This document shows positions 1 to 64,000 of a stretch of 64,000 nt of DNA, one piece after another. The DNA is from a virus (lineage: Duplodnaviria > Caudoviricetes), in the IMG/VR virus record IMGVR_UViG_3300025674_000014; one strand, given 5' to 3'. The notes below the pieces were generated by a model. That model was given only the letters and a program-made list of their open reading frames with translations, ran no database searches and had not been told where the DNA came from. Made by a program: the position numbers and the translations under genes. Every line of letters begins with the position of its first letter. Position 1 is the stretch's first letter.

Positions 1-613
1 CTAGTTCTTCTTCTAATTCAGATGCCTCATCACACACTAGAAAGTTTTTACGTTTAACATGTCCAGGTAAACTCAAAAACATCTTATAGTTAAGAACTGA
101 AAACTGACTAGTAAGTGCATGATTACGATTTGTATAATAATTACAGCAACCTTTAGCCCAGCATTGGTTTTTAAGATTCTTAGTATATGTACAAGGGGCA
201 GTATCTACATCAAATGAATCATCTATATCACAAAGATAGTTTTGTTTACCTTTTAGAGTATCAATATCATCAAATAGTTTCTTATACTGATCTTGAAGCT
301 GTTTAGTAATAGTTAATGCAAATGTACCAAATGATGGTTCAGCTAAACACTCTGCCTCGTTAACAAAATTACCTGCAAAGTCTTGAGCATAAGCATCGTA
401 TGATTCAACTAACGAACGGAATTCTTTAGTCGGTCTAGCACTGACATTACCTAAAGTTCTAGGTACAAAACTCTTACCAGTACCGGTAGGGGCAGAAGCA
501 ATAACAAACCTATAGCCATCATTGAAAGCTTTTTCGATTTCTTTGATAAGTTTGACTTGAGCCTCTGATGGATTGTAACCATATGGAAATTTACTCAAAT
601 ATTTACTAAACAT
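1..613 (-). CDS. DinG/XPD(Rad3)-like SF2 helicase, N-terminal part (runs off window edge)
   Basis: Not in ORF track; read manually from ATG at 613: MFSKYLSKFPYGYNPSEAQ...APTGTGKS (Walker A), Cys cluster LC..APC..QCWAKGCC (Fe-S like), LVCDEAS (Walker B). Confidence 0.75.
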   Translation of the reverse strand, partial: MFSKYLSKFPYGYNPSEAQVKLIKEIEKAFNDGYRFVIASAPTGTGKSFVPRTLGNVSARPTKEFRSLVESYDAYAQDFAGNFVNEAECLAEPSFGTFALTITKQLQDQYKKLFDDIDTLKGKQNYLCDIDDSFDVDTAPCTYTKNLKNQCWAKGCCNYYTNRNHALTSQFSVLNYKMFLSLPGHVKRKNFLVCDEASELEEEL

Positions 614-616
614 ATA

Positions 617-919
617 TCATGAGTATATGTCATCGACTATAGAATCAAAGTCAGATTTTTTAGTATGAAGAGTAACATCTTCTACTTGATGTTCTGACAT
701 AATCTTTAACATAGATGGGGTAGCTTCTTTCATTGTACAATTGCACAACGTGTAGTGGTCTGTTTTTATATTTTTATGTGTATGGCCTTTACCATAACAT
801 TTCTTACAATTACTTTTTGGGTGATTAGTTATCTCAAGTTGACCACAATCTAAGTTGTTAGTAAACTCTTCTTCAAGTTCATAAATCACTCCAGTAAATA
901 CGCTGAAAAATATTCTCAT
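617..919 (-). CDS. hypothetical protein with one CxxCxGxG (DnaJ-type) Zn-finger motif
   Basis: CKKCYGKG...CNC; overlaps upstream ORF by 4 nt (ATGA). Confidence 0.55.
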   Translation of the reverse strand: MRIFFSVFTGVIYELEEEFTNNLDCGQLEITNHPKSNCKKCYGKGHTHKNIKTDHYTLCNCTMKEATPSMLKIMSEHQVEDVTLHTKKSDFDSIVDDIYS

Positions 920-1263
920 ACTATTTTCATTATCATTTGAACATCATAAAATTTTGAGTTCTTTTTTGGTTTAAAATTTCTTGCTTTAACAAATTTATAA
1001 GTATCGTTTTGAGTTAACGTACAAAGCCTATAATCAAAATTAACAAACGACTTTTTATTTTCAATTCCAAAGGGGTAGGGTATCTCAAAAGTTTTAATAC
1101 CTCCTTTAGGTATTTCTAATTGAAATATAATAAAAAAATCCTTTACTGATAGATTAATAAGTTTGCCTTTCTTAATAATTTTTTCATTAATTACAAAATT
1201 AACATTATTAAGAAAAAAATCTTTAAAATTATTTTCTATTTCATCTATAACTTTAACAATCAT
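916..1263 (-). CDS. hypothetical protein
   Basis: 115 aa ORF with 4-nt ATGA overlaps on both sides. Confidence 0.55.
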   Translation of the reverse strand: MIVKVIDEIENNFKDFFLNNVNFVINEKIIKKGKLINLSVKDFFIIFQLEIPKGGIKTFEIPYPFGIENKKSFVNFDYRLCTLTQNDTYKFVKARNFKPKKNSKFYDVQMIMKIV

Positions 1264-1640
1264 GTATTTTGAAAATTTAGTTTTTCTTGTGGTGTTAAAG
1301 TTTGTAGGTTTTCAGTAAAATATTTCCAAAATTCCTCATTAGCAGGAATCGTTCTAATTAATTCTACACCATTAGTACAATTAATTTGTCTATAATTTTG
1401 CATGAATATATCCCATACAATAATTAAATTTTTTATCGTTGGGTCATAATCAGGTAAACGAGTGGTAGGTCTATAGTTTAGAGTTAACCTACCGTTCTCG
1501 CTATTCAAAAGAGTAAAACTATTTGTACACAACATACGACGAGTAGGTGGTGCACCAGTCTTAATAACACGTCTTGCAAATTTTACTTCACAGACATTGT
1601 TTTTAAGAATGTTTATAAGTTGTCCTCTACTAACCTTCAT
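1260..1640 (-). CDS. phage SH3/Sm-like protein (DUF2693/WYL_2-like)
   Basis: L..N.CEVKF.R......RRMLCT...V.WDI....YRQIN pattern typical of this T4-like phage family. Confidence 0.5.
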   Translation of the reverse strand: MKVSRGQLINILKNNVCEVKFARRVIKTGAPPTRRMLCTNSFTLLNSENGRLTLNYRPTTRLPDYDPTIKNLIIVWDIFMQNYRQINCTNGVELIRTIPANEEFWKYFTENLQTLTPQEKLNFQNT

Positions 1641-2040
1641 TAGGCTTTACGATGCCGAAAATTCTAGCCTCGTTTAAGAACAATCCTTTCTTTACCTTAC
1701 CGATACCGTCAACGTCGAGATTATTAATAGGAATGCCAAGATTGTTTGGAAACATAACGTGATCACCAACATTGACATATTCACATTTAGTACCCTTAAG
1801 TAATACTTCTCCAATACGCCATGCTTTAGTATCAGCATTAATTGGAACAAGAATACCGTTACGCACGATAGCTGTACCATCTTCATTAGAGTCAACATAA
1901 CGAACAAGGATAACATCTTCCATCAAAGTGGAAAGGGAATACCCCATCAAGGTAGAATCGAATCCTTGAGTGGGGTCTGATAAGTCGATTAGACTCTTTT
2001 TAGGAGCTAATAAGTCAATACTTTTTTCTGCCTGAGACAT
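1630..2040 (-). CDS. groES: GroES/Cpn10-like co-chaperonin (gp31 analogue)
   Basis: DVILVR...NGILVP...GEVLLKG..C.YVNVGDHVMF...LNEARIFGIV. Confidence 0.75.
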   Translation of the reverse strand: MSQAEKSIDLLAPKKSLIDLSDPTQGFDSTLMGYSLSTLMEDVILVRYVDSNEDGTAIVRNGILVPINADTKAWRIGEVLLKGTKCEYVNVGDHVMFPNNLGIPINNLDVDGIGKVKKGLFLNEARIFGIVKPNEG

Positions 2041-2045
2041 GTAAA

Positions 2046-2073
2046 GACTTATTAACCTTACATGTTATTTCAA
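2046..2073 (-). promoter_or_regulatory. early/middle-type promoter (imperfect -10) for groES
   Basis: TTGAAA-N16-TAAGTC, ATG 5 nt later. Confidence 0.5.
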
Positions 2074-2466
2074 TGCTGATTTAATTTTAGTTACATCTAT
2101 TTTACCTGAATCAAGATATTGTTCTACTTCACGTCTAGATATTTCAAAACGTTTAGCAAGAAACTTTACTATCTCATCAAAGTTATTAATATCTTTTCTT
2201 TTCTCTTTTTTGATATAATGAATACGTCCAGGTGAACCTTTTGGTAATATTTTAATCAGATAATCATACCACTCTCTCTTCGTATCAAATACGTTATAAT
2301 GCTTGTTAGTAGTCTCATTAATAATCTGAGCATACTCAGGAGAGTACATACTCAACCACCTACAAACAATATAAGGAAGAAACTGATCTTCATCCTCAAC
2401 GTTATCCAAAAGGTTACCCTTCTTAGTAACAATTATATCATTTAGAATTTCAAAGATATTGAGCAT
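2065..2466 (-). CDS. 62: clamp loader small subunit (T4 gp62-like)
   Basis: F.PYIV.RWLSM...YDYL...LPK....YIKK...LAK.FEIS.REV.QYL; size 133 aa. Confidence 0.7.
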   Translation of the reverse strand: MLNIFEILNDIIVTKKGNLLDNVEDEDQFLPYIVCRWLSMYSPEYAQIINETTNKHYNVFDTKREWYDYLIKILPKGSPGRIHYIKKEKRKDINNFDEIVKFLAKRFEISRREVEQYLDSGKIDVTKIKSALK

Positions 2467-2471
2467 TACAA

Positions 2472-3062
2472 TTACTTAATGATAACTTTAGACGTAGCAA
2501 CGAACATATCGTCATTCAACTCATAGAATGCTTTGTTTACTTCACTACAGAAATTATTCACTTGCTCATCAGTAAAATTAGTACTAAATGCAAATGCAGG
2601 AGCTTTCTTACCAGCTACTACATTGATACCAGTATGACCAAGAGCAACACCATCTTTAACATACGTAATACTAACACTTACTTTACCTTCTTGCTGCGTA
2701 ACACCACCTTGAGTAAATTCTTTCTGCACCATAATATCATCTCCATCCATATAGATAGGACAATTCAGGTATTCAGGCTTAGCTAGAATATTAGCAATAC
2801 AAGTATTAAGTAATCTCTGATATGCTACTGCACCAAAAGGATTATCTAGGATAGGAATTTCCCATAGAAAGTTAATTGAGTCATCACTCCAGATGAATTC
2901 TTGCTTATCTACATCTTCCTGATCGATCATTCCATCAGCAAGCACTTCCATAGGAGCTCTAAATGATACTAGATTACCAATTGGTAATACTTTATCTTTG
3001 AAAAACTTATATGCAAATCTGCTATGAAGAAGATTACCGTCATATTTTTCTACATTAAACAT
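2472..3062 (-). CDS. DUF366 family protein (BPL/LplA-like fold)
   Basis: YDG..L...FAY...G..VSFR.PM....MIDQEDV...I.SDD.INF..E....AV..QRLL....GDDI...KVSVSI....LGH.GINV. Confidence 0.7.
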   Translation of the reverse strand: MFNVEKYDGNLLHSRFAYKFFKDKVLPIGNLVSFRAPMEVLADGMIDQEDVDKQEFIWSDDSINFLWEIPILDNPFGAVAYQRLLNTCIANILAKPEYLNCPIYMDGDDIMVQKEFTQGGVTQQEGKVSVSITYVKDGVALGHTGINVVAGKKAPAFAFSTNFTDEQVNNFCSEVNKAFYELNDDMFVATSKVIIK

Positions 3063-3068
3063 ATAGTC

Positions 3069-3096
3069 ATTATATCACCTCTGCAAAGAAGACCAA
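3069..3096 (-). promoter_or_regulatory. early/middle-type promoter for DUF366
   Basis: TTGGTC-N16-TATAAT, ATG 6 nt later. Confidence 0.75.
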
Positions 3097-3596
3097 CGTT
3101 TATGAGCGGTATTTATAATTTTTTTTGCTTCAGATTTACCCAACCATCCATTAATTTTTACATCTTTATCTTCAAGGTCTTTATAATGAGAAAAGAAATT
3201 AAATGTAGTTGAAACCCAATGTGGGTCTAGATCTTTTAGAGAACGATAATCCTTTACGTGAGAAACAGGTACCGTAATAATCTTAAAATCTTTATCACCA
3301 TTATCATCCATATCTAAAACAGCTATTGGATAAACTTCTACTAAAGTACCAGTTTTGATAGGTACGTTATTATAAACACAAACATCTAGAGGGTCATTAT
3401 CTAAAGCTAAAGTTTGAGGTACAAATCCATACGAACAGGTGTATCTCATACTACTGTAAAGACATCTGCTAAGTTTAAAGATACCTAATTGTTCATCGTA
3501 CTCATACTTGGCATTGGTATCTTTTTCAACTTCAATTATAGCATTTATCCTTAAAGGAGCATCTATACCTATTGGAATATCATTTACTAAATTCAT
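3075..3596 (-). CDS. ppa: family I inorganic pyrophosphatase
   Basis: AKYEYD, YGFVPQTL..DNDPLDV, D.G.KD.KII, FF..YKDLE. Confidence 0.92.
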   Translation of the reverse strand: MNLVNDIPIGIDAPLRINAIIEVEKDTNAKYEYDEQLGIFKLSRCLYSSMRYTCSYGFVPQTLALDNDPLDVCVYNNVPIKTGTLVEVYPIAVLDMDDNGDKDFKIITVPVSHVKDYRSLKDLDPHWVSTTFNFFSHYKDLEDKDVKINGWLGKSEAKKIINTAHKRWSSLQR

Positions 3597-4521
3597 TAAA
3601 ATAAATGTCTAAGAATTTTTTAGTTTCATCTGGTATTAAATCACTATTTAGAGTACAGCAATTTAACACCCACGATAAAGTATTTCTATAACCTATAATT
3701 TCTTTTTCTAAATTAGTAATTAAATCTTGCTCGTTTCTATTTTGATAAACCGATGCTTTATCAAATATAACTTGATTAGGTTTTATTTTGGTTTGAAGAT
3801 AATAACCACCCCAAATATCATCCATTCTACCTACATGAGGCCAAACAGCATAATGAGGTATAACATCTCTGGATAAAAATGTATTTTGAGAATTAAAAGG
3901 GTGAATATTTTCGCTAGTAAAGGGGAACAATCCTTTTTCAGAATTAAAATCACAATAAGGCTTTACTGTTAGTCTTGCCATTGCGTCAATATCAGGATCT
4001 CCATTCCAAAAATCAGCTTGCACTTTAACCTCTACTTCCTTATCTTGAAGTAAAATAGCTTTCTTTCTTTCAGGTACATAATCTAAAGGAAAACCTCTAT
4101 GCCAAATTTTATCATGATAAGACGTAGGTGAAATAGGATCAAAAACATAAGTGTTACCTCTATAATGGTTAATATTCACTTTTGTATTAACTTTAATATC
4201 AGACCCCCAATCATCATAAGGTATATTATCGTCATCAATTGTAGCAATAACTTTATTATTGCTTTCTTTATATGCTTCAACAAACCCAATGTTTCTTCTT
4301 TGAATAGATCTCCATCCTATACTATCACTAAGTTCTTTATATTTCTTTTCCTGATAGTCTGGGTGAAGGTAAGTAACACCAGCCATATCTTCGTAAAGCT
4401 TATGAGGTGTTTTAGTATCTCCTACTACATAAAAAGTCCAATCATTATTGAGAGCTAATTTAGCATACCTTTTAGTTGCTTCAGTAGGCTCGTTAATAGT
4501 TGTTGTTACAATGCTTAACAT
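3580..4521 (-). CDS. STELLO/RGP(GT75)-like glycosyltransferase or sugar mutase
   Basis: VVGDTKTP, RRNIGF..A, IATIDDDN (DxD), W.GDPDIDA, PFNSQNT, RMDDIWG. Confidence 0.65.
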   Translation of the reverse strand: MLSIVTTTINEPTEATKRYAKLALNNDWTFYVVGDTKTPHKLYEDMAGVTYLHPDYQEKKYKELSDSIGWRSIQRRNIGFVEAYKESNNKVIATIDDDNIPYDDWGSDIKVNTKVNINHYRGNTYVFDPISPTSYHDKIWHRGFPLDYVPERKKAILLQDKEVEVKVQADFWNGDPDIDAMARLTVKPYCDFNSEKGLFPFTSENIHPFNSQNTFLSRDVIPHYAVWPHVGRMDDIWGGYYLQTKIKPNQVIFDKASVYQNRNEQDLITNLEKEIIGYRNTLSWVLNCCTLNSDLIPDETKKFLDIYFNEFSK

Positions 4522-5318
4522 ATAAAATCTAGAATAAAGTTTTTAACTGTGTAATTATTAATCGCTAAATCATAAGTCTTTTCCACCATATCATGATAAG
4601 ACTCATAGTTGTTTAAAATTTCGTCTAAACGTTCTTTTAATTTACCTTCCTCAAAAGTAACAAAATGTTCATCCTTTACAAACCAAGGGTCCATATAATT
4701 ACTAAATTTTTCGCAACATAATATTAAACTCTTATTAAACGCTGCTTCAAATGATCTGCTCTTTAACTGAGCATAAGCTCGGGTGGAGTTATGAGTTACA
4801 GTTACCTTGGACTCGCTTATCAACTGCAATTTTTGTTTATATGTAACATTTGTATGTGTACCTCTAGAAAAAGAAGCTAGCACATACTTACCGTAACTCA
4901 TACCTCCTAAAGTGTTAAAGATTTCCGGTACCGGTGGTGTATTATTGTGATTACCAGTATAACAGGCATCATAAATTTTTTCTGATGGAGCTAAAATCTT
5001 TTCTGGTAAATATTTTTCGTTCAAAGGAAAGTAAACATATTTTCTATTAGGCTTCTTTTCAGCAGCAGTTTTACTAATAGTAAGCATCTCATTACAATAA
5101 GGTGCAATAAGAGTTTCCGTACCATCTAAATCATCATATACCTCTTCAAAATGACAGCAAATTTTTTTACCAGTAACATTTGAATTTTTCATTGCGTCCC
5201 AATCACACCCAATGTAAACGTGAATATCATCAGAAACCAAATCCTTATATTGTTCAAAATCCCAATATCTTAAAGGGTCTTCCCAATAATTTTTATTTAA
5301 ATTGTTATGTACTATCAT
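4515..5318 (-). CDS. GT-B glycosyltransferase (CgeB/Glyco_trans_1_2-like)
   Basis: C-terminal L..SK...N...KSR.FEAA...LIL...F..DEHFV.F....L. Confidence 0.55.
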   Translation of the reverse strand: MIVHNNLNKNYWEDPLRYWDFEQYKDLVSDDIHVYIGCDWDAMKNSNVTGKKICCHFEEVYDDLDGTETLIAPYCNEMLTISKTAAEKKPNRKYVYFPLNEKYLPEKILAPSEKIYDACYTGNHNNTPPVPEIFNTLGGMSYGKYVLASFSRGTHTNVTYKQKLQLISESKVTVTHNSTRAYAQLKSRSFEAAFNKSLILCCEKFSNYMDPWFVKDEHFVTFEEGKLKERLDEILNNYESYHDMVEKTYDLAINNYTVKNFILDFIC

Positions 5319-5950
5319 AATGGGTACACTATTACATATCCTTGATCTCTATAAACCTTTTTAAAGTCATGTGTCTTACCAAAAGTTTCATATAACATTG
5401 AAAGATCTCTTCCATCAGGGTTAATATCATTTAAAGTTATGTTATGTCCGTGAGCTTTACAATGCTCATCAAAAGAAGGTCTCTTTTTGTCCTCCCCGGC
5501 CTTTATTGATTCGTAAACCCATAAATCATCACAAATCAAAACATCTTTATACTTACCTAACCTTTTTGATATTAGATTTATTTCATCTTCTAAAGGTAAA
5601 TTTAAATTAAAATCTAATTTTTTAATTTCATCATATGATTTTAATTTAGCATCTGCACCAGGAAAATGAGCATCTAACCAAAATAAAATATTACTATCAA
5701 TAGTAGGTAAAATTTCTTCTAATACAGAGGTTGAATGACCTGTAATTATTTCTACTCTCGATTCATTTCTGAATCTATGTCTAGCTTTTTCTGCTACCGT
5801 TGGTTCTATTTCTATAGATATGATTCTATCAAAGTCATATCTTAATGCTTGAACAATTCCATCTCCATATAAAGTACCGGTTTCAATAAACACAGATGCT
5901 TTATTAAGTTGTATTAGTTCATTTAAATTAAAAATTGTTAAATTACCCAT
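5315..5950 (-). CDS. class I SAM-dependent methyltransferase
   Basis: FIETGT..GDG, ISIEI, G.S..VL, FWLDAHF, I.DD. Confidence 0.65.
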   Translation of the reverse strand: MGNLTIFNLNELIQLNKASVFIETGTLYGDGIVQALRYDFDRIISIEIEPTVAEKARHRFRNESRVEIITGHSTSVLEEILPTIDSNILFWLDAHFPGADAKLKSYDEIKKLDFNLNLPLEDEINLISKRLGKYKDVLICDDLWVYESIKAGEDKKRPSFDEHCKAHGHNITLNDINPDGRDLSMLYETFGKTHDFKKVYRDQGYVIVYPL

Positions 5951-5951
5951 T

Positions 5952-6644
5952 TTACCATTCAGTTAATTCCCATTTTACATTTTTAGGAATATGTTTTATT
6001 ACATTAAAATTAGCAGGATTAAACCTACTATATAATTTAAATTTAGATGCTTTAAGGTCAAGTTTTTCCATCAAATACATAAAAGATGTATCGACCATAT
6101 AAATTTCAGATGCATTTTCTAATACTTTACACCAATCAAATAAGTTGTAGTTAGGTAATACTTTTACATCGATAATTTTTTTATTAGTTTCAACATTAAT
6201 TTGTCTTGCTGAATATTGAGGAGGAGAACCCACATTACAACTTCTTAAAATATATTCTTCATTATTAGGATTTAACTCATTATATAATTTTTCTTCTCTT
6301 TCATAATTTCTGAAAAAATCAAAATAATCTAATGCATCACTAGAATCAATGTTAGCTAAATCATATTTAGCTTGCATAGTATTATTATCATATTGAGGTT
6401 TGCCTACATCGGCATCTCTTAAATTTAAAATTTGTTTTTTATCATCTTGATCAACAAAATCATTAAATGAAGTAAATTTAAGTTTTGGAATTTTTATATA
6501 ATCTTTTATATAAGAGAACTCGTCTATCACCGGCCATTCAATTGTTTTAACATTTTTATCAAAGAAAGATATATAGTAAGCTATTTTTAAGCAATAAAAA
6601 ATATCACCTATACCAGCTGGTTGAAATATAATTACAGTTTCCAT
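5952..6644 (-). CDS. putative glycosyltransferase (GT9/GT-B-like)
   Basis: N-terminal QPAGIGDI; C-terminal W..VLENA..I..VDTSF..L; position inside glycan operon. Confidence 0.4.
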   Translation of the reverse strand: METVIIFQPAGIGDIFYCLKIAYYISFFDKNVKTIEWPVIDEFSYIKDYIKIPKLKFTSFNDFVDQDDKKQILNLRDADVGKPQYDNNTMQAKYDLANIDSSDALDYFDFFRNYEREEKLYNELNPNNEEYILRSCNVGSPPQYSARQINVETNKKIIDVKVLPNYNLFDWCKVLENASEIYMVDTSFMYLMEKLDLKASKFKLYSRFNPANFNVIKHIPKNVKWELTEW

Positions 6645-7459
6645 GAAAAACTATATTCCTTTACTTGTTCATAAGACATAGCTCTCATTTCTTCTAACAC
6701 TTGTCTATTTGTTTCCATGTACTTACACATTGCAGTACCTCTTTTTGCTCCTTCATGTACCATATGAAAGATAGGATCACCGTCATCTATAAATTTTACC
6801 GGGTTACCAAACTTAGCAAATCTTTCACGAGTTTCATCATCCTCAAAACCCCAGCCTTTAAATTTAGGATTAAATCCATTCATTGAAATAAAAGTATTTT
6901 TATTACCAGCTAACCCACCACCAGGACCACCCATATTATTACGTCTGAAAAGATTATTTTCATAAACATGGAAATTTTGATACTCATTCAAATATGTATT
7001 ATAGTCTAAAGTTTCTTTAAACTTTTCTATTAACGGTACTTTTACATCAATAAAATTAGGACCGGAAGGAATAAGAATCTTATTTTCGTTATTAATAAGA
7101 TCATAAGCTTTAACTATATCTTGTGGGTTAAAAATAGTATCAACATCATTAAAGAAAATAGTATCATATGAAGCATATTTTAACCCAAAGTTATATGCTG
7201 TCATTTTATTCCAATACTCTGTATCTTCTAATAATCTATGATGAAATATATTTTCATTACGGAAGATAGGTAAAGGTTTAAGATTATCTCTTTGCTCTTT
7301 ATCTATATATTGCTGAAGTACTAAGATTTCTAAATCAGTATAATTTTTTAAAAGATAATGAAGTAGAATATTTAAATTACGTTCTCTATCGTCATGATCT
7401 TTTTGATAAAAAATACAGAATGTAGATTTGATAGGAATCATGCCTTTATAATAGTCCAA
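6632..7459 (-). CDS. GT2/GT7-C (galactosyltransferase-like) glycosyltransferase
   Basis: RERNL, WNK..AYN.G, FNDVD, NGFN..F.GWG.ED.E. Confidence 0.7.
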   Translation of the reverse strand: MDYYKGMIPIKSTFCIFYQKDHDDRERNLNILLHYLLKNYTDLEILVLQQYIDKEQRDNLKPLPIFRNENIFHHRLLEDTEYWNKMTAYNFGLKYASYDTIFFNDVDTIFNPQDIVKAYDLINNENKILIPSGPNFIDVKVPLIEKFKETLDYNTYLNEYQNFHVYENNLFRRNNMGGPGGGLAGNKNTFISMNGFNPKFKGWGFEDDETRERFAKFGNPVKFIDDGDPIFHMVHEGAKRGTAMCKYMETNRQVLEEMRAMSYEQVKEYSFSWKL

Positions 7460-8223
7460 TTATCATCAAGTAAATCTTTATACTCTGGACCTTTTGGTCC
7501 AAACCAAGGTACCGGGGCTATTACTTTTTCTTTCTTTTTACCAAGATAACTTGACCATGCAGCAAAAGTACTATTACCCATAATAATAGAATCGCAACAA
7601 CTTAATGTATAAAAATCTTCTAACTCACTCTCACCATTCACGTAAATGTTATTATCATCAAATTTAAACTCTTTTGATACGGTTGCAAAGTCATCAGTTG
7701 CATATATGAAAACGTGATCTTTAAACATGTTTTTAGCTTTATCGTAAAAGCTTTTAGGAATGGAAGGGTGGATGTCAGGGTTATGAGTATAATCACCTCT
7801 TCTAACATGCACACCTACAACCTTTTTACCCGTTTTTTCTCTTAACTGATTAATTTTGTTTTCTATAGGAGAATATTTTTCTTCATCAAAACAAAACCAA
7901 TCATTAAGCTCATCTCTATACTTTGCAAAGTATTTGGGAGACTGATAATAACCTTCGTAAACAATGTTTTCATCTGTTTTTTCTATTTCGTTATATGTAA
8001 ATTGTGGTTCTTGTAAAAGTTTAAAGTCATCAGTTATTTTGCCGGTTTTAAAATTCTTATAAAAGTTATCTTTATACATTACCGGGTGTTTACCTTGACC
8101 ACAACCAAATCTTGCACTATAATCAATAAAGAACTCCTCATCATTATCTTTACAGTAAGCATTAATTGCAGCTATTTGATAAAGCTGATTACCTAAACCT
8201 CCTTTTAATAAAATAGTTTTCAT
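7438..8223 (-). CDS. GT11 alpha-1,2-fucosyltransferase-like
   Basis: GGLGNQLYQ, EGYYQS.KYF, GVHVRRGDY, ATDD, NSTFAAWSSYL. Confidence 0.85.
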   Translation of the reverse strand: MKTILLKGGLGNQLYQIAAINAYCKDNDEEFFIDYSARFGCGQGKHPVMYKDNFYKNFKTGKITDDFKLLQEPQFTYNEIEKTDENIVYEGYYQSPKYFAKYRDELNDWFCFDEEKYSPIENKINQLREKTGKKVVGVHVRRGDYTHNPDIHPSIPKSFYDKAKNMFKDHVFIYATDDFATVSKEFKFDDNNIYVNGESELEDFYTLSCCDSIIMGNSTFAAWSSYLGKKKEKVIAPVPWFGPKGPEYKDLLDDNWTIIKA

Positions 8224-9044
8224 TCAAATAAAAATTTATAATTTTCGAATATCCAATCTTCTGGTACCCTAAACTGTTCCACCTTGCTATAATTTTCTTC
8301 AACAGCAGAAAGACGCATATTGTAATCATCTTCTGACATATTACTTAAAACAAGATCAATATCATTTAATGAGTTAAAATAAATGATACCATTTTTGTTG
8401 AAAAATTTATTTACTGAATCTTTATCACCATAATAGATAGGAATAGTTTTTGTTGCAAAACAATCTAATAATTTTTCAGTCCAATAACCAGGTAAGATAG
8501 CATTTTCAATTGTAACTGAATACCTGTAATCATTAAGACCGTCTTCTTTATTTTCAAGCCTGTTAAGAACATATTCACCAAAACAATCCATTTGCTCACC
8601 ATTATAATCTATTACTTGGTGACGTAAACGATGACCTTCAGTCATTGCTTTTTCTGAAGCAAAGATACTGCACATTTTTGTTTTAGGTTTATCTACATAA
8701 TTTTTAATCCAACATCTACCATGAGGGTAATAAAGATAATTTTCACCTCTATCTATAAGATTTTGATCAAAGGTTAATACAAAGTCAAACAGTTTGTTAT
8801 TTTTTTCAATCCATGCATATGAATGAGGATGAATGCTTCTTGGTTCTAATATCCAAGCTACCTTTCTTTTTACACCTGAAGCCTTCTTTACGTCTTCAAG
8901 ACACATGTCAGTAATAAAACATACATCACTAACAGGTACGTTGTCTCTAACCCACTCAATGTATTTGCTTGGGGTATTAGCGCAAGATGATATATCGTGA
9001 CCAAAATTTCTATCTCTAATATTAACCTTCATTACATTTTCCAA
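8220..9044 (-). CDS. GT10 alpha-1,3/4-fucosyltransferase-like
   Basis: YRYSV.IEN....YWTEKL.DCF....IPIYYG. Confidence 0.7.
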   Translation of the reverse strand: MENVMKVNIRDRNFGHDISSCANTPSKYIEWVRDNVPVSDVCFITDMCLEDVKKASGVKRKVAWILEPRSIHPHSYAWIEKNNKLFDFVLTFDQNLIDRGENYLYYPHGRCWIKNYVDKPKTKMCSIFASEKAMTEGHRLRHQVIDYNGEQMDCFGEYVLNRLENKEDGLNDYRYSVTIENAILPGYWTEKLLDCFATKTIPIYYGDKDSVNKFFNKNGIIYFNSLNDIDLVLSNMSEDDYNMRLSAVEENYSKVEQFRVPEDWIFENYKFLFE

Positions 9045-9835
9045 GTGTTGCTGTATAGGTAGAGAAGTTTACTATCTATCTTTTCTACAAAGTTACATAA
9101 ATTGTTATTCTGTTTATAATATGGGTTAGTTTCTCTTTCAGCACTCTCATGATTAATATGAAACAGAGGCTTAAAGTCTCCCGTAAGTCTACATACCGTA
9201 TAACCCATTTTATTAAAACGAGCTAAAGTTTCGTTATCCTCATATCCCCAACCTAAGAAGTTAGGGTTAAAACCATTACAGTTAAAAATATTTCTTTTCT
9301 TAGTGACAAACCCACCACCAGGTGTACTTGTATGTCCTATATGAATTTTATCGTTTTGAAAATTAATTTGATTGTAATGATTAGGGTCTATTTGATCGCA
9401 AAGATAACCGTAATCTAAATTATCGATAAATTTATCTCTTACCCCTTCTTTTACACAAACAAAATGACCGTCGTTAGGTAAAATAATTTTCTTATTATCT
9501 TTAGTTAAAATATCTAAAGTTTCATTTATATGTTCAGGTCCAAAAATTACATCTACGTCATTAAAGATAAGATTTTCATAAAATGAATCTTTAACCCCTT
9601 CATTATAACCTTTCATTTTATTCCATGTATCTTGTAGATCAGGAAGTACTATATGTTTAAGGTTTTCATAAGAAGAGAAGTCTATATTACTTTCTAAATG
9701 TTTTTGTTCAGAAACTATAAACTCGAAATTTTCGTAATGTTTGTAGTAAAAGTTTAAAAGAGTTTTTAAATTTAACTCCCTATCTTCACTATCTTTACGA
9801 TAGAATACAATTACAGATGCATTTAAGTTAGTCAT
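9032..9835 (-). CDS. GT2/GT7-C glycosyltransferase (paralogue of 6632..7459)
   Basis: DRELNL, WNKM..YN.G, FNDVD, NGFNPNF.GWGYEDNE. Confidence 0.7.
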   Translation of the reverse strand: MTNLNASVIVFYRKDSEDRELNLKTLLNFYYKHYENFEFIVSEQKHLESNIDFSSYENLKHIVLPDLQDTWNKMKGYNEGVKDSFYENLIFNDVDVIFGPEHINETLDILTKDNKKIILPNDGHFVCVKEGVRDKFIDNLDYGYLCDQIDPNHYNQINFQNDKIHIGHTSTPGGGFVTKKRNIFNCNGFNPNFLGWGYEDNETLARFNKMGYTVCRLTGDFKPLFHINHESAERETNPYYKQNNNLCNFVEKIDSKLLYLYSNTWKM

Positions 9836-10053
9836 CAGTCAAACAAATCAGTAAAGAAACCTTTTCTTGGAATATCTTCTTTGTTCTTATCTGCTCTATC
9901 TTTTGCAACTTTTAGTTCTCTTTCAGTAAACAAAAGACAAAATTCATCATTAGATTGATTTTCAACCCAAATAGCAAGATATTCAGGATTAGCACCGAAT
10001 TTTCTTTCCTTGTTATCTACTCTGATAATTTTACCTGCTTTAACTTTGGTCAT
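9835..10053 (-). CDS. hypothetical protein, first gene of glycan operon
   Basis: 72 aa ORF directly after a promoter motif; 1-nt overlap with next gene. Confidence 0.55.
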   Translation of the reverse strand: MTKVKAGKIIRVDNKERKFGANPEYLAIWVENQSNDEFCLLFTERELKVAKDRADKNKEDIPRKGFFTDLFD

Positions 10054-10059
10054 TATTGT

Positions 10060-10087
10060 ATTTTAGATTAAATACTTAAAATGTCCA
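10060..10087 (-). promoter_or_regulatory. early/middle-type promoter for 10053-3075 glycan operon
   Basis: TGGACA-N16-TAAAAT, ATG 6 nt later. Confidence 0.7.
10069..10074 (+). promoter_or_regulatory. gp55-type late promoter
   Basis: TAAATA, ATG 6 nt later. Confidence 0.7.
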
Positions 10088-10986
10088 CAGGAAACGACAA
10101 TTTCATTACGTTAGATAACATAGCGGAAATACAAGATATAGTCAATGGTGATTATATGTTTACTATTTCAAATGGAGTTATCTATAAATTAGATTTTCAA
10201 AATTTTATTATTAGTAAAGAAAATACCGATTTCTTTACGACAATAGATACATTATCTGCCCAGGTTGTAACTAATACCCAATCATTATGTTCTATAAATG
10301 CATATATTAACGATACAGTTAAACCTAATTTTGGTAAATTAGATTCAATTTATAATACTATAAACTCATTAAGTGGTAATTGGGAATCAACATACACTAC
10401 AATTAACTCTTTAAGTGCTCAAGCATTCTTACCTATAAGTACCGATTCTAATAATATACAAGCAGGTAGTATGGTATATTATGATGGTAGTAATTCAAGT
10501 TTTGTTACATTAGCGCCTGGTGGGATAGGAGAAATTTTAAATATACAAAGTAATGGTTTACCAGGGTTCTTAGATGTAGCAGAATCAAATATAGGGGCTA
10601 CTGTATTAACTACAGGTAGACATGAAATAACTCCAAATTTTAACGCCGGTGGAGAATATAATGTTACAGAAACATTTACCGTATTTTCATCTGATTCGAA
10701 ATCATATAAAAATGTAAGAATAGCAACTAACGTAAATACAGTAGAAGATGTATTTAGAAGTCAAATAGCAGGTAGAAGTGAAAAAAGAATAAGAACACAA
10801 GAAGTTACTTTAAGTGTTAATGGGACAAATATACCAACAACGAATGGTGTTGGGGTAATAGAATTATTAAACCCAAGTGAATCTATATTTATTACTTTTA
10901 AAAGTAGAGGTATAAGATCTAACTACAAATCTCTTCAATTTAATTTAAATTACAGTATTACTGGATTTGAACAAGTAAATAGTTAA
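10081..10986 (+). CDS. putative virion structural protein (fibre/collar-like)
   Basis: Late TAAATA promoter; repeated T(I/L)(D/N)(T/S)LS(A/G) and NWESTYTT motifs; S/T/N-rich. Confidence 0.45.
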   Translation: MSTGNDNFITLDNIAEIQDIVNGDYMFTISNGVIYKLDFQNFIISKENTDFFTTIDTLSAQVVTNTQSLCSINAYINDTVKPNFGKLDSIYNTINSLSGNWESTYTTINSLSAQAFLPISTDSNNIQAGSMVYYDGSNSSFVTLAPGGIGEILNIQSNGLPGFLDVAESNIGATVLTTGRHEITPNFNAGGEYNVTETFTVFSSDSKSYKNVRIATNVNTVEDVFRSQIAGRSEKRIRTQEVTLSVNGTNIPTTNGVGVIELLNPSESIFITFKSRGIRSNYKSLQFNLNYSITGFEQVNS

Positions 10987-11735
10987 CGTCTATTCTTAGT
11001 GTTTTGAATTTGGCGCATCAGTTCTTCTGCTTGCGCCTTTTCTTTGTTCATTTCACGTTGTTGATCGCGAAGAATTTGTTCCATATCAAGAACTTCTTCA
11101 CCTAAAATAGAGCTGCTATTTTCACCTAACAGGTCGCCTTCAGCATCAATGTATTGTCTCATCATATGTAAACGCTGTTCACGGTTACCGAATACTTCTA
11201 CAATAGCAGGACACTCTTCATTAGGTAGAAAAGGTGAAGCTTTTTGTCCTTCTAAATATTGTCGTTCAATACCTTTGAAAATATTATCAATTTCAGTGAT
11301 AAACTCTTCATCAGTATCTCTTAAATCATCTTCAACAATTTTTATTGGAGCAGCTTTAGTAATAGGTATGAAAAATATTACATCTAAAAATCTTAAACTC
11401 TCTCTTACTACAGGTATGCATTTCTTTATAAAATCTCTATCAAGGTCGCTATTATCTTTTTCATGAGCCCAAAGAGAATATACCATGTTATCAAGAGGGC
11501 AGCGATCAAAAATAACTTTATCACCCTTTGAATATTGTTGAAGCGTATCGACCATAAAATTAAGGATGTCCCACTGCGTATCCTTCGTTGTCTCTTTGCT
11601 GTGTGGTAAGTTGTTTTCTGTAAGGTAGTCACGGTATGTTTTTTCAGGAGTGGTATACATATCCCACTCTTTTAAAAAGTCTTTTATCAATGTCGATTTT
11701 CCTTGACAAGCTGTTCCTGAAATTGCTATACGCAT
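10983..11735 (-). CDS. P-loop nucleotide kinase (AAA_28/dNMP kinase-like)
   Basis: MRIAISGTACQGKSTL Walker A; IFDRCPLD; downstream of thyX and dNTP diphosphohydrolase. Confidence 0.65.
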   Translation of the reverse strand: MRIAISGTACQGKSTLIKDFLKEWDMYTTPEKTYRDYLTENNLPHSKETTKDTQWDILNFMVDTLQQYSKGDKVIFDRCPLDNMVYSLWAHEKDNSDLDRDFIKKCIPVVRESLRFLDVIFFIPITKAAPIKIVEDDLRDTDEEFITEIDNIFKGIERQYLEGQKASPFLPNEECPAIVEVFGNREQRLHMMRQYIDAEGDLLGENSSSILGEEVLDMEQILRDQQREMNKEKAQAEELMRQIQNTKNRR

Positions 11736-11750
11736 AATAACATTTATGAA

Positions 11751-12086
11751 TTATCTAGGAAACTCAATCCGGTCATCTAAATCTTCTCTCTTACCTTCAA
11801 ACTGCATCATTGACATAATATTCCAAGCTGCAGCTGCAAGATGGTCTTCACTAGTATCGCCAGCCCAGAACTGCATCATATGTCTTTGAGCACTATCATA
11901 CAATACTGAGAAAGGTTGACCCTTTAGCCAATTATTCTCTCCATAAGTTTCAGCACCGTCTAGATATCTTTTCATGACTCTATTCATTGCTGTGTGAGGC
12001 ATTAAGCTCATTCGAAGTTTACCCTTACGATCATCACGTTGGGCTCCTGTTGAAAACTGCGTATTGTTATCTGATTGTTTGTTCAT
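11751..12086 (-). CDS. dATP/dGTP diphosphohydrolase (DUF5664-like)
   Basis: GA.RD...GK....LMP..A...V....G...YG.NNW.KG.....S..RH......HLAAAAWN; likely start 12086 (ATGA overlap with thyX). Confidence 0.75.
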   Translation of the reverse strand: MNKQSDNNTQFSTGAQRDDRKGKLRMSLMPHTAMNRVMKRYLDGAETYGENNWLKGQPFSVLYDSAQRHMMQFWAGDTSEDHLAAAAWNIMSMMQFEGKREDLDDRIEFPR

Positions 12087-12760
12087 TTCCATTCAAGGGC
12101 TTCTGCTACAGTTGGAAACTGCTCATTGAATATATTTTTAATACTCTCCGCAATAAGTCGATGTTCTTTTTGAGTATCTTCTTTTGTTCTTAGATCAATA
12201 TAATGAACCCAAGATCTTACTGAACCTTTCATATAAAGACATGATTGAGTTGCAAGAGGTAGAACTAAACGAGCCTGCTCTCTTGCAACTCCTTCTTTTA
12301 TCAACTTCTCATACGTTTGTACAGCGTGATCAATTGCATATTGAACGACATTATTGATTACTGGTTCGTCAATTACTTGCTCACTACTTTGTCTGTTGGT
12401 CTCCGCTTGTTTCCTCAGTTCGATAGGTTCAATTTCAGTAACTGAGCTATAACGTTGAGAGAACTCTTGGAAGGAAAAACTACGATGTCTAAGAATTTGA
12501 GCTGCTATTGCTCTACTTGTCTTAATCTCAACACACATATCTACCATTTCAAATGGACTCCAATGTTTATGCTTGATAAGATATTTTAACAAACGAGGAG
12601 CAGTCTCCATATTCATTTGATTAGATGGATTGGAAACTCTAGCACAATAAGCAATTAGCTCTTCTGAATTTAAAGATCTCCTACTCCAACGTTCAGATTT
12701 GTTTTGGTTATCTTCAGTAAAAATTTTAGGATCAGTAACAGAAATAAGATTAACTTCCAT
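12083..12760 (-). CDS. thyX: FAD-dependent thymidylate synthase
   Basis: HWSPFE, RHRSFSFQEFSQRY, REQAR.VLP, TQ.EH. Confidence 0.95.
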   Translation of the reverse strand: MEVNLISVTDPKIFTEDNQNKSERWSRRSLNSEELIAYCARVSNPSNQMNMETAPRLLKYLIKHKHWSPFEMVDMCVEIKTSRAIAAQILRHRSFSFQEFSQRYSSVTEIEPIELRKQAETNRQSSEQVIDEPVINNVVQYAIDHAVQTYEKLIKEGVAREQARLVLPLATQSCLYMKGSVRSWVHYIDLRTKEDTQKEHRLIAESIKNIFNEQFPTVAEALEWK

Positions 12761-12767
12761 ATTTTCT

Positions 12768-12795
12768 ATTATATGGAAGTATCTTTTAAATTCAA
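12768..12795 (-). promoter_or_regulatory. early/middle-type promoter for thyX
   Basis: TTGAAT-N16-TATAAT, ATG 7 nt later. Confidence 0.8.
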
Positions 12796-13923
12796 TTATT
12801 GTTTTGGAAGTAATTTATTTTTTAGTAAATAGTCGATAATTAATGGATTACCTACGCTGTTAAAAGCATCATTATATGCTTTATCGGGTGGTACCCCTTG
12901 TCTAAATTTATCAACAAAAATATCTAATATAATATTTGCCAGGTGAGCAGCAGTTGTAATAGGTTTTCTTCTTTTTAGAATATCACTATATTTTGGTATA
13001 CCGGCTGCTTCTTGCTCTCTTGTACTTGAAAGCCCTGTAAAATGACCAGTTTTAGGGTCAATAGATACAGATTGACCGAAAAGATTAGCAACTTGCTGAT
13101 TTAAATTAGTATCTTTATCTCTTGGATATATATAAGTGTTTCTATAGTTTTGTATAGCTCTTTGTTGTTCAATACCAGTTTTTTTATCATATATATCAAG
13201 TTTACCACCAGTACCTTTTATAAACTTACTAGCTGCAGCATAAGGGTTACCTGCTCCTGATCTAGCCCAGTTTTCTGCATTTCTAGCTGCAGTAGCAGCT
13301 TTTCCTAATAAACCTTGTTTACTAAATGGGTCTACAGCTTTAGCGCCATATTCTAATGCTTTACCTAAACCTTTAAAACCTTTTTTGACGAAATTTTTAA
13401 AAGTTGATGGTTGATTAACATTAGGTGTAGGTTGTTGCTGTTGTTGAACAGGTTGAACAGGTTGAGGAGCGGGTGCTGGTTGTGGTGCTGGTTGAGGTTG
13501 TGATGCTGGTGCTGGTGCTGGTGCTGGTAATTGGTTAGGATCTACTACTTCACCTTGTGTTAATTTTTTTCTTTCCGGATTTTCACCTGTACTTCTACCT
13601 GCGGGTTTTGCTCCATATAATGGATCTCCTGAATCAGGATCGGAATATGTAAACTTTACGCTTGGGTCCTGAGGTAAATCATCTTGTATATCGTCGCTTG
13701 AAAAAGATCTAGAATAAGTTTTAGAATCATTATCTTTATCTTCTATCTTTTGAAGTCTATTCCTAGGTTCAATTTCATTATTTTTTTTAAGTGAATTTTT
13801 ATCCTTATCCTTAAATTCGTCATCATCTTCTTTAGTAGGGCCAATATACTTTATTTCACTTAAAGTAACATATTTCTCAAATAAATTGTGAGAGTCTTTA
13901 TCCACGTAAATATTTAATCTCAA
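12796..13923 (-). CDS. hypothetical late protein with acidic region and Pro/Gln-rich linker
   Basis: Last gene of TAAATA-led operon; LFE/LSE propeptide-like N-terminus. Confidence 0.55.
   Translation of the reverse strand: MRLNIYVDKDSHNLFEKYVTLSEIKYIGPTKEDDDEFKDKDKNSLKKNNEIEPRNRLQKIEDKDNDSKTYSRSFSSDDIQDDLPQDPSVKFTYSDPDSGDPLYGAKPAGRSTGENPERKKLTQGEVVDPNQLPAPAPAPASQPQPAPQPAPAPQPVQPVQQQQQPTPNVNQPSTFKNFVKKGFKGLGKALEYGAKAVDPFSKQGLLGKAATAARNAENWARSGAGNPYAAASKFIKGTGGKLDIYDKKTGIEQQRAIQNYRNTYIYPRDKDTNLNQQVANLFGQSVSIDPKTGHFTGLSSTREQEAAGIPKYSDILKRRKPITTAAHLANIILDIFVDKFRQGVPPDKAYNDAFNSVGNPLIIDYLLKNKLLPKQ
13431..13528. repeat. coding low-complexity microrepeat (GCTGGT tandem; PA/PQ linker)
   Basis: gctggt x4 at 13505-13528 plus ggttga/gttgaaca variants. 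Confidence 0.7.
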
Positions 13924-14555
13924 TCACTGATAAAAATAGTATTACAATGATTCCAGTGAACAATCTTAAAGAAGTTATTAATCCATTCTCCTCTTTCTGG
14001 ACCGTTCATAAGATAATAAGCATGTTCCCATACATCGCAACCTAGTATAGGTTTACCAGCATTACTCATAAGGGGATTATCTTGATTAGGAGTATGTACT
14101 ACTTCCAACCTATTATCTTTTTTAACCAACCATACCCACCCTGATCCAAACTGGGACTTGCCAGATTCAACGAACTCGTTCCTAAAGTTATTGAAGGAAC
14201 CGAAAGTGCTTTTAATTGCTTTACCGAGCTCGGATTTACCTTCAAATGGAGTCCCTCCTGGATGCATGTATTTCCAGAAGAGTGAGTGATTGTAGTAACC
14301 ACCAGCATTGTCTCTAACTTTATCATCGTATTTCTTAATATTCTTAATTAACTCAACAATAGGTGGTTTTGGTTTATTACCTAAAGCTTCATTTAATTTT
14401 TTGATGTAACCCTTATAATGAACATTATAATGAAAGTTCATCGTTTGTCTATTAATTACTGGTGCTAAGTCCTTTAATCCATAGGAAAGTTTTTCAGCAT
14501 AGTATTTTGCTGTATTAGCTTCTAATAATTGATATACTTTAGACTCGTAACTCAT
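13920..14555 (-). CDS. sodA: Fe/Mn superoxide dismutase, Mn-type signature, with N-terminal extension
   Basis: HYNVHY, NAGGYYNHSLFW, FGSGWVWL, PNQD, DVWEHAYY. Confidence 0.92.
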   Translation of the reverse strand: MSYESKVYQLLEANTAKYYAEKLSYGLKDLAPVINRQTMNFHYNVHYKGYIKKLNEALGNKPKPPIVELIKNIKKYDDKVRDNAGGYYNHSLFWKYMHPGGTPFEGKSELGKAIKSTFGSFNNFRNEFVESGKSQFGSGWVWLVKKDNRLEVVHTPNQDNPLMSNAGKPILGCDVWEHAYYLMNGPERGEWINNFFKIVHWNHCNTIFISD

Positions 14556-15172
14556 TTCTTCTTACCACCCTTCATATTAGCACACCAATGGTACATCTTT
14601 CCTTTTTCACCACCGGCTTTTTTAGCTTTTGCTCTTAATGAAGTAACAGAGCCTTTACAACTAGCTCCTGATCTTTTTACTCTACCGGGTCTGCTTTTAC
14701 CTTTAACTTTACCATCGGCGTAATTTTCATGAACACTACCTTCTACTTTTTTAAGCTTAGAGTAATATTTTGGATCTTCAGCTAGGTGTTGTAAAGCAAT
14801 AGTTTTAGCTGCTTTATCACTTGTAGTGTGTTCCTTTTCAACTTTTATACCCATGGCTAATTCTTTAGGATCAGCTTTAATATGTGGTCTTGGTTTAAGT
14901 TGTTCGTTTATTTTTTTAAGCTGAATTTCAGTCTTATCTAAAACATCACCCTTTTTATATGTAGGACCATCATTTAAGACTTTATAACGTATAAATTTAC
15001 CAATTGTGTTATTAGGTTCTTTTAATTTAAAGACTTTTAATACTTTACCTTTACTACCGTAATGATCACATTCTTTGTTTGTGTTTAAACAAAGATCACC
15101 AGGACGAAGTTCATTAGCGTCTAAATCAGTCTTTTCTAAGATTTTATTAATCTTATCATTAAAGAGGCTCAT
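14552..15172 (-). CDS. basic modular head protein (contains DUF5661-like module)
   Basis: MGIKVEKEHT...IALQHL.EDPKYYSKL; K/R-rich C-terminal module with HWC. Confidence 0.6.
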   Translation of the reverse strand: MSLFNDKINKILEKTDLDANELRPGDLCLNTNKECDHYGSKGKVLKVFKLKEPNNTIGKFIRYKVLNDGPTYKKGDVLDKTEIQLKKINEQLKPRPHIKADPKELAMGIKVEKEHTTSDKAAKTIALQHLAEDPKYYSKLKKVEGSVHENYADGKVKGKSRPGRVKRSGASCKGSVTSLRAKAKKAGGEKGKMYHWCANMKGGKKK

Positions 15173-15177
15173 GCATA

Positions 15178-15183
15178 TATTTA
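15178..15183 (-). promoter_or_regulatory. gp55-type late promoter (15172-sodA-12796 operon)
   Basis: TAAATA, ATG 5 nt later. Confidence 0.7.
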
Positions 15184-16158
15184 TGCAATTTTGTTAACCC
15201 AATACTGAAGTAAGTCTTCCATAGTTTGGTCTAAATTATATTTCGGAGCCCAGCCAGTAAGTTCTGTAATTGATTCACTATCACCATGCTGGTAATCAAT
15301 ATCGATAGGACGATAGAACTTATCGTAGATTTTCTTTTCAACGTTATCAAGACCAGAATGTTTAATTAGAAGATCTGTATAATAACCCATCTTATGAGGT
15401 TCTTCACCACATACATTATATACCTGACCATCTGAACCGTCAGCTAACATAAGGAGATAATATGCATTTACACAATCTCTTACATCAATTACAACTCTAA
15501 TTGTTTCTAAGTTACCAACAAGTAAAGTTTTATCCTGATAACCTTTCATCATACGAGCTATTTGAAATGCATCGGATGATATGGAGAACGTTTTACCTCT
15601 TCTAGGTCCAGTATGTGAAAAGGCCCTAGTAATAAAACCTCGGATAGCTTTATTCTCAAATCTCTCTTGTAAGTAAAGATCAGTTGCTACTTTGCTAGCA
15701 CCATACGGGTTAGCTGGAAGGAGCTGATCTGTTGTTTGAATCTTTCTACCATCTCTTCCAACATTACCGTATACTTCAGATGTACTGCAAAACATTAGCT
15801 TAGCTTCAGGGTTGTGAAGTTCAATTGTTTGAATAAGATTTGCTGAACCCATAACATTCTCTTCCATAGTACCAATAGGGTTAACAAAACTTGTAGGAGG
15901 ATGAGATTGAGCAGCTAAATGAAATACACCATCAAATTTATTTGCTTCGAAAACTTTTGAGATGGAAAGATAGTTACGAAGATCACCGTATACAAATTTA
16001 ATTTGCCTAAAGTGTTCGTCTGGTACCACATCAAGGATATCAGTCTCGCGTCCATTAGAGTGTCTAACTAAACCAAAAACTTCATGACCATTTTCAATAA
16101 GAAGGTTAGCTAAGTGAGGTCCAGCAAAACCTGTAATACCAGTAATAAGAAATTTCAT
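15181..16158 (-). CDS. GDP-mannose 4,6-dehydratase / GDP-4-keto-6-deoxymannose reductase (Gmd/Rmd-like SDR)
   Basis: LITGITGFAG, HLAAQSH...SF..P, STSEVYG, NPYGASK, RAFSHTGPR, LLVGNL...R...DVRD.V. Confidence 0.8.
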   Translation of the reverse strand: MKFLITGITGFAGPHLANLLIENGHEVFGLVRHSNGRETDILDVVPDEHFRQIKFVYGDLRNYLSISKVFEANKFDGVFHLAAQSHPPTSFVNPIGTMEENVMGSANLIQTIELHNPEAKLMFCSTSEVYGNVGRDGRKIQTTDQLLPANPYGASKVATDLYLQERFENKAIRGFITRAFSHTGPRRGKTFSISSDAFQIARMMKGYQDKTLLVGNLETIRVVIDVRDCVNAYYLLMLADGSDGQVYNVCGEEPHKMGYYTDLLIKHSGLDNVEKKIYDKFYRPIDIDYQHGDSESITELTGWAPKYNLDQTMEDLLQYWVNKIA

Positions 16159-16231
16159 TAATATATTTTAATGAAAAACTATAATAATCAATTATCTTAA
16201 TCAATTAGAAAATAGGTTAATATATTTGTTG

Positions 16232-17137
16232 TTACGGTTTCCATAATTCTTTATTTATTACTATATTATTCCATATATTATAAAAATATACTCCAAAAAA
16301 TTTAAAAATTTCTCTATCTCTTTCTGTTATTTTAATATTTTGTTTTTTTAAATCATTAATTTCAATACAATGTTTATTTATTTGTGTAATATGAGCGATA
16401 ATACCCCCGAAGAGGCCATAATTTAAAATTTTACAACGCCAAAGTATATAAATTTCTTTCATTAATGAATCAACATTATCTTTTTCTGTAAGACCTTTTG
16501 TTCTTATATTATCAGAGATATGTGTGAATAAATGAAGAGGTAAAAAATTGGTACTTCTTACAGTATCTAATGTTCTTACATTAGGAAATTTTTCTTTTAA
16601 AATATTTAAAGAATAATAATTATCTGAACACAAGAAAATAATTTTATCTTTGTATTCCCTCATATGTTCTTCATAAAATAAAGTAGGTAAAGGACAATTA
16701 TAATCATCAAATTTGTCTGTTTCTCTAATTTGATAAGCTATTTCAGGTCTATCTAAATCATCATAAATTTTTTCACACTGATTACTGAAAGATTTATTAA
16801 ACATATAATTTTTTTTCATTAATGAAAACACTTCATCATCATACCAATCATAATTATATTTTTCATATTTAAACTGATCAGGTAATGAATAAACAAGATC
16901 ATAATCATCTAAATTTATTTCTGGTCTATTAAAATATTTACCATAAACATCCTCAAAAACCCCGTCACCGCAATCAACAGTAAACATAGGATAAAATTTA
17001 CAACCACTTTTTTCAATTTTTTCTTTAAAATAGTTTTGAATAGCAAATTGACCAGTAGTACCTATACCTTTAAACTGTTCAAAATCAGTGGTTCTTTTAG
17101 TTTCTCCAATATCATATATATAAAGTTTTTCCTTCAT
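16232..17137 (-). CDS. hypothetical protein, possibly glycosyltransferase-related
   Basis: Very AT-rich ORF in glycan block; IFLCSDN motif. Confidence 0.4.
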   Translation of the reverse strand: MKEKLYIYDIGETKRTTDFEQFKGIGTTGQFAIQNYFKEKIEKSGCKFYPMFTVDCGDGVFEDVYGKYFNRPEINLDDYDLVYSLPDQFKYEKYNYDWYDDEVFSLMKKNYMFNKSFSNQCEKIYDDLDRPEIAYQIRETDKFDDYNCPLPTLFYEEHMREYKDKIIFLCSDNYYSLNILKEKFPNVRTLDTVRSTNFLPLHLFTHISDNIRTKGLTEKDNVDSLMKEIYILWRCKILNYGLFGGIIAHITQINKHCIEINDLKKQNIKITERDREIFKFFGVYFYNIWNNIVINKELWKP

Positions 17138-17142
17138 TTACA

Positions 17143-18819
17143 TTATTCTACAACAGGTAATTGAAAATTAAAATTTTCTTTAAAAGGAAACCATGATACA
17201 TCTAATGTATCATAATCACATGCACTACAACGGAAGGATTCCCAACAAAGAACGGGTCTTTCATTTAATTTAAAATTATCGTCAAATATATTACCTATAG
17301 GTTGATAATGAGGCATAGCTGAATAATCAAATAATTTTGATCTATCTATTGCACTCATACATGTAAAAACATTACCATCTGAATCTATATTAATACGTCT
17401 CATTCCTGCTGCACAATATGTAGGTTTTCTTCCTTTTATATCAGTTAAGTTTTCTAATTTATAAGAGTTAGATATACTTTCTATCTTTACTTCTTTTTGA
17501 TCTAATACTTCATCACCATCCATAGAAGGAACATTACTATATACAAAATTATCTAAATGTGGATCCACTAAACCATGTTTGTTAGAAAAATCAATAATTC
17601 GTTGAGGGTCAACTAATTTTAGGTTATCGGGATGTAAAACCATTTCAATACCTATTCTATTTTTATGTACATTTTTTAATGTGAAAAATTCTTCTAATTT
17701 ATTGAAAAAATCATCTGGGTGATCCCATTGTGTGGGGTGAATACTAAAAGCACAATAATCCCATCTAGAAAAATCGACATCTTTCCATTCATCTAAAATA
17801 AATGTTTTACCAAAATTTGAAGTCATATCAAATCTTGTATAATTATCAATAAGGTTAGTTAATGTAGGTAAACCTTTAAACAAAGAAGGTTCCCCTCCTG
17901 TAAAATAAATTTTTCTAGGTCTAATTTCATTAATTTTTTCAGCCCATTGTTCAACAGGTATGTCAAATCTAGATTTAAGTTTTCTATAAATGGATTTAGC
18001 TGACTCTTGCCAACAATAACCGCATTTCATATTACATTTCCAAGTAACAAACCATTGAATAGCTAATGGTATTGTATTAGCTACTTGAATGCTTTTCTTT
18101 AGGTTATTTTCACTTTCTTCATCTTTTAACTGCTCTAAACCTAAAAAGTCAAAATAATTCTCTCTATTAATAATACTTTTTACATCAACATTACCGGGAG
18201 ATGAAAGTTGTAGTTCAAAGTCTTCATTAAAATCTTCGTCATGTATCTCATAAGATACTGATCTTTCTCCACCTGAATAAATTTCAACTGACTCTTTTCT
18301 ATTTTGAGTTTCAATTGTCAATCTTGTTCGTTTTTCTTGATGTAATATATAAATTATGTCAATAAATTTTGACTTTAATTTTTCAGGTTTATATACGTTA
18401 AATTTTATATCATCGTCAATAAAAAAATCTGAAGCTTGAAAAGCTAACTCTTTAATAAAATCTCTATCTTCAGATATATAATCTATACATTCAAATCTTA
18501 TATTATTAAAATATATATTTTCTACAAATTCTTTATCTTGTTCTTGTATTAAATCGTGTAAGTTAATAGGTATTTTATAATAATGCCAACCAGGGTTAAT
18601 ATTTAATTCTTTAGCAATAATATCATATTTTTCTACATGCGGATAATATATTATAATTTTTTTACTTTTAGCAGTACCGATATTGAAATATAAAAATCTT
18701 TTATTGTCTGAATTTTCAAAAAATAAACTACAATTTTTACTTGCCCATCTAAAATTACGGCCTGTATCATCCTGTTCAATTATATCCCAACCAGCTGTGA
18801 AATTTTTATCGTTCATCAT
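17143..18819 (-). CDS. radical SAM protein with SPASM/Twitch domain and long N-terminal extension
   Basis: CNMKCGYC, FTGGEP, TSN, C.AG...I.IDSDG.V..C...GNI...C...C..CD. Confidence 0.8.
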   Translation of the reverse strand: MMNDKNFTAGWDIIEQDDTGRNFRWASKNCSLFFENSDNKRFLYFNIGTAKSKKIIIYYPHVEKYDIIAKELNINPGWHYYKIPINLHDLIQEQDKEFVENIYFNNIRFECIDYISEDRDFIKELAFQASDFFIDDDIKFNVYKPEKLKSKFIDIIYILHQEKRTRLTIETQNRKESVEIYSGGERSVSYEIHDEDFNEDFELQLSSPGNVDVKSIINRENYFDFLGLEQLKDEESENNLKKSIQVANTIPLAIQWFVTWKCNMKCGYCWQESAKSIYRKLKSRFDIPVEQWAEKINEIRPRKIYFTGGEPSLFKGLPTLTNLIDNYTRFDMTSNFGKTFILDEWKDVDFSRWDYCAFSIHPTQWDHPDDFFNKLEEFFTLKNVHKNRIGIEMVLHPDNLKLVDPQRIIDFSNKHGLVDPHLDNFVYSNVPSMDGDEVLDQKEVKIESISNSYKLENLTDIKGRKPTYCAAGMRRINIDSDGNVFTCMSAIDRSKLFDYSAMPHYQPIGNIFDDNFKLNERPVLCWESFRCSACDYDTLDVSWFPFKENFNFQLPVVE

Positions 18820-20728
18820 ATACCTTTCTTATAATTTGTTCTGCATGGTCTTTTTTAGGTACACCCCAAAGATGTAAGCTATCATACCATTTATTAAATT
18901 CACCCATATTTTTAACGTTTTTAATATTATAATTTATTAAGTATGGGTAATCTTTACCTAAAAAATCTTCCTGACCTCCATATGCATTAGTTGCAATTTT
19001 TTTACCATAATTATAAGCTTCATGTAGAACTAATCCAAAAGCTTCACCTCTATGCATACTAAAATAGCAATCACCAACGCTATGAAAAGATTGCAATTCT
19101 TTTTGAGATAATTTTTCTACTATTATAAAAATATTTGGTTTTATTATATATTCATTTAATTTATCTAAAACATATTTTTTATTTTCTTCTGTATAATCTT
19201 TATAGTGAGTTTTTATTAAAAATTGTACATCTTTGTTGTTATTAAAAACTTTATCAAAAACTTCTAAAGAATCTATTATACCTTTTCTTTCATTAAATTC
19301 ACTTATATTATAAAATGTAAATTTGTTATTATCTAATTTTTTACCATCTATAGAAACGATATTAACATCATCTATATTAGGTAATTCTTCTTTAAAAAAT
19401 AAATGAGGTTTTATTTCAATTGGTACGGTAATGCCGCTTTCAATATAAACTCTTTTATTATATTCGGAAGGTACCTGAAGCAAATCTACATTTTCGTTAA
19501 TTAAAGGTACCCATGAATGATGTAATGTTTCAGTTTCCCAAACCGAATAACCAATTACCTTTGTATCTTTAAATGTTTCTCCATATACTTCTCTATATGA
19601 AGGCCAAAGATCTGGTGTACAATGTAAATAAATTTCATCATATTTCAAATCAGTATGCTCTATTTGTAACCCCTTACAAATTAAATCTAATTCTGTTCTA
19701 CATTCAACACTTTGATCAAATTTTAAAGGTAACCAATCAACATGATGACCTTGTTTGTAAAAATCGTATATATAACCTTTTGCTGCTTTAGCATAACCAC
19801 TAGTACCGGATTGACCGATATAAAATATTTTCTTTTTATTGGATTTTATAGTAACTGTATTAGGTTCATTTAATTTTTTAAAACCATTTTTTCTTAAAAA
19901 GAAATCAACATCAGAAAAGTTACAATTTTCACCATTTTTAAAAATTAAACTATTATCTCTAAAGTATTGACAGTTTGATACCCATGTATCGGTTTCCTGA
20001 ATACAATTCTTTTTTAAACCTTCAGCTAGTGAATAACAAAAAGATTGGTTACCTATAAAAACCGCACATTCGGAAATAATATTAAAAACATCAATTAATT
20101 TAGGTGTTTCTATATAATTTACTTCACCAAATCTGTTACAAAAATCTTCATATTCTTCTTTATGACCAACAAATCGTATATTTTTATTAAAGTTAGAAAC
20201 TATTTCAGTCCATGGAAATTTATCATTATGGTATTTTAATGATCTGTTTACTACAATAAATTCAGATTGAGATATTTTATTTGTTAGCCATTTGTTACGA
20301 CAGACAGTAGTTGGTACTTTTAGTAAATTTGAAAAAAGAGTCGAAATATTTGTATGTCTTAATTTATCAACTTCATTATCATTTAATTTATTATTATTCC
20401 AATCAATAAATCTATTTTTAAATTGATTTAAGTCAATAGCATTTTCAGGTAATGTTTCAGAAAAATAAACATTTTTTATATAAGACTGTTGAAGTAAAAT
20501 TTCAGATAATTGATTTACTAAATTTTCATCTAAAACTTTATAATTAGGGAATTTATTAAATTGACCCCCTATATATAAATTACCACCACCTAAATATTTT
20601 ATAGAAGGTAGGCTGTATATAATATCCCCTAGTTCGCCACAAATATAAAAATCATTTTGATTTTTATTATTTTTAGCCTCCGCGGTTAATTTTTTTTTTA
20701 TTCTTTTTACTAAGATACCAGGCATCAC
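18806..20728 (-). CDS. two-domain glycosyltransferase (GT9-like N-terminal + GT4-like C-terminal)
   Basis: GELGDIIYSLP...FIGNQSF.YSLAEG; then GTSGYA.AA...RKG...HRGEAFGL...EA. Confidence 0.7.
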   Translation of the reverse strand: MMPGILVKRIKKKLTAEAKNNKNQNDFYICGELGDIIYSLPSIKYLGGGNLYIGGQFNKFPNYKVLDENLVNQLSEILLQQSYIKNVYFSETLPENAIDLNQFKNRFIDWNNNKLNDNEVDKLRHTNISTLFSNLLKVPTTVCRNKWLTNKISQSEFIVVNRSLKYHNDKFPWTEIVSNFNKNIRFVGHKEEYEDFCNRFGEVNYIETPKLIDVFNIISECAVFIGNQSFCYSLAEGLKKNCIQETDTWVSNCQYFRDNSLIFKNGENCNFSDVDFFLRKNGFKKLNEPNTVTIKSNKKKIFYIGQSGTSGYAKAAKGYIYDFYKQGHHVDWLPLKFDQSVECRTELDLICKGLQIEHTDLKYDEIYLHCTPDLWPSYREVYGETFKDTKVIGYSVWETETLHHSWVPLINENVDLLQVPSEYNKRVYIESGITVPIEIKPHLFFKEELPNIDDVNIVSIDGKKLDNNKFTFYNISEFNERKGIIDSLEVFDKVFNNNKDVQFLIKTHYKDYTEENKKYVLDKLNEYIIKPNIFIIVEKLSQKELQSFHSVGDCYFSMHRGEAFGLVLHEAYNYGKKIATNAYGGQEDFLGKDYPYLINYNIKNVKNMGEFNKWYDSLHLWGVPKKDHAEQIIRKVYDER

Positions 20729-21561
20729 TCGATGTCAATGTTTCTGCTCAAAACTTTTTTCTCAAAACCATAAGGTAATTCAAAGTCCTGAACATCTTCT
20801 GTTAAGTTAATAAAATTGTTAATACAACTACACATTGCATTACCTTCAACTCTTACATTATTAGGTTTAACAACAACAGGTGTAATGTGTTTATCCTTAA
20901 AACCTAACTGTTCAATATATGTAAAATCTTTAGCTTGTTCAATCTGAGTTTGACCGTCTGGTAATTTAAAAGATTCTTGATCAATATTTCCTTTTTCATC
21001 CCAGTCAAAATCCTTTAACTGACTCATATCCTGATAAACGTAAAGAATATGGAATTTGTCGTTACCATATTGATTGGTTAAAATATCAGATACTTGAGAT
21101 AATTGATCTAAATCATAACTTACAGGGTTAGCATCATATTGAGCAGCATGATCTGGCCACTTAGACCAGTACCATACATATTTGTGTCTAACAAAAAGTA
21201 AACGACGTTTATTCTCTTTAATTAGTTTAACTAAACGCTTACTTCTTCTAGTATATATCTCAGTTGTAGCTTCTACATTGATCTTATCGGTTTCCTGATC
21301 ATTTTCATCATTGTAATAAATTACATGAGCAAAATCGACACCACTGTCAGGGTAAAAATCTTTAAACTCATTTTTGAATATTTTAGGAAGTACGTCAATT
21401 TTAGTAACTTGCCAATCGAAAGGGAAAGATGATTTCCTCATGTAGTTTAGTGATTGCCCAACACAACAACGGTGTCCTAAACTTACGAAATAATCGAATT
21501 CTTTGTCGAATAAAGAATCTTCAGGGGCTTTATGAAAATTAGGAACTATCCAATCTGACAT
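20725..21561 (-). CDS. DUF1796 putative papain-like cysteine peptidase
   Basis: FVSLGHRC......SFPFDW, F.H, Y.RR..RL. Confidence 0.6.
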   Translation of the reverse strand: MSDWIVPNFHKAPEDSLFDKEFDYFVSLGHRCCVGQSLNYMRKSSFPFDWQVTKIDVLPKIFKNEFKDFYPDSGVDFAHVIYYNDENDQETDKINVEATTEIYTRRSKRLVKLIKENKRRLLFVRHKYVWYWSKWPDHAAQYDANPVSYDLDQLSQVSDILTNQYGNDKFHILYVYQDMSQLKDFDWDEKGNIDQESFKLPDGQTQIEQAKDFTYIEQLGFKDKHITPVVVKPNNVRVEGNAMCSCINNFINLTEDVQDFELPYGFEKKVLSRNIDIE

Positions 21562-21566
21562 ATATT

Positions 21567-21594
21567 AATTTAAGTTACTAAATTAAACTTTCAA
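21567..21594 (-). promoter_or_regulatory. early/middle-type promoter for 21561 glycan block
   Basis: TTGAAA-N16-TAAATT, ATG 5 nt later. Confidence 0.7.
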
Positions 21595-22332
21595 TGCTTT
21601 ATCCCAAAGTAGCAAATGTAACCTAGGACTAAAGTTAAAGTGATACTCTTTAGCAAGCTCAGCAACATCTGCTGCAACTCTAATATGTTCTTCACGACTA
21701 CCAGCACAAGGCATCAACCAAACACGACCAGTTGGTATATCAAACTTATCAACATACTCAGTCATAATTTCTTCCATATCACGGTGACTTTGTACTACAA
21801 ACTTAAACCCTGAATTATGCATTGTATGCCAATCGAGCACCTCTTCAATATAACGCTTGCCTTTAGGATCGCCATTTGACTTTAGTTTAGGTGAAGTAGT
21901 AAATGTAGCTTGGAACTCATCTATCCATCGATCTGAAGGATATATAGTTGCATTAGTTTCAAAATCGATACGAGGTACAAAACCCCACTCTTGTTTCAAG
22001 TAATCGATGAACTTAAGAAGTTTAGCTTGCTGGATAAGAGGTTCGCCACCAGTTAGTTTAAGAATAGCACCATTAAATAAATGATCTTTATAACCATTAT
22101 CTTCTAGCATACACCTAATATGGTAAAATGACATCTTATTCTTAATACTCCATGAAATATAACTATCACAACCATATGGTGCATCTTCAGACTTAAACCC
22201 AATACACGTTAGGTTACACATCGACATTCTCATAAACACCGATGGCATGCCTACATACTCACCTTCACCTTCTATAGTATAGAAAATTTTATCATCACTA
22301 AGAAATATAGTCTCATCCTTAAGTTCAATCAT
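21583..22332 (-). CDS. queE: 7-carboxy-7-deazaguanine synthase (radical SAM)
   Basis: FYTIEGEG...G.PSVF.R...CNL.C, LTGGEPL, ETN, SPKL, KFVV, LMP, FSPRLH..LW. Confidence 0.85.
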   Translation of the reverse strand: MIELKDETIFLSDDKIFYTIEGEGEYVGMPSVFMRMSMCNLTCIGFKSEDAPYGCDSYISWSIKNKMSFYHIRCMLEDNGYKDHLFNGAILKLTGGEPLIQQAKLLKFIDYLKQEWGFVPRIDFETNATIYPSDRWIDEFQATFTTSPKLKSNGDPKGKRYIEEVLDWHTMHNSGFKFVVQSHRDMEEIMTEYVDKFDIPTGRVWLMPCAGSREEHIRVAADVAELAKEYHFNFSPRLHLLLWDKALKV

Positions 22333-22338
22333 ATTATT

Positions 22339-22366
22339 ATTATAGTATAGACAACTAACTCTTCAA
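22339..22366 (-). promoter_or_regulatory. early/middle-type promoter for queE
   Basis: TTGAAG-N16-TATAAT, ATG 6 nt later. Confidence 0.8.
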
Positions 22367-22369
22367 GCA

Positions 22370-22375
22370 TAAATA
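22370..22375 (+). promoter_or_regulatory. gp55-type late promoter (phoH)
   Basis: TAAATA, ATG 7 nt later. Confidence 0.65.
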
Positions 22376-22382
22376 CTTGTAT

Positions 22383-23123
22383 ATGGGAAGAAAAAACTCG
22401 CGGTTAGCCGCAATTTTCGAACCGGAATCATTTAATACAAATGATTATGAACAACAAAATTGGGAACTAAACTTTAACATTAAGTCGAAGTTTAAATTTT
22501 CTGAAAAGCATCAAAGGTTTATACAAACCTTAATAGATGAAAAGACGAAAATGGTATTTGCAGATGGGTTTGCAGGTACAGCTAAAACATATTTGTCAGT
22601 TTATGGAGCATTGACATTATTAGAAGCGAGAAAGGTAGAGCAAATTATTTACCTGCGAAGTGTAGTTGAATCAGCTACGCAAAAGATTGGCCATTTGCCA
22701 GGTGAATTAGATCAAAAATTCCAACCTTATTCCTTACCATTAATAGACAAACTTGATGAGTTAGTTTCTAAGACCACTTCAGATAAATTAGTTAAACAAG
22801 AGTATATCAAATGTCTCCCTGTTAATTTCACAAGAGGTTTAACATTTCATAACTCCGTTGTTATAATTGATGAAGCACAAAATCTCACAAGGCAAGAGCT
22901 TGTTACTTTATTAACAAGATGCGGTGAAGAAACAAAGTATGTTATTATTGGTGATACTAACCAAAGTGACATTAACGGTAAATCAGGGTTTAAACCTATC
23001 TTACAGGCATTTGATACCGATAATAGTGTAGTTAACGGTATTCATACATTTAAGTTTGAAAAATCTGAAATTGTAAGAAGCAAGTTACTTAAACACATTG
23101 TTCAGGTATTGGAATCTGTTTGA
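22383..23123 (+). CDS. phoH: PhoH-like ATPase
   Basis: G.AGTAKT, IGHLPG...K, RG.TF....IIDEAQN, GD..QSD, IVRS; start moved to 22383 to match late promoter. Confidence 0.9.
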   Translation: MGRKNSRLAAIFEPESFNTNDYEQQNWELNFNIKSKFKFSEKHQRFIQTLIDEKTKMVFADGFAGTAKTYLSVYGALTLLEARKVEQIIYLRSVVESATQKIGHLPGELDQKFQPYSLPLIDKLDELVSKTTSDKLVKQEYIKCLPVNFTRGLTFHNSVVIIDEAQNLTRQELVTLLTRCGEETKYVIIGDTNQSDINGKSGFKPILQAFDTDNSVVNGIHTFKFEKSEIVRSKLLKHIVQVLESV

Positions 23124-23287
23124 TTCTTTTCCATCTCAAGTAACTCTTTAAGAGCCTCTTCAGGCGATATTGTTTTTATATCAGCCTGAAGAGGTATTTT
23201 TTCGTCTGGAGAAGGCTTTGATATCTCTGCCATTTTAGCAAAAACATCTTGCTGTAATTTATTAATTGTTGGATCTCTTTCTATCAT
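23102..23287 (-). CDS. hypothetical protein
   Basis: 61 aa; ATGA overlap with queD. Confidence 0.5.
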   Translation of the reverse strand: MIERDPTINKLQQDVFAKMAEISKPSPDEKIPLQADIKTISPEEALKELLEMEKNQTDSNT

Positions 23288-23967
23288 CTCATACTATCAC
23301 CACTCTTGGTAGACCAAGAAGTACCACCAAACATATCACCTAAACCTTGTGATACTTTATTTCCAACAGCTGCTGGAATAGAACCATCTGGGTTAATTTT
23401 CAACCCTTCTTTAGTATACTTAGTTTCATCTTTGATTGCTGGTGTATTTTCAGGTGTAATAGGTTGGAATTCATCTTTTTTAATTTCTTCTTTACTTTCT
23501 TCTTCCTTAAAGGTCATTTTCTGTACATGCTTATTAGTATATGTAGCACTATTGCTCTCATGTTCCCAAACTTCAACCTTTTCTACATCACACCTACCTT
23601 CAGTCATTGCTGATACATAGATACTTGCAATATCAAAACACTTCTTAGCAAACATTTCAATACCAACTCCATCATCAATACGAAGATCAATAACACCTTT
23701 ACGATTTAAATCATTAAAGTCATCAAGGAAAGGATCGTGCTTAGAAATAATAGTAGTATGATCGAAGTGTTGTTGTAGTTTTTCTTTTAGCCCTTTAAGG
23801 CCACCAAAATCTACAACCCAGTTATTTTCATCTAGTTCATTACAACTAAACCAAAATTTAGCAGTTAACCTATAACCGTGAAGAAATCTACAATGTGACT
23901 TAGCTTGAGGTTGACGAAACGCACAGCTACCAAGTTCAATTACTTTAGTACTTTCAAAATTAGCCAT
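23284..23967 (-). CDS. queD: 6-carboxy-5,6,7,8-tetrahydropterin synthase with C-terminal extension
   Basis: SHCRFLHGY, VVDFG, DH, E.FA, V.VWEH..N.A. Confidence 0.85.
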   Translation of the reverse strand: MANFESTKVIELGSCAFRQPQAKSHCRFLHGYRLTAKFWFSCNELDENNWVVDFGGLKGLKEKLQQHFDHTTIISKHDPFLDDFNDLNRKGVIDLRIDDGVGIEMFAKKCFDIASIYVSAMTEGRCDVEKVEVWEHESNSATYTNKHVQKMTFKEEESKEEIKKDEFQPITPENTPAIKDETKYTKEGLKINPDGSIPAAVGNKVSQGLGDMFGGTSWSTKSGDSMR

Positions 23968-23972
23968 ACCTT

Positions 23973-24000
23973 ATACTAAGATATGTTCCGTTTCTTTCAA
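23973..24000 (-). promoter_or_regulatory. early/middle-type promoter for queD
   Basis: TTGAAA-N16-TAGTAT, ATG 5 nt later. Confidence 0.75.
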
Positions 24001-24302
24001 CTCTTTTTCTTTTTAAACGGTCTAGGACACTTAGTTCCTTTAACATGGGTATGACCACATCTACCGCAATAAGTAGCTTTTTTAGCCTCTAATAAAGCAT
24101 CTTTACTAATATATTGTGAGGCTATTTCATCCATTTTAGATTTACCAGCTTGGTTAAGAGCTATAGCTACTGCTTGTTTCTGAGCTTTATTTTTAGAAGA
24201 AGGTTTACTAGTACCTATTTTACCTTTTTTCTTATAGGATCCCATAAGCTCACTAATGTTATCACCTATAATCTTGTCTGTTTTACCTTTCTTAAGCGGC
24301 AT
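23997..24302 (-). CDS. small basic protein with C-terminal CxxC-H-C knuckle
   Basis: MPLKKG...NISELM...QAVAIAL..AG; [14 protein letters not shown]. Confidence 0.55.
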
Positions 24303-24741
24303 TTTTTAATACTTTCTTATATAATGTAGTTAAATCTTTATCCGATAGACCACTTTGTTTTAGATATACTTCAATATCTTCAATATCGTTAGTATTCTTT
24401 ATTTGTTCCATAACTTTATTATCTAATTGTTTAGATAATTTTTTAGCAATAAACTTCTTAAACATTTTTACAGCTCCTGGTTTATTAGGTGTTATTACTG
24501 GTTTCTTTACACTAAAAATACCTGGCATTGAACCACCTGGCATTAAAACTTTTAGCAAAGGAGGTATACCACCGACCATTGGTCCACCACAAGCCTCGTT
24601 TGTAAGTTCATGTAAAACAAACCCTTCATAACTTTCACTCTCTTCAAAGCCCTGATTAAGAGTTGGATCTACTTTGAACCTAATATACCTTAACCCTTTG
24701 CTCTTTAAGCACTCGGTTAATATACTGTCAAAGTCTTTCAT
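24292..24741 (-). CDS. hypothetical late protein
   Basis: TAAATA promoter; [11 protein letters not shown]-terminus. Confidence 0.55.
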
Positions 24742-24748
24742 ACATTAG

Positions 24749-24754
24749 TATTTA
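24749..24754 (-). promoter_or_regulatory. gp55-type late promoter
   Basis: TAAATA, ATG 7 nt later. Confidence 0.7.
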
Positions 24755-25819
24755 ATCAGATTTGTAATTGATTACGTCAAGTAGGGTTGTATAAAATGGT
24801 TTCTTACTGTTACCATGATAACAAGGTTCACCTTCATGACCGTGATTCCAGTTATCGAACCAAAATAGATTATAACCATGAATTTGAGATATAATACTAT
24901 AATAAGGTTCCTCAGTAAACGGAACTAAATCATGTTCATCAGTAAACCTGTTAAATATTTTCATATATAAAGGTAGTATAACATTATCTAGTTCTTCAAA
25001 TTTACCTCCAAAGAAAGTACCTACTGTCCAGGCAGGGTATTCCTGATTAACATCAGGTGCATTTACACAAGTTTTTATATTGAAAATCTTTTTGTTTGGA
25101 TTATCATTACCCCACCTTCTATTACCTACTTCCCAATCAAATAGTTCTTTAAATATTAAACTTGTTTTTACACCGAAATCTTCCCAATCAGCTTCTGATA
25201 ATCTATCGTTTTGTTGATCTTGGGTGATAAAAAACCAATCTTTATCTTCAAATATACGTTTTATACCGTCAGTAATTTTTTCGTTAAAAATATTATTTTT
25301 ATTTTCAGGCCAAAAATGTGAATCAGGGTATTGTTCGTCAAGTTGGTGTGGGTATACATATTCTGCACCACCTAATGATAAAGGAATTTTACACCATTCA
25401 GATACACCAGCATCAATCCAAAAAACCCTATCACAACCCCATGGGTTATCTTTTGCCATACTACACCATTTTAACTTCCAATGGCAAAGTAATTCATTTC
25501 TTGGTGCATAAATCATTTTACGTTTATTACCTTCATGATCTACATCGTGCCAAATAAATTTGTTTTTAGTTTCTAAAATTTCATATGATCTTGGCCATTC
25601 AAATAAATCTAAACCAATAACTTGAAAATCTTTCCAAAAAGGTTTTAACCATTCGGTTATTTGATCAACCATATGAGGCCAGCAATATAATTGCATTGGC
25701 ATATTAAGCTTAGATAAATTTTTTAAGGAACCTACATATAAAGCCTCGTCATTATCCTTACCACCCATTACCCAATCGGATCTACCATTGTAAACACATG
25801 TAACTAAAACCGGTTTCAT
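24752..25819 (-). CDS. HtrL/YibB (WlaTC-like) glycosyltransferase-like protein
   Basis: LVT.VY, K...C...NP.....FWIDAG, G.FFGG, TEE; paralogue at 43281. Confidence 0.55.
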   Translation of the reverse strand: MKPVLVTCVYNGRSDWVMGGKDNDEALYVGSLKNLSKLNMPMQLYCWPHMVDQITEWLKPFWKDFQVIGLDLFEWPRSYEILETKNKFIWHDVDHEGNKRKMIYAPRNELLCHWKLKWCSMAKDNPWGCDRVFWIDAGVSEWCKIPLSLGGAEYVYPHQLDEQYPDSHFWPENKNNIFNEKITDGIKRIFEDKDWFFITQDQQNDRLSEADWEDFGVKTSLIFKELFDWEVGNRRWGNDNPNKKIFNIKTCVNAPDVNQEYPAWTVGTFFGGKFEELDNVILPLYMKIFNRFTDEHDLVPFTEEPYYSIISQIHGYNLFWFDNWNHGHEGEPCYHGNSKKPFYTTLLDVINYKSD

Positions 25820-26400
25820 ATCATTTCGTATTTTAAAAACTCAAAATCCTCTTTATAATAATTGTTTAAAAGATCTAATGTTTCTCTTTTTATCTCACTA
25901 ACTAACTCAGATGTATTTATACTACTCTTATTCTCATGAGGTAAACTTGGAGAGAAATTGTTTGAAGTTGCTAGTAACTCAAAATCTTCCTTTAAATTTT
26001 CAAATCTTAATATCTGACTATAAACTATATTGTTATTAAAATATCTCTTTTGTGGTAAATTATGGTCTGTTATAGCTAAAGGAATTCTGGTAACAAAATT
26101 ATGAAATTTATCTGGTGTAAATTCACCCTCTCTATATATAAACTCAGATATCATTTTTGTATAAGGGTTTCTTACTATGGTAAATTTTTTACTGTTTTTG
26201 TACAATTCTGGGTAATGTTGTTCAATTAAATCTGGAGTAAAATGCTGAGGAGCAAATATTATATTGTTATAACGTTCTTCAGTATAGGTAAAACATTCAT
26301 CTCTATTTTGTTTATCTATTCCAAACTTCTTTTCAATTGAAGAACCACCGGTTTTAGGTATATGTACAAATAGTAAGTTGTAATCTAAAAGGAATGGCAT
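25816..26400 (-). CDS. sulfotransferase family 2
   Basis: FVHIPKTGGSS (5'-PSB), FTIVRNPY..MISEF (3'-PB), RFENL.EDF, Y.EDF..L.Y. Confidence 0.8.
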   Translation of the reverse strand: MPFLLDYNLLFVHIPKTGGSSIEKKFGIDKQNRDECFTYTEERYNNIIFAPQHFTPDLIEQHYPELYKNSKKFTIVRNPYTKMISEFIYREGEFTPDKFHNFVTRIPLAITDHNLPQKRYFNNNIVYSQILRFENLKEDFELLATSNNFSPSLPHENKSSINTSELVSEIKRETLDLLNNYYKEDFEFLKYEMI

Positions 26401-26406
26401 TAAGTT

Positions 26407-26412
26407 TATTTA
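26407..26412 (-). promoter_or_regulatory. gp55-type late promoter (sulfotransferase-HtrL operon)
   Basis: TAAATA, ATG 6 nt later. Confidence 0.7.
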
Positions 26413-26417
26413 AACAG

Positions 26418-26445
26418 TTGAACCTAAAAGTAAATATCCTATTAT
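26418..26445 (+). promoter_or_regulatory. early/middle-type promoter for folE
   Basis: TTGAAC-N16-TATTAT, ATG 6 nt later. Confidence 0.8.
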
Positions 26446-26451
26446 TTTAGT

Positions 26452-27108
26452 ATGACTGACGAACAGAGAGTAAAAGAATTTGTACTACCGACGGCTAATA
26501 GTTCGGTAGCATTGACAGATGAACAGCAAAGCATTGTTATTGAAAATGCTGCTAAAGCTTATGAAGCATTCCTAGATGCACTTGGTTTTGATTGGCGTAA
26601 AGACCCTAATAGTGATAATACACCGCATCGTGTAGCTAAGTCTTTCGTTAAAGATCTTATTGCAGGTTGTTATAATGCACCTCCAAAAGTTACTTCGTTT
26701 CCATCTGATGGTTACGATGGTATAGTTGCTCAGACTAATATTCCCGTTAAAAGTCTCTGCAGTCATCATCATCTTGCGTTCACCGGTCGAGCGCATGTTG
26801 CATACATACCTTCACTAGAAGGGCGTGTTATTGGTCTGAGTAAACTAAACCGTATTGTCGAATATTATGCTCGTCGTCCTCAAATTCAGGAAGGTATGAC
26901 AATGCAAATTCATAAAGCTATTGATAAGGTTTGTGAATTGAATAAAGGTGTTGCTGTAGTTATTAAAGCTACCCATACTTGTGCATGTCTTAGGGGTGTT
27001 AAGCATGATGGTTGTTCGATGGTTACTTCTAAACTATCAAAAGACTTTATGGATGATGTTAAGACTCGTAAAGAGTTTTATGACTTTATCCGTATGGCTG
27101 AGTCTTGA
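26452..27108 (+). CDS. folE: GTP cyclohydrolase I
   Basis: TP.RVAK, SLCSHHHL.F.G, GLSKL.R.V....RRPQIQE, H.C...RG, R.EF. Confidence 0.95.
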   Translation: MTDEQRVKEFVLPTANSSVALTDEQQSIVIENAAKAYEAFLDALGFDWRKDPNSDNTPHRVAKSFVKDLIAGCYNAPPKVTSFPSDGYDGIVAQTNIPVKSLCSHHHLAFTGRAHVAYIPSLEGRVIGLSKLNRIVEYYARRPQIQEGMTMQIHKAIDKVCELNKGVAVVIKATHTCACLRGVKHDGCSMVTSKLSKDFMDDVKTRKEFYDFIRMAES

Positions 27109-27126
27109 TTCAAAAATTTAGTTGAA

Positions 27127-27132
27127 TAAATA
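27127..27132 (+). promoter_or_regulatory. gp55-type late promoter (also has TTGATT 16 nt upstream)
   Basis: TAAATA, GTG 5 nt later. Confidence 0.6.
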
Positions 27133-27137
27133 ATTCC

Positions 27138-27695
27138 GTGGCTAAGAAAAGTACAGATGATTTAGGTTTTGAAAAGGCTATACTTAAAGTATGTAGTTTA
27201 AGAGAAAAAAATCTTTATGGTCCTGCTTCTAAAGCCGCGGACGATCCTGAAACCGGTATTGTTATTAAACAAAAACCGGCCTTCTTTGTTATTAAGGACT
27301 GTGCTACTATTGCTAAACGATATATGTTTATCATGTGTTACGGTTCCTTAACTGATCCAATTGGGCAACTAAAAGGTAAAGTAAGTGTTGAGGATATTGA
27401 GAATTTTGTATCTAGAAGTCGTAATAAAGCTAATTATGAAACTCGTCAATTACTCAACCTTATTTTTTCTGATATTAATAGTTATATACCTGGTTTAAGA
27501 GAAACTGGTGCTGATGAGTTAGATATTAACTTTGATACTATTGATGAAGAAAATGTATACGGTGATTACGAAGATTTAGGTAATGAACGTATTAAAGAAA
27601 TGGAAAAACAACAGGAGATTCAAAAATCCAAAATCGATTTGAATAATGATCAAGCTGTTGTTGATAAATTAGTTGAAGTATTTGTACTAGACTAA
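27138..27695 (+). CDS. hypothetical protein
   Basis: GTG start 5 nt after TAAATA; acidic C-terminal half. Confidence 0.55.
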   Translation: MAKKSTDDLGFEKAILKVCSLREKNLYGPASKAADDPETGIVIKQKPAFFVIKDCATIAKRYMFIMCYGSLTDPIGQLKGKVSVEDIENFVSRSRNKANYETRQLLNLIFSDINSYIPGLRETGADELDINFDTIDEENVYGDYEDLGNERIKEMEKQQEIQKSKIDLNNDQAVVDKLVEVFVLD

Positions 27696-28129
27696 ACTTC
27701 TTCCTTATCTACATCGATAAGTTTATCAATTTTTGATACAAAATCTTTTCCAACAAGTACTGGGTACTCATTTTCTGATCTATCAGCTATAGAAAAAGGA
27801 ACGTCTTTATATTTTTTACCGTCAAATACAATATCGAATAAAACCACAGGTCTTTCTTCTTTATTACCTGAACCAATATGTATAACAACGGTATCTACTA
27901 CTTGCTTTTTAAGTTTTTTGTTGTTAACGGTACCTATAATAATATTATCACCGCGTTTACTTAATATATCACCGTGTAATACGTTATAAGCTCCATTACC
28001 TGAATCTACTTTAGCTTCAACATCACCTACTGAATCAATAGTAATAGGTTCAACTAAGCCGATAACATCATTATCGGCTATTTCGTTTAAAAAGTAGTTT
28101 CTATATATTGTATTAAACCCTTTATTCAT
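27692..28129 (-). CDS. retropepsin-like peptidase (RimK-associated/Zn_protease-like)
   Basis: AKVDSGNG (D-S/T-G), ERPVV, YPVLVGKDF; likely start 28129. Confidence 0.7.
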   Translation of the reverse strand: MNKGFNTIYRNYFLNEIADNDVIGLVEPITIDSVGDVEAKVDSGNGAYNVLHGDILSKRGDNIIIGTVNNKKLKKQVVDTVVIHIGSGNKEERPVVLFDIVFDGKKYKDVPFSIADRSENEYPVLVGKDFVSKIDKLIDVDKEEV

Positions 28130-28307
28130 CGTTTTTTCGTGACTCAAGAATATTTTTTCTTTCGTCTCTTGCTAGTTTAACTAAATCTGCTAAAGCTTTA
28201 CGTGCTCTAGTAGAAGCAGACTTATTATTCTTTTCAGTAAATAAGTCAATATTTTTAACATAAGATGCTACTAAGTCCAAAATTTCTTGTTTTTTAGATT
28301 CTGACAT
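28122..28307 (-). CDS. histone H1-like Hc1-family nucleoid protein
   Basis: NKSASTRARKAL.DL.KLA...RK pattern of the Hc1 N-terminal domain. Confidence 0.6.
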   Translation of the reverse strand: MSESKKQEILDLVASYVKNIDLFTEKNNKSASTRARKALADLVKLARDERKNILESRKNDE

Positions 28308-28366
28308 AATAATAATTATGGTTATGTTAATATTTATCTACGCAAGTTGATTAATATGGTATTTAT

Positions 28367-28372
28367 TAAATA
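28367..28372 (+). promoter_or_regulatory. gp55-type late promoter (outer membrane protein)
   Basis: TAAATA, ATG 8 nt later. Confidence 0.6.
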
Positions 28373-28380
28373 ATATGTAC

Positions 28381-29136
28381 ATGAAGAAACTTATTTTTTC
28401 TGTATTATTGGCTGCCGTTACTACTGCTGGTAACGCGCAGGTTAGTGTTGATGCAGGCTATACCTCTGATTTTACAATCGCTGGTACAGCAAGAGCAAAG
28501 GACACAGCTGTCATTGGAATCACGGGGGCAAAGGCTTTAGGAAAAGGATTTACTCTTTACGGGTTTAATTACTTCTTGCCAACAAATGACGGACGTTCTA
28601 AATCTTATACTGATCATCCAGGTTCGGGTCATCAGCATGTAGATGGTATTAAGAATGCTCTTGAAACTAGTAGTCAAAACCATTTTGGTGTTGGACTTGC
28701 TTATGACGTTAATTCACTCGGTGATTTTTCTTTCACCGCTGACGTTCAAGCTGTTTATCACTTGGTAAACGGTCCTCTTCAGGATTCTTTCCAGTATGGA
28801 ATTGGTGCAACATTTGATAGCCTTCCTTTAATTAGTAAGGTTGCAAGTGTTTCTGTTTACTACATGGAAGATATTGATCTTGAAATGGATGGTTTTCAGA
28901 TTGGTTTGAGTAGAGTCTTTGAAAACGTGTTAGTTGATAACGTTAATTTGACTCCTAAGGCCGGTGTCTATTTGTTTGATAGTTTTGATGCTTATTATGC
29001 TTCATTGAGAGCTGATTATACTAAGTATGCTATCAGACCTTATGTTCAGGTAAGTTATTTTGATAACGACTTGACTGGAGATCTTGCACTTGACAATGAT
29101 GTTCAGTATACGGTCGGTCTTAACTATTCCTTCTAA
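28381..29136 (+). CDS. outer membrane beta-barrel protein (TIGR02001/porin-like)
   Basis: Signal peptide MKKLIFSVLLAAVTTAGNA|Q; alternating amphipathic strands; C-terminal YTVGLNYSF BAM-type signal. Confidence 0.75.
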   Translation: MKKLIFSVLLAAVTTAGNAQVSVDAGYTSDFTIAGTARAKDTAVIGITGAKALGKGFTLYGFNYFLPTNDGRSKSYTDHPGSGHQHVDGIKNALETSSQNHFGVGLAYDVNSLGDFSFTADVQAVYHLVNGPLQDSFQYGIGATFDSLPLISKVASVSVYYMEDIDLEMDGFQIGLSRVFENVLVDNVNLTPKAGVYLFDSFDAYYASLRADYTKYAIRPYVQVSYFDNDLTGDLALDNDVQYTVGLNYSF

Positions 29137-29156
29137 ATTATTATCAATAAAAGCAC

Positions 29157-29182
29157 AAAGCCCGCTTCGGCGGGCTTTTTTT
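29157..29182 (+). terminator. rho-independent terminator (cUUCGg loop), between convergent genes
   Basis: aaagcccgc-ttcg-gcgggc-ttttttt. Confidence 0.92.
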
Positions 29183-30590
29183 ATGCATCTTCAAGCCAGT
29201 TAGCAGAAGCAAAGTATAACCCTGATCCTGAACCGCTCTTAAGAGGTGTAACAAAAATATGATATTCATCGGAATTACCTTGAATATCATGACCAAACGT
29301 AACAAAACTTTCTTTTAATGTAGCTAAATCAGCAGCGTTATCTTTAGATACAAAATACGTTGCAAGAACTTGACCACCACTTATGTAAGTAAATCCACTA
29401 CCACCTACACCGTAAGCTACAGCAGAATCTTGAATAGATTTTAATGTAAATGTACCGGTATATGAAGGGTTTCTAATTATTCTAATTCTAGTGTCAATAT
29501 TAGAATCAGTATTAAGAACACTAAAATCAGAAGGCGTAACAACAGCGTTTAATCTTGTAGATGATAAAGCTAACATCATGATAGAACATTCTGTTTTAAC
29601 TGGAATAGAAATTTCTACATTACTTGTTTCTAATGCAGTATCAATTGAACGTAGTGAACCTTGTTTACTAACACCGCCTTCAGAATTAACATTAGCACAA
29701 ATTTGTAATAATTGACCAGGTGTCGAACCGTTTTGTCTTATTTCAGCTCTAATAGGTAAGTTAGGATTTTGAATGAAAACAGAACTAATAGCATTAGCAT
29801 TAGTAACTTGATGACAATAGTAAGTTAACCCATCAACAACAAAACCATATCTAATTCTACCTACACCTAACCATTCAAAATCGATAGTAAATATCTGAGA
29901 TTTAGTAAAATCTAATGTTATACCGCTCGCTCCATTACCATCCATTGTATCGATGTTCCAACTACTTTGAGGTACGGTAATATCAGCAGCGTTACCATTA
30001 TAATTAGATACATTTACAGAAACAACATTATTACTATTTTTAAAATAAACACCATTATACTGATCGTAATCACCAGACGTGTTAGATTTGTATGCACCAT
30101 AAAGCATATCTATATCATTACCACCACTTAATATCCCTGTAAAAAGAAACTGTTGTGATTTGCCTGGTTGATACCCAAAACTTTGAAATGTTTGTCTTAT
30201 AGCATAATCACCGCTGTTTACGGTATACATTTTAGTACCGGAATCTCCAGAACTAAATTCACAAGCTCCTCCACCATTACCAAAATCATCGTATACAAAA
30301 TCTCTCTTACTGTATAACTGTTTTGCTGAAAATATTGCAGTAGGGTTACTAACTCTTAAACGACCAAAAGCATCTATAGCACCACCATCACCAAATGGTA
30401 CGGGGTTGGTTTGTGATTGACCTATATCGTATGTTAAAACTGCTGTTTTAGGAAAAACCTGCGTTTTACTACTTAAATCATTTTCCCAATAAGCAGTAAC
30501 TGGAGGAAAATTAGTATCATTAATTATTTCAACAAACTTTTGATATTCATAGGTTTGAAACCCACCGTTTAATACTGTTTTGAGTGACAT
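29181..30590 (-). CDS. putative virion structural protein
   Basis: DAFGRLRVS.P...F, IF.IDFEWLGVG.IR.G motifs typical of large aquatic phage structural proteins; last gene of late operon. Confidence 0.5.
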   Translation of the reverse strand: MSLKTVLNGGFQTYEYQKFVEIINDTNFPPVTAYWENDLSSKTQVFPKTAVLTYDIGQSQTNPVPFGDGGAIDAFGRLRVSNPTAIFSAKQLYSKRDFVYDDFGNGGGACEFSSGDSGTKMYTVNSGDYAIRQTFQSFGYQPGKSQQFLFTGILSGGNDIDMLYGAYKSNTSGDYDQYNGVYFKNSNNVVSVNVSNYNGNAADITVPQSSWNIDTMDGNGASGITLDFTKSQIFTIDFEWLGVGRIRYGFVVDGLTYYCHQVTNANAISSVFIQNPNLPIRAEIRQNGSTPGQLLQICANVNSEGGVSKQGSLRSIDTALETSNVEISIPVKTECSIMMLALSSTRLNAVVTPSDFSVLNTDSNIDTRIRIIRNPSYTGTFTLKSIQDSAVAYGVGGSGFTYISGGQVLATYFVSKDNAADLATLKESFVTFGHDIQGNSDEYHIFVTPLKSGSGSGLYFASANWLEDA

Positions 30591-30593
30591 ATA

Positions 30594-30851
30594 CTATTTC
30601 TTTTTCTTCCAATTAACTCTTTTAGAGCTTTTCTTTTGATACATTTTACCCTTTATACTTTTACATGCACTTTTAGTAGGTCTGCATGCAGGGTAGCTAC
30701 CACCTGACTTTTTAGATTTACGTCCACAAGGACCACCAGTTTTACAATTTACCCATCCAGAGAATTTCTTACCGGTTTTAGGGTCCTTACCACCTCTTTT
30801 AAACCATTGATGTAAATTATCTGAAGCTTCGTAAAACTGTTTAAAAGTCAT
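30594..30851 (-). CDS. small basic Cys-containing head protein
   Basis: MTFKQFYEA; LHQWF...WVNC..GGPCGR...YPACRP. Confidence 0.65.
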   Translation of the reverse strand: MTFKQFYEASDNLHQWFKRGGKDPKTGKKFSGWVNCKTGGPCGRKSKKSGGSYPACRPTKSACKSIKGKMYQKKSSKRVNWKKKK

Positions 30852-30949
30852 TTTCTCTTCTTACCTACACGCTTTTTGGTAACGGTTACTGTCTTGCGTG
30901 TACGAATTCCGTTTTTTGTACTCTCTTTTACTATTTGTCTTTTTCCCAT
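30848..30949 (-). CDS. 33-aa highly basic peptide (not in ORF track)
   Basis: MGKRQIVKESTKNGIRTRKTVTVTKKRVGKKRK; TAAATA 5 nt upstream; ATGA overlap with next gene. Confidence 0.65.
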   Translation of the reverse strand: MGKRQIVKESTKNGIRTRKTVTVTKKRVGKKRK

Positions 30950-30954
30950 ATTAT

Positions 30955-30960
30955 TATTTA
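30955..30960 (-). promoter_or_regulatory. gp55-type late promoter
   Basis: TAAATA, ATG 5 nt later. Confidence 0.7.
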
Positions 30961-31125
30961 CTATTTTTTATTTTTCTTCCAAATTTTACCTTTACGGCAT
31001 CTAACTATAGCGCCTGATTTATATGCAGATGTTTTCTTACCATATACTTTATCAGCACGTGATTTACAACGATCTTCTGATAGTAAGTTAAGTATATCTT
31101 CTATTTTTTTGTTAAAGTTATTCAT
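30961..31125 (-). CDS. 54-aa basic protein (not in ORF track)
   Basis: MNNFNKKIEDILNLLSEDRCKSRADKVYGKKTSAYKSGAIVRCRKGKIWKKNKK; TAATG overlap with upstream gene. Confidence 0.7.
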   Translation of the reverse strand: MNNFNKKIEDILNLLSEDRCKSRADKVYGKKTSAYKSGAIVRCRKGKIWKKNKK

Positions 31126-31427
31126 TACCAATTTTGACATGAAAGTTTCTTAGCTGTACCGGGTTTTGCAGAAGAACATTTGTGTCTTGCTCTAAAGCTT
31201 TTACGTCTTTTAGGATTACTCTTCTTAATGCGACTATTAGGGTCTCCGTAATGGACCCTTTTGTATCCCTTACCGGAAGGGTTCTTTACACACTTCATAT
31301 ACTTCTTACTTTTAAGGTAAGAGCTAGCTTGTTTAGTAGCTTTAGTGCAACGGCTACCTTTTTTCTCCATAATCTTAACCAATTCAAAGTCTTCGGTAAG
31401 AAAATCACACAATGCATCAAAATCCAT
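31125..31427 (-). CDS. small basic Cys-containing head protein
   Basis: VHYGDPN..IKKSNP.RRKSFRARHKC...SC.NW; TATAAATA promoter. Confidence 0.65.
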   Translation of the reverse strand: MDFDALCDFLTEDFELVKIMEKKGSRCTKATKQASSYLKSKKYMKCVKNPSGKGYKRVHYGDPNSRIKKSNPKRRKSFRARHKCSSAKPGTAKKLSCQNW

Positions 31428-31432
31428 ACAAT

Positions 31433-31444
31433 TATTTATAAATA
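31433..31444. promoter_or_regulatory. palindromic bidirectional late promoter TATTTATAAATA
   Basis: Full T4 consensus TATAAATA on both strands; ATG 5 nt away on each side (31427 and 31450). Confidence 0.85.
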
Positions 31445-31449
31445 TTAGT

Positions 31450-31977
31450 ATGAATAAAGACGAAAAGAGTTTACAAGAACTCTATGAAGCTACACTTTCA
31501 CCTCTTAACGGTGTAGGGTTAGGTCCTCAAGCTGAAGATTCAGCAGGTGGATTAGGAAGCCCTACTATGACCAAAATAGATGTTCAAGATGTTGAAACAC
31601 CTGAAGATGAAGAAAGGGAACAGATTGACGATCACGAGGTTGATATGGCTAAATCAGAGCTTTATAAATTAGCTGAATACGCCCCTAAGTTACTTGATCT
31701 AATTAAAAATTATGATGAATTAGAAGGATGGGTTCAAGCTAAACTTACCAAAGCAAGTGATTATGTTTCTGATATCTACCACTACCTTAAGTATGAAGAA
31801 GAAGCTAATGTACATAGTCATGAAGTTGATGAAGTGCCTCCTGCCCCTATGGGTGGTTGTGGTGGTCCTGCAGCAGTTGAAGTCGATATTGATGAACAAC
31901 CACCAGGTGAAATGGGTGATGAAGAGAAAAAGGGTGTAAACGACGAAGTTATTAAAATGTTAATGAGTCGTTTCTAA
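31450..31977 (+). CDS. acidic late protein (prohead core/internal protein-like)
   Basis: Start at 31450 (MNKDEKSLQELYEA) 5 nt after TATAAATA; MAKSEL...EGWVQAKLTKA.DY. Confidence 0.6.
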   Translation: MNKDEKSLQELYEATLSPLNGVGLGPQAEDSAGGLGSPTMTKIDVQDVETPEDEEREQIDDHEVDMAKSELYKLAEYAPKLLDLIKNYDELEGWVQAKLTKASDYVSDIYHYLKYEEEANVHSHEVDEVPPAPMGGCGGPAAVEVDIDEQPPGEMGDEEKKGVNDEVIKMLMSRF

Positions 31978-32585
31978 TCAGAAGGTAAGTTACTTAATTT
32001 ATCAAATACATAACCTACGAGGCTTTTATTGTTTCGTAGGTTTTCTGGTATATATGGTAACAAATTTTCGATCGAAAGGTTATCTAACAAGTCTCTGAAG
32101 TTGCTAGCACTAAATGCTCCAGATTCATCACCAACCACATCGGCGACATCTATATTAACTGTTACACCGGCGGGTAAACCTTTTAATATACCTGAATATC
32201 TAGCTTTATCATTTCCTTTACCACCAACACCAACTATAATTTGATCCCCTGGTAAAGCATCTTCTCTTACAAAGTCATAAACTTCACCTACTGCATTTTT
32301 AGCTGTGGTTACATTAACACCTCTTAACCCCATTTCAGCAACATAACGTCTTAAAATATCAGCTGCTACATCAGCTGGTACATATTTACCACCCGGGGTA
32401 TATCTTCTTGATTTAGGTGAAGGGTCGGTTACGATAACATTTACAATGCCATCTTGACCAACTTTATTTTTAAAGCTTTCAATTAACTTAAAATGACCAA
32501 GGTGAGGTGGTTTAAATGAACCAGGAAAAAGAACTATCTTTCTACCTGTTTGCTCTTTGATGAAAAACCACTTAAATGCTGTCAT
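31974..32585 (-). CDS. HIGH-superfamily nucleotidyltransferase (NadD/CoaD/cytidylyltransferase-like)
   Basis: FPGSFKPPHLGH, G..D..RY, SASNFR. Confidence 0.75.
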   Translation of the reverse strand: MTAFKWFFIKEQTGRKIVLFPGSFKPPHLGHFKLIESFKNKVGQDGIVNVIVTDPSPKSRRYTPGGKYVPADVAADILRRYVAEMGLRGVNVTTAKNAVGEVYDFVREDALPGDQIIVGVGGKGNDKARYSGILKGLPAGVTVNIDVADVVGDESGAFSASNFRDLLDNLSIENLLPYIPENLRNNKSLVGYVFDKLSNLPSD

Positions 32586-33921
32586 TTTTATTATTTAATG
32601 TTTTATACCATTCTATATAACATAGTTTAAAGTACTCTCTAAATTTTGTCAATAGATTTTCCATATAAGGTAACAAACAAACGTCTCCTTTATTATATGT
32701 TGATGGATCTACATTACAAGCTTTTTCAAATATACTATAGTCTACTTTTATATCTAAATTATCAACAAAGTCTTTTATTTTATCTCCAAATAAAATATCA
32801 AAAACAAAAAATTCAATATTATTAAATTTTTGAAGTAAAATAATGAAGAAATGGTATCTTATATTTTTTATTGTCTTGTCATAATCATTATGATCTAATT
32901 CAAAATATCTTTCATACCCTTCCTCAACTTGTTTCTTAATTAACTCGTCATCTGCATTAGTAAAAATGTTATCTTGAACTTGTATAATTTGTCTACAACC
33001 AAACATATCAACATTGTTATGTTCAATAAGATAATTATTAGCTCTTGTTACTTTTATACTCGGTAACCCAACAACACCAAACTCGGCATCTCTAATAGTG
33101 TTAAATACCAAACCATCCATTGATATACCAATACCTTTTTCACCTAATACTAAATCAGTTAAACTTTCATTACCATAAACTACATTTTTATAATGCACTT
33201 TTGTACTATCTTTTATAGCTCCAGTTACATTGTTTCTAATACTTGTATATAAGTTACCGTACCATATTAATTTACCGGGTTCAAAATTTGTTTTAAGTCT
33301 TTGTTCCCAAAGTTCGTCTGGTGAAGTATCTTTTATACTATAAAGTTTATGGAATGATTCACACATGAACCCTTGTTTACAAAATCTAAAATTTTTAAAT
33401 CGAGTTTCATCTTCTTCTTTAGGTGGTGTGTTATAACCAATAGAATGATAACATATGTTTTTATAATCTAATTCATCAACATAGAACCAATCTGGTTTAT
33501 CATGTATTTCACCGTAATAGAAGTTTTGCTCTTTTTGAAGATAAACAATTAAACGATCATCATAGTAACCTAACTCTTTTATGTCGTTTTCTATTTTAAA
33601 CTTACATTGTTTATGGTAGTTATTAACTAAACATTCTGGTATAATTAAAATACCGGGTTTTTGTTCTAAAAGATCTTTTTTAAGTAAGTCCCAATCTATC
33701 TCTACTATTTTACCTCCAAGATCAGGTGATATGTAACCACCCATACTATTTTCCCATAAGAAAGGACCGTCTTCATTAAGGAAGTAAATAAGATCGTAAT
33801 TGAATATAGTACAATCTGGTATAGGAATATAATCACCTAAACGTTGGTGATATTTTAAGAAGGACATAAAGTTACTTAACTGATTTGGCTTTAAATCCAG
33901 AACCACCTGGGTCCTTTTCAC
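32572..33921 (-). CDS. hypothetical protein
   Basis: 449 aa ORF; no recognised motif; true start uncertain (50-nt overlap upstream). Confidence 0.5.
   Translation of the reverse strand: MKRTQVVLDLKPNQLSNFMSFLKYHQRLGDYIPIPDCTIFNYDLIYFLNEDGPFLWENSMGGYISPDLGGKIVEIDWDLLKKDLLEQKPGILIIPECLVNNYHKQCKFKIENDIKELGYYDDRLIVYLQKEQNFYYGEIHDKPDWFYVDELDYKNICYHSIGYNTPPKEEDETRFKNFRFCKQGFMCESFHKLYSIKDTSPDELWEQRLKTNFEPGKLIWYGNLYTSIRNNVTGAIKDSTKVHYKNVVYGNESLTDLVLGEKGIGISMDGLVFNTIRDAEFGVVGLPSIKVTRANNYLIEHNNVDMFGCRQIIQVQDNIFTNADDELIKKQVEEGYERYFELDHNDYDKTIKNIRYHFFIILLQKFNNIEFFVFDILFGDKIKDFVDNLDIKVDYSIFEKACNVDPSTYNKGDVCLLPYMENLLTKFREYFKLCYIEWYKTLNNKNDSI
32592..32597 (-). promoter_or_regulatory. gp55-type late promoter (HIGH nucleotidyltransferase)
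   Basis: TAAATA, ATG 6 nt later. Confidence 0.65.
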
Positions 33922-35188
33922 TTCTAGGGTTGGTAAAATATGATGAAAAACTCATACCACCGTTACCGAAGTTAGCAGCAGGAGCAGATTGATCTTCTTC
34001 ATCAGAAACTTTAGGTCTATTAGAAGCTAATTTACCACCCATACCACTAAGAATAAAATCGCCGGTGATTTTAATAGAATTAGGATTACCTAACTCATCT
34101 TTACCGTATACGGTATCGGTTAAAACTATACCTTCATGTTTGTCGGCATCACCATAATTATCAGTTTTATAATTTCGTAAAATTTCTTGACCTAATTCCT
34201 TAGTAATATGATAAGTTAAAGCCCCTGCAACTGCAGTATTAATATCTTCTTTTTTAAATACACTATCTAAAGGTGTACCATTAAGTACGGTAAGATAAAC
34301 ATCTTTACTGACAGCACCTCTATCTTTACCGTCTAAAGTTTTAACTCTAATTTTTTTAGGTATACCTTCCCCAACTTCTTTAATCCAAGTTTTAAGAGGT
34401 TTGATTACTCTTTCATTATTATCAAACTGTACTGTAAATGGTTTGTTTAAAACACTATCAAAATTAGGTACACCTTTTTTAGTAACATATATACCGGTAA
34501 TAACTTCAAACCCATACTGATTAGCTATTTTATTAACCTTTTCTCTTAAACTATTTAAAGCTTCATTATCATAGTTAATAACTCTAGATGTTTCCTTTAC
34601 ATTAGGTTTAGGTTTTAAACCAGGTCTTGTTAATTCACCTTTTCTATTTCGTTTTTCAACAAACTGATTAACGCTATGAAAAGCTATTATCTTTTTATCG
34701 CCATAATCTATAACATTTTCTTGACCGTCAATGTATTCGGTGTTTAAAAATTTTGTTGGGTCATTCCACATACCTAATTTTTCTAAATCATTTTTAATAA
34801 GTGGAATTGATTTATCCATAATAGTAAGAATTGTTTTACCTTTATCGATTAATCCATGACCCTCAGGAAAACGAGATGTAAGTCCATCTAATGTAATACC
34901 ATGTACATCTTCTACTTTTTGAGAACCTCTATCTAAAGCAAATTGTCTTTTAAATGTTTCATTACGTTCATCATTAACAACCTTTAAACTTAAATTAACA
35001 CCATCCAGTTTAACCGTAGCTGTACCTTTGTTAAGAATATCAACGCTGTTATATAACACATCTACTAAATCATCGACAGTGTTTACTTCAGGTAAGTCAA
35101 AAGGGTGATACATATGACCAGCAGCACCGCCTTCATTAAGAACGGTGTTGTTGTATGCTTCAAAAATTAGTTCTTGTTCAAATTTCAT
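33872..35188 (-). CDS. RNA ligase-like covalent nucleotidyltransferase (DUF6267-like)
   Basis: EGGAAGHM.HP; motif I KLDG, III LNTEY, IIIa IAFH, IV EGIVL, V IKITG. Confidence 0.65.
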   Translation of the reverse strand: MKFEQELIFEAYNNTVLNEGGAAGHMYHPFDLPEVNTVDDLVDVLYNSVDILNKGTATVKLDGVNLSLKVVNDERNETFKRQFALDRGSQKVEDVHGITLDGLTSRFPEGHGLIDKGKTILTIMDKSIPLIKNDLEKLGMWNDPTKFLNTEYIDGQENVIDYGDKKIIAFHSVNQFVEKRNRKGELTRPGLKPKPNVKETSRVINYDNEALNSLREKVNKIANQYGFEVITGIYVTKKGVPNFDSVLNKPFTVQFDNNERVIKPLKTWIKEVGEGIPKKIRVKTLDGKDRGAVSKDVYLTVLNGTPLDSVFKKEDINTAVAGALTYHITKELGQEILRNYKTDNYGDADKHEGIVLTDTVYGKDELGNPNSIKITGDFILSGMGGKLASNRPKVSDEEDQSAPAANFGNGGMSFSSYFTNPRSEKDPGGSGFKAKSVK

Positions 35189-36774
35189 GATTTTAATGTA
35201 ATACTAGTACCATGGTGTCTTTTTATATCCATACCCATGTCTACATTTAAAATTCCCTTATTAATATAATCTAAAATTTTGTTAAAAGAGTTAACAAATA
35301 TTTCTTTTTTACCTTCCCCGTCAAATGAAAATACCAAAGCATCTAATTTATTATTACAAAAAAGTAAATAATTGAATTTTTCATGAGCATGATATTGACA
35401 AATTTGTAAAGAAGCTATTATAGCTTCCAAAATATTTTTATTTTTATGTCTTTGCATTTCATCTAATAATTCAGGTGTTAATATTTCATTTAAACCTTCT
35501 TTATAAGATTTTCTCTCTAAAACTGTTTCACTTTCACTACTTAGTTGTAAAAATGCATCAACAATGTGTTTTTTATCTAAATTCCAATCATGAAGAAAAA
35601 ATGCAGGCACTACATGATTAGTAGTGTCATTTCTGTCAATTTTTAATTTATTTTTTTTGGCTCTAAGAAATGATTGTACGCTACTTATAAAATTATTTTT
35701 TTTATTATTAACTTGTTTAGTTGTTTCTTTATTTAATTTATCAATTAAAGCAGGGATTTGTTCGTGTTCTATCTCGTCTTGTTTACCAAAAAGTAAATTG
35801 TTAAAAGATATTTCAAAATCATCATAATTAAATTCTTTATCATTTACTACTAAATTATGTAAATTTTTTACAAGATCGTATAACTCGTTTAACTTGTTTG
35901 AATAAAAATTAAATTCATTCTGATTTTTAGATTTTTTTTCTATATTATTTTTAGGTTGAATGTAATTTAATAAATCATTTCTTGATTTTACTAACTCTTG
36001 ATATTTTTCTCTAACTTCATGTGCAGTATGTACATTATTATTAGTTTTAGATAAAAGTTTTTGAATATATTCAATTACTTCTGCAGGCTTACCGGTTGCT
36101 CCAGCTCTACCTTTTTCACCTTTTACCTCAATAGTACCAAATCCAGGTACAAAAACATCACCTTTTTGACCTTTGTTTTTCAATGATTGTACTGCATCAG
36201 AAAAAAATGTAAAACAAATTTCGCCTTTACCTACCCCTACACCACTTACCGCTCCTTCTACATCATAAACAGCTTTTATAGTTTCTTTAACATTGGAAAA
36301 TGTATCATTAACTAATTTAGTACTAAAAGAATCATAAAGACTAAAAATATCACCACTACTAGCAGAAGATTGTAAATCTGAAGAAAATTTTGTAAGTTTA
36401 TTTTTGTTATCTTTTATTAATTTAAGACTAAAATTATTAACATCTGACGTATCTTCAATAGCATTAACGACAGGAATTAATATTTTTGAATTATAAGATG
36501 TATTTTCACCCTTTTTATTATTTGAACTCTTCCAACCACCTTCTTGTAAAATTTCATCAATGTAACGAAATGATCCACCGGATCTATTAGCAACCTGTCT
36601 TTGTAATTTTTTAGCTTCTTCATCAGGTAAATACCCAACTATTTTTTGTTCACCGTCATCTGTTTTAAAAATAATTTGAGTATCTTCACCTATTACTCTT
36701 TGTCTTTGTAATTTGGGTATCTTTTTAAAAGCGTTATCGCCGTATATATCTGCTAATGATCTATATTTGCTCAT
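35185..36774 (-). CDS. protein with PD-(D/E)xK nuclease-like core
   Basis: GVGKGE..F.......GDV......IEVKG. Confidence 0.5.
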   Translation of the reverse strand: MSKYRSLADIYGDNAFKKIPKLQRQRVIGEDTQIIFKTDDGEQKIVGYLPDEEAKKLQRQVANRSGGSFRYIDEILQEGGWKSSNNKKGENTSYNSKILIPVVNAIEDTSDVNNFSLKLIKDNKNKLTKFSSDLQSSASSGDIFSLYDSFSTKLVNDTFSNVKETIKAVYDVEGAVSGVGVGKGEICFTFFSDAVQSLKNKGQKGDVFVPGFGTIEVKGEKGRAGATGKPAEVIEYIQKLLSKTNNNVHTAHEVREKYQELVKSRNDLLNYIQPKNNIEKKSKNQNEFNFYSNKLNELYDLVKNLHNLVVNDKEFNYDDFEISFNNLLFGKQDEIEHEQIPALIDKLNKETTKQVNNKKNNFISSVQSFLRAKKNKLKIDRNDTTNHVVPAFFLHDWNLDKKHIVDAFLQLSSESETVLERKSYKEGLNEILTPELLDEMQRHKNKNILEAIIASLQICQYHAHEKFNYLLFCNNKLDALVFSFDGEGKKEIFVNSFNKILDYINKGILNVDMGMDIKRHHGTSITLKS

Positions 36775-36775
36775 A

Positions 36776-37141
36776 TTAATAATCTATATCAGGGTCGTCT
36801 GAATAAGAATTTATAAACTGTTTAAGTTTAGACAATATTTCACGACCATTTTCTTCATTAATTTCTTCATCTAAGATGGAAGGAGGAATTGTACCTTCGG
36901 TTGGTTCTAAAACTAATGCTTTACGAATAAGTCTGATCAATTCAACTTCACCTTCAGGTGTTAACTGCTTTACTTCGGGTTCTGGTTCGGTAATTGTTTC
37001 AGACTGTTGAGCAACCATTTCCTGCCCTGGCTGAGCAGGAGGTACAGACATTTGAGCGGTTGGATCAACAGGCTGTTCTTCAAGCATTTTATACTTGTTA
37101 CCAATTAAACTAAAAAATTTGCTGTGCGTTTTTATTTTCAT
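36776..37141 (-). CDS. hypothetical acidic late protein
   Basis: Coupled in late operon; MLEE motif. Confidence 0.55.
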   Translation of the reverse strand: MKIKTHSKFFSLIGNKYKMLEEQPVDPTAQMSVPPAQPGQEMVAQQSETITEPEPEVKQLTPEGEVELIRLIRKALVLEPTEGTIPPSILDEEINEENGREILSKLKQFINSYSDDPDIDY

Positions 37142-37641
37142 TGTAATTGAGCTTTAATTTGTTTATTCATATCTGAATATTTTTTAGCAGCAAGCCCTAC
37201 TAACCTATCTCTTTCTTTAACTGCTGCAGCCGCGGCACCTCTACTACCAGCACCTACACCAAGAAAAGCACCTGCTTTTTGTAATTTATTAGCTTTTTCA
37301 GCAGCCCTTTCAACATGATCATCTAAATCATAGTTGGATGTGTTAGCTTTTATTTTTGGATCTATACTACCTTTACCGGTAGGGTCAGACATAGAAATTT
37401 CATCTTCAGGAAATTCTTCTTTCTTGGGAGCAAGTAAACTATCTACTTTAAAAATTAATTTGTTAATAGCTTTAAATAGTTCTGGGTTATCTCTATGCTT
37501 TTCTACAGCAATTTTAACTACGTCATCATCATTAATTAAATCTCTGATAGATTCTAAAACATCTCTACCAATAGAAATTTGATCTTCGTCTTCTGAGACA
37601 TAGTTTTCAAACCCTTCTTTAATGGCTTGGTCGAACTTCAT
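37138..37641 (-). CDS. hypothetical late protein
   Basis: TAAATA promoter; MKFDQAIKEG. Confidence 0.55.
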   Translation of the reverse strand: MKFDQAIKEGFENYVSEDEDQISIGRDVLESIRDLINDDDVVKIAVEKHRDNPELFKAINKLIFKVDSLLAPKKEEFPEDEISMSDPTGKGSIDPKIKANTSNYDLDDHVERAAEKANKLQKAGAFLGVGAGSRGAAAAAVKERDRLVGLAAKKYSDMNKQIKAQLQ

Positions 37642-37646
37642 ATCTA

Positions 37647-37656
37647 TATTTATTTA
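37647..37656 (-). promoter_or_regulatory. gp55-type late promoter (37641-33872 operon)
   Basis: TAAATAAATA, ATG 5 nt later. Confidence 0.7.
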
Positions 37657-38210
37657 AAAGCAATCTGTTTAGTTTTTATATTGTTAAAATATTCCCCAGA
37701 TAAAAAGTTAAGTTCATTTACCTTTGCAAACTTTTTTACCTTTTCAAAAGTAAAATTTTCTACTTTAAACTTATTAACTGTATCTACTATTCTAATTAAC
37801 GTGCCTCTAGCTCTACCATCATCTATAGTTAACAAATGACTGAAGAACTCTAAACTCTTACTCGAAATAACAACTTTAATAGGTAAAATAGTCCTTATCC
37901 TTAACAACATCTTAGTTACTAATTTCAAATATACGGATTCATCTATATATTTCAACACTTCACTATCGTAAAATTGTGTATTATTAAAGTAAAGTAGTAA
38001 TTTATTAGTGGTTTTATAAGAATTTAAATAGTCTACCGTTTCTTTAATTGTAAAATGAAGTATTAATTTTCTACAATCCTTAGATAAATCGTAAAGTGAG
38101 TCAAGTAACTGAAGATTATGGAGTTCATCTATTAACCGCTGCTCAAAAGACAAATGTATCTGTTGATAATCAATTAATGTAACATTATACTCTGGCAGAT
38201 CTAATCTCAC
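37650..38210 (-). CDS. hypothetical protein
   Basis: GTG start 6 nt after TTGAAC-N16-TAAAAT. Confidence 0.55.
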   Translation of the reverse strand: MRLDLPEYNVTLIDYQQIHLSFEQRLIDELHNLQLLDSLYDLSKDCRKLILHFTIKETVDYLNSYKTTNKLLLYFNNTQFYDSEVLKYIDESVYLKLVTKMLLRIRTILPIKVVISSKSLEFFSHLLTIDDGRARGTLIRIVDTVNKFKVENFTFEKVKKFAKVNELNFLSGEYFNNIKTKQIAFK

Positions 38211-38216
38211 AATGTG

Positions 38217-38244
38217 ATTTTAACGTGTCTGCAGACTAGTTCAA
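38217..38244 (-). promoter_or_regulatory. early/middle-type promoter for ORF 38210
   Basis: TTGAAC-N16-TAAAAT, GTG 6 nt later. Confidence 0.75.
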
Positions 38245-38657
38245 CTCTTTTTTATCTTACCTAGTCTTAAGTTAATTATTCCGTTGTAGAATTTATCCTC
38301 GTTTAACAGTACGTCGTTATCAAACTGTAACTTTGCTTCATAATATGCTAATTCAGATTTAGAATTACAGAATCTAACTATTTCGAACATAAACTTATCT
38401 TTACCGTACTCAATTAGATCGTGATTAACCTTATCAGATGAAGATGTGTATGTTTTCCAATCTGTTTCTTTAACTACATGTCTTCGGCGTGATTTACCTT
38501 TAAGAGGAGGAAGTTTTGCTATTTTTTGAGCCTGTTTTTTACCGATATATTTTTTACCAGTAACAGTATTGGTTATAATGTAGATAAAGCCGAAAAAGTT
38601 TTCAGGTATATCTTCTTTTTTACCATTATAAGTCCAATGCCCTAAATTATCAACCAT
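38241..38657 (-). CDS. GIY-YIG family endonuclease (Seg-like)
   Basis: GFIYIITN...KKYIGKK, YTSSS, F.FEI, E..LQ....VL..FYN; likely start 38657. Confidence 0.75.
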   Translation of the reverse strand: MVDNLGHWTYNGKKEDIPENFFGFIYIITNTVTGKKYIGKKQAQKIAKLPPLKGKSRRRHVVKETDWKTYTSSSDKVNHDLIEYGKDKFMFEIVRFCNSKSELAYYEAKLQFDNDVLLNEDKFYNGIINLRLGKIKKS

Positions 38658-38859
38658 TTTTCTTCTTTTTCTTTTTACGCTTCTTTTTAGTATTACGTCG
38701 TTGAACACTTCCTAATACTTTAGGCATTCTATAATCACCTGGAGCGTAATTATCACCAGAAAATTGGGACGATGTCCATGTACCTAAAGCCCCACCGGGT
38801 CCAGCTACATTACCATCTTCGTCAAGCAACTTTAAAAATATGTTTTTAAACGTTGACAT
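38650..38859 (-). CDS. small late protein with poly-K/R tail
   Basis: TATAAATA promoter; MSTFKNIFLKLLDED...KKKRKKKKKK. Confidence 0.6.
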   Translation of the reverse strand: MSTFKNIFLKLLDEDGNVAGPGGALGTWTSSQFSGDNYAPGDYRMPKVLGSVQRRNTKKKRKKKKKKNG

Positions 38860-38880
38860 TAATAGTATTTATAGCATAAT
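38853..38880 (+). promoter_or_regulatory. early/middle-type promoter for uvsY
   Basis: TTGACA-N16-CATAAT, ATG 8 nt later. Confidence 0.7.
38866..38873 (-). promoter_or_regulatory. gp55-type late promoter, full consensus
   Basis: TATAAATA, ATG 6 nt later. Confidence 0.8.
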
Positions 38881-38888
38881 CTATTTAG

Positions 38889-39287
38889 ATGTCTGAATTA
38901 ATAGATCAATATAATAATGAACTCAAAGAACATTTAGTGTTAGATGAGTTTAACATTAAAGATGCTCAAATGAAGTTACCAGGACGTAAACATCTTTGGG
39001 TTGGTCGTTTGATGAGACATAAACAGGAACTTAATAATTTAAAAACTAAAAAGAGTAAACTTATACAAAAGATAACTAAATCTATTCAAGAAAGTAGTGC
39101 TGTTAGATTATCAGTACCAGCTGCTGAAAAGGTAGCATGGAATACAGAACCAATTAAAGAACTTTCCTCACAAATTGGTGAACAAGAACTTATAATTGAG
39201 TTTTTAGAAAAGATTGAAAAAATATTTAGCGGTATGAGTTATGATATAAAAAATATTATTGAGATTCAAAAACTCGAAACAATGTAA
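38889..39287 (+). CDS. uvsY: recombination mediator UvsY
   Basis: Helical 132 aa protein; EFLE..EK.F..M.YDIKN.IE.; upstream of uvsW. Confidence 0.75.
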   Translation: MSELIDQYNNELKEHLVLDEFNIKDAQMKLPGRKHLWVGRLMRHKQELNNLKTKKSKLIQKITKSIQESSAVRLSVPAAEKVAWNTEPIKELSSQIGEQELIIEFLEKIEKIFSGMSYDIKNIIEIQKLETM

Positions 39288-39817
39288 TGAATAAACCTAA
39301 ACTAATTTTGTTTGATGTAGATGGTGTGTTAACAGACGGTAAAGCTACTTATGATAGTGTGAGTTATGTTGGATATAAACAATATAACTATAAAGATATA
39401 ACTGCATTAAGACGGTTTAAAAAGGAACTAGATATTGATGTTGCTCTTTTTACAGGCAGTAAGGAAATAAATCAAGCTTATGCTAAAAGTAAAAAGGTGA
39501 AATGTTATTATGTTAACCCTAATATAACTAACAAAGTAGAAAAACTAATTCACATTTGTAATTTAGATAGCATTAAACCTTCTCAAGTTGGTTATGTTGG
39601 TGATGATTACCAAGATTATGAAATTATGAAAGCAGTTGGGTTTAAATACTGTCCGTGTGATGCAATTTACGACATTAGAAATATTAAAGATGTAAATGTA
39701 TTACCTATACGTGGCGGTGAAGGTGTAGCTGACTGCGTTTTTTCAACAATTAAATACAAATTAAAGGATGATGAATATTGTAATTCCAATGGCAGGAAAA
39801 AGTTCTTCTTTTTCTAA
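39287..39817 (+). CDS. KdsC-like HAD (C0) phosphatase
   Basis: FDVDGVLTDG, D, K, YVGDD..D..IM..VG...CP.DA, GG.GV. Confidence 0.8.
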   Translation: MNKPKLILFDVDGVLTDGKATYDSVSYVGYKQYNYKDITALRRFKKELDIDVALFTGSKEINQAYAKSKKVKCYYVNPNITNKVEKLIHICNLDSIKPSQVGYVGDDYQDYEIMKAVGFKYCPCDAIYDIRNIKDVNVLPIRGGEGVADCVFSTIKYKLKDDEYCNSNGRKKFFFF

Positions 39818-40496
39818 TGAAGGTATAGAAACCCCAAAACCTTTTATTGATATAAAAGGCAAAACAATGGTTCAGCGTGCTTATGAATCATTAAACTTAG
39901 ATCATGTTGCAAATAATGTTTATTTCATAGCATTGGAAGAACATAAAGATGAATATGATGTAGATAACGTTATAAAAAGTTTTTGTGAAAAGGCTAAAGT
40001 AGTTTACTTACCTAAAGTTACTTCTGGGCCTGCTGAAACACTTTATCAATTAAAAGGTATTATTCCTGATGATGAACCAATGTTACAAACTAATGTTGAT
40101 CAGATACTTGATTGGGATAGTAACAGGTTTGTTGAGTTTGTTAAAAATGATGAGTATGATGCAGTGTTAGTCACCATTAATGTAGTTGATCCACATTACA
40201 GTTATGCAAGATATAACCATAAACGCGAAGCTATTGACGTTATGGAAAAAACTATCATATCAAATGAAGGGTTAATTGGTACTCATTACTGGAAAAAAGC
40301 TAGTGATTATTTTAGATCGTTTGAAAAAGCAAAAGAACAAGGTTTAACTTATAATGATGAAATATATGTATCATTAACTTTTAATCCTCTTATTGAAGAA
40401 GGTAAAATTGTAAAAGACTTTAAACTTAAACAATCTGAAAAACAAAACGTAGTAGGTGATGTACCTAGTTTAAGCCTTTATGAAGACAGACTCTGA
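39768..40496 (+). CDS. sugar-phosphate nucleotidyltransferase
   Basis: IVIPMAG..S.F...G...PKPFI.I.GKTM, T.GPA.T, N.DQ, G.HYW, E.YV. Confidence 0.75.
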   Translation: MMNIVIPMAGKSSSFSNEGIETPKPFIDIKGKTMVQRAYESLNLDHVANNVYFIALEEHKDEYDVDNVIKSFCEKAKVVYLPKVTSGPAETLYQLKGIIPDDEPMLQTNVDQILDWDSNRFVEFVKNDEYDAVLVTINVVDPHYSYARYNHKREAIDVMEKTIISNEGLIGTHYWKKASDYFRSFEKAKEQGLTYNDEIYVSLTFNPLIEEGKIVKDFKLKQSEKQNVVGDVPSLSLYEDRL

Positions 40497-41289
40497 TTTA
40501 ACCATTTTAGTTTTATCATCAGACCACTATCAACCTATTATCAAGGTGTGGGAAAAGTATTTTGTTAAACATTGGTCTGATTGCCCTTATAAAGTTGTTT
40601 CTGTTTGTAACTTTGATCACTATGATAGTGAGGTTATTAACTTTGAAACTACTAACATTAAACCACAACCTGATGCATCTCATTTTAAAGGTATGCTTCT
40701 TCATGCTTTAGACAAAATAGATACCAAATATATTTTGTACATGTGTGAAGATCAAATACTAGTTAGAGATGCAGTGACTGATAATTTTACACAAGCTATT
40801 AGTTATATGGACAAAAACGATATAACTAAAATTAGATGTTTATCAATGCCTGAACCTGATACTGATTTAGATATTGAAGAAGGTATCATTAATAATGAAA
40901 ATTTTGGTTTTATCTCACTTGATAATGAGTATAGAAATTCACTTCAAGCTGCTATCTGGAATAAAGAACGTTTTGTTGAGTTGCTTAAAACACGAGAAGA
41001 TGTATATTCTGGGTGGGTGCTTGAAACAGATGAAAACTTCAGAGAGTATTCTAAGAAATGGAAATATGTTGCATGTAAACACGGTAAAGGTGGTACATTT
41101 TTAGATAGGTATCCTGGTCAAGGTGATTCACCTTTGCTTAATTACGTGGAGTTAGTAAGGTGGGGTAAATTTGATAGGTTATATATTGAATATTTTCGCG
41201 ACATATTTAAAAAAGACAATTTCACCGTCGATGTTTCCGAATATGATAAATTCGGTGCAGGATTAACACCAGAAGAATTACCTCAGTAG
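40480..41289 (+). CDS. GT-A-like glycosyltransferase
   Basis: ILVLSSD.Y....W, YILYMCED, SLQAAIW, W..E. Confidence 0.5.
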   Translation: MKTDSDLTILVLSSDHYQPIIKVWEKYFVKHWSDCPYKVVSVCNFDHYDSEVINFETTNIKPQPDASHFKGMLLHALDKIDTKYILYMCEDQILVRDAVTDNFTQAISYMDKNDITKIRCLSMPEPDTDLDIEEGIINNENFGFISLDNEYRNSLQAAIWNKERFVELLKTREDVYSGWVLETDENFREYSKKWKYVACKHGKGGTFLDRYPGQGDSPLLNYVELVRWGKFDRLYIEYFRDIFKKDNFTVDVSEYDKFGAGLTPEELPQ

Positions 41290-41290
41290 C

Positions 41291-41318
41291 TTGACTGTTT
41301 AAGTATATATATTATTAT
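41291..41318 (+). promoter_or_regulatory. early/middle-type promoter for uvsW
   Basis: TTGACT-N16-TATTAT, ATG 7 nt later. Confidence 0.8.
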
Positions 41319-41325
41319 ATCTTAA

Positions 41326-42768
41326 ATGGCTAAGTTTATTTACGATAATAAAAAACGTAAAGCTACAATCTTTTCAGATCAGTTAGATCTAATTAGAGAA
41401 CATTTTTCTTACCCTAACGAAGGTGCAGTTTTTGCAAGAAGGCGTGGTGCATGGTTTATGCCCACGCGTTCCTATATTATAACCCCTGCTGGTAAGTATG
41501 ATGTGGGTATGACTTTAGATATAATCAAATATATTAAAAGAGAATTACCTAATGAACCTATTATAATAGACGAATCAATAAAAGATGTTATTAAACCTTC
41601 AATTAATGCAGAGAAGGTATCCCTAGCTTTAGAGTTACGTGATTATCAAGGTGAAATTGTTGATGAGTGCGTTAAGTTTGGTAGAGGGGTTGTAGTGTTG
41701 GCTACTGCTGGTGGCAAAACCTTAACTATGGCTAATTTGCTTGAACGTATCTATCAAACATCACAGAATAAAGAAACTTGGAAAGCTCTTATTATCGTAC
41801 CTGACTTAGGATTGGTAAATCAAACGTTTGCTGACTTTGAAAACTATAAAGTTAATTTTACCCACGGTAAATGGACCGGTAATAACCCGGTTAATATAGC
41901 TGACAATGTTATTATAGCTAATATGGGTATATTACAAAGTGATAAAAGTGATATTGACTTTATTAACTATGTAGATGTACTTGTTATTGATGAAGTACAT
42001 AAAATAAGAGCTAAAAATAAGATTAATAAAATAGTAACCAAAATTAACACTAGTAATAAATTTGGGTTTACAGGTACCTTACCCGATAATGATGCTGATA
42101 TGTGGAATATATTCGGTAAAATCGGGCCTGTTATATATGAAAAAGGTAGTTATGAGTTACGATTAGAAAATTATGTTAGTAATGCTTTGGTACAAGTAGT
42201 TAAACTTCATTACAAAACTAAACCTCGCTACTCTACTGAAATAAATGACCCCGGTGAACGGTATAGGCAAGAGTTTGAGTTTCTATTTACTAATAGTTTT
42301 AGGAACAATGTTATTAAAAAGTTATCTACAGGTGTAAAAAAGAACACTCTTATACTTGTAGACTTTATTAGACATGGGGAAGAGTTATATAATGTATTAA
42401 GTCAAGACGAAAGTAAAAAAGTATATTTTATTCAAGGAGACGTCGATGTTGAAGAACGTGATAAAATTAAAAAACTTATTGAAAGTAACGATAACATTAT
42501 TTGTATTGCTATTAGTAAAATATTCAGTACTGGGATTAGTATCAATAACCTTCATTACATTATTTTTGCTTCAGGAGGTAAAGCAAAAGTTAAAATATTA
42601 CAGTCAATTGGTCGTGGGTTACGTCTTCACAAAAACAAAAATAAATTAGTTATTATAGATATTGCCGATCAGTTAAGGTATAGTGAACAACATTCTGAAA
42701 AACGAATCGATTTATATCAGTCAGAAAATATTCAAACAAAAATCGTTGATTTTTACGAGAACAGTTGA
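41326..42768 (+). CDS. uvsW: SF2 DNA helicase UvsW
   Basis: LRDYQ, ATAGGKT, DEVH, FGFTGT, FSTGISI, LQSIGRGLR. Confidence 0.9.
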   Translation: MAKFIYDNKKRKATIFSDQLDLIREHFSYPNEGAVFARRRGAWFMPTRSYIITPAGKYDVGMTLDIIKYIKRELPNEPIIIDESIKDVIKPSINAEKVSLALELRDYQGEIVDECVKFGRGVVVLATAGGKTLTMANLLERIYQTSQNKETWKALIIVPDLGLVNQTFADFENYKVNFTHGKWTGNNPVNIADNVIIANMGILQSDKSDIDFINYVDVLVIDEVHKIRAKNKINKIVTKINTSNKFGFTGTLPDNDADMWNIFGKIGPVIYEKGSYELRLENYVSNALVQVVKLHYKTKPRYSTEINDPGERYRQEFEFLFTNSFRNNVIKKLSTGVKKNTLILVDFIRHGEELYNVLSQDESKKVYFIQGDVDVEERDKIKKLIESNDNIICIAISKIFSTGISINNLHYIIFASGGKAKVKILQSIGRGLRLHKNKNKLVIIDIADQLRYSEQHSEKRIDLYQSENIQTKIVDFYENS

Positions 42769-42792
42769 TATAAGCGTTCCCTATTCTATTAT
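42765..42792 (+). promoter_or_regulatory. early/middle-type promoter for gene 55
   Basis: TTGATA-N16-TATTAT, ATG 9 nt later. Confidence 0.75.
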
Positions 42793-42801
42793 TCATTTAG
42801 A

Positions 42802-43284
42802 ATGCAAGCTAAAAAACCTAAAAACGGTCAAAAGATTAAACCAAAGAGTAAAGAACATTACGTAAACTCTAAAGAATTTAAAGAAGCTATAGCTCGTTAT
42901 TATGAAACCGATGTTTGTAATGATGAATTAGGTGAAATGATTACTAAAATAGCTCATGGTTTAAGTTACGCACCTAATTTTATCAATTATTCATATAAAG
43001 ATGAAATGGTAGGTGATGCAGTAGTTAAAATGTTTACAGCATTGTTTAATAAAAAGTTTGATCTTGATGCTGTAGATAGTAAAGGTAACAAATATAACCC
43101 ATTTTCATATTTTACCACAATTGCATTCCATGCTTTTATTAATCGTATTAAGAAAGAAAAGAGACACTTCGATGCTATTAACGAATATAAGGAACGGGTG
43201 TATGAAGAGATGTTAAATAGCGAAGAGGTCGAACAACGTGTTTATGTCCGACCTCAATCTGAAGATGATTTAAATTACGATTAA
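42802..43284 (+). CDS. 55: late transcription sigma factor gp55
   Basis: HYVN..EF, NFINYSYKDEM.GDA, NPFSYFT.IAF.AFI.RIKKEK. Confidence 0.9.
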   Translation: MQAKKPKNGQKIKPKSKEHYVNSKEFKEAIARYYETDVCNDELGEMITKIAHGLSYAPNFINYSYKDEMVGDAVVKMFTALFNKKFDLDAVDSKGNKYNPFSYFTTIAFHAFINRIKKEKRHFDAINEYKERVYEEMLNSEEVEQRVYVRPQSEDDLNYD

Positions 43285-44324
43285 GCTGATCTATATTCCG
43301 GTGTGGGTTCAGGGGCATGTGTTTTTAATATGTCCCAAACTTTATAAAACTGAATCATACTTTTTCTAGCTTCATTTTCGGCCCCGTAATCAACGAATGC
43401 GGGGTCGTTTTCCCCATCATGTGGCCAATCTTGGAAGTGAATAGTAAACGGTTTTCGTATTAAATAGTATGCACTTAAAATAATTTCTTCAGTAAAGAAA
43501 TCAGATTCAGGTGGCCTGGTAGCTGCAAGGGTTTCTAACCCTTTTTCATAAAAAGAAAACAACTTATCAAATTCTTTTGGTTGTAGTCCAATAACACCAC
43601 CTACTAGCTGGTATCTCATTGAAGCATCTTCTTGAGAAAAACCATACTCTTTCATTAATAAGTTCTTAAGATGATTAACGTGATAACTATTATACCAAAT
43701 GTTACTATGTTTAAATTCAAACATACCATGTTTAGTAATTAAGTTATCTAAACCTTTACCAATTTCAGGAGTATAAATGTTATTCTTGTTCCAAGGCCAG
43801 TAATGCCTCTTATCAAAGAAATTATTAATCTCAACACCACCTTTACTAAACGGTGTCAAAGCCCAATGAGTTATACCCGAATCAATCCAACAGAAGTTTT
43901 CAGTATTAAATGGATTTTCCTCAGCAACACTTTTTACAAAGTAAAGTTTTCTGTGACACAAAATTTCACAACGTGCATGAAAGAAACCCGGTTCATCAGG
44001 ATTAGTTTTTTTACGTTCTTCTGCTTCCCATGTTTGATATTCAATGCAAGCTTCTCTATGCTTTCTAATAATATCTTTATATTTGAAATCACCAATCTCA
44101 CTCTTAATAATTTTCCATCTGTTTTCGCCTGTCACCATTGTTAGGTATTCCATATACCGTTTAACTTTGTGATAACCTCTATCATCACAATGGACAACAA
44201 TTGGTAAGCCGAAGTTGTAAATGTTTTGTAAGGAAGAGAAGTAATACTGTTCTTGCCAACTACGTCCTCCGAACTCTCCCTCTCTATCACTAAAATAAAT
44301 TCCTGTAACTAATGTAGTACTCAT
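43281..44324 (-). CDS. HtrL/YibB-like glycosyltransferase-like protein (paralogue of 24752..25819)
   Basis: LVTGIY, R.EILCH.KL, ENPF....CWIDSG, VGGVIG, TEE. Confidence 0.55.
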   Translation of the reverse strand: MSTTLVTGIYFSDREGEFGGRSWQEQYYFSSLQNIYNFGLPIVVHCDDRGYHKVKRYMEYLTMVTGENRWKIIKSEIGDFKYKDIIRKHREACIEYQTWEAEERKKTNPDEPGFFHARCEILCHRKLYFVKSVAEENPFNTENFCWIDSGITHWALTPFSKGGVEINNFFDKRHYWPWNKNNIYTPEIGKGLDNLITKHGMFEFKHSNIWYNSYHVNHLKNLLMKEYGFSQEDASMRYQLVGGVIGLQPKEFDKLFSFYEKGLETLAATRPPESDFFTEEIILSAYYLIRKPFTIHFQDWPHDGENDPAFVDYGAENEARKSMIQFYKVWDILKTHAPEPTPEYRSA

Positions 44325-44351
44325 GGATTATGCTTTGTTATAATATATTAT
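44324..44351 (+). promoter_or_regulatory. early/middle-type promoter for gene 47
   Basis: TGGATT-N16-TATTAT, GTG 7 nt later. Confidence 0.65.
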
Positions 44352-44358
44352 TTAAAAA

Positions 44359-45420
44359 GTGAAGCATATCTACTTTAAACAACCTAAAATATGTTGTGTA
44401 TCCGATATTCATCTTGGTGTACATCAAAATAATAGCAATTGGCATAAAGTTTTGTTAGATTGGGCTAATTGGTTAGACAAAGAACTAAAGTCTAATAATA
44501 TTCAAGATATAATGATATGCGGTGATTTGTTTCATTATAGAGATGAAATTGCAGTTAATAGTCTTCATGTTGCAAATGAACTGTTTGATATATTACAATC
44601 ATATAATATTGTAATGATAACAGGTAATCATGATTGTTATTACAAAGATAACAGTTTGGTTAATTCATTGTCTATTCTTAAAGGTAGACCTAATATTAGA
44701 ATTATAGACAAACCCGAAACAGTTGAAATATTCGATAAAACCGTTAGCTTTTGTCCGTGGGGTACTAAAATTAATGAACTTAAACGTAATATTGATATAG
44801 TATTTGGTCATTTTGAGTTTGTTGATTTTAAGATGAATAATTTCAAGGTTTGTGATCATGGTGATACACCTGAAGATATTCTTAAGAAAGGTAAAAAGGT
44901 TATAACTGGTCATTTTCATCTTAGAGATCACCGAAAGTTTGGTACCGGTGAAATTTTATATCTTGGTAACCCGTTTCAGATGGATTTTGGTGATGCTGGT
45001 AGTACTAAAGGTTGGTATGAATTAGACTTTAACACCAGTGAAACAACATTTCATCAAAATAAACTATCTCCAGTTCATATAAAATTACCTTTGAGTGAAC
45101 TTATCAAGTATGATGGTATAACTGATGAACTTAAAAAACTTTTAAAAGGTAATATTGTAAGATTAGTTGTAGATAAAAATGTTGAACCAGATGATTTGGA
45201 TATTATAACAATGTCAATAAACAGTTTGAAACCGTTTATGTTCAATCTGGATTACGACATTAATTTTAATAAATTTTCAGTAGAAGGTGATGTTGGTTAC
45301 GAGTATTCGGGCGTTGATTATGAAACAGCTATAACTGAGTTTGTTAACATGTTAGATATCAATAATAAATCTGAAGTAATACAATACACCATTGAGTTAT
45401 ATAAATCATGCAAAATTTAG
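44359..45420 (+). CDS. 47: recombination endonuclease gp47 (Mre11/SbcD-like)
   Basis: SDIHLG, CGDLFH, GNHD, GHFE, TGHFH, YLGNP....FGD. Confidence 0.9.
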   Translation: MKHIYFKQPKICCVSDIHLGVHQNNSNWHKVLLDWANWLDKELKSNNIQDIMICGDLFHYRDEIAVNSLHVANELFDILQSYNIVMITGNHDCYYKDNSLVNSLSILKGRPNIRIIDKPETVEIFDKTVSFCPWGTKINELKRNIDIVFGHFEFVDFKMNNFKVCDHGDTPEDILKKGKKVITGHFHLRDHRKFGTGEILYLGNPFQMDFGDAGSTKGWYELDFNTSETTFHQNKLSPVHIKLPLSELIKYDGITDELKKLLKGNIVRLVVDKNVEPDDLDIITMSINSLKPFMFNLDYDINFNKFSVEGDVGYEYSGVDYETAITEFVNMLDINNKSEVIQYTIELYKSCKI

Positions 45421-46190
45421 GAATAGTTTTATACACCCAAGGCAATAACAAACGTAATCTAAAAAATTGTCTTAAGTCTTTAACCAATTTTAAAGATAAA
45501 GTAATCGTAGTATGTGATGGTACATTGCCTAGTATTGATGAACTTGAAGGGTTTGAAACCAAAGAATATAAAAGTACCATTTTTGCATCTGGTTGTTATA
45601 ATTACGGGTTAAGACATTTGCTTAACAAAGGTGTAGAACATTTCTTTATCGTAAATGACAATGTAATGGTCTTAGAGGATAAGTTGTTTGATGATTATAT
45701 CAATGTTAATAGTCAAACTAAGATAGGTTTCATGGCAAGTAGTACTGAAAGTGATGACCCGTACGGTAAAGGTAAAAATAATAAACTTACTTTAGAATTA
45801 AAAGAAGGTTATCAATTGTTACTCAACAAAGGATTTAATGGATACCTTTTATATCTTACTAGAGAAACTATTAAGAAGGTAGGTTTCTTTGATGAACGTT
45901 ATAAAGGTGCTTTCGAAGGTTCCGATTATTATAAACGTGCTTCTGATAAAGGTGTAACTTCATATTTTGGTTGGTTTGCTGATGTGAAAGGTTCATCAAA
46001 CAATATTCTATATCAAACTAATAGACCTGATAGTATTCACCCCGTGTTTAATTCTGATACTGTTGAAGATAGAATTATTAAAAGTATGAAAGTGTTTAAC
46101 CTCAAGTTTAAAACACAACCACAAAATCTTTTCGAGATTTATTCACAAAAAGACGTCGTACAAAAACTAAAAAATTTATCGAGTAGATAA
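45408..46190 (+). CDS. GT2-like glycosyltransferase
   Basis: IVVCDG, YN.GLR.L, FF.VNDN, KVGFFDE.Y....E..DY..RA. Confidence 0.65.
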   Translation: MQNLGIVLYTQGNNKRNLKNCLKSLTNFKDKVIVVCDGTLPSIDELEGFETKEYKSTIFASGCYNYGLRHLLNKGVEHFFIVNDNVMVLEDKLFDDYINVNSQTKIGFMASSTESDDPYGKGKNNKLTLELKEGYQLLLNKGFNGYLLYLTRETIKKVGFFDERYKGAFEGSDYYKRASDKGVTSYFGWFADVKGSSNNILYQTNRPDSIHPVFNSDTVEDRIIKSMKVFNLKFKTQPQNLFEIYSQKDVVQKLKNLSSR

Positions 46191-46218
46191 TCATAGAAGT
46201 TACATATAATCATATTAT

Positions 46219-48021
46219 ATGAAGCAAATTATCTTCAACGATATTGAGATAAAAAACTTTCTTTCTGCTGGTTCGGACCCTATTAAGGTTGATTTTAAAA
46301 AGGGCTTTCATGTTATTACCGGTCTTAATAAAGATAAACAAGATCGTCGTAACGGGGTGGGTAAAAGTACTATAGCAGATTCAATTAACTTTGCTATTTT
46401 TGGTTCAACTTTACGTGAACTTAAAAAGGAACTCATTCAAAATAACCTTACTAATGAAACGTGTTCGGTTAAGTTAGATTTTAACGTAAAGTCTCCTAGA
46501 GGTAATGATAATTTTCTTATACATAGGACTTTAGGACCTAATAAATGTTATATCTTTAAGAACGGTGACGACGTAACTCGTGATTCTATAATTAACACAA
46601 ACGAATACATTCAAGATGTAATTAATTGTACTGAAGAAGTGTTTCAGAACTGCGTTATTATGACTCTTAATAATACTATACCTTTCATGGCTAAAAAGAA
46701 GGTAGAAAAGAGAAAGTTTATTGAAGGTATATTCAATCTTGGAGTGTTTAGTGAAATGATATCTAATTTACGCTCTGATTATAATGAAACTAAAAAGGTA
46801 TTTGATATTGATTCTACTGTATTTACCGAAACTGATAATTCTCTTAAGAGTTATAGGGAACAACATACTAATATTATCAAAGAACGTAAAGAAAAGCTTG
46901 AACGCTATAAACAACGTGAAGAAAACAATAAAAGGGAGTTACTTGATATCAAAAGTAAATTAACTGATGTTAGTCAAGAGGTAATTGAAAAGAATAATAA
47001 GTTTATTGAAGCATTAAAAAATAAACTACCTGAACAATCTGATAAAAGAGATGATTTACTTAAAAAAATTACTATAGTTGATGTACAAAATGAACAAATA
47101 GAAAAAACTATTAGTAATATTGGTACAGATAAAGATACTTGCCCTGTTTGTTTACATTCTATTAATAATGATGATAGAGATCATATAGAAAAAGAAAAAC
47201 AAAAGTTAAAAGATAAAATAAAAAGTAATTTAGAAATAAAAGACAAGATTGAAGGTGTAATTTTTGTAACTGAAGGCAATATTAAAAAGATAAACGATGT
47301 AATCTATCAACTTAATGAAAAGAACAAAGTTATAGTTCAGCAAATTAACAGTCAAACCCTTCTTAAAGAGAAAGCTAAACAGTTAGTTGAGTGGCAAGGT
47401 CAGTTAAAGTTAGATATTAAGGAACTAAAAAGTACTGATACTGGTCTTGATAAGGTTATTCAAGAGTATGAAGCTAAACTTGATAAAGTTAAGGCTACAC
47501 TAGACACTACTAAGAATAAAATTAACATGCTTGACGTGGTTAAGTATGTAGTTTCAGAAGAAGGTGTAAAATCCTATATTGTTAAAAAGATGTTAACCTT
47601 ATTCAATAGTAGATTAGCTCATTATCTTAAGAAGATGGATAGTAATTGTGTTTGCATCTTTAATGAGTACTTTGAAGAACAAATTATTAATGAAAAAGGT
47701 AAAATATGTTCATACTTCAATTTTAGTGGAGCCGAACGTAAAAATATTGACTTAGCATGTTTGTTTGCTTTCATGGATATTCGTCGTTTACAAGGTGATG
47801 TTACGTACAACTTTAGTATGTATGATGAGTTGTTTGATAGTAGTCTTGATGAACGTGGCGTTGAGTTAGTTATTAATATTCTTAAGGAACGAGTTGAACA
47901 GTACAATGAATGTGTAATGGTTATTAGTCATCGTAAGGAAAGTGTTAAAGCAGCTCAAGGTGATGTTATTTATCTAGAAAAAGTTAATGGTATCACTAGA
48001 AGAGTTCAATATTCAGAGTAA
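46219..48021 (+). CDS. 46: recombination ATPase gp46 (Rad50/SbcC-like)
   Basis: KNFLS.G, NGVGKST, coiled coil with CPVC hook, FSGAE, DELFDSSLD, SH. Confidence 0.92.
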   Translation: MKQIIFNDIEIKNFLSAGSDPIKVDFKKGFHVITGLNKDKQDRRNGVGKSTIADSINFAIFGSTLRELKKELIQNNLTNETCSVKLDFNVKSPRGNDNFLIHRTLGPNKCYIFKNGDDVTRDSIINTNEYIQDVINCTEEVFQNCVIMTLNNTIPFMAKKKVEKRKFIEGIFNLGVFSEMISNLRSDYNETKKVFDIDSTVFTETDNSLKSYREQHTNIIKERKEKLERYKQREENNKRELLDIKSKLTDVSQEVIEKNNKFIEALKNKLPEQSDKRDDLLKKITIVDVQNEQIEKTISNIGTDKDTCPVCLHSINNDDRDHIEKEKQKLKDKIKSNLEIKDKIEGVIFVTEGNIKKINDVIYQLNEKNKVIVQQINSQTLLKEKAKQLVEWQGQLKLDIKELKSTDTGLDKVIQEYEAKLDKVKATLDTTKNKINMLDVVKYVVSEEGVKSYIVKKMLTLFNSRLAHYLKKMDSNCVCIFNEYFEEQIINEKGKICSYFNFSGAERKNIDLACLFAFMDIRRLQGDVTYNFSMYDELFDSSLDERGVELVINILKERVEQYNECVMVISHRKESVKAAQGDVIYLEKVNGITRRVQYSE

Positions 48022-48024
48022 ATA
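48019..48024 (+). promoter_or_regulatory. gp55-type late promoter (GT4-like gene)
   Basis: TAAATA using gene 46 stop codon, ATG 6 nt later. Confidence 0.6.
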
Positions 48025-48030
48025 ACTTTA

Positions 48031-49248
48031 ATGTTTATACCAATTAATCATGGTAATCCTTATGGGTCTAATCCTTTTGGTAACCCTTTTGGGAACGCAG
48101 GGTTTAAACAACCTAATCAAGAACAAAAACAACAACGGCCTCAAGATCAGGCTAGGATGCCTCGTTTTCTTAACTATGTAGCTGATTATGGTGGTTGTGG
48201 TTACTGGAGATGTATATGGCCTGAGTATCTTCTTAATGCCGACGGTAGGTGTATGGTACATACATCAACTGTTATGGTTACAGATCCTAATTATTATAAA
48301 GGACTTACAGCAGTTAAGTTTCAAAGACAAGCTGCACCTCATCAAAAACAATTTATTGAATTTATTAGTAAACTTTCTAAAGAATTTAACTTCAGGGTTA
48401 TCTATGAAATTGATGATATACCATTTAGAGAAGATATCCCTGATTACAATAAACATAAACACGCTTTTACTAGTGATGAAATAAGGAACAATATTCAATC
48501 TATTATGGAAACTTGTGGTAACATGTCTGTTACATGTAAGTTCATGAAAGATTATTTTGCATCTAAATTAGACCCATCAGTTGAAATAGATGTTATACCT
48601 AATTTTATTCCTAAGTTTTGGATTGGTAACTACTACTATAGGGAAAAGATTGAAGAGGATTATGAACGTAATAAGAAACGTCCTCGTATTTGCTGGGCTG
48701 GTTCTGGTGCTCATATTGACGTAGAAAGAAGAATAAAAGGTAAAGACGACTTCTATCATATTAATGAAGTTGTAAGAAAAACTGTTGATGATTTTAAATG
48801 GGTATTCTTTGGTGGTATTTCTCAAGAATTATCTGATTTAGCAAGATCTGGTAAAGTTGAATTCATACCTTGGGCTAAATTATATAATTACCCTGAAAAG
48901 CTATTCACATCTAACATTAATATGTTTATTGCTCCTTTGTCAGATAATAATTTTAACAAAGCTAAGAGCGATCTAAAGTATATTGAAGCTAGTGCTCTTG
49001 GTATCCCTATTGCATGTCAGGATATTTGTACATATGAGGATGCTCCAATTAAGTTCAAGACTGGAGATGAAATGATTGATCGGATAAAAGAGGTACTTGG
49101 GGATGAAAGACGGTATATTAAAGAGTCGGTCAATGGTCGTAATGTAGCAGAATCCAGATTCTTAGAAACTGAAGAGAATCTATATCAATATTATGACAAT
49201 TATATGTACGGTAGGAGTGATTCACGCCGTAAATATCTTACTACTTGA
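48031..49248 (+). CDS. GT-B (GT4-like) glycosyltransferase
   Basis: GCGYWR..WP, YEIDD, IPNF.P, ICWAGS..H, APL.DN.FN.AKSDLK.IE. Confidence 0.7.
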   Translation: MFIPINHGNPYGSNPFGNPFGNAGFKQPNQEQKQQRPQDQARMPRFLNYVADYGGCGYWRCIWPEYLLNADGRCMVHTSTVMVTDPNYYKGLTAVKFQRQAAPHQKQFIEFISKLSKEFNFRVIYEIDDIPFREDIPDYNKHKHAFTSDEIRNNIQSIMETCGNMSVTCKFMKDYFASKLDPSVEIDVIPNFIPKFWIGNYYYREKIEEDYERNKKRPRICWAGSGAHIDVERRIKGKDDFYHINEVVRKTVDDFKWVFFGGISQELSDLARSGKVEFIPWAKLYNYPEKLFTSNINMFIAPLSDNNFNKAKSDLKYIEASALGIPIACQDICTYEDAPIKFKTGDEMIDRIKEVLGDERRYIKESVNGRNVAESRFLETEENLYQYYDNYMYGRSDSRRKYLTT

Positions 49249-49272
49249 TGATATATAGATTGTTCATATACT
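49245..49272 (+). promoter_or_regulatory. early/middle-type promoter for DNA polymerase
   Basis: TTGATG-N16-TATACT, ATG 6 nt later. Confidence 0.8.
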
Positions 49273-49278
49273 ATTTGT

Positions 49279-51867
49279 ATGTATAGAAATGTAGTGTATG
49301 AATCTGTTAAGGAACAAATGCGGTTGTTTACCTGGGACGAGGATGGTAACCGTATTCAAGTTACTCAAAGCTACAATCCATATCTTTATATTGAACCTAA
49401 GGATAATAGACATAAGAATGCTGAGTCTATCTACAAAACCCCTTTACGTAAACTAATATTCAAACGTGGTTCTGATCGTCGACGTTTTATCAAACAGAAT
49501 AACGTTAAGAGGTTGTTTGAAAACCTACCTGAAAAGCAACAGTTCTTATTAGATAACTTCTGGCAAGTAAATGAAACTTCAGACTTTACTAAGAATGAGA
49601 TCAAGATGTTATTGCTTGATATCGAGACTTATTCACCAGATAGCTTTCCTAATATCGAAAATGCTAATCACCCGATTAACGTTATTACCGTTTATGATAA
49701 TCTTGAGAAACGGTTTTATACCTGGGGTACTAAACCATATAACGGTAAAGGTAGGCCTGATCTTGAGTACAAATACTGTGTAAGTGAACGTCAACTGTTT
49801 ACTGAGTTTCTTAACTACCTTGAGAAAGACTATCCTGATATTCTAAGTGGTTGGAACTCTGAGTTCTTCGATATTCCATATATTATCAAACGTTGTGAAC
49901 GTATTATGGGTGAGGAAGAGATGAAAAGACTATCACCGGTGGGTAACGTTCATTATAGAAGTATTCAAGGTCAGTTCGGTAGACAACAAATCAAATGGTA
50001 CATTGATGGTATTGCATTGCTTGATTACTTGGACGTGTATCGTAAGTTTGCTCCATTGCGTGAGTCATATAAACTTGATGCAATTGGTGAACTTGAGTTA
50101 AATGAACGTAAGGTTGGGTTTGAAGGCATGGACCTTGCAACGTTATCTGATGTTGATTGGGACAAGTTTATTGATTACAACATTCAGGACGTAAACATTC
50201 TTGTTAAACTTGAAGAAAAGTTACAATACATTGGTTTGGTACGTATGTTAGCTTACGTTGGTTGTACTACCTTTGATGCTGCAATGGGTGCACTATCAGT
50301 AATCAATGGTGCGTTTTGTATTCGTGCTAGACATCGTAAGCAAGTCATTCCTACTTTTATTCGTGGTGAAGATACCGGTAAGAACCCAGGTGCATATGTT
50401 GGTGAACCTCAACAAGGGTTTCAAAACTATGTACTATCCTTTGACGCTAATAGTCTATACCCGAATGTGATGATTACCCTTAACTTATCACCAGAAACTA
50501 AGATTGGTAAGATCTTAGAAAAAACTGATGACATGATAGTTATGGAACTAGTTAACGGTAAAGTTAAAGAATACTCAATACCGGTGTTTAGTAAAATGAT
50601 TAAGGAACATAATCTTACAATCAGTAAAGCTAACATTGTATTCCATCAGAAAGAAATGGGTCTTATTCCTGAAATTGTTGATTACTATTATCATAAACGT
50701 AAAGGATTTAAAGATGAGTATGTTGACTTGAAGAAGCAGCATGCTGCTATGAAAAAGTCAGACCCAGACTATGATAAAGTCGGGGTTGAACTACAACGTG
50801 CTGGTACTAAACAATTAACAGTAAAGATTCTAATCAATTCGATTTATGGATACTTTGGTAACAAGAACGCTCCTATTGGTGATGACGATATTGCATCATC
50901 AGTTACATTGAGTGGTCAAGCAGTGATTAAACAAAGTAACGTAATCATTAGAGACTTTATCAAACTAAAGACAGGACTAACTGATGAAGATCTTAAGAAG
51001 AAAGACCCTATTATTTACAACGACACGGATTCATCATATGCCTCGATTGAGTTACTTATCAAACATCTGGGACTTACCTTCAAAAATGAAAAAGGAGAAG
51101 TACATGAGGACATTTATAAACTTGAAGATGAGTTGGTTGGATACCTGAATAAGGAAATCATGATATGGGGTAAGAAGACGTTCAATAGTAAAGACTGTAG
51201 ATTCGTTTTCAAGCGTGAGTGTATTGGTGAAGTTGGTATCTTCTTACAGAAAAAACGTTACGTTCTAAACATCCTTGATGATGAAGGTGCAAAGGTTAAC
51301 AAGACGAAATACACTGGGGTAGAAGTTGTTAGAACTACCTTGCCTAACTCGTTGAAACCGTATATGAAAAACGTTATTGAGATCATGCTTAGTACCCAGG
51401 ATTATCAAAAGACTAATGAAGCAATGAAAATCGTGTATGATAAGTTTAAGGAACTAAGTATATCAGAAATTGCATCTGTCATGGGCATTAAGGGATATGA
51501 AAAGTATGCTGCTCAATGTAACGGTATGAGTGTTGTAAAAGGTATGCCTATACATTGTAAGGCTGCCTATTACTATAATAACTTACTTAAAGCTAATAAA
51601 CTTGGTAAGAAGTATGAATCAATCGGTTCTGGCGACAAGGTTAGGTTCTTTTATGTAAAGAAACCAAATAAGTACAACATCGATAGTATCGCGTTTAAGT
51701 ATGAGTGGCCTGAAGAGTTTGATAAGTTCTTTAAACCTGATTATGATAAGATTTTTGAGAAGTTAATCTTTCAACCTATCGAACGTTTTTATCAAGCAGT
51801 TAGTTGGAAGTGTTATTTACCTAATCAAGCAGTGCAGTGTGATTTGTTTAGTCTATTAGGAGAATAA
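49279..51867 (+). CDS. 43: family B DNA polymerase gp43
   Basis: DIET, GWNSEFFDIPY, YNIQDV, SFDANSLYP, K.LINS.YG, YNDTDS, KKRY. Confidence 0.97.
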   Translation: MYRNVVYESVKEQMRLFTWDEDGNRIQVTQSYNPYLYIEPKDNRHKNAESIYKTPLRKLIFKRGSDRRRFIKQNNVKRLFENLPEKQQFLLDNFWQVNETSDFTKNEIKMLLLDIETYSPDSFPNIENANHPINVITVYDNLEKRFYTWGTKPYNGKGRPDLEYKYCVSERQLFTEFLNYLEKDYPDILSGWNSEFFDIPYIIKRCERIMGEEEMKRLSPVGNVHYRSIQGQFGRQQIKWYIDGIALLDYLDVYRKFAPLRESYKLDAIGELELNERKVGFEGMDLATLSDVDWDKFIDYNIQDVNILVKLEEKLQYIGLVRMLAYVGCTTFDAAMGALSVINGAFCIRARHRKQVIPTFIRGEDTGKNPGAYVGEPQQGFQNYVLSFDANSLYPNVMITLNLSPETKIGKILEKTDDMIVMELVNGKVKEYSIPVFSKMIKEHNLTISKANIVFHQKEMGLIPEIVDYYYHKRKGFKDEYVDLKKQHAAMKKSDPDYDKVGVELQRAGTKQLTVKILINSIYGYFGNKNAPIGDDDIASSVTLSGQAVIKQSNVIIRDFIKLKTGLTDEDLKKKDPIIYNDTDSSYASIELLIKHLGLTFKNEKGEVHEDIYKLEDELVGYLNKEIMIWGKKTFNSKDCRFVFKRECIGEVGIFLQKKRYVLNILDDEGAKVNKTKYTGVEVVRTTLPNSLKPYMKNVIEIMLSTQDYQKTNEAMKIVYDKFKELSISEIASVMGIKGYEKYAAQCNGMSVVKGMPIHCKAAYYYNNLLKANKLGKKYESIGSGDKVRFFYVKKPNKYNIDSIAFKYEWPEEFDKFFKPDYDKIFEKLIFQPIERFYQAVSWKCYLPNQAVQCDLFSLLGE

Positions 51868-51868
51868 A

Positions 51869-52618
51869 ATGAATAGAAAAGGTATAATTTTAGCAGGTGG
51901 TAAAGGTACAAGACTTTACCCATTAACATACGGAACTACAAAAGCGTTATTACCGGTTTATGATAAACCGTTGATATATTACCCTATATCCACGTTGTTA
52001 AGCTTTGGTATTAATGAAATTTTAATTATAGGACCCACCTCTACACATCTAGAGCATATGGTAGAAGCTACTTACCCAATTAAAGATGTAACATTTAAGT
52101 ATGAGTTACAACCAGAACCTAAAGGATTAAGTGATGCATTTATTGTTGGTGAAAAGTTTATAGGTGATTCTAATGTAACATTAATACTTGGGGATAATAT
52201 ATTTGATGGTGTTTTTCCAACATTAAATCATAATAATACTATATATGGTGTTAAAGTTAAAGACCCTAAAGCATATGGTGTGTTAGATATCGACAATAAT
52301 TTAGGAATGGTTAAACGTATAGTCGAAAAACCCGAACACCCACCTTCAGATAAAGCAGTACCCGGTTTATATCATTTTGACAATACGTGTGTTGAAAAAG
52401 CTAAACAAGTTAAACCTTCTGCAAGAGGTGAAATAGAAATAACTGATCTAATAAACATGTATATTAATGAAGGTAAATTAACCGTTTCAATATTACCTGA
52501 TGATATGGCTTGGTTTGATTGTGGTACCCATGATCATCTTTTAGAAGCCGGTAATTACGTAAAAGCTATTCAAAATAGAACAGCTAGAGTGGTTGGAAAT
52601 ACTCAGATAATTTGTTAA
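51869..52618 (+). CDS. rmlA: glucose-1-phosphate thymidylyltransferase
   Basis: GIILAGGKGTRLYPLT, LLPVYDKPLIYYP, Q.EPKGL, LGDN, SARGE.EITD, WFDCGT. Confidence 0.9.
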   Translation: MNRKGIILAGGKGTRLYPLTYGTTKALLPVYDKPLIYYPISTLLSFGINEILIIGPTSTHLEHMVEATYPIKDVTFKYELQPEPKGLSDAFIVGEKFIGDSNVTLILGDNIFDGVFPTLNHNNTIYGVKVKDPKAYGVLDIDNNLGMVKRIVEKPEHPPSDKAVPGLYHFDNTCVEKAKQVKPSARGEIEITDLINMYINEGKLTVSILPDDMAWFDCGTHDHLLEAGNYVKAIQNRTARVVGNTQIIC

Positions 52619-52621
52619 TAT
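52594..52621 (+). promoter_or_regulatory. early/middle-type promoter for ORF 52628
   Basis: TGGAAA-N16-TAATAT, ATG 6 nt later. Confidence 0.65.
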
Positions 52622-52627
52622 AGTTAT

Positions 52628-52996
52628 ATGGCAGACAGTAAACTTAAAATTATTATCGATCAGGTAGGTCGCACTATTATTGGTGAAATCGTTGAAGATA
52701 ACGACACCGCTTATGTTCTTAAGAATGCAGCAACTATTTACGTGCAACCTAATGAATCGGGTCAGCTTCAAGTTCAAACAATTCCTCTATTCTTTAAAGA
52801 ATTTATTACTGAGGAAGGTCGTGAAAATGGAGTTCAATTCACGTTCAATAAAGCTACCGTTACCGATACTACTGCAGCTGACATCCTTGACGATAAGTTA
52901 GTTAATCAGTATCAAAAGATTGTTGATAATCTTGCATCACCAAGTGAGCCTGCTGCAGCACCAGAAGGTGATGTAGTTAAGCTATTTGATGAATAA
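52628..52996 (+). CDS. hypothetical protein (Sm-like fold possible)
   Basis: 122 aa; followed by strong terminator. Confidence 0.55.
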   Translation: MADSKLKIIIDQVGRTIIGEIVEDNDTAYVLKNAATIYVQPNESGQLQVQTIPLFFKEFITEEGRENGVQFTFNKATVTDTTAADILDDKLVNQYQKIVDNLASPSEPAAAPEGDVVKLFDE

Positions 52997-53010
52997 AAAA
53001 ATATTTTTTT

Positions 53011-53033
53011 AAGCCCCGAAAGGGGCTTTTTTT
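53011..53033 (+). terminator. rho-independent terminator (GAAA loop)
   Basis: aagcccc-gaaa-ggggc-ttttttt. Confidence 0.92.
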
Positions 53034-53038
53034 GTGTC

Positions 53039-53066
53039 TTGATATAATTAGGTTATATCTTATTAT
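53039..53066 (+). promoter_or_regulatory. early/middle-type promoter for uvsX
   Basis: TTGATA-N16-TATTAT, ATG 6 nt later. Confidence 0.8.
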
Positions 53067-53072
53067 AGGTTT

Positions 53073-54161
53073 ATGGCTAAAAAAGATGAATTAAATGATG
53101 TATTTGCAAGTTTAGATAAACTTAACCCTGAAGCTACTTACCTTAAAGATAATGCACTTTCAAATGTTGATACTTGGTATGATACCGGTTGTTATGCACT
53201 AAATGCTATCCTAGGTGGTAGTTGTCGTGAGGGTGGGGTTCCTAAAGGTAGGTTAGTTGGGTTTTCTGGACCATCACAATCTGGTAAGACATTTATTATT
53301 AATAAGATTTTAGGTAATGCACAGAAACAAGGTATTCACCCTGTTATTTTTGATACCGAGTTTGCTGTAGATGCTGCTAGTACTGAAGGGGTTGGGCTAG
53401 ATGCTAGTAGAACTAAGTATGTACCTGTATATACTGTTGAACAATGTCGTAATCAGGTAGTTGCCCTTTTGGATTCTATTAAGGAAAAAGGTTTACAAGG
53501 TAAGTTTATTATTTCTATTGATTCATTAGGTAACCTTGCATCCCAAAAAGAAGTAGATGATGCTGCTAAAGATAAGTCTGCAATGGATATGGGTCTTAGA
53601 GCTAAACAGCTTAAGTCCATGATGCGTATTCTTACTTATAAGGCAGGTGCAGCTGGTTGTACCATTCTATTCAGTAATCATACCTATGACGATCCATCTG
53701 CTTTGATGCCTTCATTGATTAAGCAAGCAGCTGGTGGTAGTGGGCCACAGTATATGGCTTCCATTCTATGTCAGCTTGCTAAGAAAAATGAACGTCAAGA
53801 TGCAAGTAACGATGAAGACGAAATTCTACCTGAAGCTCGTAACTATTCTGGTACCACTCTAAGGTTTCTAACTACTAAGAATCGTTTTGTACCGCCTCTA
53901 CTACAGGCTGAGATTTATCTTAACTATAAATCAGGTCTTGATAGGTATAGTGGTGTTAAAGATATGGCTGTTAATCATGGTGTACTAACTCAAACAGGAT
54001 CAACCTTTCAGATTAACATTGATAGTGAAGATGGTAAACGTAAAGTAGGTGATAAAATCGGTTATTACAAGAATTGGCGTAAAGATGAAGATCTTTGGGA
54101 AAACTATATTATACCAGAATTGGATAAAAAGTTGAAATCCGCCTATAAGTACGGTAAATAG
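53073..54161 (+). CDS. uvsX: RecA-like recombinase UvsX
   Basis: DTG.YALNAILG, GPSQSGKT, FDTE, IDSLGNL, NHTY, GG.G..Y, KNR. Confidence 0.92.
   Translation: MAKKDELNDVFASLDKLNPEATYLKDNALSNVDTWYDTGCYALNAILGGSCREGGVPKGRLVGFSGPSQSGKTFIINKILGNAQKQGIHPVIFDTEFAVDAASTEGVGLDASRTKYVPVYTVEQCRNQVVALLDSIKEKGLQGKFIISIDSLGNLASQKEVDDAAKDKSAMDMGLRAKQLKSMMRILTYKAGAAGCTILFSNHTYDDPSALMPSLIKQAAGGSGPQYMASILCQLAKKNERQDASNDEDEILPEARNYSGTTLRFLTTKNRFVPPLLQAEIYLNYKSGLDRYSGVKDMAVNHGVLTQTGSTFQINIDSEDGKRKVGDKIGYYKNWRKDEDLWENYIIPELDKKLKSAYKYGK
54155..54160 (+). promoter_or_regulatory. gp55-type late promoter (carbamoyltransferase)
   Basis: TAAATA, ATG 7 nt later. Confidence 0.6.
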
Positions 54162-54167
54162 CCTTAT

Positions 54168-55769
54168 ATGGCTAACATCGCAATCTACGGCTCGCATAAT
54201 GGCGCTATTGCCTTGGAAAATAACGGTGAATATCACGTTATTGAATTTGAACGTTTTTTTAATGTAAAAAATATTGGTCTAGCACAATACAAGCCTCTTC
54301 GTTATAGAGAAGAAGCTGTTTATGCAATGTTAGACTACATTGATAAGGAACTAGGATTTAAAGCTCCTTTCGATAACATGATTCACATTAATACTGAATG
54401 TGTTCATGACGATATTACTTACAGTTACAAGGATTATATTCCTGCTAAGAACGTTTATGAAGGTTGGCACCATCATGCACATGCAAGTGGATCCTTCTAT
54501 CAATCTGATTTTAAACAGGCCTTAATTTTTAGTTTCGACGGCGGTGGTAATGATGGTTTTTTCAACATCTTTTTAGCCGATAGAAAAAATGGTGTTACAT
54601 ATCTTGATAAAACCAACCCCGCCGATCGAACTAAATACGACTTCGACTTTGGGTTCCCATATATGTGTTTTGCACACTTTTGCAAAGACATTAAACAGGA
54701 ATGGATTTCAGATGGTAACCTAGTATACAGTGGTAAGATCATGGGACTCTGTAACTTTGGTAAGAGCAGAGATGAATGGTTACCTCACTTTAAGAAATTT
54801 TATTATGCTAAACCAGATGGTGAAAATTATATTAGATTCTTAAAAGAGTATATTGGAGATCCTTGTGGTTTGGTGTTTGATGAAAACAATAGACTTGAAG
54901 GTCAGTTAAGTTGGGACGTTGCAGCTACATCTCAAAAGGCTTTTGAAGAGTGCTTTTATGAAGTAGCTAAGCCTTATTTAGACAAATATGAGTTACCTAT
55001 TATTATTACTGGTGGGTGTGGTCTTAACATATTACTTAGCACTGATCTACGGCAGCGTTATCCTGAACGGGGTGTCTTCGTGGCTCCTAACACTAATGAT
55101 TGTGGAATTGCTGTTGGGTTATTGGCCGGTTTTAATAAACCCGATACTCCTATTGATATTACATACGGTGGTACGGAACTAATCGATAAAAATACATACC
55201 CTGCTTGGATTGAAAGTAACGTTGCCAAGCCAGTTACATTTAATGCTATTGTTAGTGAACTATGTAGTGGTAAAATCTTTGGAGTTGCAAGAGGTAGGTG
55301 TGAACACGGCCCTAGAGCTCTTGGTAACAGGTCAATTATCTGTAACCCAGCCTTCCCTGAGATGAAAGATATTCTTAACCATAAAGTTAAGCATAGGGAA
55401 TGGTACAGACCATTTGCCCCGGTATGTAGACTAGAAGATGCGTCTAAGTACTTTGAATGGGAAGGAGAATCAAGGCACATGTTATATTGTCCAAGGGTAA
55501 GACCTGAATGGCAAGATAAGCTTTCATCTATTACCCATATTGATGGTACTGCAAGACTTCAAACAGTAACAAGAGAACAAAATGAATGGTTATATGACCT
55601 TCTTACTGAGTTTGAAAAGAAAGCAGGTCATGGGGTTCTTCTCAATACTTCATTTAATATTGCAGGTAAACCAATTCTCAATACTATTGCCGATGCTATG
55701 TGGGTGTTAGAACACTCACAAATGGATTATCTCATTATTGAAGATTTTTACTATGGTAAACATTGGTAA
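54168..55769 (+). CDS. NodU/CmcH-family carbamoyltransferase
   Basis: SHN, E.ERF...K, HH.AHA..SF, DGGG, GKIMGL, GG..LN, P..ND.G, G..E.GPRALGNRSI, K.RE.YRPFAP, DGT.R.QTV, LNTSFN. Confidence 0.92.
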   Translation: MANIAIYGSHNGAIALENNGEYHVIEFERFFNVKNIGLAQYKPLRYREEAVYAMLDYIDKELGFKAPFDNMIHINTECVHDDITYSYKDYIPAKNVYEGWHHHAHASGSFYQSDFKQALIFSFDGGGNDGFFNIFLADRKNGVTYLDKTNPADRTKYDFDFGFPYMCFAHFCKDIKQEWISDGNLVYSGKIMGLCNFGKSRDEWLPHFKKFYYAKPDGENYIRFLKEYIGDPCGLVFDENNRLEGQLSWDVAATSQKAFEECFYEVAKPYLDKYELPIIITGGCGLNILLSTDLRQRYPERGVFVAPNTNDCGIAVGLLAGFNKPDTPIDITYGGTELIDKNTYPAWIESNVAKPVTFNAIVSELCSGKIFGVARGRCEHGPRALGNRSIICNPAFPEMKDILNHKVKHREWYRPFAPVCRLEDASKYFEWEGESRHMLYCPRVRPEWQDKLSSITHIDGTARLQTVTREQNEWLYDLLTEFEKKAGHGVLLNTSFNIAGKPILNTIADAMWVLEHSQMDYLIIEDFYYGKHW

Positions 55770-55781
55770 TAGTTCTATAAT
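55754..55781 (+). promoter_or_regulatory. early/middle-type promoter for queC
   Basis: TGGTAA-N16-TATAAT, ATG 7 nt later. Confidence 0.7.
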
Positions 55782-55788
55782 ATAGCAT

Positions 55789-56586
55789 ATGAGTGAAAGA
55801 AAACTACGTAGAGCTGTAATGCCATTTAGTGGTGGTATGGATAGTGCTGTTATGCTTAACATGGCTCAAACAGCACATGATGAATTATATTGTATTACTT
55901 TTGATTACGGTCAACGTCATAAGCGTGAGATCGAATGTGCTAAAACTCAAATTGAACATAATGAAGTAAGGTCATTTAGTCACTCGTTTGAGTTTCATCG
56001 TATCTATCATAAGATTATCGATGTGTCATTTATTAAGGAACTTGCAACTACTAGTTCACTTACTAATACTGATATTGATAACCCTGATGTTAAAGATATG
56101 GTTGGTGAAGCTCAACCAGCTAGTTATGTACCTTTTAGGAACCAGTTGTTTCTAAGTATTGCATGTGCTTATGCTGAGTCTATTGGTGCTGATACCGTAT
56201 ATCATGGTGCAACCCAAGTTGATAGTCTTGCTGGTTACTGGGATGGTAGTCCTGAATTCCAAGATAGTTTTAATAAACTGATTAGTCTTAATAGACAAAA
56301 TCAAATTGTAGTTAAATGTCCATTGATTAACCTTAGCAAGAAAGACATTATTCTATCTGGTATTAGTAACAGGGTAGATTTTGGTGAAACATATACGTGT
56401 TATAGTGGTGATGAAATTGCTGATGCAACTACACCAAGTAGTGCACTACGTATTAAGGGTTTTTGTGATGCTGGTTATATTGACCCTCAACCATATAAGC
56501 AAGATCTTACATCATTATGGGAAGAGCATGACTGTAAGCCATGCCCTACTGGGTTCTTTTTACAAAAAGGAGGTACTAGAGGTTAA
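55789..56586 (+). CDS. queC: 7-cyano-7-deazaguanine synthase QueC, degenerate Zn site
   Basis: FSGGMDS, F.YGQRH..E, SSLT, YVPFRN..FLS.A, Y.D....F, P....SK..I, TY.CY. Confidence 0.88.
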   Translation: MSERKLRRAVMPFSGGMDSAVMLNMAQTAHDELYCITFDYGQRHKREIECAKTQIEHNEVRSFSHSFEFHRIYHKIIDVSFIKELATTSSLTNTDIDNPDVKDMVGEAQPASYVPFRNQLFLSIACAYAESIGADTVYHGATQVDSLAGYWDGSPEFQDSFNKLISLNRQNQIVVKCPLINLSKKDIILSGISNRVDFGETYTCYSGDEIADATTPSSALRIKGFCDAGYIDPQPYKQDLTSLWEEHDCKPCPTGFFLQKGGTRG

Positions 56587-57167
56587 TAGTCCTCTAAATC
56601 GTCGTCCTGATATTCGGACATATCATCATCAGGGCGATCATCAATTTCATCATACTCCGTGTCCATAGAAGCGGTGGGATCAACATAATCAGCAGTAGTT
56701 GGTTCCACCGCTTCGCCACCTTTAATGTTAATTTCGTCTAAGTAACCATCAGCTATCATTCCACCTAAAAGTACTTCTGCTTCCTTTTTATCCATTCCTG
56801 TTTTAGTAAGGAACTCCATTATGTCTTTAGCTTTTGCTGAATCGTCTGCTTCAACATATCTTACAACATCACGTTGAGCTGTGTTTAATCTTTCTTCGTA
56901 CGATTTATCAGCAACTTTAAATTCTCTATTACCAAGTTTAACCTTATTACTGGTTTTTTCTTTTCGTTGTCTTGTTGCTCTTGATCTTACACCAGAACCT
57001 TTACCTTTTAACCTCATCATCATTTCATAATAAGACTCTTTTCTTTCTTCACCGGTGTCAGGATCTACGACAGTTTTACGTTCTCTATCTTTGTATTGTT
57101 TTTTACGCCCTTCTTCAATGGACTGCATATACGATTCAAATAGAAATTGATTTTCTCTGTCTTTCAT
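56583..57167 (-). CDS. hypothetical late protein (basic N-half, acidic C-tail)
   Basis: TAAATA 6 nt upstream; MKDRENQFLFESYMQSIEEG. Confidence 0.6.
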   Translation of the reverse strand: MKDRENQFLFESYMQSIEEGRKKQYKDRERKTVVDPDTGEERKESYYEMMMRLKGKGSGVRSRATRQRKEKTSNKVKLGNREFKVADKSYEERLNTAQRDVVRYVEADDSAKAKDIMEFLTKTGMDKKEAEVLLGGMIADGYLDEINIKGGEAVEPTTADYVDPTASMDTEYDEIDDRPDDDMSEYQDDDLEDY

Positions 57168-57173
57168 TATTAT

Positions 57174-57179
57174 TATTTA
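57174..57179 (-). promoter_or_regulatory. gp55-type late promoter
   Basis: TAAATA, ATG 6 nt later. Confidence 0.7.
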
Positions 57180-57183
57180 ATAT

Positions 57184-57795
57184 ATGTGTGCAATATTTGG
57201 TACAAAAAATAAAGAACAATTTGATTCATTATATGAACTAAATCATAAACGTGGTGGGTTTGCATTCAGTGCAGTTTTTAGGAACAAAGAAGGTAAGTTT
57301 ATGACTACTAAAGGTCGTAAATATATCAAACCACTAAGTAATGCAAAGTATATTCTAGCCCATGACCAAGCCCCTACTTCTTCAGTTCGGTTGTATGATT
57401 ACCGTACTTCTCACCCGTTTGTTTGTGGTGAGTGGGTGGTGGCACATAATGGTGTATTAACTAATCATAAGGAACTGTTAAAAGAACACAATTGTGATGT
57501 TGATAGTAGTTATATACCCGCTCTTCTCGATAAGGAGACTAAAGGAGAAGTAACTTCTATTGAAAATGTGTGTAGTTTATTAGAAGGTACATTTGCTTGT
57601 TGGATAGTTAATAGAACAAGTGGTAACATTTACTTGGTTAAACAAGGTAGTACGCTATTTTATGATGGTGCTACATTTTCATCGGTAAAATTTACTGGTA
57701 GTTATGCATTGAGAGACGGGGTTGTTTATCTTGTTGAAGATACAATTGCTCCAATTGGTAAGTTTAAAAGTAACAGTCCTTTTGCATTGATATAG
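57184..57795 (+). CDS. class II (Ntn) glutamine amidotransferase
   Basis: N-terminal MC.IFG, RG, AH..APT, HPF, VAHNG, DS. Confidence 0.8.
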   Translation: MCAIFGTKNKEQFDSLYELNHKRGGFAFSAVFRNKEGKFMTTKGRKYIKPLSNAKYILAHDQAPTSSVRLYDYRTSHPFVCGEWVVAHNGVLTNHKELLKEHNCDVDSSYIPALLDKETKGEVTSIENVCSLLEGTFACWIVNRTSGNIYLVKQGSTLFYDGATFSSVKFTGSYALRDGVVYLVEDTIAPIGKFKSNSPFALI

Positions 57796-57820
57796 ACAGC
57801 TACTTTATAAAATATTTTAT

Positions 57821-58900
57821 ATGAAAAGAGCACTCGTATGCGGCGGAGGTGGTTTCATTGGAAGTCACCTCGTTTCCCGTCTTAAAGAAGAAGGATACTG
57901 GGTTAGAGCAGTAGACCTTAAGGAACCGGAATTTTCAACAACCAAAGCTGATGAATTTGTTGGTGGTGATTTAACTGACTATAACTTTGTTCGTGAAGTA
58001 ATTGTAACTGGTGATTATTTCCATAAACCACCTATTCAATATAGAGAGCAGTTCGATGAAATCTATCAACTTGCTGCTGATATGGGTGGCGCTGGTTATA
58101 TTTTTACTGGTGAAAACGATGCTAATGTTATGCAGAACTCAGCATCTATTAACTTAAATATATTAAAGGCTGTAGATGAGTCGAACCTGTTTTTTCGATC
58201 TGATTGGTATCATGAGGCACGTTTAGAACACACTTCTTATAAACCTATTGATACTAAGATATTCTACAGTAGCTCAGCGTGTATGTACCCTGAACATAAC
58301 CAATTAGACCCGGAGAACCCTAACTGTGAAGAAAGTTCCGCATACCCGGCCAACCCAGATAGTGAATATGGATGGGAAAAGCTATTTAGCGAAAGGTTAT
58401 ACCTTGCTTATAATCGGAATAGGGGTATACCCGTTCGTATTGCACGTTTTCACAATATTTTCGGACCTGAAGGAACATGGAAAGGTGGAAGAGAAAAGGC
58501 CCCAGCAGCATTATGTAGAAAGTTTGCCGAAGCCGAATCAGGAGACACCATAGAAGTATGGGGTGACGGTGAACAAACACGGTCTTTCTTATATGTTCAT
58601 GAGTGTGTTGAGGGTATCCGTCGTTTAATGGAATCAGACTTTACCGGTCCAGTTAATATTGGTTCAGATGAGATGGTAACTATTAATAAAATGGTAGAAT
58701 ACCTTAAATCCATTAGCGGTAAATCACTAAAACCAGTACATAAGTTAGATGCACCAACAGGAGTGCGTGGAAGAAACAGTGATAATAAGCTTATCCAAGA
58801 AAAGCTTGGTTGGTCACCTAATTTTTCCTTAAAAGATGGGTTACAACTTACCTATAGATGGATTCTTGAACAAGTAAAACTTGATAAACAAAAGGCATAA
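57821..58900 (+). CDS. GDP-mannose 3,5-epimerase-like NAD-dependent epimerase
   Basis: GGGGFIGSH, QLAADMGGAG.I, YSSSAC.YP, YG.EKL, RFHNIFGP.G.W.GGREKAPAA.CRK. Confidence 0.85.
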   Translation: MKRALVCGGGGFIGSHLVSRLKEEGYWVRAVDLKEPEFSTTKADEFVGGDLTDYNFVREVIVTGDYFHKPPIQYREQFDEIYQLAADMGGAGYIFTGENDANVMQNSASINLNILKAVDESNLFFRSDWYHEARLEHTSYKPIDTKIFYSSSACMYPEHNQLDPENPNCEESSAYPANPDSEYGWEKLFSERLYLAYNRNRGIPVRIARFHNIFGPEGTWKGGREKAPAALCRKFAEAESGDTIEVWGDGEQTRSFLYVHECVEGIRRLMESDFTGPVNIGSDEMVTINKMVEYLKSISGKSLKPVHKLDAPTGVRGRNSDNKLIQEKLGWSPNFSLKDGLQLTYRWILEQVKLDKQKA

Positions 58901-58909
58901 GTATATAAT
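58881..58909 (+). promoter_or_regulatory. early/middle-type promoter for gene 41 (17-nt spacer variant)
   Basis: TTGATA-N17-TATAAT, ATG 11 nt later. Confidence 0.6.
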
Positions 58910-58920
58910 CGTCTACGTAT

Positions 58921-60249
58921 ATGAGTAGACAAACGTTAGACTTAGATTATTTCGAAAAAGTCGTGGTGTACAAGAGTCTTACTGATGATCGTTACTTAGC
59001 ATCAGTTATAGACCATGTACAGCCACGATTTTTTACTGATGAAAGCTTTAAACGTGTATTTACGTTAATTACGTCTTTCTTTCAAAAGAGATTTACCGTA
59101 CCTACTAAGACAGAGATATTATCTTTCTGTAATACACCTGAACTTAAGGAAGATTTCAAGAACACCGTTAAGAAGATAAAAGATATTGATAAAAACTTAA
59201 ATGTTGACGAGTTATATCAAAATACGGAACGGTTTCTTAAAGAAAAGTCAGTTTACCATACAATGACTGATGTGGCTGATGATTGTTCTAAAGGTGATAT
59301 TAACCCAGCTTCTATTTTTGATAAGTTTGAGAAGTGTTGTAGTATTAATCTATCAGTAGATACAGGGTTTGACTTCTTACGTTCATATTCACGGTTGATT
59401 GAAGACCTTAAGACCGAAGAACCGACTATATCATCAGGTTGGCAATGGTTAGATAATAAGCTTGATGGTGGGTTCCTTGAGAACGGTAGGTCTATTTACA
59501 TATTTGCTGGTGAAACTAATGTTGGTAAGTCAATTGTGTTAGGTAACATAGCATGTAACATAGCTAAACAAGGTAAGACAGTATTATTGGTTAGTCTTGA
59601 GATGTCTGAAATGGTTTATGCTAAGAGATTAGCTGGTAACTTAACAGGTATTGAAGTTAATAATCTTAGATATGAATTACCTCAGTTAGAAGATAAGTTA
59701 CAATCATTTATTACTAATAACCCAACTAGTAGATTGTTAATTAAGGAGTTTCCACCTAGTACTATTACGCCTTCCCAATTAGGTGCCTTTATTAAGAAGA
59801 TACAACAGAATGGAGTTGAGTTAGATGCTATTGTACTTGATTATGTTAACCTAATGCATTCACCAATGGGTAATAACAGCTATGAAAGAGTTAAGATAGC
59901 TACAGAACAGGTACGAGCCTTGTCATATCAGTATAACTGCCCTGTTATTACTGCAACACAGTTGAATAGGTCAGGTTATGATAAGGAAGATCCTAGTCTT
60001 GATACTATTGGTGAAAGTATGGGGTTGGCAATGGGTGCTGATGCTATCTTTTCCGTATTTCAGAAAGAAGAAGACAGGGACTTAGACATCATTCGTATGG
60101 GTGTTATGAAGAACCGTTTCGGACCTAATCATGGTACTAGTGAGTTTAGTATTCATTACCCAACTCTTACTATTAGTGATGGTGATATACATGACATTGG
60201 TAGTACTTCGGCTGATGTTATATCAGTCATGGATGGTTTAGGTAAATAG
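58921..60249 (+). CDS. 41: replicative DNA helicase gp41 (DnaB-like)
   Basis: AGETNVGKS, VSLEMSE, IKEFP, LDYVNL, TATQ.NR.G, KNRFG. Confidence 0.92.
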   Translation: MSRQTLDLDYFEKVVVYKSLTDDRYLASVIDHVQPRFFTDESFKRVFTLITSFFQKRFTVPTKTEILSFCNTPELKEDFKNTVKKIKDIDKNLNVDELYQNTERFLKEKSVYHTMTDVADDCSKGDINPASIFDKFEKCCSINLSVDTGFDFLRSYSRLIEDLKTEEPTISSGWQWLDNKLDGGFLENGRSIYIFAGETNVGKSIVLGNIACNIAKQGKTVLLVSLEMSEMVYAKRLAGNLTGIEVNNLRYELPQLEDKLQSFITNNPTSRLLIKEFPPSTITPSQLGAFIKKIQQNGVELDAIVLDYVNLMHSPMGNNSYERVKIATEQVRALSYQYNCPVITATQLNRSGYDKEDPSLDTIGESMGLAMGADAIFSVFQKEEDRDLDIIRMGVMKNRFGPNHGTSEFSIHYPTLTISDGDIHDIGSTSADVISVMDGLGK

Positions 60250-60277
60250 TTGAAGAAATGATGTTTATTACTAATTA
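60250..60277 (+). promoter_or_regulatory. early/middle-type promoter (imperfect -10) for DHH gene
   Basis: TTGAAG-N16-TAATTA, ATG 6 nt later. Confidence 0.55.
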
Positions 60278-60283
60278 TTCTTA

Positions 60284-61180
60284 ATGTCCGGTAGGTGTTA
60301 TGTATTTACTGATGCTGATTTAGATGGTGTTGGTAGTTTTATGGTTAGTAGGTGGTTAAAGGGTATAACATCCTTTACCACAACTACTCATAAACACTTT
60401 AGAGAAGATTTTGTTAGGTGGTTGTCGTCTAATAAGCTTTCCGACTATGAAAAAGTCTATATATTCGACATCAACGTTGCTGAACATTTTGATTTACTTG
60501 ATCATCCTAACGTTAACGTTATTGATCACCATAATGGTAAAGATGGTTACGTAAATTTTAATAAAGCTACGTTGGTGCTCGACCAAGACTTTAGTTCTAC
60601 TACTAAGTTAGTACTTAAAACATTTCTTCGTGAAGATCCTTCCTTAAGTTCCAAGTTAACTCATCAAATAGCCAAGTTTGTTAACCTTGTGGATGATTAT
60701 GATAGCTATAAATTAGCTTTACCTGACAGTATCGGTCTTAATAACGTGTTATGGTCGTATACCGGTAACCGTGTTACTAAGTTCTTAGAAGAGTTTAGTT
60801 TAGGCTTTAATGGTTTCAGTACGTTCCATAAAAACATGATAGCTATAGCCGAAAAGAAGGTACAAGATACAGTTAATACTGTTGATACGTTCATGGTTAA
60901 CTTTCCTATAGATGGAAAGGAACGTAAAGTGGTGTGTATTCAATGTGACCATAACATAAATGAAGTAGCTTATGAAGTTTTAAAGAAACATAACGCAGAT
61001 ATTTGTTTAGTTGTTAATTTAAAATCAAAAAGTGTAAGTTTTAGAAAATCAAAGTCGTGTAACGTTAACCTTTCTAAGTTAGCTAACAAGTTATGTGACG
61101 GTGGAGGTCATTCTGACTCTGCAGGCGGAGCAGTTAATGAAAAATTTCTTAAATTAAGTAAGATGTTTACTAAAATATGA
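60284..61180 (+). CDS. DHH/DHHA1 phosphoesterase (RecJ/NrnA-like)
   Basis: D.DLDG, FDI, IDHH, D, GGGH..SAG. Confidence 0.8.
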   Translation: MSGRCYVFTDADLDGVGSFMVSRWLKGITSFTTTTHKHFREDFVRWLSSNKLSDYEKVYIFDINVAEHFDLLDHPNVNVIDHHNGKDGYVNFNKATLVLDQDFSSTTKLVLKTFLREDPSLSSKLTHQIAKFVNLVDDYDSYKLALPDSIGLNNVLWSYTGNRVTKFLEEFSLGFNGFSTFHKNMIAIAEKKVQDTVNTVDTFMVNFPIDGKERKVVCIQCDHNINEVAYEVLKKHNADICLVVNLKSKSVSFRKSKSCNVNLSKLANKLCDGGGHSDSAGGAVNEKFLKLSKMFTKI

Positions 61181-61470
61181 AAATCTCAAGTAACAACCCT
61201 TTAGAAAATACGTATGTTAAAGAGACAACTCATACGTTTATGGGGTTTTGTTCCTTTATTTCTATTTTACATAACAAAAAAATTAATTTACCTAACATCT
61301 TTATAATGCTTCTTAAAGATAGGAAGCTTAGAACATTTTTTAAAGAACTTTTAGACATTGATACTGATTATGAATTTGTTCAAATGTTTTTATTCTTTGA
61401 TCCCTCTCTTCATAAAAGCAAATACATAATGAAGTATGTCAATAGTAGGAGAAAAAACTTGATATTGTAG
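61177..61470 (+). CDS. hypothetical protein (position and size of T4 gp33)
   Basis: 97 aa; positional argument only. Confidence 0.45.
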   Translation: MKISSNNPLENTYVKETTHTFMGFCSFISILHNKKINLPNIFIMLLKDRKLRTFFKELLDIDTDYEFVQMFLFFDPSLHKSKYIMKYVNSRRKNLIL

Positions 61471-61486
61471 AGTTTATCTTTATTAT
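61459..61486 (+). promoter_or_regulatory. early/middle-type promoter for ORF 61494
   Basis: TTGATA-N16-TATTAT, ATG 7 nt later. Confidence 0.8.
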
Positions 61487-61493
61487 TGACTTA

Positions 61494-62138
61494 ATGACTG
61501 ACTTTGAAAAGTTAATTTATAATCGACATCTTGCTGAAACTAGATCTAGTCAAGGCAAACCTTTTAAACTAAGACAAAACTTCGATAAAATTGACGAGTC
61601 AACAAAAGTATACCTTACCCGCTTATCAAACTTCTTTAATAAACATAAAAATATTAACATAAATAAATTTTTTAGAGCTCCATTTAAGATATACAAAGAT
61701 AAACCTCATCTTGGGCTTGATTTTTATCTAAGTATGAAAGCAGTCAAGCTTTATCGAGAGTATATCAATTCAATTAACAGGCAATCTCCAGATTCAGATG
61801 ATGCTAAATTAGGTTTTAAACAATCTATGGAGTTTGTTATCAAGTTTTGCAAAGATAAACAAATTAAATTTTCTGATTATGTTAATCACAAGGAGGAAAA
61901 TGCAATGAATTCGTTTTTTGAGCATTTAAAACACGGAAAAGTTACATTACTTTTTCTTTTTATGTATCCATCTTTTGAACTGCAACTTAAAACCGTAGAC
62001 GTTGAAATGAGACAACATATTTTAGGTGATACATTTAATGATATTACCAATATGAGAGTTAAATTTTACAATTGTTCAGAACAAACCAAAGGTATATTCA
62101 AAAAACATTTTGATAATGCCGTAAAAGTAATGGGTTGA
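61494..62138 (+). CDS. possible helicase loader (gp59-like)
   Basis: 214 aa, directly upstream of gene 32 as in T4; no motif confirmed. Confidence 0.4.
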   Translation: MTDFEKLIYNRHLAETRSSQGKPFKLRQNFDKIDESTKVYLTRLSNFFNKHKNININKFFRAPFKIYKDKPHLGLDFYLSMKAVKLYREYINSINRQSPDSDDAKLGFKQSMEFVIKFCKDKQIKFSDYVNHKEENAMNSFFEHLKHGKVTLLFLFMYPSFELQLKTVDVEMRQHILGDTFNDITNMRVKFYNCSEQTKGIFKKHFDNAVKVMG

Positions 62139-62162
62139 TTTAAAATCGGTTTCTTCTATAAT
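62135..62162 (+). promoter_or_regulatory. early/middle-type promoter for gene 32
   Basis: TTGATT-N16-TATAAT, followed by a long leader. Confidence 0.8.
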
Positions 62163-62169
62163 TAATTTT

Positions 62170-62230
62170 GTAAGGTGGCGAGTGTTACCTATACGAAAAA
62201 TAACGAAATAAAAACTAAAACTAAACTAAA
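62170..62230 (+). promoter_or_regulatory. gene 32 5' leader: hairpin plus unstructured A-rich tract (putative autogenous operator)
   Basis: gtaAGGTGGC-gagt-GTTACCTatac stem-loop then gaaaaataacgaaataaaaactaaaactaaactaaa. Confidence 0.6.
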
Positions 62231-63097
62231 ATGACAAATATTAATACATTATTCGAAAGCATCAAAGGTTCTATGGAAAAAGCAACTGGACAATCAACCA
62301 GAGGTCAGTTTCTTAGGACAGAAGTAGGTAATACATATACGGTTAGGTTGATTCCTAACGTTAAAGACCCAGCTAAGACATTCTTCCATTACTATACACA
62401 TGGATGGACATCGTTTGCAACTGGTCAGTACGTTAATCATATCAGTCCTAATACGTGGGGTGAACGTGATCCTATTGCAGAGACAAGGTATAGGTTGTCT
62501 AAGACTGGTTCTGAAGAAGAAAAGTCAAAAGCATCATCTATTCTTCGTCGTGAAAACTGGATGGTCAATGTACTTGTTATAAATGACCCGGTTAATCCTG
62601 ATAATAATGGTACGATTAAGTTGCTTCGCTTTGGTAGACAGTTGCATAAGATCATTATGGAAGCTATGCAAGGTGAAGAAGCTGAAGATTTCGGTCCTCG
62701 CATCTTTGACGTTGCTAATGGCTGTGATTTTCGTATCAAAGTTGAGAAGCAAGGTGATTATCCTACCTATGTTTCATCAAAATTCGGTATGCCTAAGTCA
62801 CTCACCACTGATTATGAAGGTGGTGCTGATGCAATTCATAACGATGCATTTGATCTTGAGTCAGTCTTTACAGTAAAATCGTATGACGAACTAAAAGAAG
62901 TGTTGAACGAGCATTTTTACTGTGTAAGTAATGATGAAGAAGCTAGTACCGCTACAAGTCCGGTAGCTGCAGCAGCAGTAGTAACTGAAAGTGTTGCAGC
63001 AGTCACAAAAACAGTGACTGATTCACCTGTAGAAACTAAATCTACTGATGAAGACATTGATGACTTGTTGGCGAGTCTAGGTGACCTATCATCATAA
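62231..63097 (+). CDS. 32: single-stranded DNA-binding protein gp32
   Basis: VRLIP, F.YY.H.W, P..WG..DPI, NV.VI.DP..P.N.G....R.G..L.K, G.DF.IK; acidic tail DIDDLLA.L. Confidence 0.9.
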   Translation: MTNINTLFESIKGSMEKATGQSTRGQFLRTEVGNTYTVRLIPNVKDPAKTFFHYYTHGWTSFATGQYVNHISPNTWGERDPIAETRYRLSKTGSEEEKSKASSILRRENWMVNVLVINDPVNPDNNGTIKLLRFGRQLHKIIMEAMQGEEAEDFGPRIFDVANGCDFRIKVEKQGDYPTYVSSKFGMPKSLTTDYEGGADAIHNDAFDLESVFTVKSYDELKEVLNEHFYCVSNDEEASTATSPVAAAAVVTESVAAVTKTVTDSPVETKSTDEDIDDLLASLGDLSS

Positions 63098-63098
63098 C

Positions 63099-63602
63099 AT
63101 GTCTGAAGAACGTACAAATGTAAATTACGACGCGGTTAGTCCGGCTCCAACAGGGCCGGACAACCCTTACGATGATGCCTTAGCTTTTCGTTCACTATTA
63201 GGGGCTGTTCACGGTGAATTTGATAGAATGGTGAATAGTAACATGGTGTCAGAATCAAAAACCCTACAAAAAGTAAATGGTAAAGCCATTTTAGAAAAGG
63301 GGGTAAAAGAATTAATGGGTAAACAACAACCTGTTAATCAAATACCACATCATGTTGAACAACAAATAGCCCAACAACAACCTATCCCTCAACCAGCTCC
63401 TCAAATTCAAGCTGCTCCACAACCAGTTCCTGTAGTACAACCTGCTGTAGATCCAAATCAACTTGAATTAAACTTTGATAAGTCTGCAACAGTTAATGAA
63501 ATTTTTGAAAAACTAGAAGATATTGAAATAAAACTTTCCAATATCACAAAAGTTTTAGAAAATATAACTCCTACCAAAAAAAAGACTCTTGTAAAAAAGT
63601 AG
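63099..63602 (+). CDS. hypothetical protein with P/Q-rich linker
   Basis: Likely start 63099, 1 nt after gene 32 stop; QLEL.F motif. Confidence 0.55.
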   Translation: MSEERTNVNYDAVSPAPTGPDNPYDDALAFRSLLGAVHGEFDRMVNSNMVSESKTLQKVNGKAILEKGVKELMGKQQPVNQIPHHVEQQIAQQQPIPQPAPQIQAAPQPVPVVQPAVDPNQLELNFDKSATVNEIFEKLEDIEIKLSNITKVLENITPTKKKTLVKK

Positions 63603-63616
63603 ATAGCTTCTATAAT
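63589..63616 (+). promoter_or_regulatory. early/middle-type promoter for sliding clamp
   Basis: TTGTAA-N16-TATAAT, ATG 5 nt later. Confidence 0.75.
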
Positions 63617-63621
63617 AGGGT

Positions 63622-64000
63622 ATGGTCATTAATATCCTAGATAAGAGTCAGTTTATTAATAGTTTTCTCAAGCCTATTAGTGCATTGACTGATGCGGTCG
63701 TCATAAAGAACGTAAATAACAAACTATTGTGCATTGCAAACAATGAGCAAGGTTTAATTTTATGTGCAACTTATGGTATCGAACTTGAAGATAGCGTTCA
63801 GCTTAATATTCCTAATGTTAAACGTTTAGAAAAAGTACTTTCATTTATTGAAGGTGAAAATCTTAAGTTAGAATATAGGTCAAATGCACTATCTTATAAA
63901 GATAAAAAGATTAGATTTAAGTATCACTTTCTAGATGATAATATTATTCAATCACCAAAGCTTAGTCTAAAGAAAATTAGTAGTCTTGAGAGTGATATTG
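63622..64000 (+). CDS. 45: sliding clamp gp45-like, N-terminal part (runs off window edge)
   Basis: Not in ORF track; MVINILDKSQFINSFLKPISALTDAVVIK...LNIPNVKRLEKVLS...IRFKYHFLDDNII. Confidence 0.7.
   Translation, partial: MVINILDKSQFINSFLKPISALTDAVVIKNVNNKLLCIANNEQGLILCATYGIELEDSVQLNIPNVKRLEKVLSFIEGENLKLEYRSNALSYKDKKIRFKYHFLDDNIIQSPKLSLKKISSLESDI

Follow-up and report, generated by a model that had tools for sequence, protein, structure and literature searches.

Where transcripts begin relative to their start codons is the question raised by this locus, a 64,000-nt stretch of DNA (the window) from an uncultivated, deep-branching, aquatic T4-like phage with a G+C content of 32%. The first-pass annotation had proposed that nearly every transcript starts at or within about 2 nt of AUG and that downstream cistrons rely on translational coupling. 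The window carries T4 core genes of replication, recombination and late transcription; gp43, uvsX, uvsY, uvsW, gp41, gp46/47, gp32 and gp55 are common to T4-like phages, as are a TAAATA-core late promoter, sigma70-type early promoters, tight packing and frequent overlaps, and the genes of the structural core fall outside the window. The proteins of this phage share only ~30-33% identity with those of any cultivated phage. Our analysis suggests that the transcription units in the window are probably for the most part leaderless or nearly so, with promoters of two classes abutting the start codons.

Promoter motifs close to start codons

Eighty-one ORFs were called greedily as longest ORFs, blind to motifs, and the gene starts in this AT-rich genome rest on this simple caller. 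With a strict early rule (TTGA, a spacer of 15-18 bp, mostly 16, and TAnnnT) and a strict late rule (TAAATA), a match ending 4-11 nt before the start was found for 30 of the 81 ORFs (18 sigma70-type and 12 T4-late-type), vs ~0.6 expected from internal ATGs, a ~50-fold excess. Relaxed rules added 10 more (six early and four late) vs ~4 expected; the expectation from internal ATGs was 0.37, 0.19, 1.9 and 2.2 matches under the four rule sets, and 2-3% of these ATGs match the relaxed rules, so that chance may account for about half of the relaxed calls. Start codons close behind promoters, of which the first-pass annotation had counted 20 early and about 16 late, were thus recovered, and its examples at folE (26452), pol (49279), uvsX (53073), 10081 and 31450 were all confirmed.

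The motif-to-start distances peak at 5-7 nt, with a mode of 6 nt. Computationally, the accepted sign of leaderless transcription is a -10 box positioned 6-8 nt ahead of gene starts (GeneMarkS-2 group C; PMC6028130), and such a position of the box is present here (30 strict sites, mode 6 nt). In the window, ATG is the start codon behind 28 of the 30 strict sites, and in the clade of relatives described below behind 171 of 184, a strong AUG preference at predicted 5'-terminal starts as in leaderless architecture. Three starts (22383, 28381 and 31450) were shifted to a downstream in-frame ATG beside the motif, and the motif evidence is therefore circular for them.

The same motifs emerged from a prior-free test of all hexamers ending 3-10 nt before called starts. 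TAAATA ranked first (10 genes vs 0.46 expected, nine of them at 5-7 nt), with TATTAT and TATAAT next, at 6-7 nt; an enrichment of TTGA at -34/-35 was also found. TTGA-N18-TAnnnT occurs 44 times when both strands are counted; 11 of these sites stop 4-9 nt short of a start (0.17 expected, P=2e-17) and none does so in antisense orientation, and for TAAATA the corresponding figure is 11 of 90 sites (0.34 expected, P=8e-14). Control hexamers of the same composition showed no enrichment before starts in the window. A generic sigma70 consensus scan gave 87 sites vs 91 in shuffles, with no excess; therefore, the signal resides in the position of the motifs and not in their number. Low folding energy over the first 40 nt was also seen at genes that do not adjoin promoters.

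Early-type promoters

The predicted early promoters have the consensus cTTGAa, 16 bp, TATAAT; the dominant 16-bp spacer falls within the 17 +/- 1 bp of sigma70-type promoters. They precede genes for replication and nucleotide metabolism. Where 6 nt separate an early site from its ATG, a pyrimidine occupies position -1 in 32 of 42 cases. On the plus strand, strict sites are located 6 nt before the ATG of DNA polymerase (TTGATG-16-TATACT, 49245..49272; ATG 49279), folE (TTGAAC-16-TATTAT, 26418..26445; 26452) and uvsY (TTGACA-18-TAATCT, 38853..38882; 38889), 7 nt before those of a UvsW-like helicase (41291..41318; 41326), an amidotransferase (18-bp spacer, 57147..57176; 57184), an epimerase (15-bp spacer, 57787..57813; 57821) and the gene starting at 61494 (61459..61486), and 9 nt before that of gp55 (42765..42792; 42802). 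Another (28347..28376) precedes the second in-frame ATG, 28381, of an ORF called from 28375. The site of the gp41 helicase (TTGATA-17-TATAAT, 58881..58909) ends 11 nt before ATG 58921, with a predicted leader of ~4-5 nt.

On the minus strand, the strict sites lie 7 nt before thyX (TTGAAT-16-TATAAT, 12768..12795; ATG 12760), 5 nt before queD (PTPS; 23973..24000; ATG 23967) and ATG 21561 (21567..21594), 6 nt before ATG 22332 (22339..22366), GTG 38210 (38217..38244) and a GDP-mannose dehydratase gene (15-bp spacer, 16165..16191; ATG 16158), and 8 nt before ATG 613 (15-bp spacer, 622..648).

The relaxed early sites on the plus strand precede gp47 (TGGATT-16-TATTAT, 44324..44351, 7 nt before GTG 44359), ATG 52628 (52594..52621, 6 nt), a queC-like gene (TGGTAA-16-TATAAT, 55754..55781, 7 nt before ATG 55789) and ATG 63622 (TTGTAA-16-TATAAT, 63589..63616, 5 nt). 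Those on the minus strand both end 6 nt before the start, of a DUF366 gene (TTGGTC-16-TATAAT, 3069..3096; ATG 3062) and of the gene at ATG 10053 (10060..10087), the latter divergent from the late promoter at 10069. An SD-like GAGGTG overlaps the relaxed promoter of the DUF366 gene.

Late-type promoters and gp55

The gene at 42802..43284 (plus strand) encodes the late sigma factor gp55 (PHROG 234, E=4e-29), the predicted reader of the TAAATA promoters. Genes for the gp33 co-activator and the gp45 clamp, which belong to replication-coupled late transcription of the T4 type, were not identified in the window. In T4, a late promoter consists of an 8-bp TATA box located at -10 (PMC2988020); the box found here, whose TAAATA core is invariant by search design and whose flanks weakly follow (A)(A/G)TAAATA, is a shorter variant of the T4 8-mer. 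On the plus strand, TAAATA is located 6 nt before ATG 10081 (10069..10074) and the ATG of a glycosyltransferase gene at 48031 (48019..48024), 5 nt before GTG 27138 (27127..27132), and 7 nt before phoH ATG 22383 (22370..22375; the longest ORF starts at TTG 22377) and a carbamoyltransferase gene (54155..54160, overlapping the uvsX stop codon; ATG 54168). The full T4 late consensus, TATAAATA, occurs at 31437..31444, 5 nt (N5) before ATG 31450. The minus-strand sites lie 5 nt before ATG 15172 (15178..15183) and ATG 37641 (37647..37652), 6 nt before a sulfotransferase gene (26407..26412; ATG 26400), ATG 32585 (32592..32597) and ATG 57167 (57174..57179), and 7 nt before ATG 24741 (24749..24754).

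Late-type sites precede phoH, glycan-related enzymes and genes without assigned function. Their logo contains no information at -35, yet TTGA occurs at -35 spacing in 26 of 97 sites vs ~2.4 expected, and such sites may represent dual or middle-type promoters.

Conservation in relatives and the predicted transcription start

Relatives were represented by 80 IMG/VR loci (~0.9 Mb, uvsX 45-99% identical), whose counts are not phylogenetically independent, and the same motif peaks and lack of SD sequences were found across them. When redundancy was removed, there were 54 sites whose 6th nt after TAAATA is distinct from the initial A of the ATG; this nt is A at 40 of them, compared with 33% of TAAATA sites elsewhere (Fisher P=1.5e-9), and the 5th nt is mostly a pyrimidine. 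The purine at the predicted +1 thus tracks the TAAATA motif and not the ATG. Since the 6th base is A wherever the ATG lies, the transcription start appears to be fixed to the motif, with predicted leaders of 0-4 nt. The phage and close strains were also found in four seawater metatranscriptome runs, in the form of assembled Logan contigs, which cannot show transcript starts.

A second line of evidence comes from uvsX. An intrinsic terminator (a GC hairpin and a T-run; 53011..53028, plus strand) lies directly upstream of its promoter (TTGATA-16-TATTAT, 53039..53066, plus strand), which ends 6 nt before ATG 53073. The hairpin and T-run are also present in most close relatives, where the order is terminator, TTGA, TATAAT, N6 (7 or 9) and ATG; the distances are kept and the spacer letters differ. 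Because the terminator immediately precedes the promoter, in many relatives as well, the uvsX mRNA must start at its promoter.

Absence of Shine-Dalgarno sequences and gene junctions

The mean anti-SD duplex energy is -0.53 kcal/mol upstream of starts vs -1.88 kcal/mol at internal ATGs, that is, weaker at starts, in agreement with the first-pass annotation that no SD precedes them and as in leaderless architecture. Only 7-8% of starts reach -4.4 kcal/mol or lower, vs 13% of internal ATGs, and the same ORF caller and pipeline, run on T4, pelagiphage HTVC008M and cyanophage P-HM2 as controls, gave 45-56, 49 and 31%, respectively, vs 8% here. The mean energies of the controls are -3.86 and -4.88 (T4), -4.2 (HTVC008M) and -2.88 kcal/mol (P-HM2). 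All three of these phages use SD sites, P-HM2 less strongly than the others. No sigma70-type sites were found 4-9 nt from starts in any of these three phages, and TAAATA lies 9-46 nt from the start in T4 vs 5-7 nt here. The suggestion that this arrangement is unusual for a T4-like phage is supported by these controls.

Genes inside operons had been described as joined by overlaps or tiny gaps. This is real (47% of same-strand junctions overlap, 12 of them as ATGA), and the frequency is ordinary for this group, being no higher than in T4, HTVC008M or P-HM2. In 331 coupled genes of the clade, G does not exceed 21% at any position from -20 to -1. Because downstream genes show no SD, their translational coupling is plausible.

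Exceptions exist. The gp32 gene is preceded by a promoter (62135-62162), a hairpin (62166-62198) and an A-rich, unstructured tract (62199-62230) that ends at ATG 62231 (together 62135..62230, plus strand), giving a leader of ~60 nt, and SD-like sites occur at 5-6 genes (e.g. those at 51869 and 14555). Together with the -10 element of gp41, 11 nt from its ATG, they indicate that "nearly every" was an overstatement, and the predicted leaders of 0-4 nt extend beyond the ~2 nt proposed; a leaderless or near-leaderless organization is nevertheless well supported by indirect evidence.

A model for expression and its alternatives

We propose that in the early class the host primary sigma factor would read TTGA, a spacer of mostly 16 bp and TAtAAT, with a predicted +1 at the 7th nt (+/-1) after the -10 hexamer, and that in the late class gp55 would read the TAAATA core, with a predicted +1 at the 6th nt after it. 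In both classes, transcription would start on the A of AUG itself or 1-4 nt upstream. Promoters sit so near the start codon that there is no room for an SD site, and ribosomes would load directly at the 5'-terminal AUG. Genes that lack a promoter of their own, joined by overlaps or few-base gaps and also devoid of SD, would presumably depend on termination-reinitiation or other SD-independent initiation. The true 5' ends, the way translation starts and the coupling are inferred in this model, and with predicted 5' ends the term "leaderless" is strongly suggested for these mRNAs by the motif geometry, the motif-tracking +1 purine, gp55, the uvsX arrangement, clade conservation and the contrast with controls. 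Read-through transcripts from upstream promoters probably also exist, and the same genes would be internal on them.

One alternative, which we regard as unlikely, is that long polycistronic read-through transcripts are the source of most protein, the AT-rich promoter serving as an unstructured, SD-independent landing site for ribosomes (Bacteroidetes-like or S1-dependent) and the 5'-terminal AUG being minor. Only one convincing intrinsic terminator was found in 44-64 kb, many promoters lie within the 3' end of the upstream gene (gaps of 6-36 nt), T4 genes are commonly served by several promoters, and coupled genes and gp32 are evidently translated SD-free from internal or leadered positions. 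However, the early element has two parts separated by a constant spacer, the purine behind TAAATA keeps its distance from that motif and not from the ATG, the sharp peak at 5-7 nt fits RNA polymerase geometry better than a loose landing pad, and many relatives keep the terminator just before the uvsX promoter.

Leaderless phage mRNAs have a known precedent in the Thermus thermophilus phage phiYS40, most middle and late mRNAs of which are leaderless and which alters IF2/IF3 levels, according to the account given in a review (PMC3594737, citing Sevostyanova 2007). As described there, phiYS40 resembles the present phage in being a large myovirus in which whole temporal classes mostly lack leaders; it is unrelated, non-T4-like and has a thermophilic Deinococcus-Thermus host. 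Here, but not in phiYS40, the early class is predicted to be leaderless too and the late class to use a T4 gp55-type box; moreover, the 5' ends of phiYS40 are experimental, whereas those proposed here are predicted. On this precedent, the layout might be a takeover imposed by the phage, e.g. through the IF2/IF3 balance or by disabling SD-dependent initiation, so that ribosomes then favour phage mRNAs. In its favour, avoidance of SD to below background extends even to the sigma70-type genes, the earliest class, and to every coupled gene. We consider such a takeover improbable, as no translation-factor or rRNA-targeting gene was seen among ~50 window proteins scanned, early genes need translation before any phage factor exists, and phages usually have start signals like those of their hosts. 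That AT-rich sequence and ORF calling produced the pattern artefactually, with TA-rich hexamers arising by chance and true starts and promoters elsewhere, is extremely improbable and already contradicted by the controls: the generic scan and the relaxed matches at internal ATGs might favour it, but strict sites are in ~50-fold excess with no antisense signal and no enrichment of same-composition hexamers, the pattern is absent from three other AT-rich T4-like phages and recurs in ~0.9 Mb of diverged relatives, and, for pol and uvsX, alignments with homologues extend to residue 7 of the proteins as called.

Implications for the host

The predicted leaderless transcription from phage promoters next to AUG recalls group C genomes (Actinobacteria and Deinococcus-Thermus), which also have a -10 box 6-8 nt ahead of first-in-operon start codons and no SD there (PMC6028130, PMC12340547, PMC3160421). 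Their leaderless operons amount to 25-50% of the total, with SD sites usually retained at internal genes, whereas internal genes of this phage also lack SD and its promoters have a clear -35 TTGA; actinobacterial markers, WhiB for example, were not seen in the window. Marine Bacteroidetes are the hosts predicted in silico for low-GC aquatic T4-like and Far-T4 genomes that carry queuosine genes (PMC7198788), and Bacteroidetes-type expression is likewise devoid of SD sequences. Bacteroidetes promoters are of the type TTTG/TAnnTTTG, with the -7 element TAnnTTTG, leaders of ~30 nt, and leaders >10 nt on 87% of F. johnsoniae mRNAs (PMC6847099). Upstream of starts, the -7 element TAHHTTTG was not enriched (5 vs 4.2 expected; 26 vs 36 in relatives) and TTGA/TATAAT promoters abut the ATG, and Bacteroidetes-type expression was therefore rejected: the phage promoters are canonical sigma70-type. 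Two host links via MAGs were obtained, both weak.

Taken as a whole, the mRNAs of this phage and many of its relatives probably begin at or within a few bases of AUG, unlike those of T4, cyanophages and a pelagiphage. It is most likely that this clade-wide trait reflects a host with SD-independent ribosomes and an RNA polymerase that uses canonical -35/-10 promoters.

Gene content and relatives

The window has 32% G+C and a coding density of 97%, and it contains the T4 core set of replication, recombination and transcription genes, namely gp43 polymerase (49279-51867), UvsX (53073), a UvsW-like helicase (41326), gp41 helicase (58921), gp47/gp46 (44359 and 46219), UvsY (38889), the late sigma factor gp55 (42802) and gp32 SSB (62231). 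Further genes include folE, queD, a queC-like gene, thyX, a DUF366 gene and numerous genes for sugar-modifying enzymes. Megablast of the window found no close phage in GenBank, and gp43 polymerase and UvsX are only ~30-33% identical to their homologues in cyanophages and pelagiphage HTVC008M. At least 80 related contigs were found in IMG/VR, with UvsX identities of 45-99%. RM378, the sole Far-T4 isolate, was discarded as a close model, as it has a family A polymerase and weak Shine-Dalgarno (SD) use and lacks the TAAATA pattern reported here.

Position of promoters at gene starts

Open reading frames were called by a greedy longest-ORF rule that ignores upstream signals (81 ORFs), and hexamers ending 3-10 nt before their starts were tested for over-representation. 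The top hexamer was TAAATA, the late-type motif predicted to be read by gp55, which preceded 10 genes versus 0.46 expected, nearly always at 5-7 nt; TATTAT and TATAAT ranked next, at 6-7 nt from starts. Between -42 and -30 the leading words were CTTGA, GTTGA and TTGAT at -34/-35. When both strands were considered, 11 of 44 TTGA-N18-TAnnnT sites ended 4-9 nt before a start (0.17 expected), as did 11 of 90 TAAATA sites (0.34 expected). No antisense TTGA-N18-TAnnnT site was present in the equivalent windows before starts, and control hexamers of matched composition were not enriched.

The first-pass annotation had counted 20 early-type (sigma70-type) and about 16 late-type promoters adjoining start codons. 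Our rule-based tally agrees: among early-type sites, 18 pass the strict rules and 6 the relaxed ones, and among late-type sites the numbers are 12 and 4. The motif-to-start distances across the 81 ORFs bear out the adjoining position for both classes. Of the 30 strict sites, 28 have ATG as the start codon. Application of the same rules to 1303 internal ATGs, scaled to 81 starts, gave chance levels of 0.37 and 0.19 (strict sets), and 1.9 and 2.2 (relaxed sets); thus, the strict calls can be relied on, and chance may account for about half of the relaxed ones. A generic sigma70 consensus scan (promoter/terminator scan) showed no excess (87 sites vs 91 in shuffled sequence); the non-random feature is the placement of good promoter sites.

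Early-type sites precede pol, uvsX, uvsY, uvsW, gp55, gp47, gp41, thyX and folE, as well as queD, the queC-like gene, DUF366 and an amidotransferase gene, while late-type sites precede phoH and genes for a sulfotransferase, a cytidylyltransferase-like protein, a carbamoyltransferase, a glycosyltransferase, a DUF5661 protein and unknown proteins. Judging from the late-type promoters at their starts, the glycan/modification enzymes appear to be late genes, and the deazaguanine genes (folE, queD, queC-like and DUF366) have early-type promoters.

Several additional features of these promoters were observed. Late-type promoters are located at 54155-54168 (carbamoyltransferase), 48019-48031 (glycosyltransferase), and 26400-26412 and 32585-32597 (sulfotransferase and cytidylyltransferase-like gene). 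A DHH/DHHA1 phosphoesterase gene (NrnA- or RecJ-like; 60284-61180) sits within the replication block and has a weak early-type promoter, TTGAAG-16-TAATTA, 6 nt 5' of its ATG. In two divergent gene pairs, at 10053-10081 and 22332-22383, the genes lie only 27 and 50 bp apart (the latter from 22332 to the ATG at 22383). In both gaps a minus-strand early-type promoter stands back to back with a plus-strand late-type one, each adjoining its ATG, and in the 27-bp gap the two overlap. The 90 TAAATA sites on both strands compare with ~186 estimated from base composition, and this roughly two-fold deficit would fit avoidance of, or selection against, stray late promoters. Across the window and 80 related loci, TTGA at -35-like spacing was found on 26 of 97 TAAATA-type promoters (~2.4 estimated by chance); such promoters may have a dual early/late role or belong to a middle class.

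Absence of a Shine-Dalgarno signal

T4 is the textbook case of SD-led, translationally regulated phage mRNAs. We calculated the anti-SD duplex energy over positions -20 to -1, with -4.4 kcal/mol as the cut-off. The mean at the starts of the window was -0.53 kcal/mol, with 7-8% of starts at or below the cut-off, which is weaker than at sense-strand internal ATGs of the window (mean -1.88 kcal/mol; 13%) and substantiates the proposed lack of SD. With the same caller and metric, the T4 early region had a mean of -3.86 kcal/mol (45% of starts at or below the cut-off), the T4 late region -4.88 kcal/mol (56%), HTVC008M -4.2 kcal/mol (49%) and cyanophage P-HM2 -2.88 kcal/mol (31%), compared with 8% of starts in the window. 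In T4, TAAATA lies 9-46 nt from starts, unlike the adjoining sites of the window, and no sigma70-type site was found 4-9 nt before starts in T4, HTVC008M or P-HM2. These energies and distances confirm the contrast with T4 drawn in the first-pass annotation, which holds for marine T4-like phages as well.

Approximately half of the genes overlap the previous gene or follow it within 12 nt, 12 of the overlaps being ATGA, a frequency that is ordinary for T4-like phages. The coupled junctions also lack SD, with G at no more than 21% at every position from -20 to -1 (331 clade genes). We infer that the promoterless genes use reinitiation or another SD-independent mode. Low 5' folding energy was not specific to promoter-adjacent genes and occurred in all genes.

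Predicted transcription starts

Across TAAATA sites of the window and its relatives, with redundant ones removed, a purine occupies the sixth position after the motif in 91% of cases, and the fifth is mostly a pyrimidine. To separate this signature from the start codon, only TAAATA sites with an ATG 6-10 nt away were considered, in which the sixth nucleotide falls at -1 to -5. It was A in 40 of 54 such sites versus 33% at TAAATA elsewhere (Fisher P=1.5e-9), and therefore the conserved A moves with the motif, independently of the ATG. An A at a fixed distance is expected of a transcription start after a -10-type box, unlike a ribosome signal. The spacing also agrees with that of the T4 late promoter, whose 8-bp TATA box precedes the start by roughly one turn of the helix (PMC2988020). 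With +1 at the sixth nucleotide after TAAATA, late-type leaders are predicted to be 0-4 nt long.

At early sites, the -10 element is most often separated from the ATG by 6 nt, so that the A of the ATG is the seventh nucleotide after the hexamer; in this class, 32 of 42 sites have a pyrimidine at -1. Where the gap is 8 nt, the seventh nucleotide is a purine in 15 of 16 sites, and because of this a 2-nt leader is predicted for these genes.

Parts of the window occur in 10 metatranscriptome runs, most of them from seawater. Four seawater runs, compared with 44-64 kb, contained short contigs over most genes (88-100% identical); these are assembled contigs and are uninformative on transcript 5' ends. 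A contig start shared by two runs, at 62184, was rejected as a transcript start, since it lies inside the hairpin of the gp32 leader, where the inverted repeat probably interrupted assembly.

Conservation among relatives

In ~0.9 Mb of related contigs, mean SD energies ranged from -0.7 to -1.1, and TAAATA and TTGA-N18-TAnnnT peaked at 5-9 and 6-9 nt from the start, respectively, with almost none farther upstream. The layout before uvsX comprises a terminator hairpin with a T-run, TTGA, 16 bp, TATAAT, N6 (sometimes 7 or 9) and ATG. It is common to relatives at least 83% identical and to several at 45-67%, and the distances remain constant while spacer and discriminator letters vary. In other members of the clade, uvsX lacks a dedicated promoter and adjoins or overlaps the upstream gene. 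Because the terminator lies directly upstream, with 36 nt in total, the uvsX mRNA would start at or beside the AUG and can hardly start elsewhere.

The gp32 leader and other exceptions

The clearest departure is gp32, which has a 92-nt gap upstream. A sigma70-type promoter (62135-62162) is followed by a stable 5' hairpin at 62166-62198 (-12.9 kcal/mol, z = -3.6), after which comes an unstructured, A-rich tract of 32 nt containing CTAAA repeats. The resulting leader is ~60-65 nt long, and promoter, leader and gp32 together occupy 62135-63097. In relatives with gp32 at least 60% identical, the hairpin is kept by compensatory changes and the A-rich tract is also kept; more distant relatives have a leaderless-type gp32. 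T4 gene 32 has an autoregulatory leader, and the layout found here resembles it. By this analogy, the exception suggests that leaders are retained solely where mRNA-level regulation needs them.

Other exceptions include gp41, whose -10 element is 11 nt from the ATG, SD-like sites at five or six genes, such as 51869 (AGGAG) and 14555, and genes without a clear promoter or with an SD-like site at 30851, 38708 and 44324. The earlier claim that nearly every transcript is leaderless is partly supported, being somewhat overstated in view of gp32, gp41 and the genes with SD-like sites.

Probable leaderless expression in relation to known cases

A -10 box 6-8 nt before the start codon is an accepted signature of leaderless genes in cellular genomes (PMC6028130, PMC3160421, PMC12340547), and most middle and late mRNAs of Thermus phage phiYS40 were reported to be leaderless (review PMC3594737). 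Our literature search for leaderless expression in T4-like phages found no report, the matches being citations of gene-finder papers. We consider leaderless expression of this phage probable and, indirectly, well supported by its sequence. What would be new relative to the known cases is the involvement of both temporal classes, including gp55-type late promoters, in a large aquatic clade.

Possible hosts

The combination of sigma70-type promoters, no SD and leaderless starts constrains the host. In-silico predictions name marine Bacteroidetes as hosts of Far-T4 phages and of an environmental T4-like genome that measures 180 kb, has 32% G+C and carries queuosine genes (PMC7198788); PMC4360716 names no host. 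A Bacteroidetes host would explain the lack of SD. However, promoters of this phylum are TTTG/TAnnTTTG, E. coli-type promoters are non-functional in it, and mRNAs of F. johnsoniae are mostly leadered (PMC6847099). Upstream of starts, the Bacteroidetes -7 element TAHHTTTG showed no enrichment, and the early promoters have the canonical TTGA/TATAAT form, so the promoter type is unsupportive, and the features of the window argue against this phylum.

A genome-contig scan matched just two contigs, one from a MAG labelled Bacteriovoracaceae (42% identity), the other from a MAG labelled Melainabacteria (57%) that gave too few genes to judge. In the Bacteriovoracaceae MAG, two large contigs are low in GC (29% for the one of 118 kb, 30% for the one of 158 kb), and together they look like a binned jumbo phage; the 118-kb contig carries the distant uvsX relative (42% identity) with the same SD-less layout. 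The other sampled contigs have 36-39% GC and use SD, and SD was found at 33% of starts across sampled contigs. Given phage-like low-GC contigs versus a higher-GC, SD-using remainder, this host link is probably a binning artefact.

The phyla in which leaderless genes are known to abound are Actinobacteria and Deinococcus-Thermus (PMC6028130), and no marker of either was found in the window, which encodes no WhiB-like protein. GDP-mannose dehydratase gave no host signal, with mixed phyla in an ESM Atlas look-up. The suggestion that the expression layout is a host fingerprint is only partly supported.

Implications

It is conceivable, though we hold it only tentatively, that T4-like jumbo phages of a whole, worldwide aquatic clade have given up ribosome-binding sites and that their early and late genes alike are expressed from 5'-terminal AUGs. 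This would reflect either an unrecognised, abundant group of hosts that combine sigma70-type promoters with translation independent of SD, or active re-programming of ribosomes towards leaderless mRNAs for takeover. If true, on either reading the promoter-to-ATG distance would be a computational marker linking such phages to their hosts. Gene callers that expect ribosome-binding sites will mis-set starts in these genomes, and the constant distances (TAAATA-N5 to +1 and -10-N6 to ATG) allow precise prediction of start codons and temporal class for hundreds of unknown genes. Loss of leaders and SD sites in a large, widespread T4-like lineage would also illustrate how far gene expression in a phage family can diverge with its core genes unaltered.

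Follow-up and report, generated by a model that had tools for sequence, protein, structure and literature searches.

What does a gene of the uncharacterised DUF366 family do in a phage that also carries genes for the synthesis of 7-deazaguanines? The route from GTP to preQ0 is regarded as one of four enzymes, FolE, QueD, QueE and QueC (PMC10516641). The window, that is, the whole stretch of 64,000 nucleotides that was analysed, encodes a counterpart of each of them together with a DUF366 gene (Table 1). It covers part of the genome of a large T4-like phage that has not been cultured, and its first 20 kb gave no match by megablast among 50,697 phage records.

Table 1. Features of the window that bear on the DUF366 gene, with positions counted from its first nucleotide.
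Feature	Position	Strand	Basis and remarks
DUF366/COG2029 gene	2472..3062	-	ATG to TAA, 196 aa; Pfam PF04017
sigma70-type promoter of DUF366, placed for a leaderless transcript	3069..3096	-	read from sequence
clamp-loader-like gene	2065..2466	-	phrog_225, E 3.8e-11; 5 nt past the DUF366 stop; first gene of the replication block
inorganic pyrophosphatase	3075..3596	-	Pfam PF00719, E 1e-50; directly upstream of DUF366, 12-nt gap
queE (7-carboxy-7-deazaguanine synthase)	21583..22332	-	best NCBIfam matches all QueE models, E 3e-13, under equivalog cut-offs; leaderless-type promoter
queD-like	23284..23967	-	Pfam PF01242, E 1.8e-18; bacterial QueD HMM, E 1.4e-10; PTPS domain and ~80 extra C-terminal residues
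folE (GTP cyclohydrolase I)	26452..27108	+	Pfam PF01227, E 1.8e-48
queC (7-cyano-7-deazaguanine synthase)	55789..56586	+	Pfam PF06508, E 1.6e-51; TIGR00364, E 2.6e-43
class-II glutamine amidotransferase near queC	57184..57795	+	Pfam GATase_6/GATase_7, E 4e-7

The DUF366 protein and its predicted fold

The product of the gene matches the Pfam model PF04017 (DUF366) with an E-value of 1.1e-19 (71.1 bits, for a cut-off of 29.9) over positions 11-183 of the 184 in the profile, and no PHROG or NCBIfam family was assigned to it in profile searches. Nineteen positions, mostly polar, are conserved among 157 non-redundant members of the family, and all 19 are present in the phage protein; they include, in its numbering, Y7, D8, G9, D47, D50, E68, Q82, R83, G107, D108, D109, K127, S129, S131, H143, N147, P155 and K192. 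The corresponding family motifs (YDG, DxED, E68, QR, GDD, KxSxS, HxxxN, a proline and a C-terminal lysine) are each kept in 77-93% of the 157 members. The phage protein is an intact, ordinary member of the uncharacterised DUF366/COG2029 family, and the nature of its conserved residues suggests a ligand site. In the ESM Atlas it falls in a largely viral cluster (2,368 members, 75% of them viral).

The AlphaFold2 model of the protein, computed from 57 diverse homologues, has a pLDDT of 96.5 and describes a single domain of approximately 190 residues. Its top structural match is PDB entry 2DDZ, the PH0223 protein of Pyrococcus horikoshii (Foldseek E 2.6e-12; VIA Z 22.5, rmsd 2.3 Å, 179 residues aligned, 26% identity). 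PH0223 is the only DUF366 member with a solved structure, and it shares family, fold and conserved motifs with the phage protein; the cellular DUF366 profile recognizes 2DDZ with an E-value of 2.8e-54. On the other hand, the Thermococcales relatives of PH0223 are not found beside que genes, and the subfamily of the phage protein is a largely viral one. The structure was deposited as that of a protein of unknown function, and the searchable literature yielded an entry for PH0223 in a two-hybrid table only, with no published function. Similarly, no paper naming DUF366, PF04017 or COG2029 was found in the searchable literature, and DUF366 goes unmentioned in both of the main papers about deazaguanines in phages.

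The next-best structures are biotin protein ligases (BPLs), with Z-scores of 12-12.7 over some 157 residues of their catalytic domain, followed by LipB (Z 11.6) and LplA (Z about 11). The sequence-only reading of this DNA had named the gene DUF366-like and ascribed to it a BPL/LplA-like fold, and both statements are borne out, the first by the nearly full-length profile match and the second by the model. The BPLs concerned, BirA of E. coli and the enzymes of P. horikoshii (PhBPL) and A. aeolicus, share their catalytic-domain fold with the phage protein, and the register of the two families agrees in three weak alignments, each of them below threshold when taken alone (hmmsearch against the PDB, E 0.08 for A. 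aeolicus BPL; NCBIfam, E 0.0016; hhalign, E 0.022 with a probability of 2%). In these alignments K127 falls on the invariant BPL lysine, GDD on PND and HxGxN on GxGxN; the lysine in question is K111 in PhBPL and K183 in BirA. DUF366 shares the fold of the BPL/LplA/LipB family but does not belong to it, because PF03099 (BPL_LplA_LipB) gave no match to the phage protein at E ≤ 0.01 and because the biotin/ATP loop GRGRxGR, which is invariant before the PND strand in our BPL alignment (A5), has no counterpart among the conserved DUF366 positions. The BPLs also have a C-terminal domain that DUF366 lacks, and the conserved N-terminal motifs of DUF366 (YDG, DxED, F..E and QRL) differ from theirs. LplA and LipB have the same superfamily fold, but their sequence similarity to DUF366 is undetectable; the Cys-Lys dyad of LipB has no matching conserved cysteine in DUF366, for which no acceptor protein is evident.

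Promoter and gene order in the T4-like phages

The promoter preceding DUF366 comprises a -35 hexamer TTGGTC (3096-3091), a 16-nt spacer and an extended -10 element, TGATATAAT (TATAAT at 3074-3069), followed after 6 nt by the ATG (3062-3060), which leaves no space for a Shine-Dalgarno sequence. The TG of the extended -10 falls within the stop codon of the pyrophosphatase gene. Because the -35 hexamer is weak, with three of six consensus positions, the site was not called by a generic promoter scan. A TAnn[AT]T box is nonetheless found 4-9 nt 5' of the DUF366 ATG in 69 of 73 related contigs, usually accompanied by a TTGA-type -35, and its retention in spite of diverged flanking upstream sequence supports a real promoter. 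We take as real a promoter with a leaderless or near-leaderless start, as read from its layout and conservation and as the earlier reading had claimed.

The same layout occurs at queE (TTGAAG-16-TATAAT-6-ATG), folE (TTGAAC-16-TATTAT-6-ATG) and thyX, with near variants at the starts of queD and queC. It had been proposed that DUF366 shares a promoter class with folE, queD, queE and queC; the shared layout stands, but it is uninformative about a common function, since some 17 other genes of the window also have it at their start. It is therefore a general promoter class of the phage, and the idea of a que-specific leaderless regulon was rejected. That the class is an early one may be proposed by analogy with the sigma70 promoters of T4.

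Proteins 61-100% identical to the phage DUF366 were found on 192 IMG/VR contigs, of which 80 were kept for a comparison of neighbourhoods. The downstream side is nearly constant: in 78 of the 80 contigs, DUF366 is followed by the clamp-loader-like gene, the counterparts of the genes at 1630-2040, 1260-1640 and 916-1263, and a helicase gene. DUF366 heads this block in all 80, with three or four small genes between that of the clamp-loader-like protein and that of the helicase. The upstream side is variable, with glycosyltransferase cassettes present in some contigs and missing from others. In the window, all neighbours of DUF366 lie on one strand, and a run of glycosyltransferase genes precedes that of the pyrophosphatase. 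The latter adjoins DUF366 only in the 22 closest contigs of the 80, and it was rejected as a specific DUF366 partner on this ground. A functional link through the removal of PPi may exist, but it is a weak possibility, and the pyrophosphatase might just as well act with the products of the neighbouring sugar-nucleotide and glycosyltransferase genes.

The que genes of the window are dispersed. DUF366 is 18-53 kb away from queE, queD, folE and queC, an absence of clustering that counts against its being a partner of QueC or QueE in this phage. The queE gene, which has no Pfam match, is homologous to the gene located 3' of DUF366 in bacterial operons, and the QueE encoded beside DUF366, which scores far under the QueE cut-offs of NCBIfam, may represent a subtype that co-evolves with it; queD was recognized, in addition to its Pfam match, with a bacterial QueD HMM built in this analysis. 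The pairing of queC with an amidotransferase gene is also present in Vibrio phage Va3, in which the ORF 3' of queC was considered as a hidden DUF366 and rejected, as it codes for a class-II amidotransferase. The window also encodes a dGTP/dATP diphosphohydrolase domain, a kinase and ThyX. In the long records of the clade, namely the window and five records of 108-193 kb, DUF366 and QueC occur together in six of six, a count that comes from a single clade in which most records are fragments. A queD/folE/phoH/queE block lies 5-10 kb upstream of DUF366 in six of the 80 contigs.

It might be asked whether DUF366 has a role unrelated to que in the T4-like lineage, for instance as a ligase-like modifier of a protein or of another small molecule, the bacterial link described below not having been carried over. 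The conserved synteny with the clamp-loader and helicase genes, never with an adjoining que gene, agrees with such a role, as do the promoter class common to about 17 other genes and the unlinked copies of the Thermococcales and of some Bdellovibrionota. However, none of the residues conserved in the que-linked cellular proteins has been lost from the phage protein, QueC is present in all six long clade records, the queD/folE/queE block is only 5-10 kb upstream in some relatives, and in other phage groups DUF366 is found inside a que module. A role unrelated to que therefore appears improbable to us.

Neighbourhoods in cells and in other phages

The sequence-only reading had suggested, subject to verification, that cellular DUF366 genes often sit next to queC, queD or queE, and it had named gene-neighbourhood analysis as a check. 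The first cellular scan took one genome per species and used a cellular DUF366 profile (alignment A3, A1 and A2 being too divergent). Among the first 80 loci, which were biased to Bdellovibrionota and represent essentially one lineage, queC is directly upstream of DUF366 on the same strand in 73-74, in Bdellovibrionota and others; in a few Bdellovibrionota loci no queC adjoins it. Phylum-wide samples were added to correct for this bias. In the phylum of a Firmicutes MAG (G006), DUF366 is present in 31 of 301 genomes sampled; the arrangement DUF366-queE-folE was found at 20 of 20 loci, extended to queD-queC-DUF366-queE-folE at 17. In Actinomycetota (24 of 251 genomes sampled), queE is directly downstream of DUF366 at all 20 loci, with queC upstream at 13 and queD upstream at seven. 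In Spirochaetota (13 of 201 genomes sampled), queC is directly upstream at 12 of 12 loci, and the two genes typically overlap, with a median of -4 nt between the stop of queC and the start of DUF366.

In these three phyla together, DUF366 lies within a preQ0 operon (queD-queC-DUF366-queE-folE or parts of it) at 52 of 52 loci. At most loci it is queC that adjoins DUF366 and at the rest queE or queD, with the order of the other que genes varying by phylum. The canonical preQ0 genes are all four present, and DUF366 comes in addition to them, as a fifth gene whose usual place is between queC and queE. Given a few thousand genes per genome, adjacency in four phyla with differing gene orders is not due to chance. 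The suggested proximity to que genes is thus strongly confirmed in four bacterial phyla as well as in unrelated phage contigs (see below). A Pfam tally of 106 further DUF366 neighbours in 34 genomes is headed by PTPS/QueD (25) and includes SurE (17); in Actinomycetota it also contains an HGD-D/BcrAD pair. As PTPS/QueD is encoded in the same operons, DUF366 was rejected as a replacement for QueD.

Other cellular copies are found elsewhere. On Thermococcales-like metagenome contigs, whose product is 72% identical to 2DDZ over the fragment, DUF366 follows a gene for an HAD phosphatase and also neighbours that of a lysyl-tRNA synthetase, and no que gene was found within 6 kb of it. Like the few Bdellovibrionota copies without que neighbours, these loci count against a partnership of DUF366 with the Que proteins. 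Among 14 control genomes, DUF366 was found in two, both of methanogens; E. coli and B. subtilis are among the 12 without it. Both of these bacteria make preQ0. In the INPHARED set of cultured phages, QueC is encoded in 243 records, all of which lack DUF366. In general, therefore, the pathway can operate without DUF366. The sole INPHARED match to DUF366 is in 'Microcystis phage MaAM05', which was rejected as a cultured DUF366 phage: the gene is surrounded by glyS, secF, fabI and fliM, and the record looks bacterial.

A DUF366 of the cellular type is present on fourteen IMG/VR contigs of unrelated phages (L214-L227), thirteen of them with a complete copy. Of these thirteen, eight have queC directly upstream of DUF366 and twelve have queE within 4 kb, and FolE or FolE2 and QueF are encoded alongside.

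These phage contigs also bear on a proposal of the earlier reading, according to which DUF366 activates or attaches the 7-deazaguanine base at the nucleotide level in a phage without dpdA, and thereby replaces the DpdA transglycosylase route. Detection of dpdA with the Pfam TGT model (PF01702) was discarded, as the model gave no match in any of five cultured QueC-bearing phages, including phiSM and CP220, both reported to have DpdA, the former with a transglycosylase annotated next to queC; the blanks obtained with this model in 10 DUF366 phage records were not used, and dpdA was sought with protein queries instead. Neither the 64-kb window, which is a minor part of the phage genome, nor the closest contigs, which are fragmentary, yielded a gene of the DpdA1 type or a DpdA-like gene with the TGT fold. 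This agrees with DUF366 as a substitute for DpdA, as do the dGTP/dATP diphosphohydrolase domain, the kinase and ThyX encoded in the window and the pyrophosphatase gene adjacent to DUF366.

However, DUF366 coexists with such genes in other phages. A protein of Cellulophaga phage phiSM has been named DpdA1 (PMC10516641), and clear homologues of it are encoded in L226 and, with an E-value of 1e-31, in L222-L225, at a distance of 2-3 kb from DUF366. In L215, L217, L218 and L221, DUF366 is directly preceded by a gene of a family (A6) with weak matches to DUF6610, the Pfam family of DpdA4 (PMC10516641); the top 50 Foldseek matches of its predicted structure (pLDDT 82) are all tRNA-guanine transglycosylases (E 4e-9). 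Genes of this TGT-fold, DpdA-like family are also found 15-17 kb from DUF366 in four relatives of the T4-like clade (G001, G002, G003 and G774), whose DUF366 proteins are 62-70% identical to that of the window. As DUF366 occurs both with and without a DpdA-like gene in one clade, and as the two are found together in other phages, DUF366 is not a DpdA replacement. Furthermore, its fold is that of carboxylate-adenylating ligases and not of phosphoribosyl- or nucleotidyl-transferases, and the bacterial copies are located in ordinary preQ0 operons of the tRNA type. DUF366 is not the enzyme that inserts the base into DNA, and activation or attachment of the base at the nucleotide level in place of DpdA is very improbable.

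A putative role at the QueC step

In our judgement, DUF366 probably takes part, with the phage FolE, QueD, QueE and QueC, in the synthesis of 7-deazaguanine (preQ0), most closely tied to QueC, as a putative partner that binds or adenylates CDG. The gene for QueC adjoins that of DUF366, and often overlaps it, in four bacterial phyla and in phages, and QueC is the likely functional partner of the phage protein. CPH4 and CDG, the intermediates at this point of the pathway, are carboxylic acids. LplA and the BPLs activate a carboxylic acid as an acyl-AMP and then form an amide, and the first half-reaction of QueC, in which a carboxylate, ATP and NH3 yield an amide (CDG to ADG), is formally chemistry of the BPL/LplA fold. 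The role is proposed because of the conjunction of a ligase fold, a putative superfamily lysine with its neighbouring motifs, and carboxylic-acid substrates.

DUF366 would bind the carboxylate of CDG and possibly adenylate it. It might assist or channel the hand-over from QueE to QueC or the ATP-dependent conversion of CDG to ADG and then to preQ0, with release of PPi. The adjacent pyrophosphatase fits a PPi-releasing reaction, a weak indication. As DUF366 heads the replication block and has a leaderless-type promoter of its own, the base precursor would be made during DNA replication.

QueC itself is a PP-loop ATPase whose fold is unrelated to that of DUF366, and it works in E. coli and B. 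subtilis without DUF366. It performs both ATP-dependent steps alone in vitro. This sufficiency counts against a partner role, as do the QueC-bearing cultured phages without DUF366 and the absence of a fusion with QueC. Searches for longer DUF366 proteins, which constitute weak evidence on this point, yielded no QueC-DUF366 fusion and only three singleton odd fusions.

It is also conceivable that the association with QueC does not involve catalysis by DUF366, which would then be a scaffold, a chaperone or a regulatory subunit that stabilises QueC or QueE or holds poorly soluble intermediates, its ligase chemistry having been lost. The missing GRGRxGR motif of the BPLs and the small, single domain of about 190 residues would agree with this, and the frequent overlap of the queC stop with the DUF366 start suggests equimolar, subunit-like production; moreover, QueC catalyses both ATP steps by itself. 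However, 19 mostly charged or polar residues, among which are the putative superfamily lysine, a histidine and three acidic motifs, have been kept from archaea to phages, and such conservation is more typical of an active or ligand site than of a scaffold. A non-catalytic DUF366 is thus unlikely in our view.

A more specific version of the partnership with QueC would make DUF366 a genuine fifth enzyme of 7-deazaguanine synthesis, which adenylates the carboxylate of CDG (or of CPH4) and thereby takes over, accelerates or channels the first of the ATP-dependent steps, at present ascribed to QueC alone. We put this forward tentatively, as a possibility with the odds against it. If true, the pathway would have a fifth enzyme, whose users would be some archaea, thousands of uncultured phages and, in several phyla, at most a tenth of the bacteria.

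The association of DUF366 with preQ0 operons is genuine and, within the searchable literature, seems not to have been described. The preQ0 route has been regarded as a closed pathway of four enzymes, and in four bacterial phyla and many phages the operon is now found to contain a fifth gene, for a protein with a carboxylate-activating fold. For the dpdA-poor T4-like lineage the puzzle is narrowed, with DUF366 ruled out as the missing insertion enzyme. DUF366 thus represents a concrete and cheap target for laboratories working on queuosine, archaeosine and the hypermodification of phage DNA.

Divergent DpdA-like proteins beside DUF366

When whole records were searched with the Pfam TGT model (PF01702), none of five QueC-bearing cultured phages was matched, including phiSM (DpdA1) and CP220 (DpdA3), and the lack of a TGT hit must therefore not be taken as the lack of dpdA. 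A family of phage proteins of 240-280 residues, which match DUF6610, the family of DpdA4, only weakly, is predicted to adopt the TGT fold, as the top 50 Foldseek matches are all tRNA-guanine transglycosylases. These proteins are probably divergent, DpdA3/4-like DpdAs. DUF366 lies directly downstream of the corresponding gene in one phage group, and the family is also encoded by relatives of the T4-like clade of the window.

Features discussed in this part, with their coordinates
Feature	Locus	Position
DpdA-like	L215	6090-6824
DpdA-like	L217	6730-7974
DpdA-like	L218	7237-7983
DpdA-like	L221	7252-7974
DpdA-like	L219	9112-9903
DpdA-like	L247	1581-2399
DpdA-like	L248	1530-2348
DpdA-like	L249	1406-2218
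Low-scoring queE	Window	21583-22332 (-)
Low-scoring queE after DUF366	L161	5900-6646
Low-scoring queE after DUF366	L173	7586-8302
Amidotransferase	L231	1729-2337
Amidotransferase	Window	57184-57795
surE (example)	L161	4325-5092
Overlapping pair	L236	5514-6026, 6001-6567
Starts with TTGAnn-15/16 nt-TAnnnT	Window	613, 12760, 16158, 22332, 26452, 28381, 38210, 38889, 41326, 42802, 49279, 53073, 57184, 57821, 61494, 63622

Neighbors of DUF366 and of the que genes

The QueE proteins of the window and of bacterial loci where queE follows DUF366 reach only 50-75 bits on the NCBIfam QueE models, the cut-offs of which are 200-300 bits; judged by these scores, a distinct QueE subtype may accompany DUF366. 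In Vibrio phage Va3 (L231), queC is directly followed by the gene of a small amidotransferase of class II (Ntn), and such an enzyme is also encoded near queC in the window. This amidotransferase is a putative ammonia donor, possibly for QueC or for a later amidation.

Phosphatases of differing kinds recurrently adjoin DUF366, namely HAD, SurE, Metallophos (phage contig L219) and PPase (window). The SurE nucleotidase gene comes after folE in the Firmicutes-type operons (L161-L180), and SurE accounts for 17 Pfam matches among the neighbors in 34 genomes. In the Thermococcales-like contigs (L234-L238), a gene for a HAD-family phosphatase overlaps DUF366 at its 3' end, the gene opposite DUF366 is that of lysyl-tRNA synthetase, and no que gene lies within 6 kb. 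Among the Actinomycetota (L181-L200), the que operon is repeatedly flanked by DUF3786 and by genes for an HGD-D dehydratase-like protein and a BcrAD-type ATPase.

Two unusual database entries

The sole DUF366 match in INPHARED is in MW495066.1 ('Microcystis phage MaAM05'), and the region around it (L213, 108417-124938) contains glyS, secF, fabI, engB, fliM and mtgA. This record, or its L213 section, has the look of a bacterial chromosome rather than of a phage. Separately, in the metagenomic protein P0008 (5,923 residues), 34 separate stretches match the 129-180 segment of the phage protein (E 2.5e-44). P0008 is thus either an assembly artifact or a very large protein made of repeats of a DUF366-like β hairpin.

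A promoter class close to start codons

The arrangement TTGAnn-15/16 nt-TAnnnT is placed only 5-9 nt ahead of the start codon at about 17 gene starts of the window, and the layout at DUF366 is kept in 69 of 73 related contigs. Judged from its sequence, this arrangement is a widespread sigma70-type promoter class in the window, from which leaderless mRNAs would be predicted.

Follow-up and report, generated by a model that had tools for sequence, protein, structure and literature searches.

A divergent T4-like marine phage, known from uncultured DNA, carries a glycan-building arsenal of about 22 genes (16 secure and about six probable), which we tentatively read, with slightly less than even confidence, as a toolkit that would glycosylate the phage's own virion proteins. 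Our best guess ranks virion proteins first as acceptor, then the host envelope, then DNA. The stretch analysed (the window, 64,000 nucleotides) belongs to the replication region of this phage; GC content is 31% and gp43 is 32% identical to its cyanophage counterpart. Between positions 3580 and 58900 the glycan genes amount to 20.2 kb, or 36% of the span, and lie at at least 11 separate places among replication genes, which bears out a preliminary description of more than 20 such genes.

Matches exceeding the curated Pfam cut-off were taken as secure (Table 1). They upheld the labels first given to the two GT7-C, GT11, GT10, CgeB-like, GT4, sulfotransferase, carbamoyltransferase and KdsC-like genes, and the Gmd/Rmd, GME, RmlA and two HtrL-like labels also held. 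The STELLO/RGP-like and GT2-like genes have high Atlas scores and the methyltransferase and second nucleotidyltransferase weak matches; all four are kept as leads only. No GT9 could be confirmed, although two genes had been so labelled. The gene at 16232-17137 was rejected as GT9, its fold match being of NodZ/FUT8 type. In the supposed GT9-GT4 fusion, the N-terminal 450 residues match nothing in Pfam or PDB, and PF01075 occurs in only 3 of 60 homologues.

Table 1. Glycan-related and associated features of the window.
Feature	Position	Strand	Evidence
Inorganic pyrophosphatase, downstream end of island 1	3075..3596	-	Pfam Pyrophosphatase E 1.1e-50
Glycan island 1, one co-directional block	3580..10053	-	Pfam, PDB, Atlas, promoter
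STELLO/RGP-like (lead only)	3580-4521	-	Atlas 0.99
CgeB-like GT-B, Glyco_trans_1_2	4515-5318	-	Pfam above cut-off
RMNT_CmcI-like methyltransferase (lead only)	5315-5950	-	E 0.015
Protein of unassigned family, 230 aa	5952-6644	-	ORF in island 1
Glyco_transf_7C + GT2	6632-7459	-	Pfam above cut-off; PDB beta4GalT matches
GT11	7438-8223	-	Pfam E 3.6e-23
GT10	8220-9044	-	Pfam above cut-off
beta4GalT-like Glyco_transf_7C + GT2	9032-9835	-	Pfam above cut-off; PDB beta4GalT matches
GDP-sugar 4,6-dehydratase/reductase-type SDR (Gmd/Rmd-like)	15181-16158	-	Pfam GDP_Man_Dehyd E 6.5e-64
Glycan island 2	16232..21561	-	Pfam, Atlas, homologues
NodZ/FUT8-type fucosyltransferase-like (lead only)	16232-17137	-	Atlas 0.96, TM 0.66
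Radical SAM protein, 558 aa	17143-18819	-	Island 2
640-aa fusion, Glycos_transf_1 (GT4) in C-terminal part only	18806-20728	-	Pfam above cut-off
DUF1796 protein	20725-21561	-	Island 2
HtrL-family paralogue	24752-25819	-	Paralogy to 43281-44324, E 7e-21
Sulfotransferase, Sulfotransfer_2	25816-26400	-	Pfam E 1.9e-11
KdsC-like block of three genes	39287..41289	+	Co-directional behind uvsY and its promoter
HAD, KdsC/KDN-9-phosphate phosphatase-like	39287-39817	+	Pfam above cut-off, NCBIfam
Nucleotidyltransferase-like, NTP_transf_3 (lead only)	39768-40496	+	Pfam below cut-off
GT2-like (lead only)	40480-41289	+	Atlas 0.92
gp55 homologue (T4-type late sigma factor)	42802..43284	+	tblastn; clade-wide conservation
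HtrL_YibB-family glycosyltransferase-like	43281-44324	-	Pfam E 3.4e-11
Glycosyltransferase, PHROG families 1579 + 2456	45408-46190	+	PHROG matches
GT-B (GT4-like) glycosyltransferase (GT 48031)	48031-49248	+	Model pLDDT 84.8; Foldseek prob 1.0 to GT4 enzymes
RmlA-type sugar-1-phosphate nucleotidyltransferase	51869-52618	+	Pfam NTP_transferase E 1.2e-52; TIGR01207 257 bits
NodU/TobZ-type O-carbamoyltransferase	54168-55769	+	Pfam E 1.1e-61; PDB TobZ E 4.9e-42
GDP-mannose 3,5-epimerase (GME)	57821-58900	+	PDB 2c59, E 1.4e-91

Two glycosyltransferase islands are exchanged between strains despite flanks that are up to 98-99% identical. From its sigma-70-like promoter (TGGACA-N16-TAAAAT, 10060-10087), island 1 runs through a 72-aa ORF, GT7C/GT2, GT10, GT11, the second GT7C/GT2, the 230-aa protein and the methyltransferase-like, CgeB-like and STELLO/RGP-like genes. 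The pyrophosphatase that follows is 69-98% conserved in relatives and may pull NDP-sugar formation. Island 2, behind TTGAAA-N16-TAAATT (21567-21594), comprises in order the DUF1796, GT4 fusion, radical SAM and NodZ/FUT8-like candidate genes. The contents of island 1 are reshuffled or missing in close relatives L079-L082; those of island 2 are replaced in L083, L085 and L089 and missing in L088. ORFs of the replacement islands encode GT2, GT7C, GT25, GT34, DUF5672, methyltransferases and oxygenases.

A sigma-70-like motif (TTGAnn-N16-18-TAnnnT ending 4-15 nt upstream of the ATG) was found at 22 of 79 gene starts compared with 62 of 2344 other ATGs (2.6%; 10-fold enrichment, p = 2e-15), while TAAATA ending 4-9 nt upstream was found at 11 of the 79 starts and 10 of the 2344 other ATGs (0.4%; 33-fold, Fisher p = 6e-12). 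A generic sigma-70 scan, not anchored to starts, gave no enrichment (87 sites, 110 expected). The start-anchored scan reproduced the allocation proposed earlier: blocks 3580-10053, 16232-21561 and 39287-41289 lie behind the sigma-70-like class, the sulfotransferase-HtrL pair, GT 48031 and the carbamoyltransferase behind TAAATA. The former class also serves the Gmd-like gene and GME, as well as the RmlA-type gene behind gp43; the last of its three blocks is the KdsC-like trio behind uvsY. Because it is common to gp43, uvsX and gp41, it is better named early/middle. That TAAATA marks T4-type late promoters is credible, since the window encodes a gp55 homologue that would be the machinery reading it (tblastn matches to 1870 phage records, annotated as late sigma factor among the matches listed), since the sole full TATAAATA heads an operon containing a virion structural protein, and since TAAATA is retained in orthologues where coding gives no constraint. 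The two temporal programmes first proposed stand as two promoter classes enriched at gene starts, with timing predicted from motifs and a single TAAATA-type case in the window heading a known structural gene.

The late-type glycan genes keep their motif in orthologues. TAAATA ends 6 nt upstream of the sulfotransferase ATG and persists in six orthologues (51-98% protein identity); this gene overlaps its HtrL-paralogue partner by 4 nt (24752..26400). GT 48031, between gp46 and gp43, is likewise preceded by TAAATA ending 6 nt upstream, also kept in orthologues, and its first 38 residues are disordered. Orthologues (38-98% identity) occupy every locus spanning the gp46-gp43 junction, and GT 48031 belongs to the core gene set of the entire clade. 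For the carbamoyltransferase, TAAATA ends 7 nt upstream of the ATG, overlaps the last uvsX codons and is kept in orthologues: uvsX ends with GGT-AAA-TAx in 11 of 11 loci with a carbamoyltransferase start 4-8 nt downstream, and with GGG-AAG-TAA in 2 of 2 loci lacking such a start, a covariation of synonymous codons. This gene adjoins those for QueC and a glutamine amidotransferase; homologues of FolE, QueD and QueE and a dGTP diphosphohydrolase-like gene are also found in the window. The HtrL gene at 43281-44324, with TAAATA at -30, is of ambiguous class and confined to relatives with gp43 identity of at least 80%, and the glycosyltransferase between gp47 and gp46 evolves fast (31-58% identity in relatives). 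Capsid-targeting-like N-termini are absent from the late glycan enzymes, though seen on small late proteins; these enzymes should therefore work inside the infected cell at late times.

In agreement with the suggestion that early-class genes build precursors, the donor-supply genes (Gmd-like, GME, RmlA-type and KdsC-like trio) carry predicted sigma-70-like promoters. The Gmd-like gene has its own, TTGATT-N15-TAAAAT, conserved in orthologues; among PDB matches of its product, GDP-heptose 4,6-dehydratase 7us5 (E 4.7e-59) ranks above Rmd, and Rmd above Gmd. Orthologues of GME show TTGATA-N17-TATAAT. The RmlA-type gene begins 1 nt past gp43, in a unit closed by a terminator-like stem-loop and T-run just 5' of uvsX, and is confined to relatives with gp43 identity of at least 89%. 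The HAD trio, behind the uvsY promoter TTGACA-N16-CATAAT, is found only in the closest relatives.

All enzymes of the toolkit would be soluble and cytoplasmic. Early/middle promoters, shared with replication genes, would provide donor supply (GDP-sugar dehydratase, GDP-mannose 3,5-epimerase, RmlA-type and second nucleotidyltransferases, KdsC-like phosphatase) and the two strain-variable islands. Late gp55-type promoters (TAAATA 5-7 nt upstream of the ATG) would provide the conserved set: the clade-wide GT-B, the sulfotransferase with the HtrL-family enzyme to which it is coupled, and the O-carbamoyltransferase. With three enzymes of fucosyltransferase type, two beta4GalT-like ones and GME, the set points to a chain in which fucose or L-galactose-type sugars probably abound. 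This chain would probably be sulfated and might be carbamoylated, these sugar identities being predictions. The likeliest acceptor would be virion proteins of the phage itself, Thr/Pro-rich and mucin-like, which would thus receive a strain-specific sugar coat. A near-identical relative (95-100% identity across the genes shared with the window) encodes, 1.8-5.8 kb beyond the left edge of the window, a Thr/Pro-rich mucin-like protein of 1,337 aa (24% Thr; three stretches at 60-69% Thr+Ser+Pro). Phage virion glycosylation has a precedent in mycobacteriophages (Freeman et al. 2023, as cited in PMC12619734). The virion-acceptor reading is weakened by distant relatives, which conserve the GT-B core gene and show no Thr/Pro-rich protein in their 105-127 kb fragments, by the early/middle type of most glycosyltransferase genes and their location among replication rather than structural genes, and by a late assignment that is motif-based, with its one structural-gene case in the window. 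Moreover, GT10, GT11, HtrL and KdsC-like enzymes are classical lipopolysaccharide/lipo-oligosaccharide families.

Such families, together with the Gmd-type gene, are typical of LPS/LOS loci and would suit remodelling of the host envelope, which is possible but which we consider rather doubtful. LPS core, lipo-oligosaccharide or capsule would be altered at the cytoplasmic face of the inner membrane, via host lipid-linked acceptors and host export, and the receptor change would result in superinfection exclusion, fewer progeny lost on debris or grazer avoidance. The early/middle promoters of most glycosyltransferase genes and a strain-level cassette swapping like that of O-antigen loci agree with this, and homologous clusters of T4-like cyanophages were interpreted as LPS/cell-wall modification (PMC1079782; PMC12801897). 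However, the only transmembrane segment among window ORFs is a marginal one, in a kinase-like protein, so that no flippase, polymerase, ligase, priming transferase or oligosaccharyltransferase, nor any membrane-associated enzyme, is encoded and reliance on the host would be complete. The conserved late-promoter subset also fits poorly, as the time left before lysis would be short for a surface change to appear on the outer membrane. The roles that the preliminary description proposed, remodelling of host surface glycans by early enzymes and decoration of virion glycans by late ones, are hypothetical.

Part of the set could instead act on phage DNA or its precursors, which appears improbable. 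Chiefly the carbamoyltransferase, possibly the GT-B gene or some early glycosyltransferases, would add to 7-deazaguanine or hydroxymethyl-pyrimidine modification and protect against host nucleases. T4 uses GT-B enzymes on DNA, and here a GT-B gene separates gp46 from gp43 in all relatives. The QueC and amidotransferase neighbours of the carbamoyltransferase, and the other genes named with them, would also fit. A nucleobase is an equally conceivable substrate of the carbamoyltransferase: an enzyme of the same NodU/TobZ-type two-domain organization, from uncultured phages, is a proven 5hmC carbamoyltransferase (PMC8670742). In that study, however, the carbamoyltransferase was found together with a thymidylate-synthase-type hydroxymethylase (PF00303) only in modified contigs, whereas its neighbours in unmodified ones included such genes as group 1 glycosyltransferases (PMC8670742). 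PF00303 and TGT/DpdA are absent from the window and five partial relatives, which as fragments give weak evidence. Furthermore, the carbamoyltransferase and GT-B genes are late-type, although enzymes that protect DNA would be expected early; sugars are the acceptors for GT10, GT11 and beta4GalT-like enzymes; and the GT-B model only weakly resembles a cyanophage 'DNA alpha-GT' (TM 0.48, rank 38). Least probable is a mixed bag, in which auxiliary genes acquired one by one would act on several targets that have nothing in common, such as host metabolites, small molecules or different glycoconjugates, and the promoter split would reflect insertion sites. Dispersal over at least 11 places, the restriction of RmlA and the HAD trio to the closest relatives and the rapid turnover of island content would fit, but GDP-sugar supply and three fucosyltransferase-type enzymes belong together, the sulfotransferase is translationally coupled to a glycosyltransferase, and promoter motifs are conserved in orthologues.

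Virion glycosylation, our preferred reading, has a counterpart in giant viruses, where autonomous machinery with its own donor synthesis (Gmd-type) and many soluble glycosyltransferases builds chlorovirus capsid glycans and Mimivirus/Megavirinae fibril glycans, on virion surface fibres, without host secretory machinery and with strain-variable clusters. The present phage shares donor synthesis, many soluble glycosyltransferases and strain-variable clusters; giant viruses differ by their eukaryotic hosts and other virion architecture, the likeness being one of shared enzyme superfamilies. In mycobacteriophages, according to the papers citing Freeman et al. (2023, Cell Host Microbe; PMC12619734, PMC12801897), phage-encoded soluble glycosyltransferases, one to few beside structural genes, modify capsid and tail-tube C-termini, where glycans are demonstrated. 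A similar cytoplasmic action on its own structural proteins is proposed for the present phage, which has about 13 glycosyltransferases, mostly among replication genes. To call such breadth typical of giant viruses omits the T4-like cyanophages, for which comparable arsenals are already published: 24 LPS or 'cell wall synthesis and modification' genes in two clusters in P-SSM2 (PMC1079782) and 22 such genes, 13 glycosyltransferases among them, in S-SCSM2R (PMC12801897). Like the present phage, they combine a T4-like myovirus backbone with over 20 sugar genes spread across several clusters, and have GT10, GT11, GT2, GT1/4, Gmd, NDP-sugar epimerases and Kdo-pathway genes; ACG-2014f has a Gmd-epimerase-GT11-GT6-GT25 cluster, and the GT11 protein of the present phage matches 101 phage records at about 30% identity, nearly all cyanophages or uncultured marine viruses. 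In contrast, the present phage represents a different uncultured lineage, its window is devoid of photosynthesis genes, and it adds GME, a Sulfotransfer_2 enzyme, HtrL paralogues and a NodU-type carbamoyltransferase, with genes interleaved with replication genes and a conserved subset behind late-type promoters. New are the two strain-swapped islands, the clade-wide core gene GT 48031, a window devoid of clear membrane-spanning proteins, and the mucin-like putative virion protein encoded nearby in this lineage.

Between 3580 and 58900 the phage carries 16 secure and about 6 probable glycan genes, which together (22 genes, 20.2 kb) fill 36% of that interval and bear out the preliminary description of a very large arsenal of more than 20 genes. 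More than 10 clustered glycosyltransferase (GT) and NDP-sugar genes (GT10, GT11, GT2, GT4, Gmd, epimerase) match the make-up of cyanophage-type clusters, and the GT11 has homologues inside cyanophage clusters. The GME gene encodes, as first labelled, an unambiguous GDP-mannose 3,5-epimerase (E 1.4e-91 against the Arabidopsis enzyme). Both GT7C proteins are closest to beta-1,4-galactosyltransferases, and the carbamoyltransferase contains NodU/TobZ-type domains (Pfam E 1.1e-61; TobZ E 4.9e-42). For the protein labelled Gmd/Rmd, the nearest match is GDP-heptose 4,6-dehydratase, with Rmd next and Gmd third. GT 48031 barely registers in Pfam (E 0.005), yet its predicted fold is confidently GT-B/GT4-like; a profile of its family matched no PDB sequence and the fold search alone succeeded. 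The label GT9 (Glyco_transf_9), proposed for two genes, was not confirmed; neither has a Pfam match even at E up to 5. One of them looks like a NodZ/FUT8-type fucosyltransferase. In the other, the 640-aa fusion with a C-terminal GT4 domain, the N-terminal 450 residues have no relevant PDB match in single-sequence or profile searches and PF01075 is carried by 3 of 60 homologues; its GT9 half is a lead only, and a single-sequence fold model of the fusion was unusable (pLDDT 35.7). Counting the NodZ-like protein, three fucosyltransferase-type enzymes (with GT10 and GT11) stand alongside the GDP-L-galactose-forming epimerase, and the window encodes no GDP-fucose synthase. Homologue searches with a 230-aa island ORF and with the 558-aa radical SAM protein of island 2 returned many uncharacterised relatives and no function. 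The N-terminal 240 residues of the latter have no assigned identity; some of its homologues are labelled AslB-like or MoaA-like, and one 219-kb contig carries homologues of both this protein and the 640-aa fusion.

Features of the window, with strand and remarks where available
Feature	Position	Strand	Remark
Island 1 (GT gene block)	3580-10053	-	
301-aa Ser/Thr/Asn-rich ORF	10081-10986	+	late-type; divergent from island 1, 27 nt away
preQ0-pathway and accompanying genes	11751-12092, 21583-22332, 23284-23967, 26452-27108, 55789-56586, 57184-57795		
Small proteins with capsid-targeting-like N-termini	14552-15172, 24292-24741, 31125-31427, 37138-37641, 56583-57167		
Gmd-like gene	15181-16158	-	
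Island 2 (GT gene block)	16232-21561	-	
NodZ/FUT8-like gene	16232-17137		
Radical SAM protein, 558 aa	17143-18819	-	inside island 2
640-aa GT fusion	18806-20728	-	
Sulfotransferase-HtrL pair	24752-26400	-	
Porin-like protein, 253 aa	28375-29136	+	
Virion structural protein	29181-30590		phrog_1645, E 7e-70
SegE-type GIY-YIG homing endonuclease	38241-38708	-	E 4.4e-34; just ahead of uvsY promoter region
UvsY	38889		
KdsC-like trio	39287-41289	+	
UvsW-type helicase	41326		
gp55 late-sigma homologue	42802-43284		matches annotated late sigma factors
Second HtrL	43281-44324	-	
gp47	44359		
gp46	46219		
GT 48031 (GT-B core gene)	48031-49248	+	
gp43 DNA polymerase	49279		
RmlA	51869-52618	+	
UvsX	53073		
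Carbamoyltransferase	54168-55769	+	
GME	57821-58900	+	
gp41	58921		
gp32	62231		

The window is gene-dense (64 kb, about 31% GC, 79 ORFs, no tRNA gene) and is occupied by a T4-like replication and recombination core that includes gp43, gp41, gp32, gp46, gp47, UvsX, UvsY, a UvsW-like protein and gp55. PhoH and ThyX genes are also present. A 10-kb megablast against 50,697 phage genomes gave no match, gp43 is only 30-32% identical to the best sequenced-phage matches listed (mostly cyanophages), and 66 related loci with 30-100% gp43 identity were found in IMG/VR. The phage thus belongs to an uncultured aquatic lineage. A place in the Kyanoviridae or a cyanobacterial host finds no support in the megablast result, in the low gp43 identity or in the gene content of the window, where photosynthesis genes are absent.

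A generic sigma-70 scan was uninformative, with 87 sites against 110 expected from shuffled sequences, and the informative test was the one anchored on start codons. TTGAnn-N16-18-TAnnnT ends 4-15 nt upstream of the ATG at 22 of 79 gene starts, compared with 2.6% of other ATGs (p 2e-15), and TAAATA ends 4-9 nt upstream at 11 of 79, compared with 0.4% (33-fold enrichment, p 6e-12). The first, sigma-70-like class precedes gp43, uvsX, gp41, uvsW and uvsY as well as the leading 72-aa ORF of island 1, the leading DUF1796 gene of island 2 and GME; Gmd has such a promoter too, with a 15-nt spacer. The glycan members of the TAAATA class are GT 48031, the carbamoyltransferase and the sulfotransferase, which an HtrL paralogue overlaps by 4 nt. 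TAAATA also precedes eight non-glycan genes, at one of which it is extended to the full T4 consensus TATAAATA at the head of an operon that includes a virion structural protein, and a late sigma factor is encoded in the form of the gp55 homologue. Six orthologues of the sulfotransferase (51-98% protein identity) have the motif at an unchanged distance, and about 26 orthologues of GT 48031 (59-98%) retain it despite differing flanking bases. The end of uvsX reads GGT-AAA-TAx, which creates TAAATA, in 11 of 11 loci with a carbamoyltransferase start 4-8 nt downstream, and the synonymous GGG-AAG-TAA in 2 loci without one; one of these two has a separate TAAATA farther on, ahead of the carbamoyltransferase. 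Such conservation upstream of orthologues supports a function for TAAATA. From the start-anchored enrichment and this comparative conservation we consider the split of the glycan genes into two promoter classes to be real. The preliminary description had further read the split as an early and a late programme. The T4 paradigm and the presence of a gp55 homologue would suggest these names, and since the first class is common to gp43, uvsX and gp41, "early/middle" is a safer name for it.

The last two uvsX codons (54150-54170 in the window; related IMG/VR loci L014, L031 and 11 others) covary with the start of the next gene, which gives the appearance of a promoter lying inside a coding region. 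Both motif classes end 4-15 nt, mostly 5-9 nt, ahead of the start codon at 33 of 79 starts (for example 38889, 41326, 53073, 25816-26400 and 48031), and a Shine-Dalgarno motif is not evident upstream of most window starts; this suggests that the mRNAs are leaderless or near-leaderless. In two distant relatives (L068, L069), gp23 is preceded by a Shine-Dalgarno leader and lacks TAAATA at -6; these relatives are unfit to calibrate the late motif for the subclade of the window. Seawater metatranscriptome contigs from four studies aligned to 47501-57400 with 90-99% likeness at a low depth that is uninformative on transcription, starts or timing.

We compared the glycan genes across the related loci. 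Wherever a relative spans the gp46-gp43 junction, GT 48031 is found in it (38-98% identity), and we regard this GT as a core gene of the clade. Its upstream region is of the TTGAnn-N16-18-TATAnT type in distant subclades (L038, L039, L054, L066 and others) and of the TAAATA type in the near subclade (48000-48031 in the window), which points to a possible switch of temporal class between subclades. The carbamoyltransferase, GME, both HtrL genes, the sulfotransferase and the KdsC-like trio occur in the near subclade only (gp43 at least 80% identical), and RmlA in the closest relatives only. Both GT islands are evidently hypervariable. In L083, where the interval between Gmd and DUF1796 has flanks 98-99% identical to those of the window, the content is four other ORFs plus a GT fusion with only 46% identity; other island 2 sets occur in L085 and L089, and L088 has no island. 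Island 1 of L079-L081 shows a changed gene order, divergence (33-71% identity) or a shorter length between flanks 85-100% identical. The replacement ORFs belong to the GT2, GT7C, GT25, GT34, DUF5672, methyltransferase and 2OG-oxygenase families. Next to island 1, the 301-aa ORF is highly variable among otherwise near-identical strains (97, 79, 62 and 40% identity); its product may be a receptor-binding protein or a fibre. The porin-like protein, also variable (26-54% identical in relatives), has a clear signal peptide and a beta-rich sequence, and during infection it may be produced as an outer-membrane protein.

None of the 79 ORFs encodes a transmembrane segment, apart from one marginal stretch in a kinase-like protein, and the window encodes no flippase, polymerase, ligase, priming phosphoglycosyltransferase or oligosaccharyltransferase. 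Assembly of the chain must therefore take place in the cytoplasm, either straight onto its final acceptor or onto a lipid intermediate of the host. Several small TAAATA-headed proteins share short amphipathic N-termini ending in Glu (e.g. MKFDQAIKE) akin to the capsid-targeting sequence of T4. Such N-termini are absent from the late glycan enzymes, which should thus work inside the cell and not be packaged. One relative, 95-100% identical in the shared genes, encodes a 1,337-aa mucin-like protein 1.8-5.8 kb to the left of the window, about 5 kb from island 1. It contains 24% Thr, and three stretches of 60-69% Thr+Ser+Pro separate its lectin-like domains. The stretch 12984-20517 of L078, corresponding to 0-6.9 kb left of the window start, encodes first a helicase-like protein of 542 aa, whose C-terminal part corresponds to window ORF 2-613; next come a 265-aa protein, the mucin-like/lectin-like protein of 1,337 aa and another large ORF. 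This stretch is the edge of the structural module adjoining island 1.

Our best reading, to which we give slightly less than an even chance, is that soluble enzymes glycosylate mucin-like virion proteins of the phage itself. Sugar donors and the variable transferases would be produced first, and the conserved GT-B, the sulfotransferase-HtrL pair and the carbamoyltransferase would be produced together with the structural proteins. Three glycan units have late-type promoters. Against the reading, most GTs lie among replication genes under early/middle-type promoters, and the core GT-B is present in three long distant relatives whose fragments (105-127 kb) contain no Thr/Pro-rich ORF. A more elaborate form is unlikely: giant Thr/Pro-rich virion fibres would be coated with a fucose/L-galactose-rich, sulfated and carbamoylated mucin-type O-glycan, begun by the late GT-B and diversified by strain cassettes, giving a T4-like phage of a marine Gram-negative host a true "glycocalyx" under diversifying selection like that on O-antigens.

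Remodelling of the host envelope, the classical reading of homologous cyanophage clusters, fits the LPS-type gene families, but the late-type subset is hard to reconcile with it and no membrane step is encoded; we hold it to be rather doubtful.

Modification of nucleic acid is improbable, and the chief candidate for it would be the carbamoyltransferase. One phage enzyme of the same type is known to carbamoylate 5hmC (PMC8670742). The carbamoyltransferase gene of the window adjoins QueC and an amidotransferase, and FolE, QueD and QueE homologues are also encoded. However, its promoter is late-type, and neither a T4-type hydroxymethyl-pyrimidine synthase (PF00303) nor TGT/DpdA was found in the window, which has ThyX only, or among five relatives available in part. 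A 5hmC carbamoyltransferase would be expected to occur with a PF00303 hydroxymethylase and to carry diagnostic residues at TobZ positions 408, 421 and 423 (PMC8670742). Nor does GT 48031 look like an early GT63/GT72-type DNA enzyme: the structures closest to its model are GT4 enzymes, a cyanophage "DNA alpha-GT" is matched only weakly (TM 0.48), and the gene has a late-type promoter. The preQ0 (7-deazaguanine) pathway (FolE, QueD, QueE-like, QueC) is dispersed and accompanied by a class-II glutamine amidotransferase and a dATP/dGTP diphosphohydrolase-like gene; two of these genes, those for QueC and the amidotransferase, are conserved clade-wide. In L088, the FolE position (9017-10060) seems to be taken by the type I GTP cyclohydrolase FolE2 (PF02649, E 1.3e-72 in a scan of the island ORFs), a match assigned to this ORF because of its length and because L088 has no FolE match, and this appears to be a non-orthologous displacement. 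That the glycan genes are a mixed bag of unrelated auxiliary genes is likewise improbable.

Knowledge of large sugar-gene arsenals in marine T4-like phages dates back to 2005, yet, as far as we are aware, their target has never been established. The phage described here makes this long-open question directly testable, as it combines a conserved late-promoter core (GT-B, sulfotransferase-HtrL pair, carbamoyltransferase), swappable islands, all-soluble enzymes and a mucin-like candidate acceptor. If its virions are glycosylated, glycosylation of phage particles would extend from actinobacteriophages to abundant marine myoviruses, and the "LPS" auxiliary genes of viromes would have to be read differently.

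Among known systems, the glycan clusters of T4-like cyanophages come closest. In P-SSM2, two clusters together carry 24 "LPS" genes (PMC1079782), and S-SCSM2R has 22 genes with 13 glycosyltransferases, which may, according to its authors, be the highest number in a marine phage (PMC12801897). The ACG-2014f cluster reads Gmd-epimerase-GT11-GT6-GT25. Such breadth, initially thought typical of giant eukaryotic viruses, is therefore not confined to them, since these clusters are comparable to the window with its 10 secure and 3 probable GTs. The phage nevertheless differs from the cyanophages in belonging to another lineage and in adding GME, sulfotransferase, HtrL and carbamoyltransferase genes, a conserved late-type subset, strain-level cassette exchange and a nearby mucin-like candidate acceptor.
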